Source of the DNA: Candidatus Bipolaricaulota bacterium
Lineage (GTDB): Bacteria; Bipolaricaulota; Bipolaricaulia; RBG-16-55-9; DRXL01
Direction of reading: 5' to 3'
Length of the DNA: 27,870 bases
Assembly (NCBI GenBank): GCA_041641035.1
Contig: JBEPZC010000001.1
Coordinates: 1 to 27,870, forward strand
Part shown: in pieces, positions 1-27,870 of the stretch
How the letters are laid out: every line of letters begins with the position of its first letter
Numbering within the stretch: the stretch's first letter is position 1
The notes under the pieces: generated by a model
The model's database searches: none
Told to the model about the DNA's origin: nothing
What the model saw: only the letters and a program-made list of their open reading frames with translations
Made by a program: the position numbers and the translations under genes

Positions 1-547
1 CCGTCTTGGGTGATAGTTCAAGCCAAAAGCCCTCTAACTCCCGAGGCACGATCACCGGCATTCGCGTGTGAATAGGCTTGATCAGCTCATTGGGCTCCGT
101 GGTGATGATCGTACACGTCTTGAGGGTCTGTCCCGCAGGAGAGTTCCAAGTCTCCCATAGGCCAGCAAACCCGAAGGGCTCCCGTGACTTGAGTCGAACA
201 TAGACGGGAGTCTTCTTGCCCCTCGCTGTCGTGCGCCATTCGTAAAAGCCGTCGGCGATCACTAAACACCGACGCTTCTTCACGGCGTCACGGAAGCTCG
301 GCTTCGCAAAGAGTGTCTCTGCGCGAGCGTTGATCAGTCTCTGAGCGATCTTGGGGTCTTGAGCCCAGTGGGGGATCAAGCCCCAGCGAAAGGTCTCGAC
401 GCGACGACCTCCTTCATCTGCGATCAGGGCGAAGATCTCTTGTGTTGGGGCAATGTTATATCTGGGCTGATAGTGTGGGGGCAGGGGCACGCCAAAGCGC
501 GCTTCGATCTGCTCTGCGCTGAGAGTCAGGGTGAATCGCCCGCACAT
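1..547 (-). CDS. yedK: SOS response-associated peptidase (SRAP/YedK/HMCES family), truncated at the window edge
   Basis: Missing from the ORF track because it runs off the left edge. My translation from ATG 547: MCGRFTLTLSAEQIEARFG...PRYNIAPTQ...WGLIPHWA...LINARAETL...RRCLVIADGFYEW...FAGLWETW...HTRMPVI, including the catalytic Cys2 and GFYEW motifs. Confidence 0.92.
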   Translation of the reverse strand, partial: MCGRFTLTLSAEQIEARFGVPLPPHYQPRYNIAPTQEIFALIADEGGRRVETFRWGLIPHWAQDPKIAQRLINARAETLFAKPSFRDAVKKRRCLVIADGFYEWRTTARGKKTPVYVRLKSREPFGFAGLWETWNSPAGQTLKTCTIITTEPNELIKPIHTRMPVIVPRELEGFWLELSPKT

Positions 548-552
548 AGAGA

Positions 553-1014
553 TCACTGACTGGGGAACGTCCGCCCTTCCAGCTCTTCGATGCGTCGCCG
601 CACTTCTTGGGGAATTGGCGCTTTGCGCCGCTCACGATAGTTATACGAGACGATCACCCCGTCGCCCTCGGCTGCGATCCCTTGGAGCTTCTGACTGAAG
701 ATCCGAAACTGCATGGTGAAACGATCTGCGCTCATCTCCGAGACCCTTATCCCGACAAAGATTCTGTCTGGGTACGTCAACGGGCGCTTAAAGTCACACC
801 GCGCCGAGGCGAGGATCGGCCCGATCCCCGTGGCGTTCATCGTCTCTATATGCCCGATCCTCTCAAGATACGCGATGCGCGCGCTCTCAAAGTACCGAAA
901 GTACGCAACGTTATTGACGTGCTGGAATGAATCCATCTCGCCCCATTGAACGGGCAACTCAATGACCACAGGAAAACCTTCTAGGCCGACTGCAGCGTCT
1001 TTGGCGGTGTTCAT
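553..1014 (-). CDS. Acyl-CoA thioesterase (hot-dog fold, 4HBT/YbgC-like)
   Basis: VQWGEMDSFQHVNNVAYFRYFESARIAY motif. The track ORF start at 1086 lies inside the tRNA, so the start is moved to ATG 1014 (MNTAKD). Confidence 0.85.
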   Translation of the reverse strand: MNTAKDAAVGLEGFPVVIELPVQWGEMDSFQHVNNVAYFRYFESARIAYLERIGHIETMNATGIGPILASARCDFKRPLTYPDRIFVGIRVSEMSADRFTMQFRIFSQKLQGIAAEGDGVIVSYNYRERRKAPIPQEVRRRIEELEGRTFPSQ

Positions 1015-1025
1015 GACTGTGCTGC

Positions 1026-1100
1026 TGGTGGGCGCTAGAGGATTCGAACCTCTGGCCTTCCGCGTGTAAGGCGGACGCTCTCCCACTGAGCTAAGCGCCC
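1026..1100 (-). tRNA. tRNA-Val (anticodon TAC), CCA encoded
   Basis: Reverse complement GGGCGCT TA GCTC AGTGGGA GAGC G TCCGC CTTACAC GCGGA AGGCC AGAGG TTCGAAT CCTCT AGCGCCC A CCA folds into a complete 75-nt cloverleaf. Confidence 0.97.
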
Positions 1101-1101
1101 C

Positions 1102-1539
1102 CTATGGCCCCATCCGCACCGTCATCACGGGAACTCTCGATAATCGAACGACCTCTTCGGTGACGCTCCCAAGAAGCACGCGGTCTAATCCGCGCCGCCC
1201 ATGCGTCCCCATCACAATCAGATCGATCTTCTCCTCGTCAGCAAAATCCAAAATGACCTTCGCTGGTGTGCCCGTCCTCAGCACCGTCTCGACTTCCTCA
1301 ACCCCAGACTTGCGGATCACGTCAGCGGTCTTCTCCAAAACCCGCTGGCCCTCCTGATGCATCGCTTCGACGATATTCTTCTCGGCAATGTTGGCGTACT
1401 CAAAGAGCAGCGCAGGCGGCTCGGCCACAAAGATCACATAGATCTTGGCGTCGAACGCGAGCGCGATCGTCGTCGCGCAGTTGATGGCCTTCTCCACGCC
1501 CCGCGATCCATCCGTCGGTACTAAGATGCGCTTGAACAT
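1102..1539 (-). CDS. Universal stress protein (UspA family)
   Basis: MFKRILVPTDGS N-terminus and DLIVMGTHGRRGLDRVLLGSVTEEVVRLSRVPVMTV ATP-binding USP signature. Confidence 0.95.
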   Translation of the reverse strand: MFKRILVPTDGSRGVEKAINCATTIALAFDAKIYVIFVAEPPALLFEYANIAEKNIVEAMHQEGQRVLEKTADVIRKSGVEEVETVLRTGTPAKVILDFADEEKIDLIVMGTHGRRGLDRVLLGSVTEEVVRLSRVPVMTVRMGP

Positions 1540-1554
1540 CTTCCCCCTTTGAAC

Positions 1555-2313
1555 CTACAGCAGGTTCTCGATTGTCTCCACCGCTATGGGCGCAGCGATT
1601 TCCTCTAGCCTACCGGGGTCGAGAATTACGATCTTGCGCCGCTTCAGCGCGATCAATCCCCGCTCCTCAAATTCACCGAGGGTCCGAATGGCCGTCTCCG
1701 TGGAGATCCCAGCCATCTCTGCTAAGTCCGTGCGACTGATGGGAGCTTGAATCTCCCTGCCGTTCTCCCCCGTGCCGTACCTCTCCGCCAAAGCCAACAA
1801 CAGCCGCGCCAGACGAGCCCGACAGCTCTCGTAGGCCGTCTCGATGAGCTTCGCTTGGAAAGACTGCAACTCGCGAGCGATCTTCTCGGCTAACTGCAGG
1901 GCGACATTGGGGTAACGCTTGAGAAAATCTAAGAAATCCTCACGCTTAATAAAACGAGCCCGCGTGGGCTCGAGCGTCCTCGCTGACGCCGTGTGCGTCC
2001 CGCCCTCAAACAGATTCTCCTCGCCCAGAAGCTCTCCCGGCCCAATGATCTTCAAGATCTGGCGCTTCCCCCCTGGCCCCTGCTTGATCAGCTTCGCCTT
2101 CCCACTGCAGAGAATAAAAAACCCGAACGCCGGCGCCCCCTCATGGAAGATCGCCTCATCGGCCTCATACTCGACCGAGCGCGTCAGTCGCTGAAGCTCC
2201 TGCTGCCCTTCCCTGGTAAGCCCAGAAAAAATCCACGAACACCCTGTGCAGCCCCCGACGCCACACAGTGGAGGACTCTTCCGATGCTTGGCCCCACTCG
2301 CCACATGAGCCAT
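1555..2313 (-). CDS. Crp/Fnr family transcriptional regulator (Crp1) with Cys-rich N-terminus
   Basis: cNMP-binding beta-roll (IFHEGAPAFGFFILCSGKAKL...GPGELLGE) and C-terminal HTH (ISRTDLAEMAGISTETAIRTL). N-terminal CGVGGCTGC. Confidence 0.9.
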   Translation of the reverse strand: MAHVASGAKHRKSPPLCGVGGCTGCSWIFSGLTREGQQELQRLTRSVEYEADEAIFHEGAPAFGFFILCSGKAKLIKQGPGGKRQILKIIGPGELLGEENLFEGGTHTASARTLEPTRARFIKREDFLDFLKRYPNVALQLAEKIARELQSFQAKLIETAYESCRARLARLLLALAERYGTGENGREIQAPISRTDLAEMAGISTETAIRTLGEFEERGLIALKRRKIVILDPGRLEEIAAPIAVETIENLL

Positions 2314-2333
2314 AACACTTCTATTGTAGTCAT

Positions 2334-2369
2334 TTGTCGGCTGTCACGCAACTCTATGAGATAGATCAC
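2334..2369. promoter_or_regulatory. Tandem Crp/Fnr-like boxes upstream of crp1
   Basis: TTGTCGGCTGTCAC (2334) and ATGAGATAGATCAC (2356), 22 bp apart. Minus-strand TACAAT at 2328-2323. Confidence 0.55.
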
Positions 2370-2387
2370 AACTCGGGGGGTAAAGTC

Positions 2388-3056
2388 TTACTGAGAGCAG
2401 AGCTTCTCTTCATTGATGAGGAGAATCCTGCGGCCCTCCAGGGAGATCCAGCCCTGACGCTCAAGGTCGTGCAATACCCGACTGACGGTCTCCGGGGCCA
2501 TACCCACCAAGGCCGCCCACTCGTCCCGCGAGAGCTTCAAGTCAATCACTACACCCTGTGAAGCGCGCTTGCCAAAGCGCTCTGCCACCTCGACCAACTT
2601 GCGGGTGAGCCGCGCCGCACTCTCAACATAGACTGTCTTGACCAGCGCCGCACGCACCTCCCCCAGCTGGCGCACCAGGTCCTCCATGATCCAGAGCAAC
2701 AAACTCGGATATCGCATGAAAACCTTGTGGATCTCGGGGTGCGCAAACCACGCAAGAGAGGTCTGCCGGAGCGTCACGGCAGAGCACGTGTGCACGGCAT
2801 TGCTGAAGAGCTCGCCCATCCCAAGGATCTCGCCAGGTCCGACCAACCGGACAAACTGCACGCATCCTTCGCTCTGCCAAAACTCCTTTACGGCACCATC
2901 CAAGACGATATAGAGACCATCGACGAGATCCCCTTGGGCATATATCTGAGCGTCTGGGGGAAAGAGAAGCTCCTGGGCGCTGGCGAGCACGACCTCGCGT
3001 GCCTCAGGTTCCAGCTTGTCTAAGAGGCTCTGCAACTTGCGCGTCATACACCCCAT
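2388..3056 (-). CDS. Crp/Fnr family transcriptional regulator (Crp2); alternative start ATG 3047
   Basis: IYAQGDLVDGLYIVLDGAVKE...GPGEILG and HTH LSRDEWAALVGMAPETVSRVL. Confidence 0.9.
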   Translation of the reverse strand: MGCMTRKLQSLLDKLEPEAREVVLASAQELLFPPDAQIYAQGDLVDGLYIVLDGAVKEFWQSEGCVQFVRLVGPGEILGMGELFSNAVHTCSAVTLRQTSLAWFAHPEIHKVFMRYPSLLLWIMEDLVRQLGEVRAALVKTVYVESAARLTRKLVEVAERFGKRASQGVVIDLKLSRDEWAALVGMAPETVSRVLHDLERQGWISLEGRRILLINEEKLCSQ

Positions 3057-3084
3057 AGCTTACTGATCGCAGCATCTCCATGTT

Positions 3085-3120
3085 ATGAGCACGCTCATCT
3101 TGCAAGATGAGTTCGATCAA
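3085..3120. promoter_or_regulatory. Tandem Crp/Fnr-like boxes upstream of crp2
   Basis: ATGAGCACGCTCAT (3085, palindromic arms) and ATGAGTTCGATCAA (3107), 22 bp apart. Minus-strand TAAGCT at 3062-3057. Confidence 0.65.
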
Positions 3121-3138
3121 AGGGGAATGTGACGGAGA

Positions 3139-3945
3139 TCACGGGGCGCGCCGCTGGCCGCACTGCGGGCAGAATCGCTCATCGGCACGGAAACGATAGC
3201 CGCAGCGTGCGCACCATTGCGCCGGACGTTGCGGCACGGCCTCTGGAGAGACCCGTCGTCTTCGCCAAAACCATATGAAGCTGATGACGCCAAGGACTAC
3301 GACAGCAAGCCCCGCCCCAAGCGCTGCCCACAAGATCGAGATCGGTGAGTGAGGGCGCAGCGACGGCAGGGTGTCGGTCTTTCTGTAGCTGACGCGCTGC
3401 TCGATGAGAGTCCCTGGGGAAACAGCGCCGATCCTTTTACCGAAGTAGCGGAAGCCGCGGGTGTCAATCCCTTGGGGGTCGAGCGCGGGGCTTGTTTGCA
3501 ATCCTGTCGCCCGCAACGGCTGTTGCACTTCGATCTCCAAGTTTTTGATCTCGTAGCGATCCGACCGAAAGCGAAAGACGAACGACTTCTCTTCAGAAGT
3601 CCCAAGCACATCATCGTAGTACTCCAGCTGAAAGCGTCGGCTTCCAGGGGTGAAGAGCACAAGCTGCCCCGCTTCACCGGGGAGAAGCTGCCAGTCGTCG
3701 GCAAGCAGGGTTCCAGCAGGGCCAACATGAGCGACGGCGTGGATCTGCGCTGTGCTGGGAATGGTGAACGCAAGAGGACTTTGTGGGTCTTCAGCAAGCT
3801 CGCCCCGATAGATCACGAGCAGTCTGGGATCGTCGTACTCCGGCCAAAGCGAGATCTCCAAACGCTCAAGCACTATTGGGACCTGCTGGGAGAACCCCAG
3901 CGCCCCCATAATAATGAGCATGAAGACGCTCAATGCGCGACGCAT
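3139..3945 (-). CDS. Hypothetical membrane protein: signal peptide, extracytoplasmic domain, TM helix, C-terminal zinc ribbon
   Basis: Hydrophobic N-terminus (MRRALSVFMLIIMGALGFS), TM helix (ISILWAALGAGLAVVVLGVISFIWFW) followed by RRRR, and CARCG...RFCPQCG. Confidence 0.75.
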   Translation of the reverse strand: MRRALSVFMLIIMGALGFSQQVPIVLERLEISLWPEYDDPRLLVIYRGELAEDPQSPLAFTIPSTAQIHAVAHVGPAGTLLADDWQLLPGEAGQLVLFTPGSRRFQLEYYDDVLGTSEEKSFVFRFRSDRYEIKNLEIEVQQPLRATGLQTSPALDPQGIDTRGFRYFGKRIGAVSPGTLIEQRVSYRKTDTLPSLRPHSPISILWAALGAGLAVVVLGVISFIWFWRRRRVSPEAVPQRPAQWCARCGYRFRADERFCPQCGQRRAP

Positions 3946-3983
3946 TTGGCCTCAGTCTACTTCACGCTAGTGCGGGCTGCAAC

Positions 3984-5723
3984 TCAGAATCTGGTATGAC
4001 ATTGGGAGCACATGTTTGCTCTGTCAGTAAGGTGACACGTGGAGCAGAAGTCGTGTCCAGGCTTGGGCATCTCTTGATTTAAGAACTCTAAGTGCCCCAT
4101 CTGAGTGACTCCCTCATGACATGCTTCACAGCGCACCCACAGAGCGATATGGGTCTCATGAGGGAACTGGGCTGCTCTTTCAGAGCGCTTTGGGAGTGCT
4201 GCTTCGTGACACTGTAAGCAGTCCTGAGATTCTAGCTGGGCCATGCGCTCAGCAGGAGGGTGGCATTGTGTGCAGTCTCGCGCTGCAGCGAGCGTTTGGC
4301 CGTGCTCTGCGGGCTGCACAGCATGGCACGCATCGCAGTCGGCATTCTTGAGATGGACCCTATGAGACGCCGGGGCTTGCACAAACGCGAGAGCTTCCAC
4401 GCCGACATGACAACGATTGCACCCGAACGGTTCCCCAGTGTGCAACGGCTTCTCAGCCATGTACTCGCCCTGCACGTGCAGCGCTCGCACACGAGCGATG
4501 TCCTCAGCGCTGCGGCGCAGCAGGGCGCTCACATAGTGAATGTTGTGCACGCCGAAGCTGCGATCTCCTTCAATCAGCTCGATGTTCTTCTTGGCTTGTT
4601 CATATTCTGGGGTGTGGCTGAGCTGGTGTTCGAGCTGAGCGAGCTGCTGGCGCAGCTCGGCGAGCTTCTGCGAGACGAACTGTTGCCACTGGCGCATCAG
4701 ACGATCGTATCCGGGGCCATGACAGGTCACACACGCCTGAGGCTGCGCTCTCGTTGCGATCGGCGTGCGACTCTGATGACACCCTATACAGATCACGCCC
4801 GATAAGAACATGGGATCGGGCATGGGCTCCACTCCCACCCCTCCTGTGCCCATATAGATCTGCTCTTGGATGGAGTGGTGTCCCCCATGGCAGCTGGCGC
4901 AATCGGGCGAGAGCGCCTGGGCCAGCTCGAACCTGCCATGCTCTAACTGTGCGTGACAATCAGTACACTTGAGATGCTGCTCAGTGACATGGGTCCGATG
5001 GAGAAGCTCGGTCTTGCCGTACTCTTCAAAGCGCTCGACGTGACACGAGAAGCACTTCTCGCGGAGCACGTTGCCCCGGCCACGGGTGACGTGCACATGG
5101 CATGTCAAGCACTCAACACCGCTTTTCAGGTATTCTGAGTGATTGAAGACGACCCCGCGGATGAGAATCTGATCCTTCGGTGGCCCATGACAGCTATAGC
5201 AGTCCCCTACAGCTTGCCCGCGCACAACACCAGTGAAGTGACAGATCTTGCAGGCGCCCTCGTCCACAGCCAGATGGTCTCCCTGGACGAGTTGGGAGTG
5301 GCACGTCGTGCAGGTCAGCTCGATACCACGAGCAGAGACCCCATAGTGTGTGGTGTGGCTGAATGGGATCTTCTTGCGATAGAGCGTGACTCCCTCTAGA
5401 GCCTTCTCGTCGTGGCAGCTTAGACAGTTGCGGTCGCTGACGCGGGAGTGCGGCTGCATATTGTACGCGCCGACCCAGTAGCGCAGCATCTCGCCTAATA
5501 ATCTGATCTTCCCCGCGATATACCCAGAAAGACCGTGCTCATAGTGACACTCGATGCAGTTCACTCTGGCGTGGCTGGAGCTGGCCCAGTTGTCATAGAA
5601 CGGCTTCATGAAGTGACACGACGCGCAGAAATTGGGCTGATCGGTCGCGCGCGCCCCAGCCCACGCCAGCCAGATCAGTATCCCCACTGCTATGAGTGCG
5701 AGCACAAGCCACCGACGTCTCAT
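3984..5723 (-). CDS. 19-heme c-type cytochrome (paralog B) with N-terminal TM anchor and NapC/NirT/NrfH-like domain
   Basis: 19 CxxCH counted. N-terminal TM helix, then TDQPNFCASCHFMKPFYDNWASSSHARVNCIECH. Confidence 0.9.
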   Translation of the reverse strand: MRRRWLVLALIAVGILIWLAWAGARATDQPNFCASCHFMKPFYDNWASSSHARVNCIECHYEHGLSGYIAGKIRLLGEMLRYWVGAYNMQPHSRVSDRNCLSCHDEKALEGVTLYRKKIPFSHTTHYGVSARGIELTCTTCHSQLVQGDHLAVDEGACKICHFTGVVRGQAVGDCYSCHGPPKDQILIRGVVFNHSEYLKSGVECLTCHVHVTRGRGNVLREKCFSCHVERFEEYGKTELLHRTHVTEQHLKCTDCHAQLEHGRFELAQALSPDCASCHGGHHSIQEQIYMGTGGVGVEPMPDPMFLSGVICIGCHQSRTPIATRAQPQACVTCHGPGYDRLMRQWQQFVSQKLAELRQQLAQLEHQLSHTPEYEQAKKNIELIEGDRSFGVHNIHYVSALLRRSAEDIARVRALHVQGEYMAEKPLHTGEPFGCNRCHVGVEALAFVQAPASHRVHLKNADCDACHAVQPAEHGQTLAAARDCTQCHPPAERMAQLESQDCLQCHEAALPKRSERAAQFPHETHIALWVRCEACHEGVTQMGHLEFLNQEMPKPGHDFCSTCHLTDRANMCSQCHTRF

Positions 5724-6580
5724 ACGCGTTCAGCCTTCGCGCGCTCTTGCATGATCTGTTCGTACTCCAGAGGATGCTCCTCCATCATGCGCTTCTTCGA
5801 GATCTTCCCCGTGAAGATCGTCATATTGATGGGGAAGACCTCAGGGTTGAGATGGGCGTGATACATGTGCCAGGTGATGAGCGCGAGGATTGCCAGCAAC
5901 GCCTCGCCCGAATGAGCCTGCAGAGCGACGTCAAAGATATACTTGGGGAAATACGCTAATGCTATTCTATGAAACCAGAGCATCAGCCCGGAGAGCACCA
6001 TGACCGCTGTGCCCCACACTAGCGCCCAATACTCGAATTTCTCGCTGTAGCTGTAGCGCCCGAACTTGGGACGCTCTGACGACAGCCCGAGCATAAACTT
6101 CACATTGGCGATAAAGTCCCACAGATCTTTCACTCTGGGGAGCAGCTCGCGCAGTTCGCGACGGCCCTCGCGCGTCAGCAGCCATCCGATATGCCACACA
6201 GTGACGAGCATCAACAGCGACGCTCCCACCCGATGGATGATACGATTGACCTCCAAGCTCCAGATCGTGCGGAAGAGGAACTCCGCCCAGGCCGAATCGT
6301 GAAACTTGATGGGCAGCCCCGTGATCGTCAGCAGGATCACTCCAATAGCCAGCACCAGATGCTGCAGACAGACGTTCAGACTGAACCGCACGAAGTACTC
6401 TTCTTCTTCTTTCTCTTGTGCGACGCGACGTTGCTTTGCCTGCAGTTCTGCTTTCAGCTGCGCCCGAACCAACTCCTTGATGCGTTGCAGCTCAGCGTCA
6501 TCGAGCGGGCGAGCTAGCTCATGTTCGAGCTCGCGTTGTAACTCTCGTACGAGTCGCTCTTCGTTTGCAAAGTCAGCCAT
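5720..6580 (-). CDS. Diheme cytochrome b, FdnI/HydC type (CbcL membrane-domain-like), with N-terminal coiled coil
   Basis: RFSLNVCLQHLVL, IIHRVGA, RYSYSEKFEYWALVWGTAVMVLSG, LQAHSGEA and ITWHMYHAH motifs. AGGAG RBS upstream. Confidence 0.85.
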   Translation of the reverse strand: MADFANEERLVRELQRELEHELARPLDDAELQRIKELVRAQLKAELQAKQRRVAQEKEEEEYFVRFSLNVCLQHLVLAIGVILLTITGLPIKFHDSAWAEFLFRTIWSLEVNRIIHRVGASLLMLVTVWHIGWLLTREGRRELRELLPRVKDLWDFIANVKFMLGLSSERPKFGRYSYSEKFEYWALVWGTAVMVLSGLMLWFHRIALAYFPKYIFDVALQAHSGEALLAILALITWHMYHAHLNPEVFPINMTIFTGKISKKRMMEEHPLEYEQIMQERAKAERV

Positions 6581-7637
6581 GAGAACTCCTCCGGGCGTGG
6601 CGCCATCGTCCGTAGAGGTCCAATACGATATAGAAGATAAAGCCTGCTGTCATTACGATCGTCAGCCAACGGTAGAACTCATAGACCCAGAAGACGATCC
6701 CTGCATCAGGGTCACTGGGGATGATGTGAAATCTCCCGCGGGCGACGTTATGCGAAGCATTGGGGTGGCATTGCCCACAGGTTTGTGCGAGGTTGAGCGG
6801 GTGGATCGGGGAGCGCGGATCTCGACTCGACAGAATCTTATGATACTCATGACAGCTCACACAGTTGGCGCTCCTGAGAATCCCGAACTCGACAGCAATA
6901 CCGTGAAAGCTCTTCTTGAACGCCTCGACCTGTTTGACGGGGACGCCGCGACGCTCCATGATCTTGACGTCGGTATGGCAGCGTGCGCAGGTGTTCGCGA
7001 CATTTTGCGGGTGGAGCGACGAGCGTGGATCATCGGGCGGGAAGAGATCGTGCTCACGATGGCAATCTGAGCAGACAGCAGACTCTACGACACCCTGGCG
7101 CAGGGCCTGCCCGTGCACGCTCTCTAAGTATTCTGTATAGATCTCGATGTGGCAGCTCCCGCAGGTCTTGGGGATATTCGTGCGATAGACAGGGGAGAGC
7201 GGATCGGTGTGAGCGCGGACGGAGTGCACGGTGTGGCAGCTCTTGCAGTCGGGGGCGTTAGGGTCGCCGCGCTCGAAGGCCCGGCCGTGCACGCTCTCTT
7301 TGTATTTCTCTGGACGCTCACTCACCGGCGCCCCCACGACGTTCCCCTGATAGTGACAGTTCAGACAGTGAATCTGTTGGGGTCTTCTCTGATGGGGGAT
7401 GACCGTCACGTCGGTGTGACAGTCTATACAGAGTTTCTCTGTGTGCACCGACGCTTTGAGCTGCTCGTAGTCGACGAAGAGAGATTTAAACTGTCTGGGG
7501 GTGACTTCGACCTTGAAGGTGGGATTGCCGTGACATTCTAATAGGCACCGAGCGTTGGGGTCGCGCTGGCCGTAGCCGGGCCAGCCGGCTACGAGCAGAC
7601 TCCAACTAATGACAAAGAGCACGATGAATCTCTTCAT
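6573..7637 (-). CDS. Nonaheme c-type cytochrome with signal peptide and C-terminal TM anchor (CbcL periplasmic-domain-like)
   Basis: 8 CxxCH plus an N-terminal CLLECH (CX3CH), with repeated SxHG...CxxCH...N..TCxxCH modules. Start moved from 7775 to ATG 7637 (MKRFIVLFV), giving an ATGA overlap with the upstream stop. Confidence 0.88.
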   Translation of the reverse strand: MKRFIVLFVISWSLLVAGWPGYGQRDPNARCLLECHGNPTFKVEVTPRQFKSLFVDYEQLKASVHTEKLCIDCHTDVTVIPHQRRPQQIHCLNCHYQGNVVGAPVSERPEKYKESVHGRAFERGDPNAPDCKSCHTVHSVRAHTDPLSPVYRTNIPKTCGSCHIEIYTEYLESVHGQALRQGVVESAVCSDCHREHDLFPPDDPRSSLHPQNVANTCARCHTDVKIMERRGVPVKQVEAFKKSFHGIAVEFGILRSANCVSCHEYHKILSSRDPRSPIHPLNLAQTCGQCHPNASHNVARGRFHIIPSDPDAGIVFWVYEFYRWLTIVMTAGFIFYIVLDLYGRWRHARRSSHG

Positions 7638-8341
7638 AGCAAGCCCTTCTCTTTGAGACGCTGGTACTCCAGCGGGTGCTCTTCTTGCAGGTGCTTCGCT
7701 GAGATCTTGCCATCCCAGAAGCTCCAATCTATAGGGAACCGCCCTGGACTCAAATGCACTAAATACAGATGCCACAGCGTCAGCACGATGAGAATAAGCG
7801 TCCCTGTGCCACTGTGGACAGCGAGAGCCACGTCAAAGGCCCACTTGGGCAATACCACAAAGAACCAATCGTGACACCAGAGAACGAACCCGCTGGCGAT
7901 CATAATCACGACGAAGAGCGCAAAGGCCCAATACTGAAATTTCTCACGGTAGCTGTAGCGATCCAGCTGAGGTTTTTCAGGGCGCAATCCCAGATCATAG
8001 AGCAACGCGGCACCGTAATCTTTGAAGTCTTGGGTTTTGAAGAGCATCTGCATGAATTCTTCGTGGCCGGTGCGCGAGAACAGAATGTACAGAATGTGAT
8101 AGAGCACCGTAGCTATGAGCACTCCCGCAGCGATGCGATGGAGCGTGCCGCGGGCCTCAAAGCCTCCTGTGAGCGCTATAAGCAAGCGCCCAAAGGTGCT
8201 GTCCCGATAGAGCAGTGCCAAGCCCGTCAAAATCAAGAGCGTGACGCTCACCATAAGCGCAAAGTGCTGCACTCGCACCTGAATATTGATTCTCTCGATG
8301 GTGCGCTCTTCACTGAGTCCTCTGATGTGTTCACTGGGCAT
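7634..8341 (-). CDS. Diheme cytochrome b, FdnI/HydC type (second copy)
   Basis: RVQHFAL, TLHRIAA, RYSYREKFQYWA, LAVHSGTG and TLWHLYLVH; paralog of 5720..6580. Confidence 0.85.
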   Translation of the reverse strand: MPSEHIRGLSEERTIERINIQVRVQHFALMVSVTLLILTGLALLYRDSTFGRLLIALTGGFEARGTLHRIAAGVLIATVLYHILYILFSRTGHEEFMQMLFKTQDFKDYGAALLYDLGLRPEKPQLDRYSYREKFQYWAFALFVVIMIASGFVLWCHDWFFVVLPKWAFDVALAVHSGTGTLILIVLTLWHLYLVHLSPGRFPIDWSFWDGKISAKHLQEEHPLEYQRLKEKGLL

Positions 8342-9128
8342 GACGCCTCCTTAACCATCGAATGATGTCGAGACTGACATGGAGCACGAACAGAGCGGTA
8401 AACACTCCCAGAAAAGCGATATAAAAAATCCGCACAATGTATACCCCAGGTGAGACGCTCAACTTGGCTTCGACGTGGACCTTGCCCTTGAGCAGATTCG
8501 CGCTCACGTGGGGATGGCATTGCCCGCACGTCTGCACGAGATTGTTGGGATGGATCGACGAATGGGGATCGGATGCGGCTAAGATCAGATGGCTCCCGTG
8601 GCAACTGGAGCAATTGGCTGCAATGAGATTGCCGTATTTGACGGAGAGACCATGATAGCTCCCCCAGTACGTTGAATAGCGACGGGTAGCAATGCCGAAA
8701 CGCTCGGAGAGCCCGGAGTTCTCATGGCAGCGTCCGCAGGTCTGCGGGAGATTGCGCACGAAGACCTGGGAGCGTGGGTCGGCTTTCGAGAAGATCGCGT
8801 GAGCCGAATGGCAATCGGTGCAGCGGGCGGCCTCTCCGATCCCTTGAGCGCGGGCTTGACCGTGCACGCTCCTTTGATATTGCTGAACTTGGTCAAGATG
8901 ACAGCCCGCGCACGCCTGAGCCGTCAGCCGGCTGGGCCGCTGCTCATGAGGGATGCCCTGGACGTCGCTATGACAGACGGTGCACGCGAGATCTCGGTGC
9001 ACAGAGCCTTCGAACGCTGCGCGATCGAAAGTCTCGGTGTGACAATCCCAACACTCTGTGGGCTGTCGCGCGACAGCTGGTGCAGAAGCCAGCACGAGCA
9101 GTATCCCAACGAACGTGATCGAGCGCAT
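8331..9128 (-). CDS. Heptaheme c-type cytochrome with signal peptide and C-terminal TM anchor
   Basis: 7 CxxCH; shorter paralog of 6573..7637. Confidence 0.88.
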   Translation of the reverse strand: MRSITFVGILLVLASAPAVARQPTECWDCHTETFDRAAFEGSVHRDLACTVCHSDVQGIPHEQRPSRLTAQACAGCHLDQVQQYQRSVHGQARAQGIGEAARCTDCHSAHAIFSKADPRSQVFVRNLPQTCGRCHENSGLSERFGIATRRYSTYWGSYHGLSVKYGNLIAANCSSCHGSHLILAASDPHSSIHPNNLVQTCGQCHPHVSANLLKGKVHVEAKLSVSPGVYIVRIFYIAFLGVFTALFVLHVSLDIIRWLRRRHAQ

Positions 9129-9171
9129 AAACTCCCCAATTCAGTTGTAGCCGAACGGCGCAACTTGTGCT

Positions 9172-9207
9172 ATGATACAGATCGGGGGAAAAGATGAGAT
9201 ACGTCAT
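9172..9207. promoter_or_regulatory. Tandem Crp/Fnr-like boxes, putative internal promoter
   Basis: ATGATACAGATCGG (9172) and ATGAGATACGTCAT (9194, within AAGATGA-N6-TCATCTT), 22 bp apart, in an 80-bp gap of an otherwise overlapping gene string. Confidence 0.6.
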
Positions 9208-9208
9208 C

Positions 9209-11020
9209 TTAAAAATCCGTATGGCACTTGAGGCAATCTCCCCTTTGGGGGGGCACGTCGCTGGCGTGACACTGAGCGCAGAATTCATGGCCCATCTGGG
9301 GAACGCCTCGCCCGGAACGTAAGAAGTCTAAGTGACTCTCCTGGGTGACGTTCTCATGACAGATCGCGCAGTTTACGCCCAGAGAGATATGCTGTTCATG
9401 AGGGAATCTCACGAGCTTGGAGCGAGAGGGGATCTGCGCTTGATGGCATTGGAAACAGTCTTGTGATGTGAGCTGAGCCATGCGCTCGGCGGTAGGATGA
9501 CATGTGGCACAAGAGAGCTTTTGCACACCGTGCTGAGGCTCGCGATAGCTTGCTTCTTGATGGCACTGGGTGCATTCTAAGCCGCGACGCACCACGTGGG
9601 GTTCGTGCCGGAATGTGCCATCCGATGTCTCAGAAGAGATCGTCACTGCGCTCAGATGGCACGCGGTGCATTTGGTCTGATAAGGAGCTTGCACCCACGG
9701 GGCCGTCAGGGGATCTTCCAAGCCAACTTCTGTGAGGGCTTGTTGGAGATCTTCGTAGGCTTTCCACAGCAGTGCGGAGGCGTAGCCGGGGTTGTGCACC
9801 GCGTGAGCCTTCTCCACAAAGAGAATGTTCTCTTCAGCGCGCTGCACGCGCTGCTGTGCAGACTGTGGGACCGCACCCTCGAACGCAGCGAGGATGGGCT
9901 TCACGTGAGCGAGCAGTTCTTTGGTCTTCTGGAGCCGGTGGGAGAGGGTCGTCTGCCAATCTTGATATATTCTGAAAAACTGCGCGCCATGACAAGACAT
10001 GCAGCTCACGTCGGAGGCGAGCCGACGCCCCTCATGGGAGACGATATGACAGCTTTCGCACCGCACCCCCGCAAGATACATCGCGGCGGACTGAGGCGCG
10101 ACCCCCTTGCCCCCGATCCCTACATAGAGATCGCGCTGGGGGGAGTGTCCGCCCCCAACATGACACGTCTCGCACGACGTCGCGATCACTTCCAGCTCCT
10201 TGGGAATCTTGTGCTGGATCTCCAAATGACAATTGAGACAGTCGACTTTGTGCTCGGTGACGTGCATGCGGTGCAGCAGCTCGACGTCGCTGATCCGCGC
10301 TAGACGGGCAGGGTCGTTATGGCACGTAAAGCAGCGCTCTTGGGGGACGTCACCGTCGCCTTTGACGACGTTATTATGGCAGAGCGTGCACTCCATCCCC
10401 AAGCGCTTCACCTCCGCGTGATCGAACGAGAGCCCCGCTGTAGTGATAAGCTTTTCTGGGACTTCGTGACAGATCGTGCAGCGGGCCGTGCCCTCGTTCA
10501 GTCTCGTGTCTTTGAAGTGACAGAGAAAGCAGGTGCTCTCGGTCACAGCGATGTGCTGCCCTTGAACGATTTGGGAGTGACAGCTTGTGCAGCGCAGCTT
10601 CTTCTCGCGGCGCATCTCTAACAGATGGGGCCGATGGTCGAAGAGCACGTTTTGGAAGACCTCGCGCCCAACTAATAGGCGTTGCTCGTGGCAGCCGGGG
10701 CGCAAGCACGCCTCGTCGGAGATCTCAGCCCAAGGATTAGTCCCATAGGTGCCCGTAAAGTATTTCACGACCATGGAGAGGGCTTCGTATTTCTTCTGAA
10801 GCTCTGCGGTGATCCCCGGCGGGATATGACATTCGACGCAGGGGACGTCATTATGGGTCGAGGTCTTCCACGACTCATAGTAGGGTTTCATAATGTGACA
10901 CGTCCCGCAGAACGCGGGCTGAGAGCTCGTCTGCATCCCTACAAACGCCGCTGCGATCCCCACCGGCACGAAGATCAGCGCGACCTGCAGCGATCTCAAT
11001 CCCCACGTCTTCCATCTCAT
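9209..11020 (-). CDS. 19-heme c-type cytochrome (paralog A) with N-terminal TM anchor and NapC/NirT/NrfH-like domain
   Basis: 18 CxxCH plus CLRPGCH (CX4CH). TSSQPAFCGTCHIMKPYYESWKTSTHNDVPCVECH. Colinear with 3984..5723. Confidence 0.9.
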   Translation of the reverse strand: MRWKTWGLRSLQVALIFVPVGIAAAFVGMQTSSQPAFCGTCHIMKPYYESWKTSTHNDVPCVECHIPPGITAELQKKYEALSMVVKYFTGTYGTNPWAEISDEACLRPGCHEQRLLVGREVFQNVLFDHRPHLLEMRREKKLRCTSCHSQIVQGQHIAVTESTCFLCHFKDTRLNEGTARCTICHEVPEKLITTAGLSFDHAEVKRLGMECTLCHNNVVKGDGDVPQERCFTCHNDPARLARISDVELLHRMHVTEHKVDCLNCHLEIQHKIPKELEVIATSCETCHVGGGHSPQRDLYVGIGGKGVAPQSAAMYLAGVRCESCHIVSHEGRRLASDVSCMSCHGAQFFRIYQDWQTTLSHRLQKTKELLAHVKPILAAFEGAVPQSAQQRVQRAEENILFVEKAHAVHNPGYASALLWKAYEDLQQALTEVGLEDPLTAPWVQAPYQTKCTACHLSAVTISSETSDGTFRHEPHVVRRGLECTQCHQEASYREPQHGVQKLSCATCHPTAERMAQLTSQDCFQCHQAQIPSRSKLVRFPHEQHISLGVNCAICHENVTQESHLDFLRSGRGVPQMGHEFCAQCHASDVPPQRGDCLKCHTDF

Positions 11021-12174
11021 AGGCGCTCACCCCGCCGCTCCCGCAACACAAGGGAGATCACGATGATCAGCAAGAGCAAGAAGACCCACACGAGCGTCAG
11101 TCCCAAAAGCCGAATGGTGAAGACCCCCTGCAGGCTATGGAGGCCGCCGCGCACGTCGTCGGCGATGGACTTGGCGCGGCGCGTCAGCTCCTCAATGTGC
11201 GCTATATCTAAAGAATGCTGCACCGGCAACGCTTGCAGAAAGTACGAGCGGGCTTCTATCACTCTAGAGCGATACGCTGAGACATCGACGGCTTTCTGCT
11301 GGGCTTGTTCAAGAAGATATGTCGCCTCCTTGAGAGATTCTTCAGCCGTAAGAAGGAGCGTCTTGATCTTCTGGCCCACGAGCTGTTCTTTGGAGTTTGC
11401 ACGATGACAATTCGTGCATGTTGTATCGAAGAGCTTGCGATCGGCCGGCTCGATGGTGTGGCTGCCGTGGCAGCTGGTGCATTCGGAGATCCTCAATTCG
11501 TCCATGGGCTTTTTGTGGGGGCCGGCGTCGAAGTACGACCGCTCGGTGATATGACACATCCCGCAGACCTTGGAGACGTTTTCGACACCCGGGGGCGCGG
11601 TGCCGTGCGCGCCGTGGCACGTGGCGCATGTGGGCGCCTTGATATTCCCTGCTTCGATGGCCTGGCTATGTACGCTGCGATCACGCTGAGGGTGACACTG
11701 CGCGCACGTGCCGGGGATATTTTCAGGGTGCACTGGGCTGCGCGGCTCCCACGCCGGAAGAACTCTATGAGCTGTGTGACAGTCCGAGCAAACAGCAACG
11801 GTGGTATTCCCTTGGGCAAGGAGTTTGCCGTGCTGCGACGTCTGATATTCGGCGTACTGATCGGTGCGCAGCCCGTAGGGCTTCATCTTGATGGGATCGC
11901 TGTGGCACGACGCGCAGAGTTCTGGGATCTCCGCGCGCTGGGGCGTGCCACGAAAGAACGCCTCGAGCGCATGAGCTGCCCGCGGGTCAAGCACGGTAGA
12001 GTCGCCGCCGTGGCATTCAACACACGTCACAGCGAACGCCGCATGCACGCTCTCCAGATAATCTACCTTGATCTCGCTGTGACAGACCAAACACGAATTC
12101 TGCTCTTGAGCTGCGTGCGCTTGCCCCCCAAGGGCGAGCGCAAGCATTGCCCCTATGAAGAGACGCGACACCAT
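11017..12174 (-). CDS. Nonaheme c-type cytochrome with signal peptide and C-terminal TM helix; presumed cytochrome c subunit of the Rieske/cytb complex
   Basis: 9 CxxCH, signal ending AHA, long helical region, then C-terminal TM. Start moved from 12270 to ATG 12174 (GTG 12180 also possible). Confidence 0.85.
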   Translation of the reverse strand: MVSRLFIGAMLALALGGQAHAAQEQNSCLVCHSEIKVDYLESVHAAFAVTCVECHGGDSTVLDPRAAHALEAFFRGTPQRAEIPELCASCHSDPIKMKPYGLRTDQYAEYQTSQHGKLLAQGNTTVAVCSDCHTAHRVLPAWEPRSPVHPENIPGTCAQCHPQRDRSVHSQAIEAGNIKAPTCATCHGAHGTAPPGVENVSKVCGMCHITERSYFDAGPHKKPMDELRISECTSCHGSHTIEPADRKLFDTTCTNCHRANSKEQLVGQKIKTLLLTAEESLKEATYLLEQAQQKAVDVSAYRSRVIEARSYFLQALPVQHSLDIAHIEELTRRAKSIADDVRGGLHSLQGVFTIRLLGLTLVWVFLLLLIIVISLVLRERRGERL

Positions 12175-12176
12175 AG

Positions 12177-13151
12177 TCACCAGCGCCACCCATAAGCGGC
12201 CAACAAAGCGACAGCAGCTATGCCGAGCATTCCCAACCCCCAGGCGACCCAACTGTTGCGCCCCAGCCACGGCGCGGCTAAGAGCCCCAGTACCCCCAAG
12301 GCGGCTCCAGCGACCCCAGCAGCCTTAGGGATGAGCCTTAACAGCCCATAGGCAGGCAGAAAGTACCACGGGGGCTTGACGCTCTCATACGTGAGCGGAT
12401 CGGCCCGATCACTCAACTCCCTAGGAAAGATCACAGCGAGCGTGAGCACGATCCCAAAGCTCAGCACCACCCAGATCAAGCCGCTCAATATGACATCAGC
12501 ATATGTCTGGGGTGAACGTGTGAGCTGTGTTCTGTGGAAAAGCCCTTGACGGCTCACTAAATACAGATGAGCCATCACCAAGCCGATAGCCACCCAAGGC
12601 AGCAGCCCCACATGGAAGACATAGAATCGCAGGAGCGCTCCAGCGCCCAGTTCCGTGCCGCCCCACAAGAAGTATAGAATCGCTCTTCCCACAAGCGGCA
12701 CGCCCGCGATGACACGCCGCACAGCATCGGTGCTCCAGAACGCCTTTTGATCCCAGACCAGCAGCGTCCCCGTGAACGCGAACGCCCCCACCACTAACAG
12801 AAGCAAGACCCCGACGACCCAGTTCAGCTCGCGCTCTCGATACGCTTCGTGAAAGTAGACTCTTACGAGATGGACCAAAACTAAGAGTATAAAGAGCTGC
12901 GCTCCCCAGCGATGGATCTCGTGAACCAGCCAGCCTAACTGCACGTCATTCATAATATACAGAACGCTCTCATAGGCTTCGTCGACCGAGGGGCGATAGT
13001 AGACCATCAGCAATATCCCCGTCGTGATTTCAAGGAAGAGCAACCAGAGGGTCAGCCCACCAAGGATATGCCAAGTGTTGAGCTGCTGAGGGGCGGGCTG
13101 GCGTAGCTCCGCACGAAGAAGTTCTCTCACGCGAGCGAACGCGCTCATCAT
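12177..13151 (-). CDS. qcrB: Cytochrome b of a Rieske/cytb (bc-type) complex, subunit IV region fused
   Basis: LGGLTL...TGILLMVYYRP, HEIHRWGA...VHLVRV, RFYVFHV...AHL (four heme b His) and a PEWY-equivalent KPPWYF. Confidence 0.92.
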   Translation of the reverse strand: MMSAFARVRELLRAELRQPAPQQLNTWHILGGLTLWLLFLEITTGILLMVYYRPSVDEAYESVLYIMNDVQLGWLVHEIHRWGAQLFILLVLVHLVRVYFHEAYRERELNWVVGVLLLLVVGAFAFTGTLLVWDQKAFWSTDAVRRVIAGVPLVGRAILYFLWGGTELGAGALLRFYVFHVGLLPWVAIGLVMAHLYLVSRQGLFHRTQLTRSPQTYADVILSGLIWVVLSFGIVLTLAVIFPRELSDRADPLTYESVKPPWYFLPAYGLLRLIPKAAGVAGAALGVLGLLAAPWLGRNSWVAWGLGMLGIAAVALLAAYGWRW

Positions 13152-13606
13152 CCCTCCCCCGGGCCGATAAAGATTTCGCCTTGCACAGTGGAGACGCGCA
13201 GGCGTTTCAACGGACGACGCGGCGGGCCAGCTAAGACGTTCCCGTTGGCGTCAAACAGCCCTGCATGACAGGGGCAGCTCAGCGTCAGGCGCTTCTCGTC
13301 CCACTGGACAATGCAACCCTGATGAGTGCAGATCGCTGAGAGGGCCATCCAGCCCCCCTTCAGATGCAAGACCCAGACGGGCTCCCCGTCGAAGAGCACT
13401 TGCTTCCCTTTACCGATGGGGATTTCATCGAGGCGAGCGACACGCATCCGCCGCCGCGCAGGATTAAAAACCCTCCTCTCCGCGGGGAAGAGATACGCTA
13501 GGATAGCCCCTATTACACCGACAACGCCCACAGTGAGCGCACCTCCAAGGAGGTTGCTCAAGAAAGTCCTGCGCTCGTAGCCGCCTTGAGCTTCCTTTTC
13601 GTTCAT
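13148..13606 (-). CDS. qcrA: Rieske [2Fe-2S] protein
   Basis: Tat-like ERRTFL plus hydrophobic helix; SAICTHQGC and CPCHAGLFD boxes. Confidence 0.93.
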   Translation of the reverse strand: MNEKEAQGGYERRTFLSNLLGGALTVGVVGVIGAILAYLFPAERRVFNPARRRMRVARLDEIPIGKGKQVLFDGEPVWVLHLKGGWMALSAICTHQGCIVQWDEKRLTLSCPCHAGLFDANGNVLAGPPRRPLKRLRVSTVQGEIFIGPGEG

Positions 13607-13643
13607 AGCGCTCTATTCTAGTCGGTTTCTCGCGGTACAAGCT

Positions 13644-13679
13644 ATGATACATGGCATTTTTGAATATGATATCTATCAA
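13644..13679 (-). promoter_or_regulatory. Tandem Crp/Fnr-like boxes for the Rieske/cytb operon
   Basis: ATGATACATGGCAT (13644) and ATGATATCTATCAA (13666), 22 bp apart. Minus-strand -10 TAGAAT at 13620-13615. Confidence 0.6.
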
Positions 13680-13696
13680 CCAAGAAGAGCAAAAAG

Positions 13697-13760
13697 ATGA
13701 CGAAGCGCAGCTTCAATGCCGCTCTCCATCATAGCCCGATCTGATGCAGGCCGCTATACT
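13697..13760 (+). promoter_or_regulatory. Degenerate tandem boxes and -10 for the crp3-hao unit
   Basis: ATGACGAAGCGCAG (13697) and CCGCTCTCCATCAT (13719), each with one good half-site, 22 bp apart. TATACT at 13755-13760. Confidence 0.4.
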
Positions 13761-13784
13761 GAATTAACGTAAGGTGAAGTGAGC

Positions 13785-14510
13785 ATGGCTGCTCTCACAG
13801 ATCAGATACACCGATGCATGCTGTTTGAGCACCTGAGCGAGCGAGCGCTTGGAGAGCTGCGAAAACACATGCGGAAGATCACCTACGGGAAGGGGGATCT
13901 CATCTTTCAAGAGGGAGGTCCCTCAGCAGGGTTTTATATAGTGATCAGCGGGCTAGTGCAGTACGGGAAGCGCTCAGGGCAGCGTGGCCGACGACGCATC
14001 CTGAAGCTCTTAGGGCCAGGGGATTGCTTTGGGGAAGAGATGCTCTTTCAGCCCGAAGTCTGTCCATGTCCCGGCTATGCCCGTGCGCTCACGGAAACGG
14101 AGGTCATGTTCATCGAGCGTAGCGCTTTTATGGACCTCCTCAAACGCTATCCCTCTGTGGCCCATCGGTTGTGTGAGTATCTGACAAAACAACTACGAGT
14201 CTTCGAGTGCAAGCTGGTCGAACTGGCCTATGAGCCTGTGGAGCAGAATCTCATACGGCTGCTGCTCATTCTTACGGATCGCTTTGGGAAACGCACGAAA
14301 GAGGGCATCTCTCTCGAGATGCCGCTGAGCCGTCAAGAGCTGGCTGAACTGGTGGGGGTCCACTTAGATACAGTCATTCACGAATTGAGCAAGTTACGAG
14401 AGCAAGGCTTGATCGCGCTCAGCGATCACAAGATCGTCATCACAGAGCCTGAACGCCTGCGAGAGCGAGCGGAGCCGCAGACAACATGTCTGAGCGAGAA
14501 GCTCTTTTAA
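13785..14510 (+). CDS. Crp/Fnr family transcriptional regulator (Crp3)
   Basis: IFQEGGPSAGFYIVISGLVQ...GPGDCFGEE and HTH LSRQELAELVGVHLDTVIHELSKL. ATG 13785 is preferred over GTG 13779 for its spacing from AAGGTG. Confidence 0.9.
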   Translation: MAALTDQIHRCMLFEHLSERALGELRKHMRKITYGKGDLIFQEGGPSAGFYIVISGLVQYGKRSGQRGRRRILKLLGPGDCFGEEMLFQPEVCPCPGYARALTETEVMFIERSAFMDLLKRYPSVAHRLCEYLTKQLRVFECKLVELAYEPVEQNLIRLLLILTDRFGKRTKEGISLEMPLSRQELAELVGVHLDTVIHELSKLREQGLIALSDHKIVITEPERLRERAEPQTTCLSEKLF

Positions 14511-14540
14511 GCAATACCAAAGGAGAAGGAGGCAGACTCT

Positions 14541-15821
14541 ATGCGCAGAAAAGATGTACTATGGGTGATCGGGGTAGGGATGGTGCTTGTGGGAGCCTTT
14601 GCGCTCTGGACGGGATGGGGGATCCTTCAGCCGGAACACCCCTCCTCTGAGACGACCGATCTGTGTATAGACTGTCATAAGGACGTGACGCCGCAACTCG
14701 TGAGAGATTTTCAGCAGAGTAAGAAGTACGCCATAGGTATTCGCTGTGAGGCGTGTCATGGTGGGGAGCACACAAGCGCTACAGATGTGGCCAAAGCCCA
14801 GATCCCCACGCCAGAGACGTGTGGGGGATGCCACCCAGATCGCGTCGAGCAATTTCAAGCGGGCAAGCACGCGTTCGCATGGGCCGCGATGAACGCCATG
14901 CCCACAACCCACATGCAGCCTATGGAGCTGATGGAGGGCAAGAAGGGCTGTGGCGGGTGCCATAAGATCGGCCTCAAGACCGAAGAAGAGATTCAAGCGA
15001 TGCGATCCGCCGGTGAGATTCACGGGCTGGCATCGTGCGATTCGTGCCATACGCGCCACTCGTTCTCCGTGGAAGAAGCTCGCCAGCCCGAAGCCTGCGC
15101 TACTTGTCATATGGGCTTCGATCATCCCCATTGGGAGATGTGGAGCACCTCCAAGCATGGGGTACGATTCGCTCTGAAGCGCCAGGGCGTGCTCCCCCAA
15201 GACGCCGCTGCGCCAAGCTGCCAGACGTGTCACATGCCTGATGGCAACCATGAGGTGCGCGCCGCGTGGGGGTTCTTAGCTGTGCGGCTCCCCTTGCCCG
15301 ACGACAAAGAATGGGCCGAAGACCGTGTGACGATCTTGAAAGCCCTGGGCGTTCTCGATCCAGAGGGCAATCCCACGGCGCGACTCGACGTGGTCAAAGC
15401 TGCCGACGTTGTGCGCTTGACCCAAGAAGCCTGGCAGGCCGAGCGCGACAAGATGCTCTCCATCTGCTCACAGTGCCACGCCAAGGTCTTCGCTCAGGCT
15501 GAGCTAGAGAAGGGCGATAGAATCATCCGAGAAGCAGATCGTCTCTTGGCCGAGGGCATCCGCATCGTGGCCAAGCTCTACGAAGATGGGCTTTTGAAGA
15601 AGCCAGAGCACTTTGCGTACAACTATCCCGATCTGTTGGCATTCTATGAAGTCAGCCACCCTATCGAGCAAGCGCTCTTCAAGATGTTCTTAGAGTATAG
15701 AATGCGCACGTTCCAAGGGGCGTTCCATACCAACCCAGACTACACCTTCTGGTATGGCTGGGCGGAGATGAAGGCCTCGCTCACGGAGATCAAGACGTGG
15801 GAGAAAGAGCTGCGCCGGTGA
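14541..15821 (+). CDS. Octaheme cytochrome c, hydroxylamine oxidoreductase (HAO)-like family
   Basis: 8 CxxCH with HAO-type context: CDSCHTRHSFSVEEARQPEACATCHMGFDHPHWEMWSTSKHG and FHTNPDYTFWYGW. N-terminal TM/signal. Confidence 0.85.
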   Translation: MRRKDVLWVIGVGMVLVGAFALWTGWGILQPEHPSSETTDLCIDCHKDVTPQLVRDFQQSKKYAIGIRCEACHGGEHTSATDVAKAQIPTPETCGGCHPDRVEQFQAGKHAFAWAAMNAMPTTHMQPMELMEGKKGCGGCHKIGLKTEEEIQAMRSAGEIHGLASCDSCHTRHSFSVEEARQPEACATCHMGFDHPHWEMWSTSKHGVRFALKRQGVLPQDAAAPSCQTCHMPDGNHEVRAAWGFLAVRLPLPDDKEWAEDRVTILKALGVLDPEGNPTARLDVVKAADVVRLTQEAWQAERDKMLSICSQCHAKVFAQAELEKGDRIIREADRLLAEGIRIVAKLYEDGLLKKPEHFAYNYPDLLAFYEVSHPIEQALFKMFLEYRMRTFQGAFHTNPDYTFWYGWAEMKASLTEIKTWEKELRR

Positions 15822-15939
15822 GCCCATAAGGCCCTCACCCTGCCCTTCAGAGCAAGGGCTCTGATCTTCGTCATATTTCCCTCCGGCCCATAGCGCACCT
15901 TTTGCTCGAAAAGCGCGGATTTTGCACTTCCCTATATCC

Positions 15940-16000
15940 TAGACACGCTTCTTCTCTTTATTACAATAATATTTGCATATTTTCAAAAACTAGAAAATAT
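15940..16000 (+). promoter_or_regulatory. Sigma70-like promoter and inverted-repeat operator upstream of arsR
   Basis: TAGACA (15940)-N16-TACAAT (15962), followed by ATATTTTC-N8-GAAAATAT (15977-16000) in an AT-rich patch. Confidence 0.55.
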
Positions 16001-16013
16001 CGGGAATGATGGA

Positions 16014-16376
16014 ATGGAAGATGAACTTACAGTGCTGCAGGCCCACATGTGCAAGGTGCTTGCGCACCCCAAGCGCCTGCGGATTATCTATGCCCTGCGC
16101 ACGGGCGAACGCAGCGTCGGGGAGCTTGTTCAAGAACTCAAGCTTCCGTATGCCAATCTCTCCCAGCACTTGCGCGTATTGCTGGAGGCCAGACTGGTCG
16201 AGGTACGCCATCATGGACGATATAAATATTATTATCTCTCGATCCCGCAGATCGCTGAAGCGTGCGATCTCGTGCGCCGAGTGTTGCGGGAGCGTCTGAC
16301 ACAACTTGGAAAGTTGGCACAAGCCAACAATAAAAGAGAAAAAGAGAAAGAAAAGAAAGGAGGTGAATCTCGATGA
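16014..16376 (+). CDS. ArsR/SmtB family transcriptional regulator
   Basis: CKVLAHPKRLRIIYAL...SVGELV...ANLSQHLRVLLEARLV winged HTH; Cys13 and Cys84. Confidence 0.92.
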   Translation: MEDELTVLQAHMCKVLAHPKRLRIIYALRTGERSVGELVQELKLPYANLSQHLRVLLEARLVEVRHHGRYKYYYLSIPQIAEACDLVRRVLRERLTQLGKLAQANNKREKEKEKKGGESR

Positions 16377-17521
16377 AGAAGCTCTGGGGCGTTGCCGTAC
16401 TGTTGGTCGGCGTGCTCGCGGGGCTTGGCGCTCTGAGCATCTCTTTTGTTGGGAGTCCCGTGCCGATGCACCACTTTGAGACGGCTTTAGCACAGGCGCA
16501 TCCGTGGGCAACGGCTCAGCAGGACCCAGCTCAGACCTTCCCCACAAGCCTGCACGCCACCCGCGAGGGCAAGCGCACCTGGTACGGGAAGGAGAACGGC
16601 GGTTTTGAGACGCTCACGAACGTTCCTATCGAGAAGCTGGGATGCCTCGGCTGTCACCCTGGCACCTACGCTGACGGCTCCAAGGTCGATCCCGCTACGT
16701 ATCAGCCCGGGTGCCGAGACTGTCACGCGCAGCCCGGTGACAAAGTCAAGCAAGAGACGTGTCTCAAGTGCCACGCGCGCCAGGGGCTGGAGATGAAGCT
16801 CTACTCCGACGTCCACCGCGAGAAGAATCTGGAGTGCTCGAGCTGTCATACCAGCCGAGAGATGCACGGCGACGGCAAGGTGTATAAGTCGTGGCTAGAG
16901 CCGGGCGCCATGGATGCCTCTTGTGATAAGTGCCACACGACCATTGCGACCACCGTCTCCCACGCGATACACGCCAAGACAGTCGACTGCGCCAGCTGCC
17001 ACTCGCAGTCGGTCGTCGCCTGCTACAACTGTCACCTCGACAGCGCTGTAGCTGTCCCAGGAACCAAGCGCTTCTACGGGCCTGTGAAGGACTTCACATT
17101 CCTGCTCAACCGCCAAGGGACGGGCAAGGTCTACTCCGCCACGATCCAGCCGCTCGTTCACGGCGGCAAGTCCTTCGTGGCCATCGCGCCGTTCCGCGGA
17201 CACACCATCTCGAAGAAGGGGCGCGGCTGCGCAGAGTGCCACAACAACGCCATCATCCAAGAGTACGCCAAGACCGGCAAGATCACGGTCTCCAAGTGGG
17301 ACGGCAGCAAGCTCGTCTTCACCACGGGCGTCATCCCCGTGCCACCCGATTGGAAGACGGCGCTCTTGTTCGACTTCGTCGACTACACAGGAGACATCAC
17401 CAAGCCGGAGACCGATCCGACCAAGTGGGTCTTCCTCAAGTCCGGTGCAGACCTGATGCAGATGCTCTACGCTGACCCCTTGACCAAGGAGCAGATCGAG
17501 AAGCTCAAGCAAGCCCGCTAA
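16373..17521 (+). CDS. Secreted octaheme c-type cytochrome of unassigned family
   Basis: Signal peptide, 8 CxxCH, strong AGGAGG RBS, ATGA overlap with arsR. Confidence 0.88.
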   Translation: MKKLWGVAVLLVGVLAGLGALSISFVGSPVPMHHFETALAQAHPWATAQQDPAQTFPTSLHATREGKRTWYGKENGGFETLTNVPIEKLGCLGCHPGTYADGSKVDPATYQPGCRDCHAQPGDKVKQETCLKCHARQGLEMKLYSDVHREKNLECSSCHTSREMHGDGKVYKSWLEPGAMDASCDKCHTTIATTVSHAIHAKTVDCASCHSQSVVACYNCHLDSAVAVPGTKRFYGPVKDFTFLLNRQGTGKVYSATIQPLVHGGKSFVAIAPFRGHTISKKGRGCAECHNNAIIQEYAKTGKITVSKWDGSKLVFTTGVIPVPPDWKTALLFDFVDYTGDITKPETDPTKWVFLKSGADLMQMLYADPLTKEQIEKLKQAR

Positions 17522-17543
17522 AGCTCATACGGACGGCATTGGC

Positions 17544-17587
17544 AGGGGGCTTGGCCGGCTTCACGGCCAAGCCCTCTTGGTTCGTTT
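17544..17587 (+). terminator. Intrinsic terminator after the octaheme gene
   Basis: GGGCTTGGCCG-gcttca-CGGCCAAGCCC stem followed by a T-rich tail (TCTTGGTTCGTTT). Confidence 0.65.
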
Positions 17588-17652
17588 ATGACGAAAATCA
17601 TCTCTCTTTATGAGAGCGCTCATAGCATGGGCAGGGAAAGCGCGCCTATACT
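17588..17652 (+). promoter_or_regulatory. Tandem Crp/Fnr-like boxes and -10 for resABC
   Basis: ATGACGAAAATCAT (17588) and ATGAGAGCGCTCAT (17610), 22 bp apart. TATACT at 17647-17652. Confidence 0.7.
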
Positions 17653-17682
17653 CAAACTGAGCCGTAACGAAGGAGGCAGACA

Positions 17683-18282
17683 ATGGTGGCACGGCTGGTC
17701 GTCGCGGTCTTGATCGCAGCGGGGGCCATTGTGCTGGGGGTTATTAGCTATGCGTTCTTCACCGGCCGCAGCGATCTGAGCAAACTCACGCTCACTGAGG
17801 GTCGAGGGCTCTTCGTGGACGACCCCAAGGCCCTCATCGCAGAGACCGCCGCGAGCTTAGGGCATCTCGCCCCGGATTTCTCGTTGGAAGACCTCACCGG
17901 CCGGAGGGTGAGCCTGAGCGACCTGCGGGGCAAACCCGTCTTACTCAATCTCTGGGCGACGTGGTGCCCCCCCTGCCGCCAAGAGATCCCCGAACTCCAA
18001 GAATTCCATGAACGCTACGGGGAGAAGATCGCGCTCGTGGGCGTCAATTGGGGCGAAGACGCGAACACTGTGAGAGGTTTTTTGGCTCAGTTTGGCGTCA
18101 GCTATCTCAACTTACTTGACCCTCGCGGCACAACGTTTGTTCTCTATGGGCTGACGGGCATCCCCGAGAGCTTCTTCATCGACCCTGAGGGCTACATTCG
18201 TGGGGCGTGGATTGGGCCGATCACAGCAGAAAGTATCTCCAAGGGCTTTGCGCGGTTGGGGCTTCTCAAAGAAAGTGAGTGA
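17683..18282 (+). CDS. resA: ResA/TlpA thiol-disulfide oxidoreductase (cytochrome c maturation)
   Basis: N-terminal TM; APDFSL...GKPVLLNLWATWCPPCRQE...GIPESFFIDPEG. Confidence 0.9.
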   Translation: MVARLVVAVLIAAGAIVLGVISYAFFTGRSDLSKLTLTEGRGLFVDDPKALIAETAASLGHLAPDFSLEDLTGRRVSLSDLRGKPVLLNLWATWCPPCRQEIPELQEFHERYGEKIALVGVNWGEDANTVRGFLAQFGVSYLNLLDPRGTTFVLYGLTGIPESFFIDPEGYIRGAWIGPITAESISKGFARLGLLKESE

Positions 18283-18288
18283 TTCTCT

Positions 18289-20061
18289 ATGACCTGTGCG
18301 GCGTGCGGAACAGTCAATACCCCTGATAGTCGCTTTTGCAAGCACTGCGGCGTAGCACTCCAAGTGCTCTGTAGTCGCTGTGCCACGGCGAACACGCCCG
18401 ATAGCAGATTTTGTAAGGCGTGTGGGGCTGCTTTGACACAAGCGGTTCCAGCTCCACCGCCCCGCGCCACAGAGCTCGCGGTTGACGGTGCACTGCGGGG
18501 CAAGGTCGCGGAGGTCGTCAAGGTCTTAGGCGGGCTCAACTGTGGGCGCTGCGGCTATCGCACGTGCGCTGAAAATGCTCTGGCGATTGTGCGCGGGGAG
18601 GCCCCCCCACACTCCTGCGTCCAGGGCGGCGAAGAAGCTGCTCGTCAAATTCGCGCGATCTTGGGCCATCCTGAACGACCCAGCTTCGGGGCGCTGTTGT
18701 GGGAGCAGCTCACGTCGATTAAGCTTGCCATCGTGCTCATCGTCGTGATCGTCTTGCTCTCTATCATCGGCACGATCATCCCCCAAGGCAAAGATCTGCT
18801 CTTTTATATAGCTCGTTATGGAGAGGCCGGGACGAATATCATCAAAGCGCTCAAGCTCGACAGCCTCTATCACTCGTGGTACTTTGTGAGTTTGCTTGTG
18901 CTGTTAGCTCTCAATACCGGGGCGTGCGCGACCAAGCGCTTTCGCGTCTCGTGGGAGCTGGTGCGCAAGCCCGTCGAGCCCCGCAGCGCCGACGAGATCG
19001 CACAACTCCCAACCCAAGCCAAGCTCGCTCCTCATCTTTTTGAAAAGCTCGAAGACGCTCTCAAGCGCCGGCGCTACCGCGTGCGCCGCGAAGGCACGCA
19101 GCTCATTGCGTATAAGAATCTGTGGGGCCGGCTAGGCATCGATATCTTGCACGGAAGCTTGATCATCATTCTCATCGGGGGCATCGTCGGAGGGCTTCTG
19201 GGGTTTGAGAGTTTTCAGATCGCGCACAAGGGCGAGACGTTCACGATCCCCCAGGGCAACTTCCAAGTCCGCGTGGACGACCTAAGAGTCGTCAACTACG
19301 AGGGCTCCAGTCAAGTGAAAGACTGGTACACCACGCTCACGGTCATTGATGGCGGCCGCGAAGTGCTCACCAAGACCATCGAAGTGAACGAGCCGTTGAC
19401 GTATAAGGGGATCTCTCTCTATCAAGCATCGTTTGGCAGCGACTGGCTGGGCGGGGCCGAGCTGACGTTTCGCATCGAGCGCGTGAAGGAGGGAAGAGCT
19501 GAGCCGGTCAGCGAGATCACGACGAAGGTCGGCGCGACGTTCCCTCTTGAAGAGGGGCGCACGGCAAAAGTCGTCGCGTTCTATCCCGATTTTATCGTGA
19601 CAGAGCAAGGGCCGGCCAATCGCTCGCAAGCCCTCAACAACCCCGCAGCGTTCTTAGAAGTCTACAACGGCGACCGGCGAGAGTTCACAACGTGGACGTT
19701 TGCCCAGTTCCCCGAATTCCAGCACGACTTCGCCAGAGAGACCCCCTATCGGTTCTATCTTGTGGGAATGAAAGCCCCGGAGTTTACGGGGCTGCAGATC
19801 GCGCGCAACCCCGGAATTCCCATTATCTACGCTGGGTTTATTCTGCTGGTCTTGGGGCTAGCGTTGAACTTCTATCTGCCGCCAAGGCGCCTGTGGGCCG
19901 CCGTGAAAGAGAGCGCTCTGTATGTCGGAGGACTAGGGCGTGAGCCACGCGAGTTCGAGCCGGACTTCGAAGAGATCATCGCCGACCTATCCCAGGTATC
20001 CGCTCCTACAGAAGACTCAAAAGAAAAGACATTACTCAAGGAGGTTAGCAAGCATGGATAG
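18289..20061 (+). CDS. resB: ResB/CcsB cytochrome c biogenesis protein with N-terminal double zinc ribbon and Fe-S domain fusion
   Basis: ResB core: LTSIKLAIVLI...IIGTIIPQG, YHSWYF...CATKRF, ILHGSLII, VNEPLTYKGISLYQASF, LQIARNPGIPIIYAG. Residues 1-130 carry four CxxC plus CGRCGYRTC-x16-C. Confidence 0.9.
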   Translation: MTCAACGTVNTPDSRFCKHCGVALQVLCSRCATANTPDSRFCKACGAALTQAVPAPPPRATELAVDGALRGKVAEVVKVLGGLNCGRCGYRTCAENALAIVRGEAPPHSCVQGGEEAARQIRAILGHPERPSFGALLWEQLTSIKLAIVLIVVIVLLSIIGTIIPQGKDLLFYIARYGEAGTNIIKALKLDSLYHSWYFVSLLVLLALNTGACATKRFRVSWELVRKPVEPRSADEIAQLPTQAKLAPHLFEKLEDALKRRRYRVRREGTQLIAYKNLWGRLGIDILHGSLIIILIGGIVGGLLGFESFQIAHKGETFTIPQGNFQVRVDDLRVVNYEGSSQVKDWYTTLTVIDGGREVLTKTIEVNEPLTYKGISLYQASFGSDWLGGAELTFRIERVKEGRAEPVSEITTKVGATFPLEEGRTAKVVAFYPDFIVTEQGPANRSQALNNPAAFLEVYNGDRREFTTWTFAQFPEFQHDFARETPYRFYLVGMKAPEFTGLQIARNPGIPIIYAGFILLVLGLALNFYLPPRRLWAAVKESALYVGGLGREPREFEPDFEEIIADLSQVSAPTEDSKEKTLLKEVSKHG

Positions 20062-20935
20062 CGCGTTCTTCTTCTATCTGAGTGCCGTGGGGTACTTTCT
20101 GAGCTTTGTCTTCTATCTGCTGCATCTTATCGGGAGCCCTACAGATCAGAAATCTGGGCTGGGCATCGTGGCAGCGCCCCAGCCGTGGGTGCTCAAGCAG
20201 ACGACCTGGGGCAAAGTCGCCACAGGGACAACTCTTGTCACCGTGCTCATCAGCACGGTCGGGATGGTGCTGCGCGTTCTCGAGATGCATCGGGTGTCGG
20301 ACTTCTGGATGCTGCCGGTGACCAATACGTATGAGACGCTAGCGTTCTTCTCCTGGGCGATCCCCCTGGTCTATCTGCTCTTTGAGTGGCGCTACAAAAT
20401 CAGAGTGGTCGGGGCTTTTGCGACAGGGTTGGCGTTTCTGTTCATCGCGTTAGCGTCATCGCCGCTTTTGTCGAGCGAGGTCCGTCCGCTGGTGCCGGCG
20501 CTGCAGAGCTATTGGCTCGTCTTGCACGTCTTCTTTACGCTGGGCGGCGAGGCGTTCTTCGCTGTGGCGTTTGGCGCAGGTGCGCTCTTCTTATGGCTAC
20601 AGAAGCGTGGGGGGAATCTCCAGACGCTCAAGATGCTCGATAACCTGGGCTACAAAGCGATTGCCTTAGGGTTTCCGCTCTTCACGCTAGGCGGGCTGGT
20701 CTTTGGGGCGATCTGGGCACAGCATGCGTGGGGACGCTACTGGGGCTGGGACCCCAAAGAGACGTGGATGCTCATTACTTGGTTCTTCTATGCGCTCTAC
20801 TTGCACGTGCGGGTGAGGTGGGGCTGGCGCGACGCGAAAACGGCTTGGCTGGCGGTCGGCGGCTTCGCCGTCGCTATGTTTACGTGGTGGGGTGTGAATT
20901 ATCTGTTAGCGGGCTTGCATAGTTACGCAGGCTAA
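20054..20935 (+). CDS. ccsA: ResC/CcsA cytochrome c synthase (System II)
   Basis: WWD domain GAIWAQHAWGRYWGWDPKETW and LQSYWLVLHV. Start moved from 19940 to ATG 20054 (MDSAFFF). Confidence 0.95.
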   Translation: MDSAFFFYLSAVGYFLSFVFYLLHLIGSPTDQKSGLGIVAAPQPWVLKQTTWGKVATGTTLVTVLISTVGMVLRVLEMHRVSDFWMLPVTNTYETLAFFSWAIPLVYLLFEWRYKIRVVGAFATGLAFLFIALASSPLLSSEVRPLVPALQSYWLVLHVFFTLGGEAFFAVAFGAGALFLWLQKRGGNLQTLKMLDNLGYKAIALGFPLFTLGGLVFGAIWAQHAWGRYWGWDPKETWMLITWFFYALYLHVRVRWGWRDAKTAWLAVGGFAVAMFTWWGVNYLLAGLHSYAG

Positions 20936-20953
20936 CACAAGAAGGAGGTGATC

Positions 20954-21517
20954 ATGATGCTCAAGCGTATGATAGCCATTGCGCTCTTTGTGGCAGTCCC
21001 CTTAGGGGTGACTGTGATAGTGATGGCGTTGGCCCAGCAGCCTCCGGCTATTCCCAAGGGGCACGTCTCGATCAAGACGGGAGCCCCCGTCGAACTCTGC
21101 TTCCGGTGCCATAAGGCTCCACCGCCCTTGCCCACAGAGAAGACGTCGTTCTGCGCGACGTGTCATATCAACATTCACATAGAAGAGACGGAATTTGTCG
21201 ACGTGACGCGGGTGGGGAATCGCTCCAAGCACCCTGTAGAGTTCAACTGGGCAGCAGCGGATTGCTCATCGTGCCACACCAAGCCGCATAAGACGAAACC
21301 CGCGCCGCACCCGGTTACGGCGCAGCAGCCGTTGAGCGCCTTCTGTCAGCCGTGTCACTTGAACCCTGCAGACCCAGAGAAAGCCGTAGGCGGACAGGAG
21401 AAAGCTGGAGAGTTCTGCGCCGGGTGTCACCATATCGGGCTCAATCCGAAGCACGTGAAGGCCCCCGCTGGGGTCAAAGTTAACTTCTGCTTCGGTTGTC
21501 ATAAGACGACGCCGTGA
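20954..21517 (+). CDS. Small hexaheme c-type cytochrome (paralog 1)
   Basis: Signal peptide, 6 CxxCH; AGGAGG RBS favours ATG 20954 or 20957. Confidence 0.88.
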   Translation: MMLKRMIAIALFVAVPLGVTVIVMALAQQPPAIPKGHVSIKTGAPVELCFRCHKAPPPLPTEKTSFCATCHINIHIEETEFVDVTRVGNRSKHPVEFNWAAADCSSCHTKPHKTKPAPHPVTAQQPLSAFCQPCHLNPADPEKAVGGQEKAGEFCAGCHHIGLNPKHVKAPAGVKVNFCFGCHKTTP

Positions 21518-21522
21518 CAACT

Positions 21523-21587
21523 GTGACCAAGATCAACCGGAGCAATATCTCAGATCATAGACAGTGGCTGTGCACCCCAGCTAGACT
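21523..21587 (+). promoter_or_regulatory. Tandem Crp/Fnr-like boxes and -10 for the pentaheme-hexaheme-ttrBA unit
   Basis: GTGACCAAGATCAA (21523) and ATATCTCAGATCAT (21545), 22 bp apart. TAGACT at 21582-21587. Confidence 0.55.
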
Positions 21588-21656
21588 ATAAGGACAGAGC
21601 AGAGCCGAAAAGGAGGTGAATCAAGGAAGAATCTCACTACAGATAAAGGAGGTTTT

Positions 21657-22781
21657 ATGAGAGCTCGGATTTTCTCTGTCAGCGTACTGGTACTCAGCGT
21701 CGTAGCTGTGGGGCTTGTGGCATCTTCGCTAGGTCCTGCTGAAGAATGGCTCAAGAGCAAACACGCCAACCGCGAGACGGCTCTTGCTGAAGCGACGGTT
21801 GAGTCCAGGGGGCCATTGGCCGGACATTGTGGGCGTTGTCATAGCGAGCAGGGTTTTTTGGCGTGGTTGCCTCAGCTGATAGCAGGCAACCCTGGCTTGA
21901 TTATTGACCCCAGCACCGGCAAGCCCGCCGAAGTCCCCTATCTGGCCCAGCTTGGTTTGACCCAAGAGAAAGTCCAGCCCATCACCTGTACGGTCTGCCA
22001 TGGGGAAAGATTCGCCCTGCGCATTGAGAACAGCACGCCCCTGTTGCCATCGGGCTTTGCAGCCGTGGGCGTGGGCAAGGGTGCGCTATGCATGACCTGC
22101 CACAACACGCGCAACGGTCGCATCCAGTGGGATTCCTCTGATCCCAAACGCTACACCGGCCCGCACGAAGCCGCCCAAGCCGACGTCATCATGGGGAAGA
22201 ACGTCTACTTCTTCAATGACACAGCGGAGCTGGTCTCTCCCCATGCCGCGTTCACGGGCGATTCGTGTGTGACCTGCCATAAGACCTTGGGCAAGGAAGG
22301 GCATACGTTCGAGCCATCAGAGACGTCATGCGCCAGCTGCCACGGCGCAGCACTGAAGATCGAGTTTGTCACCGAGCCAACGAAGCACCTGCTGGGGCAG
22401 TTGAGGGTCGCTATCGAGAAGAAGGTGCTTGCTGCGCGCGACAGGATCAAGGTCGTGGCCGCATGGGATCCCAAGACGGGCAAGATCACACCTGACACGC
22501 CCATCGACGCCACTCAGATCAAAAATGTTGACTTCCTGACCATTTATGGCCAGCTGGCGTTCCAGTTCACTATGGCTGACGGCAGCGAGGTCTACAGCCA
22601 GATGGGAGGCGTCAAAGACGCCCCAGGCGATCAAGGCAAGCCTGTTTTCGCAACTGCAGACCCGGTCGTGCGAGCAGCTCATAACTATATGCTCGTTAAG
22701 TACGACGGGAGCAACGGCGTGCACAACCCCAAGTTCGTCCGCGATGTGCTGATCACAACGATTCGAGCGATGTCTCAATAG
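21657..22781 (+). CDS. Pentaheme c-type cytochrome (five CxxCH, no CxxCK), helical C-terminus ending DGSNGVHN
   Basis: Signal/TM; CGRCH, CTVCH, CMTCH, CVTCH, CASCH; AAGGAGG RBS. Confidence 0.85.
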   Translation: MRARIFSVSVLVLSVVAVGLVASSLGPAEEWLKSKHANRETALAEATVESRGPLAGHCGRCHSEQGFLAWLPQLIAGNPGLIIDPSTGKPAEVPYLAQLGLTQEKVQPITCTVCHGERFALRIENSTPLLPSGFAAVGVGKGALCMTCHNTRNGRIQWDSSDPKRYTGPHEAAQADVIMGKNVYFFNDTAELVSPHAAFTGDSCVTCHKTLGKEGHTFEPSETSCASCHGAALKIEFVTEPTKHLLGQLRVAIEKKVLAARDRIKVVAAWDPKTGKITPDTPIDATQIKNVDFLTIYGQLAFQFTMADGSEVYSQMGGVKDAPGDQGKPVFATADPVVRAAHNYMLVKYDGSNGVHNPKFVRDVLITTIRAMSQ

Positions 22782-22801
22782 CTTAGTAAGGAGGTCATAG
22801 T

Positions 22802-23344
22802 ATGCTCAAGCGATGGAGTCTTCTCGCGGCGCTCATTGTAGTCATGGGAGCTGTGGGTGCGATGGTCTTCGCTGTGGCCCAACAGCCGCCACCGCTGCCC
22901 CAGGGGCATATCTCCGTGCCTCCAGGCACCTCGGCAGCCACGTGCTTTGAGTGTCACCAGAGCCCGCCCCCGCTCAAGACCGAGCAAGTCGGCTTCTGTA
23001 AGACCTGTCACATCACGACGCATATCGTCACCAAGCCTGGCTTCACCGTCGAGCGGCCGGGGCCGCGGCCTAAGCACGTCATCGCCTTCGAGTGGACTGC
23101 GGCTGAATGCAACAGCTGCCACACGCCGCACAAGACGAAGGTCGCTAAACACCCCGTAGGGGAGAAGCAGTCCAACAGCAGCTTCTGTCTCCCCTGCCAC
23201 GAGACGCCCCAAGTTAAGGGCATCACCGGTCAAGAGAACGCCGGCGAGTTCTGTGCTGGGTGTCACAACCTTGGTTTGTCTCCAACTCACGTGCAGACTC
23301 CACCTGATGCGAAAGCGGTCTTCTGTTTCGGCTGCCATAAGTAA
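22802..23344 (+). CDS. Small hexaheme c-type cytochrome (paralog 2)
   Basis: Signal peptide, 6 CxxCH, colinear with 20954..21517 (shared AGEFCAGCH and FCFGCHK). Confidence 0.88.
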   Translation: MLKRWSLLAALIVVMGAVGAMVFAVAQQPPPLPQGHISVPPGTSAATCFECHQSPPPLKTEQVGFCKTCHITTHIVTKPGFTVERPGPRPKHVIAFEWTAAECNSCHTPHKTKVAKHPVGEKQSNSSFCLPCHETPQVKGITGQENAGEFCAGCHNLGLSPTHVQTPPDAKAVFCFGCHK

Positions 23345-23365
23345 CAACCAGATGGGGTGTGGGAG

Positions 23366-23394
23366 AGGGCCCTGGCTGCAAGAGCCGGGGCCCT
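23366..23394 (+). terminator. GC-rich hairpin between the hexaheme gene and ttrB (terminator-like or mRNA-stabilising)
   Basis: AGGGCCCTGGCT-gcaag-AGCCGGGGCCCT (12-bp stem with one G-U pair), followed by TGCTGTTCTT. Confidence 0.45.
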
Positions 23395-23425
23395 TGCTGT
23401 TCTTGCACCAACGAAGGAGGAACAC

Positions 23426-24202
23426 ATGACAGCGACTGTCGAGACAGAGAATGTCCTCGTGCGCATGCACCAAGACCTGCAGCGCGCTCTGCAGAAGCCC
23501 GTCACTCGTCGCAGCTGGGCTATGGCGGTAGACACCCGCAAGTGCATCGCGTGCTATGGATGCGTCATAGCCTGTATCGCTGAGAACGTGCTGCCGCCAG
23601 GAGTGACATATCGCACCGTGCTCGACATCGAGCTGGGCAAATACCCAAACGTCGAGCGCATTCTCAAGCCCATGAACTGTCAGCAGTGCGACAATGCCCC
23701 CTGCGTCCAAGCCGCCAATAACGTGGCTCCAGGGAGCATGGAGAAGCGCCCCGATGGGGTCGTCGCCGTAGATTACGAACGCGCCACCAAAGAAGCGTTT
23801 GAAGCAGCACAACGAGCGTGCCCCTACAAGCGCGCTGTCTATTTCGATGACGGACGCTTCTACACTGACGGCACACCTGCTCGCCAAGCCTACGAGATCC
23901 GGCCAAGCTTCGAGTATGGCAAGGCCTGGAGGCGCACAGCCGGAAGCCCTCCAGTCAACACGCTGCGCAAGTGCCACTTCTGCTTGCACAGGATAGAGAA
24001 CGGCGAATTACCGGCGTGTGTGACGACCTGCATCGGCGAAGCCATGTATTTTGGCGATCTCAGCGACCCCACTAGTCTCATTGCCCAGCTTCTTAAAGAG
24101 AATCGCGATAAAGTGATGCGGGTCCACGAGAGCAAGGGCACCCAGCCAAGGGTCTATTATCTGACGGACACGCCCGTGCTGTGCAAGGCCCAGCATCCAT
24201 AG
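23426..24202 (+). CDS. TtrB/NrfC/PsrB-family Fe-S subunit with only three predicted [4Fe-4S] clusters
   Basis: CIACYGCVIAC, CQQCDNAPC, ACPY and CHFC...PACVTTC (12 Cys in the motifs). Start moved to ATG 23426 after AAGGAGG. Confidence 0.9.
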   Translation: MTATVETENVLVRMHQDLQRALQKPVTRRSWAMAVDTRKCIACYGCVIACIAENVLPPGVTYRTVLDIELGKYPNVERILKPMNCQQCDNAPCVQAANNVAPGSMEKRPDGVVAVDYERATKEAFEAAQRACPYKRAVYFDDGRFYTDGTPARQAYEIRPSFEYGKAWRRTAGSPPVNTLRKCHFCLHRIENGELPACVTTCIGEAMYFGDLSDPTSLIAQLLKENRDKVMRVHESKGTQPRVYYLTDTPVLCKAQHP

Positions 24203-24214
24203 GAGGTGGAGCCT

Positions 24215-27200
24215 ATGAGCAAGACTCAGATCACACGACGCAGGTTCTTGAAGACGACGGCGTTGCTGGGCGGGACGGCGTTCTTTGTCACTCGCTTTGG
24301 TTGGCCTATCGAGCTGTTTGGACAGTCGGCGCAATATGATCTATCTAAGCCCGAGAATATTCTCTACACGGTCTGTCAGCAGTGCAACACTCAATGTGGG
24401 CTGAAAGTCAAGCTCTATGACGGCTTGGCAGCAAAGCTTGAGGGCAACCCCTATAGCCCATGGAACCTCCAGCCCAGTGTGCCGTATAAGACATCGCCCA
24501 AGGAAGTGGCCAAGCTCGATGGGCGGCTCTGCCCCAAGGGCCAAGCCGGCATTCAAACTGTTTATGACCCCTATAGGATCGTGAAGGTGCTCAAGCGCGC
24601 AGGCAAGCGCGGCGAGAACAAATGGGTAGCAATCCCCTTCGATCAAGCTATCAGCGAGATCGTCAACGGTGGGGATCTCTTTGGCGAAGGGCCCGTCCCC
24701 GGCTTGAAAGAGATCTGGGCGCTGCGTGACCCCAAGATCGCCAAAGCCATGGCCGACGACGTCAAGGCGATCTGGGCTAAGAAGACCACCGACGAGAAAC
24801 GCTCTGCAGTAGCAGCGTTCAAAGAGAAGTACGCGAGCTATCTGGACACGCTGATCGACCCCGATCACCCCGATCTTGGGCCCAAGAACAATCAGCTTGC
24901 GTTCTTGTGGGGGCGGCTCAAGGGCGGACGCGCTGAGCTCATTAAGCGTTTCACGGTCGAGAGCTTTGGTTCGGTCAACGCGCATGGGCACACGACCGTC
25001 TGTCAGGGCTCGCTCTACTTCGCCAGCAAAGCCATGAGCGAGCAGTATATCGGGGGCAAATGGACGGGTGGCAAGAAGTTCTATTGGCAAGCTGATCAGA
25101 ATAATTCTGAATTTATTATCTTCGTTGGGGCATCACCCTTTGAGGGCAACTATGGTCCAACGAATCGCGCGCCGGGGCTGACGCGCGGGCTGGTGTCGGG
25201 ACGATTGAAGTTCGCCGTCGTTGACCCGCGCTTCAGCAAGACGGCCTCGAAAGCGTGGAAATGGCTGCCTATCAAGCCCGGCACCGAGGCGGCTTTGGCG
25301 TTAGCGATGATCCGCTGGATCATCGAGAACAAACGCTATGACGCGCGCTACTTGAGCAACGCCAACAAAGCGGCAGCGACAGCCGACAAAGAGCCGACCT
25401 GGACGAATGCCTGCTGGCTGGTCACGATCAAAGATGGCCGACCCACGACGTTCCTGCGAGCAAAAGAGATCGGCTTGACCGACGAGGACCGCTTCGTCGT
25501 GCTCAAGGACGGTAAACCCATCGCGTTCGACCCCTACGACACGGCTACCCCTGTCGAGGGCGACCTGCTCGTCGACACCGAGCTGGGAGGGATCAAGGTC
25601 AAAAGCGGGCTGCAGGTCCTATGGGAGTCGGCATCTTCCAAGACGCTCGAAGAGTGGAGCGCTATCTGCGACATCCCCGTCCGGGATATCATCGAGCTGG
25701 CCAAAGAATTTACGAGCCACGGTAAGAAAGCCGCTGTAGATATCCATCGCGGCGTATCGCAGCATACCAACGGCTTCTATAATGTCTTCGCGTGGTTCGC
25801 TCTCAACCTGCTCATCGGCAACAACGACTGGAAAGGCGGGATGATCCAAGCTGCGACATTCGATCACACCGGTGGGAAGGAGGGCCAGCCATTTAACCTC
25901 GCCAAGCTCAACCCCGGAAAGACCACAGCGTTTGGGGTGAGCATCATTCGCCATGAGACCAAGTACGAAGAGACGACGCTCTTCGATGGGAAATACCCAG
26001 CCAAGCGCCCGTGGTATCCGCTCTCCAGCGATATCTATCAAGAGCAGATCCCGTCCATGGGCGACGCCTATCCCTATCCCGTCAAAGCCCTGTTCATCTA
26101 CATGGGCTCGCCGGTCTATGCCTTGCCCGCCGGACATACGAATATCGAGATCCTCGCCGACCCCAAGAAGATCCCGCTCATCGTTGCCTGCGACATCACT
26201 ATCGGCGAGACGTCCATGTACGCCGACTATATCTTCCCTGATCTGTCGTATCTGGAGCGATGGGAGTTTGCGGGGTCGCATCCCAGCATCGCGCAGAAAG
26301 TCCAGCCGATCCGCCAGCCGGTCATCGCGCCCTTGACCGAAACTGTCAAAGTCTTTGGGCAAGAGATGCCGCTCTCCCTGGAGGCGATGCTCTTAGGGAT
26401 TGCCGAGAAGCTGGGGCTGCCGGGCTTCGGCAAGGACGGCTTCGGCGAAGGCCAAGACTTCACTCATCCCGACCAACTCTATCTGCGCATGGTGGCCAAC
26501 GTCGCCGCCGGAGATAAACCGGGCAACGAAGTCCCCGATGCTGATGATGCTGAAGTCGAGCTGTTTGTCAAAGCCCGACGACACCTGCCCAAGACGGTCT
26601 TCGATCCGGAGCGCTGGCAACAGATCGTCGGCGAGAAGTGGTGGCGCAAGGTCGTCTACGTTCTCAACAGAGGCGGACGCTTCGACGACTTCGAGCGTGG
26701 CTACGACGGCGACTACGCGCGCAATAAGTACGGCACGCTCATCAATCTCTACCAAGAGAAGACAGCGCTCATAAAGAACAGTATGACGGGCAAGCCCTTG
26801 GCAGGCTACCCAGTCTATCTGCCGATAGCCGACTCGGTAGGCCGACCGCTCGAGGACGAAAAGCAAGGCTTCGATCTCCATCTCATCACCCACAGGGAGA
26901 TCGTCCAGACGAAGTCCCGAACGGTTGGGAACTATTGGCTGCTCGCGGTCATGCCGGAGAACTCTATCTTGGTGAACTCCCGTGATGCCCAGCGCCTCCA
27001 GCTTCAGGACGGTGATCTAGTGAAGATCACCTCGGCGAGCAACCCCGAGGGCGTCTGGGATTTGCGCAACGGTGTCAAAGTTCCCATGATCGGCCGAGTG
27101 AAGGTCACGGAGACGATCCGCCCAGGAGTGATCAGCTTCGCCCTGGGGTATGGCCATTGGGCCTACGGTGCCACCGACGTCGTCATTGACGGGGAGGTGA

Positions 27201-27367
27201 TCACCGGCGACGAGCGTCGGCGTGCGACGGGCTTAGGCGGTGTCGCCGGCGTCCATGCGAACGCTGCCATGCGCGTCGACCCCTACCTCAAGAACACGTG
27301 CTTAGTCGACGTCTACGGCGGTAGTGCGGTCTTCTATGACACGAAAGTCAAATTGATCAAGGTGTAA
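24215..27367 (+). CDS. ttrA: Mo/W-bisPGD oxidoreductase catalytic subunit, tetrathionate reductase TtrA family
   Basis: Tat signal TRRRFLK; FS0 motif CQQCNTQC...CPKG; TtrA-type [17 protein letters not shown] and [10 protein letters not shown] segments; GHTTVCQG (likely Mo-ligating Cys). Start ATG 24215 after AGGAGG. The substrate is not established. Confidence 0.8.
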
Positions 27368-27374
27368 AAGCTTT

Positions 27375-27415
27375 CACTCCCTCTCCCGTCCGTCCCCAAG
27401 ACGGGAGAGGGAGTG
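27375..27415. repeat. Perfect 16-bp inverted repeat after ttrA (terminator or REP-like)
   Basis: CACTCCCTCTCCCGTC-N9-GACGGGAGAGGGAGTG. Confidence 0.75.
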
Positions 27416-27445
27416 CCCGCAACCCCCAATGAGAAAGGCGGTACT

Positions 27446-27870
27446 ATGCAATTTGCTCTCGTCAGCATACTGCTCACATGGATGACGCTCAGTGCTCCTA
27501 CCCAAGACTGCACTGTGACCGTCCAGCCGGGACAGTCCATCCAACAGACCATCAACGCCGTGGCTGAAGGTGCTCTCGTGTGTCTTACAGCGGGCACGTT
27601 CACTGAGAATATAGCGATTACAAAGAGCCTAACGCTCCGTGGCGCAGGAAGAACCCAAACCATTCTCCAGGGGGCGGTGCGAATCGAGCGCGACCACGAG
27701 ATCACGGTGACCCTATCAGAATTAGCTGTGAGCAGATCGCTTTTTGGCGCTGCTGTGCGCATCGGCGGGAGGGCGAACGCCTCTCTCAATGGTGTTGCTC
27801 TCACCGAGAGCTTCATGGGCTTGCTCGCTGCAGGTTCTGCTCGAGTCACGCTCAACAGCGTCCAAATACT
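27446..27870 (+). CDS. Secreted parallel beta-helix (pectin lyase-like) protein, truncated at the window edge
   Basis: Missing from the track. My translation: MQFALVSILLTWMTLSAPTQDCTVTVQPGQSIQQTINAVAEGALVCLTAGTFTENIAITKSLTLRGAG, open to the window end. GAAAGG RBS. Confidence 0.8.
   Translation, partial: MQFALVSILLTWMTLSAPTQDCTVTVQPGQSIQQTINAVAEGALVCLTAGTFTENIAITKSLTLRGAGRTQTILQGAVRIERDHEITVTLSELAVSRSLFGAAVRIGGRANASLNGVALTESFMGLLAAGSARVTLNSVQI

Follow-up and report, generated by a model that had tools for sequence, protein, structure and literature searches.

A hot-spring bacterium of the Bipolaricaulota, a phylum known chiefly for fermentation, carries a ~26-kb island that, by family assignment from sequence, encodes five membrane modules for quinol oxidation, 96 heme c sites, a dedicated system for attaching heme and two end enzymes that are optional. 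The analysed window of 27,870 nucleotides is one entire contig of a Bipolaricaulota MAG. On balance, and with modest confidence, we read the locus as a conserved anaerobic respiratory island under Crp/Fnr control, in which parallel quinol modules feed heme carriers and these feed plug-in terminal enzymes. Of the 13 genomes of the genus, 11 have the island, which within the phylum is limited to the order of the host. Throughout the genus its genes keep one order, and that of G083 and of contig C8 of G088 is identical. As an earlier note on this DNA had described, the minus arm contains the quinone-side modules and the plus arm the catalytic candidates. Pfam and NCBIfam searches also bore out the parts it listed: a Rieske/cytochrome b complex, two FdnI-type cytochromes b, two NrfH-type domains, a System II maturase, three Crp/Fnr regulators, one ArsR, an HAO-like octaheme protein and a TtrA-like enzyme.

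The ten multiheme reading frames carry 19, 8+1, 7, 18+1, 9, 8, 8, 6, 5 and 6 heme c motifs. These are 94 canonical CxxCH, one CX3CH (in 9h_b) and one CX4CH (in 19hA), so the earlier count of 96 hemes in ten genes holds with the two variant motifs included. A six-frame scan found just two more CxxCH beyond these frames; the tenth gene, a hexaheme cytochrome at 22802-23344 (+), is overlain by a spurious 404-aa minus-strand ORF. Alignments indicate that both variants occupy real heme sites. At the CX4CH column of 19hA, 36 of 80 family members have CxxCH and 32 have CX4CH, and the CX3CH of 9h_b is kept in orthologs and is CxxCH in a Hydrothermus ortholog. In the whole genome, 94 of the 106 CxxCH from ORFs with at least three hemes sit on the island contig, and outside the island we found no cytochromes with at least three hemes except NrfHA and one tetraheme protein. 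The description of the island as self-contained holds within limits: NrfH and NrfA (contig C47), a second ResABC (C92), a second Rieske/cytochrome b (C89) and two heme-copper oxidases are encoded elsewhere.

The first of the five modules is a Rieske/cytochrome b unit. The Rieske [2Fe-2S] subunit (13148..13606, -; PF00355, E 3e-13) has a TAT-type RRTFL signal, an N-terminal TM helix and the CTH...CPCH boxes. The cytochrome b with 7 TM helices (12177..13151, -; PF00033, E 7e-49) fuses a b6-like N-terminal part to a subunit-IV-like part and has all four of His80, His94, His180 and His195 at b6-type spacing; it scores equally as cytochrome b6 (185 bits) and Geobacter ExtP (184 bits), both below cut-off. 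The 9-heme cytochrome 9h_a (11017..12174, -; 9 CxxCH), with a C-terminal TM anchor at 391-409, always follows cytochrome b in a conserved four-gene unit and probably replaces c1/f in the complex. The fourth gene encodes the 19-heme cytochrome 19hA (9209..11020, -; 18 CxxCH and one CX4CH; TIGR03153, E 6e-16, below cut-off), laid out as an N-terminal TM helix, an NrfH-type quinol-dehydrogenase head and a 15-heme extension. Its CxxCHxM aligns with that of NrfH (2J7A_C), CGTCHIM in the NrfH-like head facing CTSCHIM in D. vulgaris NrfH, and its fold weakly matches NrfH, OcwA and octaheme nitrite reductases. Its paralog 19hB (3984..5723, -; 19 CxxCH; TIGR03153, E 3e-15) is 36-38% identical and also has an NrfH-type head.

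The other two modules resemble a split CbcL. Module 1 pairs a 7-heme cytochrome (8331..9128, -; 7 CxxCH; C-terminal TM) with the FdnI/HydC-type diheme cytochrome b561_1 (7634..8341, -; PF01292, E 3e-14; TIGR01583, E 1.5e-11, below cut-off). Module 2 pairs the 9-heme 9h_b (6573..7637, -; 8 CxxCH and the CX3CH; C-terminal TM), which likely starts at Met47 of a longer ORF, with the FdnI/HydC-type b561_2 (5720..6580, -; PF01292, E 2e-12; TIGR01583, E 1.7e-11), which has a charged N-terminal extension of ~60 aa. The two modules are related: the 7-heme protein and 9h_b are 42% identical, b561_1 and b561_2 37-38%. Next to 19hB, a conserved protein (3139..3945, -) has a signal peptide, one TM helix and a cytoplasmic C-terminal zinc ribbon (weak Zn-ribbon Pfam matches). 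It is retained at the arm end in three genomes (G082, G086 and G089), and its atlas family consists of hypothetical Zn-ribbon proteins most frequent in Chloroflexota.

The plus arm encodes candidate carriers and the maturation system. The 8-heme cytochrome c (16373..17521, +; 8 CxxCH) is a core member that 9 of 13 genus genomes encode, even the minimal locus of G089; it has local similarity to Geobacter ExtM (NF040943, E 1e-12, far below cut-off). It is followed by a ResA/CcsX-type membrane thioredoxin (17683..18282, +; PF00578/PF08534), ResB/CcsB (18289..20061, +; PF05140, E 3e-79; PF12773; PF04060) and CcsA, the System II heme lyase subunit (20054..20935, +; PF01578; TIGR03144, 224.6 bits, above the cut-off of 187.6). 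The N-terminus of ResB/CcsB carries a double zinc ribbon and an RnfB-type Fe-S domain (RnfB models, residues 73-129). Next come the hexaheme 6h_a (20948..21517, +; 6 CxxCH), probably soluble and periplasmic once its signal is cleaved, the pentaheme 5h (21657..22781, +; 5 CxxCH) and the hexaheme 6h_b (22802..23344, +; 6 CxxCH), which is 51% identical to 6h_a. 6h_b lies immediately upstream of TtrB, an arrangement kept in G082, G083, G086, G088 and G094.

The molybdoenzyme appears to lack a membrane anchor. The TtrA-like Mo-bisPGD catalytic subunit (24206..27367, +) has a TAT signal, an FS0 motif whose Cys residues align with PsrA, and a Mo-ligand Cys in HTTVC, aligned with HSSVC of ArrA; it scores 517 bits against NF011567 (cut-off 1750), the runner-up family being PhsA at 211 bits. 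Aligned to a canonical paralog and to PsrB/ArrB, the TtrB-like subunit (23426..24202, +; three clusters; NF011569, E 6e-37, below cut-off) is missing all four Cys ligands of FS4, the cluster nearest the anchor and the one that docks on NrfD/TtrC. Within the order, these ligands are lost in all 5 hexaheme-linked TtrB and kept in all 3 NrfD-linked TtrB, so that their loss correlates with NrfD absence. All of the 120 best TtrB homologs from other phyla have also lost them, and no adjacent NrfD was found in the 8 FS4-less TtrBA contexts examined there, 3 of which adjoin arsenic-resistance genes. The earlier claim of a TtrA-like enzyme lacking TtrC is supported by this loss. It is also supported at the genome level: no TtrC/NrfD was found in the host genome (G000; 86.6% complete, which leaves absence unproven) or in G083 (91%), which has the same island architecture, and in a relative with a 67-kb contig housekeeping genes come after the locus. 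With the anchor-facing cluster lost, some cytochrome must feed TtrB. The enzyme would thus be cytochrome-fed and not membrane-anchored, with FS1-FS3 kept and a heme protein donating to FS3.

The HAO-family octaheme cytochrome (14541..15821, +; PF13447, 99 bits; N-terminal TM/signal) sits between Crp3 and ArsR. Its best solved relative is the Kuenenia HAO-like protein 6H5L (E 1e-29, full-length alignment). The residue aligned to the HAO cross-link position is Phe, with Tyr residues at most 2 positions away, and the placement is ambiguous. An ortholog fills this slot in 4 of 13 genus genomes; elsewhere the slot is empty or, in two genomes, holds a different HAO-like gene (24-31% identical). Of the 13 genomes, 6 have TtrA and 11 have the 19-heme gene, so co-inheritance of the two arms is not strict. 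TtrBA is likewise a clean cassette: the order is 6h_a-5h-6h_b-beta-helix in G084 and 6h_a-6h_b-beta-helix in G080, both without TtrBA. The TtrBA and HAO-like genes are therefore optional cassettes in fixed slots of a constant heme framework, and the terminal reactions, which the earlier note called interchangeable, are so at the pangenome level, as these clean cassettes and one swapped HAO-like gene. All core-bearing genus genomes but one (72% complete) have TtrA, an HAO-like gene or both. The beta-helix gene, whose NosD-like right-handed product is cut by the contig end (start at 27446..27870, +), follows TtrA, or directly 6h_b where TtrBA is missing; its ortholog L093:2804-4579 matches PF13229 (E 3e-41) and PF05048 (E 5e-20), and relatives are 591-628 aa. 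The hexa-penta-hexaheme trio is not simply a substitute for TtrC, because loci without TtrBA still have 6h_a, 6h_b and the beta-helix gene. 5h is present in 5 of 13 genomes and does not strictly co-occur with TtrBA.

Since the framework and the beta-helix gene persist without a terminal enzyme in the TtrBA slot, the core may feed some further acceptor. This raises the rather unlikely explanation that the core serves extracellular electron transfer to minerals, humics, electrodes or partner cells, with the anchored 19-heme proteins as periplasm-spanning wires and TtrAB and HAO as side branches. Conservation of the Rieske-cytb-9h-19h unit in Binatia, Acidobacteriota, Eisenbacteria, Gemmatimonadota and Hydrothermae points that way, as do the constant neighbourhood of the secreted beta-helix protein and the weak likeness of the 19hA model to OcwA, a Thermincola surface terminal reductase. 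The host encodes the outer-membrane protein BamA, so a periplasm exists; yet a search of five genomes for an MtrB/PioB-type porin, for which the control was weak, found none. The island has no beta-barrel gene, nearly all its cytochromes carry either an inner-membrane anchor or a plain signal peptide, and outside it NrfHA and the tetraheme protein are the only cytochromes with at least three hemes.

Regulation bears on whether the units belong together. The Crp/Fnr-family regulators (each PF00027 and PF13545) are three: Crp1 (1555..2313, -), with an N-terminal C-x4-C-x2-C, Crp2 (2388..3056, -) and Crp3 (13779..14510, +), divergent from the Rieske operon. An ArsR/SmtB-family regulator (16014..16376, +; PF01022, E 2e-15) lies on the plus arm. 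TGA-N6-TCA boxes are enriched 18-fold in intergenic DNA and stand upstream of units in both arms; both arms thus share one box class, and at least 8 transcription units have their own boxes. The units could be independent respiratory operons, clustered merely by shared regulation or maturation need and having no common heme network, an explanation that we find improbable. The separate boxes and the separate gain and loss of units would fit it. So would the depth in one RNA library, where the plus arm has ~40 times that of the minus arm, on contigs from relatives at 80-90% identity that may include DNA; the arms are therefore not tightly co-expressed. An 8.7-kb contig from a relative in such a library is colinear with the island from ResB to TtrA. 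Independence would leave TtrAB, with its need for a cytochrome feed, and the HAO-like enzyme without a dedicated quinol-linked partner. It also sits poorly with the genus-wide gene order and with an unrelated contig (L120), where an FS4-less TtrBA has a 7h-like/b561 pair on one side and a Rieske/cytb/9h-like unit on the other, the same module types having come to flank the enzyme independently.

Reverse operation of the network is very doubtful. In it, thiosulfate or arsenite would be oxidised by the TtrA-like enzyme and hydroxylamine by the HAO-like protein, and the cytochromes would pass the electrons to heme-copper oxidases or, in reverse flow, into the quinone pool. Two heme-copper oxidases are encoded in the genomes, Ttr and HAO chemistry is in principle reversible, and arsenic-related genes near FS4-less TtrBA and the Tyr residues near the cross-link site are compatible with it, but NrfH, CbcL and ImcH-type modules are known as quinol oxidases, the three Crp/Fnr regulators, of which Crp1 has an FNR-like N-terminal Cys cluster, and the Fnr-type boxes suggest anaerobic induction, and the closest solved HAO relative is of the reductive type, with Phe at the cross-link position.

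We therefore return to the respiratory island. In a host genus that is diderm and facultatively aerobic, the quinol pool would be oxidised by five inner-membrane modules: the Rieske/cytochrome b complex with its anchored 9-heme subunit, the two NrfH-headed 19-heme cytochromes and the two split CbcL-like pairs of FdnI-type cytochrome b and anchored 7- or 9-heme cytochrome. We infer that all five share one network, passing electrons to the 8-heme protein, the two hexahemes and the pentaheme in the periplasm. These carriers would in turn dock on a soluble molybdoenzyme of the TtrAB type, whose substrate for reduction is most likely tetrathionate or a related S/Se/As oxyanion, and on the HAO-family octaheme protein, which most likely reduces a nitrogen oxide; the direction of flow, the substrates and the docking pairs are proposed on this basis. 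By analogy with Geobacter ImcH, CbcL and CbcBA, a precedent for quinol oxidases that work in parallel and are tuned to potential (10.1101/2021.04.15.440034), the parallel modules probably cover different redox-potential windows. Parallel quinol:cytochrome c oxidases are also known from Methanoperedens clusters (PMC7327174). The earlier view that the locus resembles none described was thus too strong; the island is a variant of a known general design. Because two heme-copper oxidases and the second bc complex are encoded elsewhere in the genome, it would serve its host as an extra respiratory branch.

The window is the whole of C1, the longest contig of its metagenome-assembled genome (G000; 1.28 Mb in 244 contigs, 86.6% complete and 0.38% contaminated), and its GC content is 57.8%, against a bin mean of 57.4%. 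The closest public loci, with 80-88% protein identity, are in MAGs labelled Candidatus Bipolaricaulota, Acetothermia or Fraserbacteria. The best DNA match is a hot-spring metagenome, and parts of the sequence are also present in aquifer samples. Long contigs of sister genomes have the same gene order and the same flanking housekeeping genes, with Usp on one side and isochorismatase/NAPRTase beyond the β-helix gene on the other. Therefore, the contig is not a binning artefact. Bases 1-127 exactly match the last bases of contig C163 (G000:C163:2668-2794), an assembler k-mer overlap, and the SRAP gene at the left edge thus continues on C163.

Ten ORFs contain 96 heme sites, 94 CxxCH, one CX3CH and one CX4CH, exactly the tally of 19+9+7+19+9+8+8+6+5+6 claimed in the earlier note; a six-frame scan of the window found just two other CxxCH motifs. 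Alignments indicate that both variant motifs are at genuine heme positions. Across 80 family members, the CX4CH column in 19hA, one of the two 19-heme proteins, reads CxxCH 36 times and CX4CH 32 times, and the CX3CH in the nine-heme 9h_b is kept in orthologs and is CxxCH in the Hydrothermus ortholog. Pfam and NCBIfam searches also confirmed the other parts that had been named from the sequence: a Rieske protein, a cytochrome b, two PF01292 b cytochromes, ResA/ResB/CcsA, three Crp/Fnr regulators, one ArsR, a HAO-family octaheme protein and TtrB- and TtrA-like proteins. A 404-aa ORF at 22775-23989 on the minus strand is spurious: it has no family match and overlaps the hexaheme gene 6h_b and TtrB on the opposite strand. 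It is an artefact of high GC that could mislead gene callers.

The quinol side of the island is built from several modules. The Rieske protein contains the CxH/CxxH boxes (CTH...CPCH). The cytochrome b (12177-13151) has seven transmembrane helices and keeps His80, His94, His180 and His195, the four bL/bH heme ligands, with b6-type spacing. Together with a c-type subunit they form a Rieske/cytochrome b complex of the bc1/b6f type, in which a nine-heme protein with a C-terminal anchor probably takes the place of cytochrome c1 or f. C-terminal transmembrane helices like that of cytochrome c1 are found in 9h_a, 7h and 9h_b, N-terminal ones in 19hA and 19hB, and the remaining cytochromes have N-terminal signal or anchor segments. 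The 19-heme proteins consist of an NrfH-type head fused to 15 more hemes. The head covers positions 15-136 of the 138 in the NrfH profile (TIGR03153), with 58.7 bits against a cut-off of 134 bits. It has an N-terminal transmembrane helix and a first motif CxxCHIM and aligns to NrfH (2J7A_C, E 8e-9), and in both 19hA and 19hB this motif lines up with that of the Met-ligated heme 1 in D. vulgaris NrfH.

The TtrA-like protein belongs to the Psr/Ttr/Arr group of Mo-bisPGD enzymes. It has a TAT signal (RRRFL), an FS0 motif (C-x2-C-x3-C...C) that aligns to that of PsrA, and a Mo-ligand Cys in HTTVC, which aligns to HSSVC in ArrA. Its score against the tetrathionate reductase family NF011567, 517.6 bits, is under the 1750-bit equivalog cut-off but by far the best of any family (PhsA 211, ArrA 126). 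The A and B genes are not joined by an NrfD/PsrC-family anchor gene as in three-subunit TtrBCA or PsrABC enzymes. The earlier note had claimed that the TtrC anchor is missing, and this is supported: no NrfD-family gene was found in the window, in G000 (86.6% complete), or in four related genomes (G083, G084, G089 and G091). In another relative, G088, the gene after the β-helix gene opens a run of unrelated housekeeping genes. In G086, G088 and G109 there is also another TtrA paralog, which sits in the canonical TtrB-NrfD-TtrA arrangement.

Aligned with these NrfD-linked paralogs and with PsrB/ArrB, the TtrB-like subunit does not have the ligands for four Fe-S clusters. Cys group II has lost its fourth residue and group III its first three; the other ligands, among them all those of groups I and IV and the final Cys of group III, are kept. 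From established work on DmsB and NarH, we take the four lost positions to be the ligands of FS4, the cluster adjoining the membrane anchor. They are lost in 5/5 hexaheme-linked TtrB, including that of a sister genus, and in 0/3 NrfD-linked TtrB in the same order. The same Cys residues are absent from all of the best 120 homologs (52-83% identity), which are from Armatimonadota, Rokubacteria, Tectomicrobia, Deltaproteobacteria and others. No NrfD adjoins the FS4-less TtrB in eight genomic contexts from other phyla, and in seven of them TtrB is followed directly by a 1055-1089-aa TtrA. At one of the eight (L120), FS4-less TtrBA lies between a 7h-like/b561 pair and a Rieske/cytochrome b/9h-like unit, an independent association with the types of modules found in the island. 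A 10-taxon TtrA tree suggested that the anchor-less TtrA arose by duplication within the window's order. When seven TtrA from other phyla were added, the deep nodes collapsed and the anchored and anchor-less types were mixed. The trees thus have no deep split between the two types, suggesting that the catalytic subunit, and hence probably the chemistry, is common to both and that just the electron entry differs.

Genes of the arsenic-resistance type are found within about 5 kb of 3/8 FS4-less TtrBA pairs (L112, L114 and L121): an ArsA ATPase; ArsR and ArsP; and an LMW phosphatase/ArsC-type protein with ArsR and an SBF/Acr3-type protein. These neighbors hint at a metalloid species rather than tetrathionate as the substrate. 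The window's own ArsR has no obvious As-binding Cys pair. Between TtrA and the β-helix gene there is a G+C-rich inverted repeat (27368-27412; CTCTCCCGTC ... GACGGGAGAG), which could set the two genes apart as a terminator or attenuator.

The second candidate terminal enzyme is the HAO-like protein (PF13447, 99 bits against a threshold of 21.9), which has eight CxxCH motifs. Oxidative members of the HAO family carry a cross-linking Tyr. The aligned residue in the window protein is Phe, with a Tyr two residues to either side. Its best solved relative is the Kuenenia HAO-like protein Kustc0458 (6H5L).

Comparison of the genus genomes provided insights into which parts of the island travel together. 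The 19-heme protein is present in 21/184 genomes of the phylum, of which just one falls outside the taxonomic order of the window, and in 11/13 other genomes of the genus; the counts in the same 13 are 6/13 for TtrA, 4/13 for the HAO ortholog, 5/13 for the pentaheme 5h and 9/13 for the octaheme 8h. G083 has the same arrangement as the window, HAO and TtrBA included, and in G088 (contig C8) the stretch between TtrA and 19hB is arranged as in the window except that the HAO gene is missing. TtrBA is missing from G084, where the order is ResA-ResB-CcsA-6h_a-5h-6h_b-β-helix. G080 has 6h_a-6h_b-β-helix without 5h and TtrBA, and its HAO slot is filled by a 24%-identical HAO-like gene. The minimal locus, in G089, consists of HAO-like, Crp, 8h and Crp3 on one arm and Rieske, cytochrome b, 9h, 19hA, a 268-aa gene, Crp2 and Crp1 on the other. 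The differences within the genus in TtrBA, HAO and 5h are clean cassette indels. We considered 5h as a dedicated partner of TtrBA and rejected it: G084 has 5h without TtrBA, 5h neighbors the Rieske unit in the f5 genomes, and the cytochrome adjoining TtrB in Armatimonadota is just marginally similar. PDB sequence searches with 5h and 8h gave marginal matches at best.

Two other proteins mark the ends of the arms. A NosD-like right-handed β-helix protein of 591-628 aa always closes the plus arm (27446-27870 in the window; L093:2804-4579 and L117:7132-9015 in related loci). Its gene follows TtrA where TtrBA is present and comes straight after 6h_b where TtrBA is absent, which argues that it belongs to the cytochrome framework and not to the Mo enzyme. 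In every relative, the minimal G089 locus among them, the minus arm ends with a conserved 268-aa protein (3139-3945 in the window) that has a signal peptide, one transmembrane helix and a zinc ribbon on the cytoplasmic side. An Atlas search with it returned unnamed Zn-ribbon families, and its own family is commonest in Chloroflexota.

The main alternative is that the core of the island, the heme framework minus its terminal-enzyme cassettes, serves extracellular electron transfer. The framework and the β-helix protein persist without TtrBA, and the AlphaFold model of 19hA (9209-11020; mb02ee30a33a4), of moderate quality (pLDDT 69), has weak fold matches to OcwA and to octaheme nitrite reductases, besides NrfH and NrfA. 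Past the NrfH head the model contains three long helices, at about residues 346-431, and the 19-heme protein may hold a catalytic-type module besides being a wire. TtrA and/or an HAO-like gene is present in every core-bearing genome of the genus bar one (72% complete), a pattern that is descriptive and not statistical because the genomes are close kin. BamA/Omp85 is encoded in G000 and four relatives, and therefore a periplasm exists. The MtrB/PioB-type porin profile (PF11854) had no match in the same five genomes, a weak negative with a control set that held no true positive.

Both arms also carry one class of candidate regulatory site. TGA-N6-TCA boxes number 10 in 1,048 bp of intergenic DNA versus 14 in 26.8 kb of coding DNA. 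They precede units on both arms, some as pairs 22 bp apart, a pattern compatible with regulation by the Crp/Fnr proteins that the island encodes. In the index searched, no RNA run contained the window's strain. An RNA library of relatives contains an 8.7-kb contig colinear with ResB through TtrA. One sample has a depth of about 200 on the plus arm versus about 5 on the minus arm, and in another both arms are represented; these are assembler depths on relatives' contigs, with DNA carry-over possible.

The island holds 94 of the genome's 106 CxxCH motifs in ORFs with at least three hemes. Elsewhere, G000 encodes a second Rieske/cytochrome b (contig C89), a second ResABC (C92) and NrfH with an NrfA truncated at the contig end (G000:C47:5568-7352; four CxxCH and one CxxCK). 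G000 also has two heme-copper oxidase genes outside the island, and its contigs C47, C89 and C91 together carry these, NrfH/NrfA and the second Rieske/cytochrome b. Each of four genus genomes has two heme-copper oxidase genes, and the Complex I 49-kDa subunit was not found in any of the four. Given these other respiratory genes, the island is an extra respiratory branch and not the sole one. Its maturation genes belong to System II (ResB, PF05140, E 3e-79; CcsA, TIGR03144, 224.6 bits against a cut-off of 187.6). ResB has an N-terminal region (18289-18680) with a double zinc ribbon and an Fe-S domain of the RnfB type, for which a cytoplasmic location is predicted. Since a plain ResABC is encoded on C92, the island's maturation system looks dedicated, and it is perhaps redox-gated.

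Branched multiheme respiratory systems are already known, and the island is a variation on them. In Geobacter sulfurreducens, the closest precedent, ImcH, CbcL and CbcBA are parallel quinol oxidases, each needed in a different potential window (10.1101/2021.04.15.440034). The island resembles these and Cbc6/Ext (ExtM-S) in having several predicted parallel menaquinol:cytochrome c oxidoreductases that would feed periplasmic multiheme carriers, and it shares a NapC/NirT-type head with ImcH and an FdnI-type b cytochrome with nine-heme c with CbcL. The CbcL likeness is one of domain content, with CbcL taken by description: CbcL is a single polypeptide with a b domain and a nine-heme c domain, whereas in the window both domain types occur twice, in adjoining separate genes. 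The window cytochrome b scores like ExtP, and 8h and 7h match ExtM/ExtN locally, with all NCBIfam Ext scores below cut-off. Unlike in Geobacter, the NrfH-type heads carry 19 hemes versus 7 in Geobacter's head-type protein, no outer-membrane conduit was found in the window system, and its end points appear to be soluble enzymes.

Multiple menaquinone:cytochrome c oxidoreductase clusters, proposed for acceptors of different potential, were also described in Methanoperedenaceae (Leu et al. 2020, PMC7327174), in a study that ties one NrfD clade to a Bipolaricaulota MAG. As in the island, multiple bc-type and b-type modules adjoin multiheme cytochromes in one genome. Those clusters are archaeal, dispersed and partly NrfD-based, and as described in the main text they include no NrfH-type heads, dedicated System II genes, TtrAB or HAO cassette. 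The Rieske-cytb-9h-19h unit is common to Binatia, Acidobacteriota, Eisenbacteria, Gemmatimonadota and Hydrothermae, and the 7h-b-9h-b-19h unit is also present in some of these phyla. The 19-heme protein of the former (Rieske-cytb-9h-18/19h) in Eisenbacteria, Gemmatimonadota and others is 37-55% identical to the window's. Compared with the unit in Eisenbacteria and Gemmatimonadota, the window's is part of a larger island that also encodes a maturation system and cassettes for terminal enzymes, and it has no adjoining outer-membrane conduit.

Anammox bacteria have Rieske/cytochrome b complexes with multiheme and HAO-like subunits. The window similarly has such a complex with multiheme c subunits and an HAO-family octaheme encoded nearby. 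Unlike in anammox, its HAO-like gene is a separate, optional and divergently transcribed unit, and the protein is shorter, at 426 aa, with its own N-terminal hydrophobic segment. The Salmonella-type TtrBCA shares with the window enzyme the best-scoring family for both TtrA and the Fe-S subunit, the TAT signal, FS0 and the Mo-ligand Cys. The window differs in having no TtrC, no FS4 in TtrB, scores far under the equivalog cut-offs, and hexaheme and pentaheme genes upstream. A precedent for cytochrome feeding is ArrAB of Shewanella sp. ANA-3 (structure 6CZ7), a soluble periplasmic Mo-bisPGD/Fe-S heterodimer with no membrane subunit that is reduced by the NapC/NirT-family CymA. Unlike the window TtrB, ArrB keeps all four cluster motifs in our alignment, and ArrA is distant from the window's TtrA-like protein (126 bits).

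We propose that five quinol oxidases, the Rieske/cytochrome b complex, the two NrfH-headed 19-heme proteins and two split CbcL-like b/c pairs, would pass electrons to periplasmic multiheme carriers and on to cassette-encoded soluble terminal enzymes. The earlier note had proposed such a shared heme network. The missing NrfD, the terminal enzymes in cassettes and the boxes on both arms support its reading in part; what we infer is that the modules share one network, which way the electrons move, what the substrates are and which proteins dock with each other. Going further, we tentatively suggest, as a possibility about which we are more doubtful than confident, that FS4-less TtrB and TtrA constitute a large class of soluble Mo enzymes, so far uncharacterised, which are wired directly to multiheme cytochromes via FS3 and not to an NrfD anchor. 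In the genus they would be cassettes that can be swapped in and out of one periplasmic 'heme bus', which five quinol oxidases tuned to different potentials would feed. The substrate of the class would perhaps not be tetrathionate, and arsenic or another metalloid species is possible because ars genes adjoin several members.

Judged from sequence, the most useful new element appears to be the FS4-less, putatively cytochrome-fed TtrAB family together with its cassette behaviour. TtrAB without TtrC has been seen in published genomes and left as of uncertain function, and this family offers an explanation for such loci (PMC6896113; 10.1101/2020.10.01.322446). The FS4 ligands could serve as a simple sequence marker by which to predict if a Ttr-type enzyme has a membrane anchor or is fed by cytochromes. 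The literature searched contained no description of a multiheme respiratory system or island in Bipolaricaulota (Acetothermia, Fraserbacteria, RBG-16-55-9). In the usual description, these bacteria are acetogens and fermenters with small genomes. The genus genomes, of 1.2-2.3 Mb, spend about 26 kb on one multiheme system. Its members form a natural set of 'knock-in/knock-out' variants that do or do not carry TtrBA, HAO, 5h or the second quinol unit, and the compact locus is a candidate system for tests of how parallel quinol oxidases are paired with acceptors.

Follow-up and report, generated by a model that had tools for sequence, protein, structure and literature searches.

Putative composite operators of Crp/Fnr-type regulators, built from FNR-type boxes 22 bp apart, in Candidatus Bipolaricaulota

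FNR-type boxes in a 27,870-nucleotide stretch of Bipolaricaulota DNA (all of it analyzed, and referred to here as the window) occur as tandem pairs with centers exactly 22 bp apart. We think it likely, with a probability of roughly 0.7, that these boxes are operator sites of FNR-type members of the Crp/Fnr family and that they function as composites, each made of two palindromes spaced by 22 bp.

The TGA-N6-TCA core occurs 24 times in the window, compared to 8.05 ± 2.85 times in dinucleotide shuffles (maximum 15). This is a threefold excess over the kind of shuffled background that the first-pass annotation of this DNA had proposed as a control. Ten of the 24 boxes lie within the 1,099 intergenic bases, which make up 3.9% of the window (binomial p = 1e-8). 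If a pair is counted as one exact box with a partner of at most one mismatch, there are six pairs at 22 bp in the window versus 0.1 ± 0.3 in 300 shuffles, and five in intergenic DNA alone versus 0.007 in shuffles. The histogram of box distances in the window has its sole peak at 22 bp (n = 6; 0-2 for offsets 8-60). Both the coordinates of the boxes and the 22-bp offset had been proposed before; every box is present where it was placed, and no pair departs from the spacing of 22 bp, as expected of a PwhiB1-type arrangement (two sites ~21 bp apart on one face). The boxes are inverted repeats of the FNR type (TGA-N6-TCA core, TTGAT-N4-ATCAA type), with the PWM consensus ATGATCTAGATCAT. The GTGA/TCAC flanks of the cAMP-CRP site (TGTGA-N6-TCACA) are missing from most of them. 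The regulator genes, the boxes and the predicted promoter elements in the window are as follows.

1555..2313, minus strand: crp1, Crp/Fnr regulator; recognition helix S-T-E-T-A-I-R
2323..2328, minus strand: crp1 -10 hexamer TACAAT; -35 TTGCGT 17 nt upstream
2334..2347, minus strand: crp1 promoter, weak box within the -35/-10 spacer; candidate autorepression site
2356..2369, minus strand: crp1 promoter, upstream strong box (GTGATCTATCTCAT on the minus strand), abutting the -35 on its upstream side; kept in three orthologous loci
2388..3056, minus strand: crp2, Crp/Fnr regulator; FNR-type helix E-T-V-S-R (A-P-E-T-V-S-R); best candidate binder
3057..3062, minus strand: crp2 -10 hexamer TAAGCT
3085..3098, minus strand: crp2 promoter, proximal box (~-41.5, predicted from the -10)
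3107..3120, minus strand: crp2 promoter, second box (~-63.5, predicted)
3129..3142, minus strand: crp2 promoter, third box (~-85.5, predicted); kept in L013, L016 and L017
9144..9149, minus strand: -10 hexamer TACAAC of the heme gene 8331-9128
9172..9185, minus strand: internal promoter of the heme gene 8331-9128, proximal box
9194..9207, minus strand: the same internal promoter, distal box
13615..13620, minus strand: Rieske operon -10 hexamer TAGAAT
13644..13657, minus strand: Rieske/cytochrome b operon promoter, proximal box
13666..13679, minus strand: Rieske/cytochrome b operon promoter, distal box
13697..13710, plus strand: crp3 promoter, distal box (ATGACGAAGCGCAG); kept in 10 orthologous loci
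13719..13732, plus strand: crp3 promoter, proximal box
13755..13760, plus strand: crp3 -10 hexamer TATACT
13779..14510, plus strand: crp3, Crp/Fnr regulator; atypical helix H-L-D-T-V-I-H
15861..15874, no strand assigned: single conserved box without a 22-bp partner, ~95 nt upstream of the ArsR -10
17588..17601, plus strand: ResA/ResB/CcsA (cytochrome c maturation) promoter, distal box
17610..17623, plus strand: ResA promoter, proximal box
17647..17652, plus strand: ResA -10 hexamer TATACT
21523..21536, plus strand: promoter of the heme genes and Mo-oxidoreductase unit (21657 onward), distal box
21545..21558, plus strand: heme/Mo-oxidoreductase unit promoter, proximal box; left half degenerate, ATCAT conserved
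21582..21587, plus strand: heme/Mo-oxidoreductase unit -10 hexamer TAGACT

The position of the boxes relative to the predicted -10 elements resembles that of class II activator sites. Measured from the center of the proximal box to its own first base, the -10 hexamer is 29.5 nt away at crp2 (TAAGCT), the heme gene 8331-9128 (TACAAC) and crp3 (TATACT), and 30.5 nt at the Rieske operon (TAGAAT), ResA (TATACT) and the heme gene 21657-22781 (TAGACT). At these six promoters the distance to the conserved -10, itself a predicted element, implies a box at -41.5 to -42.5. The box overlaps the -35 region at all six, and none has a TTGACA-like hexamer, as is the case at class II promoters. This geometry, also suggested by the first-pass annotation, extends beyond the window: at 9 of 12 independent composite sites elsewhere in the genome, a TAnnnT hexamer follows the box by 22-24 nt, which is the same distance (p ~3e-10). 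The promoter-proximal TCA(T) is clearly the most invariant half-site. We dropped the notion that outer half-sites are strong and inner ones weak after an unbiased count of the four half-sites gave 9, 3, 4 and 2 mismatches. An AG(C) extension 3' of the proximal box holds in the window and fails genome-wide, and a search anchored on TCATAG gave results too noisy for use.

The crp1 promoter is the exception among the window promoters. It has a -35 (TTGCGT), and its weak box, the center of which is 12.5 nt from TACAAT, sits inside the -35/-10 spacer of a complete TTGCGT-17-TACAAT promoter. This location fits the autorepression that had been put forward for crp1. The TGAyGG...CA pattern of the weak box is kept in orthologues. 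The crp1 ATG is 9 nt 3' of TACAAT, a near-leaderless arrangement, and the ATG of the Rieske operon is 8 nt 3' of TAGAAT.

Two other sites differ somewhat from their first description. The crp2 site had been read as a pair (3085/3107). Both of these boxes are present, but the third consensus box at 3129-3142 had been missed, and the site is a triple. The TGA of the third box doubles as the stop codon of the upstream zinc-ribbon gene. The true start codon of crp2 is probably the ATG at 3047, rather than the ATG at 3056. The crp3 pair (13697/13719) had been called degenerate, and two of its half-sites do depart from the consensus: the right half of the distal box is a non-consensus yet conserved GCA, and the left half of the proximal box is degenerate in the host genus and a consensus TGA in the sister genus. 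Yet this pair, like the likewise degenerate pair at 21523/21545, is kept in orthologous promoters, and we therefore regard both as real.

Phylogenetic footprints cover 4-10 orthologous promoters per site (57-92% protein identity). In these promoters, the boxes stay in place at their 22-bp distance, as do the -10 hexamers, as the 8-nt spacers and the flanks diverge. We also searched the genome with a single-box PWM and a composite PWM, naming downstream gene products by Pfam. A partner at exactly 22 bp was found for 27 of the 141 strong intergenic boxes from the single-box search (other offsets from 14 to 45 had 0-5 each) and for 18 of 128 outside the window. The genome-wide scan for 22-bp pairs that had been proposed supports the spacing as well. 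The peak is absent from coding DNA. About half of the excess intergenic boxes in the genome are single, and pairing is therefore common but not obligatory.

The composite PWM detected at least 10 further composite sites in the genome, preceding FolD, PFOR, MaeB/Pta, NikR, ArsR, a sigma factor, COX2 and a Rieske protein. All of the further intergenic sites point to a gene that starts 15-100 nt downstream, and the paired architecture is present at at least 15 promoters per genome. The first-pass annotation had predicted a regulon made up of the genes of this cluster. These genes do carry sites, but that regulon was drawn too narrowly, as genes of central carbon and energy metabolism and other regulators throughout the genome also have them. 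The putative regulon is global: it includes respiratory cytochromes, bc-type and cytochrome b modules, cytochrome c maturation and the Mo-oxidoreductase, together with FolD, PFOR, malic enzyme/Pta, Fe-S proteins, NikR, ArsR-type regulators and a sigma factor.

The fixed phase is also found in relatives. Among tandem exact boxes with gaps of 2-26 nt in 29 relatives, the gap is exactly 10 nt in 242 of 525 (46%, the figure for the window's order). A reversed-pattern control gave 0-1 per genome, and no more than 0-1 pairs per genome occur in two large sister families. Pairing at 22 bp thus characterizes one entire order within Bipolaricaulota, together with two further families. In family f8, conserved triples lie beside threonine-aldolase-like and FBP-aldolase-like genes. 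We rejected autoregulation in this family: its triples adjoin no crp gene, and its E-T-V-T-R regulators are without upstream boxes. The host itself is an uncultured hot-spring bacterium represented by a Bipolaricaulota MAG, and Candidatus Bipolaricaulota is known here from MAG records alone. The runs listed as containing the sequence are all DNA metagenomes, from hot springs and aquifers.

The regulators encoded next to the sites agree with the FNR/Crp-type reading of the palindromes that had been given in the first description. Seven Crp-type HTH proteins are encoded in the genome, and three of the genes (crp1, crp2 and crp3) adjoin the sites and bear them on their own promoters. crp2 has the canonical FNR helix, E-T-V-S-R, and so supplies the E--SR regulator that matches the boxes; it is without an N-terminal Cys cluster. 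None of the three helices has R-E at the positions of the CRP-type helix (R-E---R). crp1 has a conserved N-terminal C-x4-C-x2-C and two further conserved Cys residues (C69, C164). Its Cys spacing differs from that of FNR proper (C-x2-C-x5-C plus a central Cys, C122 in E. coli), and the cluster suggests an Fe-S redox or O2 sensor. crp3 has conserved Cys residues (CxC) and a strictly conserved helix, H-L-D-T-V-I-H. This helix is atypical, which makes crp3 a poor candidate for binding the boxes, and crp3 is probably a target rather than a binder. Among homologues of solved structure, all three paralogs are closest to M. tuberculosis CRP and its actinobacterial relatives.

The sites were observed directly, as were their spacing, conservation, promoter geometry and distribution over the genome and across lineages; the identity of the binder, its cooperativity and the sign of regulation are what we infer. 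The most likely binder of the boxes is crp2, based on its E-T-V-S-R helix and on the strongest sites being on its own promoter. We consider crp1 and its paralog (E-T-A-I-R helix, Cys cluster) as second candidates or co-binders. At least four paralogs have E...R/K-type helices: crp1, the copy labeled C69 (S-T-E-T-A-I-R), crp2, and the copy labeled C99 (T-P-E-T-V-S-K). These could all read the same core, so that each of the four is a possible binder. A counterpoint to crp2 is that the paired architecture is wider than its orthologues. When crp2 was profiled across 151 genomes, true orthologues were found only in the window's own family, with paralog-level matches elsewhere; for this reason, its phyletic profile does not name the binder. 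In a survey of five genomes of other families, a tiny sample, E-T-V-(S/T)-R helices occurred only in lineages with pairs (f1, f8), and the crp1-type helix also occurred in f6, a family without pairs.

We postulate that the composite operator consists of two palindromes of the form (A/T)TGA-N6-TCA(T) with centers exactly 22 bp apart, or three at crp2, and that two regulator dimers would bind it side by side, probably cooperatively. The proximal box, ~30 nt before a sigma-70-type -10, would occupy the class II position near -41.5, with the second box near -63.5 and the third near -85.5. The proximal dimer could then activate in the class II manner by touching RNA polymerase, and the distal dimer would stabilize the proximal dimer and take the usual docking place of the alpha-CTD. 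At crp1, a dimer on the box inside the -35/-10 spacer would repress. Loss of the alpha-CTD was considered as an explanation and rejected, as the domain is present in the genome. A counterpoint to activation comes from PwhiB1, the only characterized case of adjacent Crp dimers, in which double occupancy represses. A more specific version of this proposal, speculative and less likely than not, is that a 36-bp composite operator carries either a dimer-of-dimers or two different paralogs as the working unit of the FNR-type regulator in this lineage, and that the abutting upstream dimer replaces the usual contact between the alpha-CTD and DNA. If true, this would be a distinct, lineage-wide mode of Crp/Fnr activation that could be extended to three in-phase dimers wrapping promoter DNA.

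One alternative, raised in the first-pass annotation, is that a different paralog occupies each box (e.g., crp1 and crp2), forming an AND gate at which the promoter fires only in response to both signals. Several paralogs with related, non-identical recognition helices do coexist, and certain non-consensus half-sites are conserved, including the GCA at the crp3 and Rieske promoters. In a by-eye count of the PWM-selected set, without a formal test, ATGAC is frequent as the outer half of the distal box; at the proximal box, the outer half is nearly always ATCAT or CTCAT, with no case of GTCAT. However, the proximal bias could be explained by overlap with the -35 region. One consensus serves for both boxes, which can both be perfect FNR-type palindromes at the same promoter (crp2, ResA). 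In addition, the crp2 triple is unsuited to a two-input gate, and no type of helix tracks the architecture cleanly across families. We consider an AND gate unlikely.

Alternatively, the pairs could act as a concentration-dependent switch or repressor like PwhiB1: one filled site activates, and filling both leaves no room for the alpha-CTD, so that transcription falls. The two PwhiB1 sites are likewise adjacent (21 bp, same face), and filling one of them aids the filling of the other (PMC2844151). The retention of the alpha-CTD, the relationship of the three paralogs to M. tuberculosis CRP and the clearly repressive position of the box at the crp1 promoter would also suit a switch. Nonetheless, this reading seems unlikely to us. 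The PwhiB1 sites are at -58.5 and -37.5, whereas the proximal site here is at the canonical class II distance. The promoters are without a recognizable -35, as is typical of activator-dependent promoters, and a pair, far from being exceptional, is the standard arrangement at many promoters.

A regulator of another family, for example a Rex-like redox repressor with operators that have the TGA-N6-TCA core as well, is very improbable as the binder. The TGA-N6-TCA core is common to several HTH families, and Rex regulons, with their central carbon, Fe-S and respiratory genes, resemble the list of targets here. However, the N-terminal DNA-binding domain of Rex was not found in the host genome (87% complete), the flanks are A/T-TGA rather than the GTGAA of Rex sites, and it is Crp-type genes that adjoin the sites. 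Finally, the low information content of a 6-base core might invite an origin of the pairs by chance or as copies of a small repeated element, but this is refuted by the shuffles, by the reversed-pattern control, and by spacers and flanks that vary between promoters and drift between orthologues as the boxes stay.

Our preferred reading, a composite operator for two FNR-type dimers, bears on both physiology and mechanism. In the literature searched, Crp/Fnr regulons of Bipolaricaulota or Acetothermia are not treated in any paper that we found, nor is any regulon of Candidatus Bipolaricaulota (Acetothermia/OP1) described, and nothing relevant turned up for tandem FNR boxes 22 bp apart. The conserved cis-regulatory code connects clusters for extracellular and respiratory cytochromes with genes of Wood-Ljungdahl and pyruvate metabolism, as well as with other regulators, and therefore predicts which genes switch together. 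For the mechanics of transcription, the main point of interest is the fixed 22-bp phase, and the composite sites are short and well defined. Such fixed pairing is unusual for the well-known FNR-type family and points to adjacent dimers working together. In textbook class II activation, the alpha-CTD sits where the second dimer would sit here. Thus, this lineage may activate differently or use the pairs as a dose-dependent switch.

Several known systems share parts of this arrangement. The E. coli FNR box is TTGAT-N4-ATCAA, centered near -41.5 at class II promoters. The sites described here have the same TGA-N6-TCA core, the same distance to the -10, an E--SR regulator (crp2), and anaerobic and respiratory targets. 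In contrast to FNR and Crp class II promoters, about half of the sites here are adjacent pairs or triples whose phase is fixed at 22 bp, A mostly takes the place of T in the outer flank, and crp1, the candidate Fe-S sensor, has C-x4-C-x2-C instead of the Cys spacing of FNR. Class III Crp promoters have tandem activator sites, one of class I and one of class II, and thus two dimers upstream of a single promoter, as proposed here; the downstream dimer is at ~-41.5, the position predicted for the proximal boxes of this study. In E. coli, the upstream class III site is usually 30-50 bp further up and the alpha-CTD fits between the dimers, whereas the dimers here would abut. The redox repressors CrtJ/PpsR require an operator of two TGT-N12-ACA palindromes, which they bind cooperatively. 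They are likewise redox-linked regulators with a paired-palindrome operator, but they belong to another protein family, recognize another motif and repress.

Two characterized promoters have tandem sites of the Crp/Fnr family itself. The E. coli nrdDG promoter has FNR sites at -33.5 and -64.5, with two FNR dimers on one face of the DNA (PMC10425943). Its spacing of 31 bp keeps the dimers separate, as in a dumbbell, instead of letting them abut, and it is a lone case in a regulon of mostly single sites. The closest precedent for the paired boxes is the M. tuberculosis whiB1 promoter, PwhiB1, with tandem CRP sites at -58.5 and -37.5, 21 bp apart; occupying one CRP site improves occupation of the other, and double occupancy represses (PMC2844151). 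There, as here, adjacent Crp-family sites are about two helical turns apart on the same face (21 bp versus 22 bp), and no solved homologues are nearer to the window's paralogs than its regulators. PwhiB1 is one promoter only, combining a class I activating site with a repressing site at -37.5. The arrangement in Bipolaricaulota, in contrast, is found at at least 15 promoters per genome, has its proximal site at class II distance (predicted -63.5/-41.5), and is conserved across an order-level lineage.

The FNR-type palindromes of the window (boxes; 14 bp, core TGA-N6-TCA) are in excess and recur in tandem, with centres 22 bp (about two helical turns) apart. The core occurs 24 times, compared with 8.05 +/- 2.85 in shuffles, and 10 of the 24 are intergenic, though intergenic DNA is 3.9% of the window (p = 1e-8). 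Six pairs are spaced at exactly 22 bp where 0.1 would be expected (5 vs 0.007 for intergenic-only pairs), and 22 is the sole peak among offsets of 8-60. Both boxes and 22-bp pairs are enriched over shuffled background, and all the box positions listed in the first-pass annotation proved correct.

The window is the entire largest contig of a MAG (87% complete, 1.28 Mb, 57% G+C). Records of close relatives are Candidatus Bipolaricaulota / Acetothermia MAGs, and window sequence is found in hot-spring and aquifer metagenomes. The Pfam-based gene map (gene calls beyond the window are crude longest-ORF calls) includes numerous multiheme cytochromes, two cytochrome b561 modules, a Rieske/cytochrome b pair, an ArsR regulator, a ResA-like thioredoxin, ResB, CcsA, a 4Fe-4S protein, a molybdopterin oxidoreductase and three regulators:

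crp1: 1555-2313, minus strand, Crp/Fnr regulator (Pfam)
crp2: 2388-3056, minus strand, Crp/Fnr regulator (Pfam); orthologue alignment places its start at 3047, not 3056
crp3: 13779-14510, plus strand, Crp/Fnr regulator (Pfam)

At its N-terminus, ResB (18289-20061) is fused to a double zinc ribbon plus a putative Fe-S domain (Pfam DZR, FeS), which cytochrome c maturation proteins do not usually have. Immediately upstream of the ArsR start, and downstream of a TACAAT at ~15962, is an 8-bp inverted repeat, ATATTTTC-N8-GAAAATAT (15977-16000), that is kept in relatives and resembles an ArsR-type autorepression operator.

Comparison with relatives bears on how the pairs arose. In syntenic contigs of same-genus relatives and the sister genus, which are non-independent samples, all orthologous promoters retain the boxes, spaced at exactly 22 bp, and the -10 hexamers, while the 8-nt spacers and the flanking sequence drift freely. 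The Rieske promoter spacers, for instance, read ATTCAAAA, AGCCATAG, GTTCAAAA, ATCTGAGA and CTTCTCTT. Retained boxes amid drifting spacers are classical phylogenetic footprints, and these exclude chance matches or a mobile repeat as the source of the pairs. The two pairs with degenerate halves (13697/13719 and 21523/21545) are likewise conserved in orthologous promoters; the weak left half of the proximal crp3 box is a consensus TGA in the sister genus. The crp2 site is a triple in 22-bp phase, with an additional consensus box at 3129-3142, and this triple is retained at each of the three loci covering it. A single box at 15861-15874 is also conserved. It directly precedes, with no obvious promoter there, a G+C-rich hairpin followed by GATTTT (15893-15923), likely an intrinsic terminator, downstream of the heme gene at 14541-15821.

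Most of the pairs lie in promoters of class II type: the spacing of the proximal box to the predicted -10 is that of class II, and the promoter has no -35 of its own. At six promoters the proximal box centre is 29.5-30.5 nt from a TAnnnT hexamer, as originally claimed. The proximal dimer would activate transcription, and the distal dimer would bind cooperatively beside it. The C-terminal domain of the RNA polymerase alpha subunit (alpha-CTD), which is encoded in the genome, normally docks at class II promoters where a dimer at -63.5 would sit, so either the CTD contact is moved upstream or pairing limits expression. The crp1 promoter is the exception that had been noted, at 12.5 nt. Here TTGCGT-17-TACAAT forms a complete promoter: one box immediately precedes the -35 and a second, weaker but conserved, lies within the spacer, an arrangement that fits the suggested autorepression. 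Regulation through the pairs may be positive or negative. The divergent Rieske and crp3 pairs (13644-13732) are separated by 31 bp centre to centre, which puts all four boxes within 90 bp and on roughly the same DNA face; as many as four dimers could bind side by side.

At four genes the ATG (crp1, 2313; crp2, 3047; zinc-ribbon gene, 3945; Rieske, 13606) is 8-9 nt past the -10 hexamer and lacks a Shine-Dalgarno, so these transcripts are probably leaderless or close to it. The zinc-ribbon gene (3139-3945) carries a complete promoter of its own (TTGCAG, 17 nt, TAGACT; 3946-3983) and no FNR-type box, and its expression is therefore probably independent of the surrounding regulon.

All three regulators have M. 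tuberculosis CRP and its actinobacterial relatives as their nearest homologues of solved structure. Aligned to these, crp2 has an FNR-type recognition helix (E-T-V-S-R), crp1 has E-T-A-I-R, and crp3 has a strictly conserved H-L-D-T-V-I-H that is quite unlike the other two. Because of this helix type and the three consensus boxes on its own promoter, we predict that crp2 is the most likely binder. crp1 and a crp1-like copy with an identical helix, one of seven Crp-type HTH proteins in the genome, are second candidates. The N-terminus of crp1 has a conserved C-x4-C-x2-C, plus two further conserved cysteines, that recalls FNR but differs in spacing. Another paralog (contig C99, 1500-2303, G000) combines the helix T-P-E-T-V-S-K with an FNR-like N-terminal C-x4-C-x5-C; its cNMP and HTH parts are in separate frames, which could reflect a frameshift, an assembly error or a broken gene. 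Phyletic profiling of regulators in relatives picked out no single binder, and no Rex DNA-binding domain was found in the 87% complete genome.

The first-pass annotation had proposed one regulon and a genome-wide scan for pairs. The predicted regulon takes in the window's targets, but it is not limited to this cluster. When the whole assembly was scanned with a single-box PWM, 27 of 141 strong intergenic boxes had a partner at exactly 22 bp, compared with 0-5 at each of the remaining offsets between 14 and 45, and the excess holds beyond the window (18 of 128). Coding DNA had no 22-bp peak, merely the usual 3-nt periodicity. Of the excess intergenic boxes, roughly half belong to pairs. Further intergenic sites, each oriented at a gene start 15-100 nt downstream, were found with a 39-nt composite PWM trained on window sites. 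The genes behind them encode an ArsR regulator, FolD, a PFOR subunit, NikR, an Fe-S protein divergent from a malic-enzyme/Pta fusion, another Fe-S protein, a COX2-domain protein, a Rieske protein and a sigma-70 factor. At 9 of 12 of these independent sites a TAnnnT hexamer, in a region outside the model, is 22-24 nt past the box (p about 3e-10). The class II-type geometry therefore belongs to the regulon as a whole and not to this cluster.

Paired boxes also extend across relatives. Among 31 genomes, two exact boxes 2-26 nt apart gave 5-72 matches per genome, compared with 0-4 for a reversed-pattern control. The gap is exactly 10 nt in 242 of 525 tandem pairs (46%, in the 29 genomes common to both searches), whereas 4% would be expected if all 25 gaps were equally likely. 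At a fixed gap of 10 nt, there are 4-31 pairs per genome in the window's order (families f1-f5), save two genomes with none and one with a single pair; 1-4 in 14 of 14 genomes of family f8; 14 in the single f11 genome; and 0-1 in f9 and the large families f6 and f7, as in the control. Family f6 encodes Crp/Fnr proteins, so the presence of such regulators does not by itself entail pairing. There are recurrent triples in f8 and in a further family, from the window's order. One f8 triple of consensus boxes, intergenic, conserved and in 22-bp phase (loci L045, L046 and L047 in G144, G110 and G059), adjoins threonine-aldolase-like and FBP-aldolase/phosphatase-like genes. In f8 the architecture reaches into central carbon metabolism.

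The boxes and regulators belong to the Crp/Fnr family; cAMP-CRP sites and FNR proper are ruled out by defining residues. In the literature searched, we found no description of the 22-bp tandem arrangement or of a Crp regulon of any kind in Bipolaricaulota. The only characterised adjacent pair is at PwhiB1 of M. tuberculosis, with sites at -58.5 and -37.5 on the same face; the first site aids the second, and filling both leads to repression (PMC2844151). Its 21-bp spacing is close to the 22 bp found here, whereas the two FNR dimers at E. coli nrdDG, also on one face, are 31 bp apart (PMC10425943). What is new is that a global regulon has a fixed 22-bp tandem, at times a triple, as its common architecture, and sequence comparison within Bipolaricaulota relatives indicates that this arrangement is kept over an order-level lineage of this uncultured phylum.

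Follow-up and report, generated by a model that had tools for sequence, protein, structure and literature searches.

A ResB/CcsB paralogue with a predicted RnfB-type [4Fe-4S] domain on its cytoplasmic N-terminus in Bipolaricaulota

Introduction

Thioether formation requires haem in the Fe(II) state, and in ResB/CcsB, a subunit of the System II cytochrome c synthase, haem is ligated by a conserved transmembrane histidine, TM-His1. To our knowledge, none of the CcsB proteins described so far carries its own redox cofactor. The CcsBA synthase handles Fe(II) haem, which enters via a cytoplasmic vestibule and reaches the TM-His site (PMC10663686), and for B. subtilis ResB, haem binding from the cytoplasmic side, probably via a cysteine, has been reported (PMC3884852). 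Reviews of System II go no further than the statement that CcsBA “transports reduced haem,” whereas for System I a built-in reductase has been proposed, with CcmF reducing haem through its transmembrane haem (PMC10663686). How haem iron stays or becomes ferrous en route to the attachment site is an open point for System II.

The N-terminal domain of the corrinoid iron-sulfur protein (CFeSP) bears a [4Fe-4S] cluster, is mobile, and reduces the metal of a tetrapyrrole bound to the protein. The small [4Fe-4S] domain of RnfB is flexibly tethered beside a transmembrane helix, and donates to the intramembrane [2Fe-2S] cluster of RnfA/E (PMC12174285).

Here we describe a ResB that carries a predicted domain of this same type. 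It is encoded in a window of 27,870 nucleotides from Candidatus Bipolaricaulota bacterium (assembly GCA_041641035.1, contig JBEPZC010000001.1, positions 1 to 27,870 of the forward strand). This lineage comprises heat-loving, uncultured bacteria, and its phylum is generally regarded as fermentative or acetogenic. The architecture defines a small Bipolaricaulota family whose members are labelled simply “ResB” in databases.

Architecture of the Fused Protein

The reading frame runs uninterrupted across 590 codons (Table 1), and all three Pfam matches of its product exceed their gathering scores. DZR (PF12773) covers residues 3-46 with 40.8 bits (cut-off 27.3), FeS (PF04060) residues 82-111 with 39.4 bits (cut-off 23), and ResB (PF05140) residues 145-553 with 267.6 bits (cut-off 24.6), the last spanning profile positions 2-477 of 486. 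The initial annotation had proposed just such an architecture, with a double zinc ribbon and a C-x2-C-x4-C-x16-C domain of the RnfB/AcsC type joined in frame to a full ResB; these results bear it out, and its residue numbering and span (18289-18678, equal to residues 1-130) are correct.

Table 1. Features of the fused gene and its surroundings in the window.
Feature	Position	Strand	Basis
Terminator-like hairpin closing the ArsR/octahaem unit upstream	17544..17577	+	14-bp stem with 10 GC pairs, then T-rich tail
Tandem Crp/Fnr-type boxes before the resA-like gene	17589..17622	+	TGA-N6-TCA twice, 22 bp apart, exact match
Membrane-anchored thioredoxin, resA-like, with WCPPC motif; opens the unit	17683..18282	+	Pfam AhpC-TSA/Redoxin
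Fused gene, zinc ribbons + [4Fe-4S] domain + ResB/CcsB (590 aa, P0001)	18289..20061	+	
Predicted double zinc ribbon, residues 1-50, 8 Cys	18289..18438	+	PF12773, dN/dS
Predicted RnfB/CFeSP-type [4Fe-4S] domain, residues 68-130	18490..18678	+	PF04060, alignments, structure model
ResB/CcsB core	18679..19947	+	PF05140, hydropathy, secondary structure
ccsA/resC partner, 293 aa	20054..20935	+	PF01578 137 bits; TIGR03144 225 bits
Hexahaem cytochrome c	20948..21517	+	Pfam cytochrome c7/c3 families

The ResB part resembles the described ResB/CcsB-CcsA systems (B. subtilis ResBC, and CcsBA of H. hepaticus and B. thetaiotaomicron; 7s9y, 7s9z, 25vk) in its full PF05140 core, its four transmembrane helices and its large periplasmic domain. 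Hydropathy and secondary structure place TM1 at residues 146-164, TM2 at about 197-215, TM3 at 286-304 and TM4 at 510-528, with a beta-rich periplasmic domain (305-509) between TM3 and TM4. The AlphaFold2 model (mean pLDDT 91.1, pTM 0.79) has helices at 144-163, 197-226, 278-304 and 509-529, and a beta-rich stretch at 305-506. Its top fold matches are the H. hepaticus CcsBA structures 7s9y and 7s9z, with a probability of 1.00. Hydropathy and the distribution of K and R show the loop 216-285 to be rich in these residues, and the C-terminal domain of unfused CcsB is published as cytoplasmic (PMC10663686). Together with the four helices, this supports the earlier claim that the N-terminus lies in the cytoplasm; both termini would then be cytoplasmic, with the large domain between TM3 and TM4 on the extracytoplasmic side.

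The alignments show that the residues through which ResB handles haem are kept. C213 (18925-18927), at the cytoplasmic end of TM2, and H288 (19150-19152), at the cytoplasmic end of TM3, are invariant in 106 ResB sequences, and in a profile alignment H288 (TM-His1) falls on the transmembrane histidine of H. hepaticus CcsBA (7s9y). The neighbouring ccsA with its WWD motif and the upstream resA-like thioredoxin are further likenesses to the known synthases. Unlike them, the protein adds about 130 cytoplasmic residues with eight zinc-ribbon cysteines and a [4Fe-4S] motif, and a plain paralogue of it exists in the same genome. Two changes at the cytoplasmic end of TM4, H532 to proline and H527 to asparagine, were considered as marks of the fused clade against its sister clade; since Pro532 also occurs in 14 of 48 other plain ResBs, the change is not diagnostic.

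The N-Terminal Extension

Along with one or two zinc ribbons, the extension carries one [4Fe-4S] domain of the RnfB type, attached about 35 residues ahead of TM1. Here the ribbons are read as two CxxC-x10-CxxC units (C3/C6 with C17/C20, and C28/C31 with C42/C45), which are predicted zinc sites. The putative cluster ligands form the motif C85-x2-C88-x4-C93-x16-C110, their codons read directly at 18541, 18550, 18565 and 18616. All four are invariant in an alignment of 39 sequences, 37 of them fused proteins (down to about 40% identity) and two RnfB-type, so that the loss of ligands, which would have spoken against a cluster, is not seen in any of the fused homologues; conservation of this degree lies well beyond chance. 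The domain has no cysteine other than these four.

By sequence, its nearest relative is the small mobile domain of a Bipolaricaulota RnfB, with 60% identity over 55 aa to a genuine RnfB encoded inside an rnf operon. Sequence matches in the PDB give the same order, with RnfB 8ahx_B (1.8e-6) and 7zc6_B (4.9e-5) ahead of CFeSP 4djd_C (1.8e-3). For a separate model of the domain (pLDDT 83), the top three matches in the PDB are all N-terminal cluster domains of CFeSP (AcsC/CfsA; 2ycl, 4c1n, 4djd). With a probability of 0.66-0.99, they superpose on it at an rmsd of 1.6-2.1 A across 51 columns, with 31-33% identity; so short a domain yields only weak Foldseek E-values (0.5-2.9). The sequence match to AcsC/CfsA is weaker than that to RnfB, and the fused protein has no TIM-barrel or corrinoid-binding part.

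With RnfB the protein shares the domain and its position at the cytoplasmic face, adjoining a single transmembrane helix; however, it precedes this helix, whereas in RnfB it follows. The fused protein also differs in having no polyferredoxin domain (no Fer4) and no rnf operon, its neighbours being resA and ccsA. The whole-protein model for rnfB (TIGR01944) covers only residues 73-129 and scores 37.8 bits against a cut-off of 68.7. The protein is thus not an RnfB, but only shares a domain with it. In the AlphaFold2 model, this domain is connected to TM1 by a short stretch modelled with confidence (pLDDT about 90 across residues 91-150). A complex prediction of the domain (residues 60-131) with the ResB core, CcsA and a 4Fe-4S cluster scored 0.00, which counts neither way on docking.

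A fusion of this kind might come from a chimeric assembly or a frameshift, or the cell might make only a plain ResB from an internal start, leaving the upstream frame non-coding. There is indeed an in-frame TTG (L137) near the start point of plain ResBs. None of the RNA runs searched for this stretch holds it. However, contigs from two independent studies, in hot-spring and aquifer runs, cross the domain junction without indels (18355-19143, 18420-19211, 18366-18701 and 18554-18882), and the architecture recurs in genomes from many studies. Selection also acts on the long form: dN/dS is 0.00-0.12 for the Fe-S part and 0.01-0.10 for the zinc ribbon against orthologues, versus 0.08-0.19 for the ResB core, and synonymous change is saturated in the extension. 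The N-terminal part is therefore, on this comparison of sequences, under strong purifying selection. The chance of an artefact is negligible: both the DNA and the selection on the long form refute it, and the contigs and the dN/dS values settle the doubts about read support and an internal start that the initial annotation had raised.

Distribution and Origin

A Pfam architecture search finds PF04060 and PF05140 combined in 47 protein clusters. Among 184 Bipolaricaulota genomes, 19 species-level ones have the fusion, all from one order, and the GTDB loci that carry it are all titled Bipolaricaulota or Acetothermia, or belong to mislabelled MAGs. A profile-free scan of 1.84 billion representatives returned only four that cover the Fe-S part, all of them fused, and this exhaustive search of representatives found no fused form outside the Bipolaricaulota family. 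Two apparent fusions in other phyla, loci L030 and L069, had been picked up by tblastn coverage of the N-terminus; their reading frames are plain ResBs of 454 and 457 aa. The earlier view that no ResB of this architecture had been described holds within the open-access library searched, where no paper on Fe-S-bearing CcsB/ResB, PF04060 or Bipolaricaulota multihaem cytochromes covers it, but the architecture is not unique to the source genome, as these counts show.

In a tree restricted to the columns of the ResB core, all 37 fused proteins fall into a single clade (SH-aLRT 98), which is sister (support 99) to 21 plain ResBs including the second copy of the source genome. Most other fused genomes also keep a plain ResB, and the fused and plain paralogues are 39% identical. 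The fusion arose once, in one Bipolaricaulota order, and the gene is a lineage-specific paralogue of the System II synthase subunit ResB/CcsB.

The extension itself is not uniform. The copies of the zinc ribbon vary across the fused family (2, 1 or 0), and there are fusions of a zinc ribbon to ResB without the Fe-S domain (P0073). Both observations would suit an adaptor without redox turnover, in which ribbons and Fe-S domain serve as a docking platform and the cluster is only structural. The partner might be a haem-delivery protein, the ribosome or translocon, or the Rnf complex, whose RnfA/E normally receive such a domain; the source genome's own Rnf B subunit is atypical, which also speaks for this option. 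However, these are candidate partners only, and no other segment of the protein is as conserved as the Fe-S part: many residues flanking the invariant ligands are invariant as well, which exceeds the usual need of a structural staple. We consider an adaptor of this type improbable.

Genomic Context

In the source window, the resA-like gene, the fused resB and ccsA form a unit inside an island of multihaem cytochrome genes. The upstream hairpin lies 23 nt past the octahaem stop codon, and the Crp/Fnr-type boxes are followed by a GGAGG ribosome-binding site and then by the ATG of the resA-like gene. The two-box pattern occurs six times in the window, against 0.11 expected in shuffles. The resA-like product scores 109.6 bits with the NCBIfam ResA subfamily model NF002854, under the 170-bit cut-off. 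Downstream, ccsA, read from the ATG at 20054, overlaps the resB stop by 8 nt; its product exceeds the TIGR03144 cut-off of 187.6 bits, and its WWD motif reads WGWDPKETW.

This operon is kept in all 19 related loci, which lie in or beside multihaem cytochrome clusters. The resA-like gene is directly 5' of the fused gene in 19 of 19 related loci, and ccsA is directly 3' in every full-length one. The hexahaem cytochrome c usually comes after ccsA, as in loci L005-L013, and is likely a client of the unit. A neighbouring pentahaem gene was also considered as a marker of the fusion; being present in only 9 of 35 genomes of the order, it is of no use as such.

In agreement with the initial annotation, which had reported no ccdA in the window, a profile search for PF02683 (CcdA/DsbD) gives no match there or anywhere else in the 86.6%-complete genome. 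PF02683 is also absent or weak in most genomes of the source genus and its sister genus. Along with the resA-like gene that always adjoins, this would fit a thiol branch, with the cluster feeding the resA-like thioredoxin or the disulfide of apocytochrome CXXCH motifs and so replacing CcdA. The wider comparison makes such a role very unlikely. Fused genomes of families f3 and f5 have a clear CcdA, and in one of them, G104, its gene (C61:3788-4423) lies directly upstream on the same contig as the fused gene, which starts at 5352. Conversely, members of the genus that are not fused also go without CcdA (G082 and G085, with only a marginal 29.7-bit match in G080). The absence of ccdA is therefore not linked to the fusion, and replacement of CcdA by the Fe-S domain is not supported. 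Moreover, the domain offers no cysteine beyond its ligands, and the cluster would face the cytoplasm, the wrong side, from which no route to a periplasmic thiol is known.

Most bacteria of the fused lineage appear unable to make haem, yet they encode proteins with up to 19 haems. A tie between the fusion and haem auxotrophy was rejected, as auxotrophy characterises the genus and does not go with the fusion specifically (ALAD is found in 6 of 19 fused genomes).

Possible Roles of the Fe-S Domain

The reading that we favour, while putting it at somewhat less than an even chance, is that the fused Fe-S module is a tethered electron input that reduces haem iron at the cytoplasm-proximal sites. The cluster would act as a one-electron module, taking electrons from a low-potential donor in the cytoplasm, possibly a ferredoxin, with the zinc ribbons perhaps forming the docking part for this donor. 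It would then hand them to haem iron at the entry or TM-His site of the ResB-CcsA complex, so that haem would reach the outer WWD site as Fe(II). By analogy, this would mirror the use made of the same domain by RnfB and the corrinoid iron-sulfur protein, and would give System II a built-in haem reductase comparable to the role proposed for the CcmF b-haem. CcmF is likewise a synthase with a built-in redox centre and proposed as a haem reducer (PMC10663686), but the likeness is one of function only: the cofactor is b-haem instead of Fe-S, location and ancestry also differ, and the ResB model matches the CcmF fold (6zmq) weakly. In favour of an electron input are the kinship of the domain with RnfB, the handling of Fe(II) haem by the synthase, the placement of C213 and H288 near the cytoplasm, the short link to TM1 and the conserved operon among multihaem cytochrome genes. 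Against it, the protein has no donor domain, and the fusion is not tied to a loss of haem synthesis; nor is the domain mechanistically required, since System II functions without it in other organisms and, in these same cells, in the plain paralogue.

An extended form of this proposal gives the fused ResB-CcsA complex a second activity besides that of a synthase, as a transmembrane haem reductase, with electrons passing from the cluster to the TM-His haem and on to the periplasmic WWD haem. Such a relay, which we regard as rather improbable, would give System II an equivalent of the CcmF b-haem relay, using the injector domain of Rnf, and would allow the attachment of haem that arrives oxidised.

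A redox or iron sensor is a serious rival to the electron-input reading, although taken by itself it seems unlikely. Here the [4Fe-4S] cluster would report cytoplasmic O2, redox state or the supply of iron and Fe-S clusters, its loss or oxidation shifting the N-terminal domain and thereby blocking or opening the cytoplasmic entry of haem. Many-haem cytochromes, which are costly to mature, would then be completed only in an anoxic and iron-replete cell. Several features agree with this: the protein has one cluster, and Pfam finds in it no donor domain such as the polyferredoxin of RnfB; the model places the domain directly alongside TM1 on the cytoplasmic face; the unit has its own regulation, through tandem Crp-type boxes, and coexists with a plain, presumably constitutive system; and its clients are very haem-rich cytochromes. 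On the other hand, RnfB and CFeSP, to which the domain is most closely related, carry electrons and are not sensors (PMC12174285), transcriptional control is already present upstream, and the searches turned up no known PF04060 sensor. The present data fit a sensor equally well as an electron-input module, and they are consistent with the hypothesis of the initial annotation that the cluster would either keep haem ferrous or gate maturation.

Concluding Remarks

This family is a clear case of the “swinging cluster” domain of Rnf and CFeSP being reused on an unrelated membrane machine. It provides a natural ResB with its own conserved, predicted Fe-S centre at the cytoplasmic entry of haem, and the plain paralogue in the same cell serves as an internal control, making the question of ferrous haem directly testable. 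The fusion could show how haem is kept reduced in cytochrome c assembly, and it points out a maturation system dedicated to the large islands of multihaem cytochromes in Bipolaricaulota.

Architecture and reality of the fusion

The fused gene is one continuous 590-codon reading frame that joins a double zinc ribbon and a "putative Fe-S cluster" domain to a complete ResB domain (see table). The eight zinc-ribbon cysteines and the four Fe-S cysteines, read directly in the sequence, lie where the initial annotation had placed them, and the latter form the ligand motif C85-x2-C88-x4-C93-x16-C110. Fused proteins are named plainly "cytochrome c biogenesis protein ResB" in the databases, and no description of the fusion was found in the open-access full-text literature on Fe-S-bearing CcsB/ResB, PF04060 or Bipolaricaulota cytochromes. 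The parts are known and so is the machine; what is new is their combination, which arose once and keeps to a fixed operon context.

Features of the fused gene and its surroundings. dN/dS comes from comparing codons with those of ten orthologous loci; synonymous sites are nearly saturated
Feature	Window position	Residues	Details	dN/dS
Tandem TGA-N6-TCA pairs	2335-2368, 3086-3141, 9173-9206, 13645-13678
Strong hairpin	17544-17577		5' of resA-like gene
Tandem TGA-N6-TCA pair, perfect	17589-17622		5' of resA-like gene, 61 nt from its start
resA-like thioredoxin, membrane-anchored	17683-18282		upstream of fused gene
Fused resB	18289-20061 (+)
Double zinc ribbon		3-46	PF12773, above gathering cut-off	0.01-0.10
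Fe-S domain		82-111	PF04060, 39.4 bits (cut-off 23)	0.00-0.12
ResB core		145-553	PF05140, 267.6 bits, above gathering cut-off	0.08-0.19 (0.31 against L018, the most distant orthologue)
C-terminal tail				0.17-0.45
ccsA	likely ATG at 20054		downstream, overlapping resB stop; PF01578; TIGR03144 above cut-off

The initial annotation had called for an architecture search and for read support across the Fe-S/ResB junction, and both bear the fusion out. A word-indexed search with residues 1-140 returns 22 further clusters with the identical Pfam set, while a full-length search finds PF04060 and PF05140 together in 47 clusters, at identities down to about 41%. Logan contigs from four runs of two studies (hot-spring and aquifer metagenomes) bridge the junction without indels, for example at 18355-19143 (depth 635) and 18420-19211. 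An alignment of 35 fused proteins shows no variation in the four ligand cysteines or in much of residues 80-126, and the zinc ribbon occurs in two, one or no copies. The low dN/dS of the Fe-S domain and zinc ribbons shows that the N-terminal extension is translated, under tighter constraint than any other part of the protein. Together with the 47 clusters, the invariant cysteines and the bridging contigs, these ratios lead us to reject an artefact.

Identity of the Fe-S module

The Fe-S module is most closely related to the N-terminal domain of bona fide RnfB proteins from another Bipolaricaulota family, which are encoded in rnfCDGEAB-type operons (50-59% identity in a genome scan; 60% over 55 residues by BLASTP). 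The best PDB sequence match is A. vinelandii RnfB (8ahx_B, 1.8e-6), followed by C. tetanomorphum RnfB (7zc6_B, 4.9e-5) and the corrinoid Fe-S protein CFeSP (4djd_C, 1.8e-3). An AlphaFold2 model spanning residues 57-142 (pLDDT 83) overlays the [4Fe-4S] domain at the N-terminus of CFeSP with an rmsd of 1.6-2.1 Å over 51 columns. No RnfB structure is among the structural matches of this model, perhaps because the small domain of RnfB is mobile and thus poorly resolved in cryo-EM maps (PMC12174285). The fused protein, which scores below the cut-off of the rnfB model and has no ferredoxin domain, is not an RnfB.

The Rnf "B" subunit of the window's own genome is atypical (contig C16, L003:1027-1662): 211 aa long, it combines a TM helix with an NqrF-like 2Fe-2S ferredoxin domain and, at the C-terminus, a PF04060 domain, and it lacks the polyferredoxin part. 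The same frame, about 220 aa long, recurs across the genus. In the next gene (L003:1668-2720), a 2Fe-2S ferredoxin is joined to a membrane domain of the ExtQ-like b-type cytochrome kind.

Distribution and origin

Searched exhaustively with HMMER against 1.84 billion representative proteins, residues 70-240 give 1814 matches, only four of which span the Fe-S part. The others begin at query position 56 or later, in the ResB core, except for protein P0193, whose match begins at position 36, beyond the cluster ligands. Among GTDB species genomes the fused form corresponds to loci L005-L022, titled Bipolaricaulota, Acetothermia, or MAGs labelled Fraserbacteria or Thermotogae by NCBI; the best matches after these, with identities near 30%, are plain ResBs from Aminicenantes and Geobacter relatives. 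Two seeming N-terminal extensions outside this set proved to be plain ResBs when their ORFs were inspected. The fused form is present in 19 of the 184 Bipolaricaulota genomes, all in three families of the window's order, and most of these also have a plain ResB. In the window's genome, the plain resA-resB-ccsA operon lies on contig C92 (L002:567-3972); its 470-aa ResB shares 39% identity with the core of the fused ResB, and its CcsA 37% with that of the island. The C92 CcsA (369 aa) contains an insert of about 70 residues that its island counterpart lacks.

In a maximum-likelihood tree built on ResB-core columns only, a branch with an SH-aLRT of 98 sets the 37 fused proteins apart, and their sister group (support 99) consists of 21 plain ResBs, including the paralogue from the window's genome. 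This topology indicates that the fusion was gained once, after a duplication. P0073, a 561-aa ResB with N-terminal zinc ribbons and no Fe-S domain, sits on a long branch just outside this pair of Bipolaricaulota groups, so zinc ribbon-ResB fusions exist without the cluster domain too. In one fused subgroup of about 660 aa (P0040, P0041, P0044-P0047), the periplasmic domain contains long low-complexity inserts rich in Ser, Gly, Asn and Asp (alignment columns 440-520 and 600-635).

Operon context

The genes around the fused resB are consistent with a System II unit. Only 6 nt separate the stop of the resA-like gene from the fused ATG, and a hexahaem cytochrome gene follows ccsA. Tandem TGA-N6-TCA pairs with 22-bp spacing match six times in the window, against 0.11 expected in shuffles. 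With a hairpin and a box pair ahead of resA and a compact gene order, these three or four genes (resA, fused resB, ccsA and possibly the cytochrome) look like one separately controlled unit within a large multihaem cytochrome island. The triad is kept in all loci examined, which usually have cytochrome genes and Crp-family regulators close by. No obvious N-terminal cysteine cluster of the FNR type is present in the Crp-family protein at 13779-14510.

Topology and haem-site residues

Hydropathy, charge distribution and a full-length model (pLDDT 91.1, pTM 0.79) agree on four TM helices, a K/R-rich loop (residues 216-285) and an outer domain with much beta structure, and the best fold matches are CcsBA structures 7s9y and 7s9z. 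Because the helix number is even and the C-terminal domain of unfused CcsB is cytoplasmic (PMC10663686), the zinc-ribbon and Fe-S modules are predicted to be cytoplasmic, as the need for Fe-S and zinc insertion also suggests. Model confidence is low in the linker between zinc ribbons and Fe-S domain (residues 51-60) and high from residue 91 up to TM1, which would hold the cluster domain near the membrane face. H288, the TM-His1 residue, lies at the cytoplasmic end of TM3 and aligns with the TM histidine of H. hepaticus; the universally invariant C213 occupies the corresponding end of TM2. According to a review, covalent haem binding by B. subtilis ResB takes place on the cytoplasmic face, with a cysteine as the probable attachment point (PMC3884852); this cysteine may be the equivalent of C213.

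Two positions at the cytoplasmic end of TM4 are histidine in the sister plain clade but N527 and P532 in the fused clade (19867-19869 and 19882-19884). The proline at 532 is shared by 14 of 48 other plain ResBs and is not diagnostic.

Possible roles of the cluster domain

Thioether formation needs Fe(II) haem, and the CFeSP copy of the cluster domain reduces the cobalt of a corrinoid. In CcsBA, haem passes from a cytoplasmic vestibule to the TM-His site, from where it reaches the outer WWD site, and System I CcmF is proposed to reduce incoming haem via its own TM haem (PMC10663686). In RnfB, the small domain passes electrons one at a time to a [2Fe-2S] cluster embedded in the membrane (PMC12174285). 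The most economical reading, put forward tentatively, is that the Fe-S domain acts as a tethered electron injector, which would deliver electrons to haem iron held at the cytoplasm-proximal sites of the synthase. The same anatomy suits a cluster-based sensor that would gate haem entry, a less likely but serious alternative; a purely docking, non-redox role of the N-terminal modules seems more doubtful still.

The Fe-S domain might instead feed the thiol branch and replace CcdA, which most members of the window's genus lack or match only weakly: there and in the sister genus, the canonical CcdA/DsbD TM domain is absent or only marginal (20-33 bits, frames of 149-316 aa). We disfavour this, however, since fused genomes of two other families have CcdA, encoded in one of these genomes (G104) directly upstream of the fused gene, and CcdA is also missing from most genus members that have no fusion. 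Each genome of the two genera retains one or two resA-like thioredoxins despite its absent or marginal CcdA.

Haem supply

Searches of the window's genome, which is 86.6% complete, give no match to ALAD, URO-D, ferrochelatase, HemQ or NirJ2/AhbD, and ALAD and ferrochelatase are both absent from all 10 fused genomes of its genus (five of them 91-96% complete), counts drawn from related genomes rather than independent samples, and from MAGs, in which absence is never proof. Dozens of multihaem cytochrome genes, for proteins with up to 19 haems each, and two System II operons are present despite these missing genes, and these small-genome organisms are probably haem auxotrophs that import haem. 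The missing synthesis is a genus trait and is not tied to the fusion. Six fused genomes outside the genus have ALAD; within it, haem-synthesis genes are found in two members without the fusion, G082 (ALAD and ferrochelatase) and G074 (ferrochelatase). Imported haem is normally ferric, which motivates a more novel and less likely reading in which electrons would run from the cytoplasmic cluster via the TM-His haem to the haem in the WWD site. Ferric imported haem would give such a cytoplasm-fed reductase an obvious use, and with the fused ResB haem reduction in System II becomes accessible to experiment.

Follow-up and report, generated by a model that had tools for sequence, protein, structure and literature searches.

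The window analysed here covers contig C1 (27.9 kb) in full; the contig is part of a Bipolaricaulota MAG (G000) of 1.28 Mb and 86.6% completeness. Its plus strand carries, in this order, the genes of a System II cytochrome c maturation machinery (17683..20935; ResA-like, ResB with N-terminal zinc-ribbon and Fe-S domains, and CcsB), three genes for multihaem c-type cytochromes, and a pair of genes resembling ttrB and ttrA. The cytochromes are a hexahaem protein (20948..21517), a pentahaem protein of 374 aa (21657..22781), and a second hexahaem protein of 180 aa (22802..23344), which is a paralog of the first, has an N-terminal signal or anchor, and is the probable direct redox partner of the enzyme encoded downstream. 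The ttrB-like gene (23426..24202) encodes an Fe-S subunit of 258 aa (P0001), and a gap of only 3 nt, with no ttrC, separates it from the ttrA-like gene (24206..27367), which encodes a Mo-bisPGD catalytic subunit of 1053 aa with Fe4S4, Molybdopterin, and Molydop_binding domains. The 5' part of a gene for a NosD/beta-helix protein follows (27413..27868); the protein is found at full length (603 aa) in an 87%-identical metagenome locus (L085). The minus strand encodes a Rieske/cytochrome b complex, two cytochrome b561-type proteins, and large NapC/NirT-like multihaem proteins. The ttrB-like reading frame starts at an ATG behind a strong Shine-Dalgarno sequence (AAGGAGG), for which reason it was preferred to an alternative GTG at 23357, whose 23 extra residues hold no twin-arginine motif. 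P0001 thus has no signal peptide of its own, and the Tat signal of the pair is on the catalytic subunit (TRRRFLK, 24233-24253), which marks the enzyme for export, in keeping with the periplasmic location implied in the first-pass annotation of this DNA.

P0001 contains 12 cysteines, the number required for three [4Fe-4S] clusters (FS1-FS3). In the translation, groups I (C40/43/46/50) and IV (C183/186/198/202) are intact. Group II (CQQCDNAPCVQAA, 23678..23716) has three cysteines, C85, C88, and C93, followed by Ala97 in the fourth place, and the degenerate group III (ATKEAFEAAQRACPY, 23783..23827) has lost its first three cysteines, with a helix predicted at residues 122-131, and keeps C132, which completes the FS3 ligand set. 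Directly ahead of group II lies the segment RILKPMNC (23657..23680), in which K81 and M83 are typical of the subclade of the window. In a HMMER alignment with Thermus PsrB (2vpw_B), CVQAAN stands opposite CVPVCP and ATKEAFEAAQRACPY opposite CIACGACIAACPY, so that exactly four cysteines, number four of group II and numbers one to three of group III, have no counterpart in P0001, and there is a 2-residue insertion; the comparison with ArrB likewise speaks for this pattern. Translation and alignment together bear out the pattern initially described. These four positions are established as the ligands of FS4, the anchor-proximal cluster, in NarH, PsrB, and FdnH, an assignment attributed to work by Bertero in 2003, Jormakka in 2002 and 2008, and Rothery in 2008. 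Independent backing comes from BthL (PDB 4v4c_B), a solved beta subunit with three clusters, because the identical four cysteines are absent from it (CVAKGN and EKAKGKKELLDTCPY in the alignment). The match to Fer4_11 (PF13247, 72.6 bits) and the adjacent Mo-bisPGD subunit with FS0 place P0001 among the beta subunits with the CISM four-cluster-protein fold, and its top Foldseek matches are ArrB (6cz7_B, E 1e-18) and PsrB (2vpw_B, E 4e-17). In the AF2 model (pLDDT 92.5), both segments that formerly held FS4 ligands are helical and the tail forms a short helix. Matches to TALE repeats, obtained when the PDB was searched with residues 31-140, were set aside as chance matches.

The FS4-less pattern is shared by all of the best 120 homologs (52-83% identity) retrieved from a search of 5.8 billion proteins, which come from Armatimonadota, Rokubacteria, Tectomicrobia, Casimicrobiaceae, MAGs of Deltaproteobacteria, and other groups. 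Altogether, about 150 homologs from many phyla have it, and the remaining 12 cysteines are invariant, which rules out chance, a decaying gene, or a pseudogene. Copies that are 87-93% identical to the P0001 gene occur in four genomes of the same genus, and the 90%-identity cluster of P0001 includes BAL59995.1 of Candidatus Acetothermum autotrophicum. The nearest four-cluster relatives are TtrB-like proteins at 45-56% identity. A tree was computed by maximum likelihood from 170 non-redundant sequences after removal of the columns of the FS4 region and of the C-terminal tail, and in this tree the FS4-less sequences form a single clade (89 rows, SH-aLRT 100) that adjoins four-cluster proteins of the ttrB-ttrC-ttrA type, where an NrfD gene lies next to that of the Fe-S subunit. 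Since the FS4-less proteins are monophyletic, one loss of FS4 explains their distribution. Conserved residues set the clade apart from its sister at no more than six positions (M81, A96, A97, G103, F125, and H257). Position 81, four residues ahead of the first FS3 ligand, is Met in 87% of the clade (FMP[TA][NQ]C). Sequence comparison thus confirms that the loss of FS4 in P0001 is real and is not decay, as had been argued at first from the removal of precisely one ligand set, and shows it to be a family trait.

A second claim of the first-pass annotation was that the loss of FS4 goes with the absence of ttrC. ORFs were called in 160 fetched loci, and the 35 genes located between B (the Fe-S subunit gene) and A (the catalytic subunit gene) were used to make an NrfD profile; two of the intervening genes were confirmed as PF03916 by Pfam. 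A locus entered the tally if it was non-redundant and extended 1.5 kb or more beyond B on the downstream side. The matches listed on genome contigs were mostly FS4+ and served as the control set, and the FS4-less loci were taken from the metagenome scan. A lies directly downstream of B in all 39 FS4-less loci and one of them has an adjacent NrfD gene, against 7 and 40, respectively, of the 48 FS4+ sister loci. Because the trait changed once on the tree, the loci do not count as independent cases, and a Fisher test on these numbers has descriptive value only. The single exception (L006) has a separate upstream module composed of an octahaem cytochrome, a four-cluster protein of its own, and NrfD. 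The search for an orphan nrfD that the annotation had called for points the same way: PF03916, to which control genomes responded, has no match anywhere in the MAG (86.6% complete), and neither has it in three of 40 relatives that carry an FS4-less B (G005, 91% complete; G015 and G035, both 93%). An orphan anchor of this family in the MAG was therefore rejected. Queries with a sister-clade TtrC protein and with PF14589 gave no match in the MAG either, but neither had a working positive control, and PF14589 found nothing in any control genome. The MAG encodes a single Fer4_11 protein. In two other genomes of the genus (G004 and G013), an FS4-less B-A pair that follows the same trio of hexa-, penta-, and hexahaem cytochromes (6-5-6) as in the window coexists with an FS4+ operon of its own, in the order B-NrfD-A. 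These forms are paralogs with distinct functions. The association between the two losses holds in the operon, the MAG, and the clade, but in one direction only. A sister group from Geobacteraceae and Desulfobulbaceae retains FS4, has no NrfD, and encodes a PpcA-like trihaem cytochrome c7 upstream, so that loss of the anchor does not imply loss of FS4.

The FS4-less proteins have gained something at the other end. The FS4+ relatives stop just past a conserved VYYL strand and have no tail, whereas the FS4-less proteins run on for some 10-20 residues to a final motif with His. In the window this is DTPVLCKAQHP (24167..24199), a degenerate form of the terminal CxxCH of the clade, in which His257 is invariant throughout the clade; an alignment of 22 diverse members gives the same invariant His. 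Our census of FS4-less tails counted 83 with CxxCH, 26 with CxxxH (including CKAQH of the window), 34 with His only, and eight proteins without a tail, which are fragments or distant; among the FS4+ relatives, CxxCH was found in 0 of 107. CxxCH is the commonest and the basal state on the tree. The His-only tails form one subclade (15 tree rows, SH-aLRT 98), and CxxxH is confined to a small subclade including the window, of which a 76%-identical protein (P0003) keeps CKSCH. The window protein, with CKAQH and no second Cys, falls outside the usual definition of a c-type cytochrome. A new cluster on the tail cysteines was ruled out, given that these are missing altogether from one subclade and His alone never varies. 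An invariant His accompanied by dispensable cysteines, spaced as in CxxCH, is what a haem axial ligand with optional thioether bonds would leave in an alignment, and not what a metal cluster would leave; Met81 is the obvious candidate for the sixth ligand. We infer that a tail-bound haem may serve as the electron port, with less certainty for the protein of the window itself. The annotation had named FS3 as the entry point for electrons, a proposal that overlooks this tail and Met81, which together suggest an added haem port.

Loading of such a tail seems feasible because Ccm is known to load haem onto flexible C-terminal tags with CxxCH (PMC6962350) and because Tat signals are predicted on some natural cytochromes c of Archaea (PMC4429474). 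Among the members with CxxCH, 81 of 107 bear a Tat-like N-terminal extension of their own; the subclade of the window has none, so its B subunit would have to ride on the signal of the TtrA-like protein. As for precedents, we know of no characterised case of covalent haem on a Tat-exported Fe-S protein and of no natural case of haem attachment through the first Cys only. In this fold the C-terminus leaves the FS1/FS2 domain, and haem would therefore not need to occupy the old FS4 site.

If the enzyme is wired to cytochromes, its partners differ between lineages. The first-pass annotation had proposed a periplasmic multihaem partner, and in this genus the 6-5-6 trio fits that role; across the clade it does not generalise, since no more than 8 of the 39 FS4-less loci have a gene with at least three CxxCH motifs at a distance of up to 6 kb, and no third gene or neighbour family is conserved among the FS4-less loci. 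E.g., one locus (L001) has a Ni_hydr_CYTB gene and a heptahaem gene directly upstream of B, together with Rieske/cytochrome b and EB_dh genes, another (L003) has two DOMON proteins, and DOMON or EB_dh genes follow B-A in some loci with His-only or CxxCH tails. Three metagenome loci (L137-L139) have FS4-less B-A directly behind a decahaem cytochrome and an MtrB/PioB porin; there is no MtrB-type porin in the window. Rrf2 and sigma-54 regulators, MoaA, phosphate-porin-like proteins, and a TatA gene are also found near FS4-less genes. The constant unit is B-A with its tail, and the partner varies by lineage.

Putting these observations together, we consider it probable that the clade descends from an ancestor of the ttrB-ttrC-ttrA type through three linked changes: 1) loss of the NrfD-type quinol-oxidising anchor; 2) loss of the anchor-proximal FS4; and 3) gain of a short C-terminal CxxCH tail, the outcome being a cytochrome-coupled enzyme. 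The enzyme itself would then not oxidise quinol and would exchange electrons with periplasmic c-type cytochromes. In the window, the hexahaem/pentahaem/hexahaem trio would be the partner and would in turn receive its electrons from modules elsewhere on the contig (cytochrome b, Rieske, and NapC/NrfH-like). In most members of the clade, haem would be joined to the tail after export, with His as one axial ligand and Met81 perhaps as the other, and electrons would pass from the tail haem through FS3, FS2, FS1, and FS0 to Mo. In the subclade of the window, characterised by CKAQH and K81, any haem might be attached through a single thioether bond or without a covalent link; alternatively, the partner might contact FS3 itself. 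A more far-reaching version of this scenario, which we put forward tentatively, is that in the Tat-exported CISM beta subunits of this clade a single c-type haem replaced both FS4 and the NrfD anchor. The last ten residues or so would act as a natural haem-tag, loaded after export and placing a His/Met-ligated haem beside FS3, and the subunit would become an adaptor complete in itself, linking catalytic subunits of the Ttr/Arr-like kind (in one case Psr-like) to networks of cytochromes c, with outer-membrane conduits of the Mtr type among them. Within this scheme, the form in Bipolaricaulota would be a derived stage in the passage from covalent to non-covalent haem.

Three other explanations deserve consideration. 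The most serious, although we regard it as unlikely, dispenses with an extra cofactor: the exposed FS3 would take electrons straight from a multihaem cytochrome, and the tail would be structural or a docking peptide. It would account for the protein of the window, where the tail reads CKAQH and not CxxCH, position 81 is Lys and not Met, and hexahaem genes lie directly upstream, as well as for the subclade of 15 tree rows (34 sequences in the census) without any tail Cys; Desulfovibrio FdhAB also works with three clusters and no haem in its beta subunit. It fits the rest of the clade less well. The exact terminal C-x-x-C-H spacing recurs in 83 sequences against none of the 107 FS4+ relatives and looks ancestral on the tree, an invariant His beside dispensable cysteines is the pattern of a haem ligand and not of a docking site, and a multihaem neighbour accompanies only 8 of the 39 loci. 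Much less probable is that A-B still docks on a membrane anchor, either one with its gene elsewhere or one of a different kind, such as the Ni_hydr_CYTB cytochromes b or NapC/NrfH-like proteins of this contig, and remains a quinol-oxidising membrane complex. Candidates for such an anchor exist: the two cytochrome b561-type genes, the Rieske/cytochrome b complex, and the NapC/NirT-like multihaem proteins of the window, the Ni_hydr_CYTB and heptahaem genes upstream of B in L001, and the module of octahaem, four-cluster Fe-S protein, and NrfD upstream in L006; moreover, the MAG is incomplete (86.6%). Against this stand the disappearance of the anchor-facing cluster, the lack of matches to the NrfD family in G000, G005, G015, and G035, the absence of a neighbour family conserved across the clade, and, in L006, the fact that NrfD has its own four-cluster partner. 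Finally, a decaying or non-functional ttrB copy, or an artefact of assembly or annotation, might be suspected from the missing cysteines and the low NCBIfam scores of both subunits (see below), but can practically be dismissed for a gene with an intact frame, translational coupling to ttrA, a well-predicted structure, near-identical copies in four related genomes, and about 150 homologs of the same pattern whose other 12 cysteines never vary. The core of the preferred interpretation, an enzyme without an anchor and wired to cytochromes, probably holds.

The loss of FS4 has parallels among known enzymes. The beta subunit of Desulfovibrio vulgaris FdhAB contains three [4Fe-4S] clusters (PMC11134731). 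Like the pair studied here, FdhAB of D. vulgaris and D. gigas is a soluble, Tat-exported alpha-beta enzyme with Mo/W-bisPGD, no membrane subunit, and periplasmic c-type cytochromes as partners, and its beta subunit has the same fold as P0001 (Foldseek E 1e-11). It differs in belonging to another branch of the family (phmmer E about 1e-13), in having no CxxCH/His tail, in its Sec ligand, and in its substrate, formate. BthL, the small subunit of pyrogallol-phloroglucinol transhydroxylase, lacks the same four cysteines, but is cytoplasmic, has no known electron-transfer partner, carries an extra C-terminal beta-barrel and no haem motif, and works with a Ser-ligated catalytic subunit. Common descent of P0001 with FdhB or BthL is not supported, as these match only at E 1e-12 to 1e-14 and the four-cluster TtrB-like relatives are nearer. 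On the available alignments, the loss of FS4 is convergent with that of FdhAB beta and BthL, a known solution repeated, and the description of P0001 as an undescribed CISM subtype was too strong in view of these three-cluster subunits. In the searchable literature we found neither a TtrB-like clade with three clusters nor a CISM beta subunit ending in CxxCH described; one MAG paper encountered ttrAB without ttrC and attributed this to a contig end.

Other systems resemble the proposed arrangement in part. Shewanella DmsEFAB, an extracellular DMSO reductase, and ArrAB with CymA, are CISM A-B pairs without an NrfD/DmsC anchor of their own and are fed by multihaem cytochromes; their B subunits, as far as is known, have four clusters and no haem motif. 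The type II DMSO-reductase enzymes EbdABC, SerABC, and DdhABC are likewise exported by Tat without an anchor and use a haem as the final relay behind their Fe-S clusters, but in these enzymes the haem is of type b and sits on a separate, soluble gamma subunit, the beta subunit has 3x[4Fe-4S] + [3Fe-4S], and the catalytic subunit is Asp-ligated. The Salmonella/Shewanella TtrBCA systems are closest in terms of named profiles and share with the window the order of B before A, the Cys ligand of Mo, and the Tat signal on A; the full order B-NrfD-A is found in the sister clade. They differ from the window in having TtrC, four clusters, and a Tat leader on both A and B.

Should the preferred interpretation be correct, many genes annotated in MAGs as tetrathionate reductases (from Armatimonadota, Rokubacteria, Gemmatimonadota, Tectomicrobia, Bipolaricaulota, and others) would not encode quinol:tetrathionate oxidoreductases. 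Their products would be soluble cytochrome-coupled enzymes, perhaps arsenate reductases, with different bioenergetics because NrfD-linked charge separation would be missing, and with a possible connection to extracellular electron-transfer conduits. The status of FS4 and of the tail would provide a simple sequence marker to tell anchored from cytochrome-wired forms in metabolic reconstruction. An Fe-S protein that is exported by Tat and bears covalent haem would add a new case to the logic of cofactor maturation, and its tail would offer a template from nature for equipping molybdoenzymes with engineered electron ports.

The identity of the catalytic subunit bears on how the pair should be named. 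Canonical TtrABC is encoded by a ttrB-ttrC-ttrA cluster, has an NrfD-type (9-TM) TtrC anchor, and has a substrate site without a Gly-Arg pair (PMC12949373). The window departs from this in each respect: there is no TtrC anchor, B has three clusters and no Tat signal, the Gly-Arg pair is present, and the NCBIfam scores are far under the equivalog cut-offs (127.5 bits against 416 for TtrB and 517.6 against 1750 for TtrA). The Tat signal of the A subunit is followed by the FS0 Cys motif (24374-24541), a Gly-Arg motif (WGRLKGGR, 24905-24931), and the segment with the Mo-ligand Cys (24983-25012). A is 48-69% identical to the A subunits of FS4-less and FS4+ loci alike, including 58% to a Geobacteraceae homolog (L011) that has relatives at about 80% in isolates of Geomonas and Geobacter, and only about 34% identical to proteobacterial TtrA of the Azospirillum/Roseomonas type. 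The Ttr identity given in the first-pass annotation is right insofar as TtrA and TtrB are the closest named profiles, but with these scores and this motif, which is that of arsenic-metabolising relatives, the label is doubtful.

The Gly-Arg motif is conserved in the family of the A subunit, and the proteobacterial TtrA-type sequences have a gap or other residues there. G239-R240 stand opposite G164-R165 of Shewanella ArrA (WGR against RGR165), and the His before the Mo-Cys, the Lys, and the Tyr of the Arr site are aligned as well. A 2026 study proposed that this pair sets arsenic-metabolising enzymes, including Ttr-like arsenate reductases, apart from true Ttr (PMC12949373), and the MopB family "TtrA/SrdA/alternative arsenate reductase" covers Ttr-like arsenate reductases (PMC10100899). 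By motif and description, the A subunit can tentatively be likened to those of Anaeromyxobacter sp. PSR-1, Geobacter sp. OR-1, and Pyrobaculum aerophilum, which belong to this MopB family; it combines the Gly-Arg motif with Arr-like substrate-site residues, as would be anticipated for a Ttr-like respiratory arsenate reductase. The B subunit of the Geobacteraceae type differs from P0001 in keeping FS4 and having no tail. We favour arsenate because of the Gly-Arg motif and the Arr-like His, Lys, and Tyr: the substrate is presumably an oxyanion, for which arsenate is our best guess and tetrathionate or selenate are possible, a guess drawn from the motif and from the literature on relatives. There is weak further agreement with an arsenate-type substrate in the phosphate-selective-porin-like neighbours and in an ArsR-family gene of the contig.

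The module made of three [4Fe-4S] clusters and a C-terminal tail has been reused with a different catalytic subunit in L172 (G035:C16, 3235-6620), a locus from a genome of the same class as the window's, since the tailed B subunit without the FS4 cysteines, which terminates KECQRWH, is followed there by an 877-aa PhsA/Psr-like molybdopterin subunit and not by a TtrA-like one. Within the window's own genus, two genomes encode two types of operon: the FS4-less B-A pair with a 6-5-6 haem trio (L167, G004:C19; L168, G013:C21) and a canonical operon of four-cluster B, NrfD anchor and A (L173/L174). The window's MAG, unlike them, shows the FS4-less B-A alone. The sister group in Geobacteraceae and Desulfobulbaceae represents a second, independent path to an anchor-less enzyme: NrfD is absent and all four clusters are retained (L011, 2039-6552; L019, L048, L050 and L017), a PpcA-like trihaem cytochrome c7 is encoded immediately upstream, and there is a C-terminal extension specific to the group (…KLEVLY).

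Several neighbourhoods encode possible electron-transfer partners. First, in the metagenome locus L137 (102-12051), an FS4-less B with a CxxCH tail, and then A, come straight after genes for two octahaem cytochromes, a 319-aa decahaem cytochrome and a porin of the MtrB/PioB type (PF11854, E 9e-121), a layout similar to DmsEFAB; the arrangement of decahaem, porin and B-A recurs in two further metagenome loci, L138 and L139. Second, a complete NrfBCD-like module of octahaem cytochrome, four-cluster Fe-S protein and NrfD lies immediately upstream of B-A in L006 (6597-9415), the sole FS4-less locus with an adjacent NrfD, and could plausibly act as a quinol-to-cytochrome feeder. Third, DOMON or EB_dh genes (haem b gamma-subunit-like), reminiscent of the gamma subunits of type II DMSO reductases, are found downstream of B-A in one His-only locus of Armatimonadota and one CxxCH locus (L003, 14277-15598; L001, 17160-18545).

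In several phyla, B-A adjoins genes for outer-membrane proteins resembling phosphate-selective porin O/P (L007, 3755-4777; L118, 9390-10694; L126, 13997-15289; L041, 10928-12094), which hints at a phosphate-like oxyanion, e.g., arsenate, as the substrate. In the window (16014-17521), the gene for a regulator of the ArsR family and the beginning of an octahaem cytochrome gene overlap, and this pair shares the contig with the TtrA-like enzyme bearing the Gly-Arg motif.

In the ResB that the window also encodes (18289-20061; Pfam domains DZR, FeS and ResB), the N-terminal fusion partners are a double zinc ribbon plus an Fe-S domain of the RnfB type, a fusion that is unusual among System II haem-handling proteins. 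In one metagenome lineage, a TatA/B/E-family gene (L091, 270-497) lies immediately upstream of a CxxCH-tailed FS4-less B. Finally, a NosD/right-handed beta-helix gene follows ttrA in the window's lineage (window, 27413-27868; L085, 4323-6134, encoding 603 aa).
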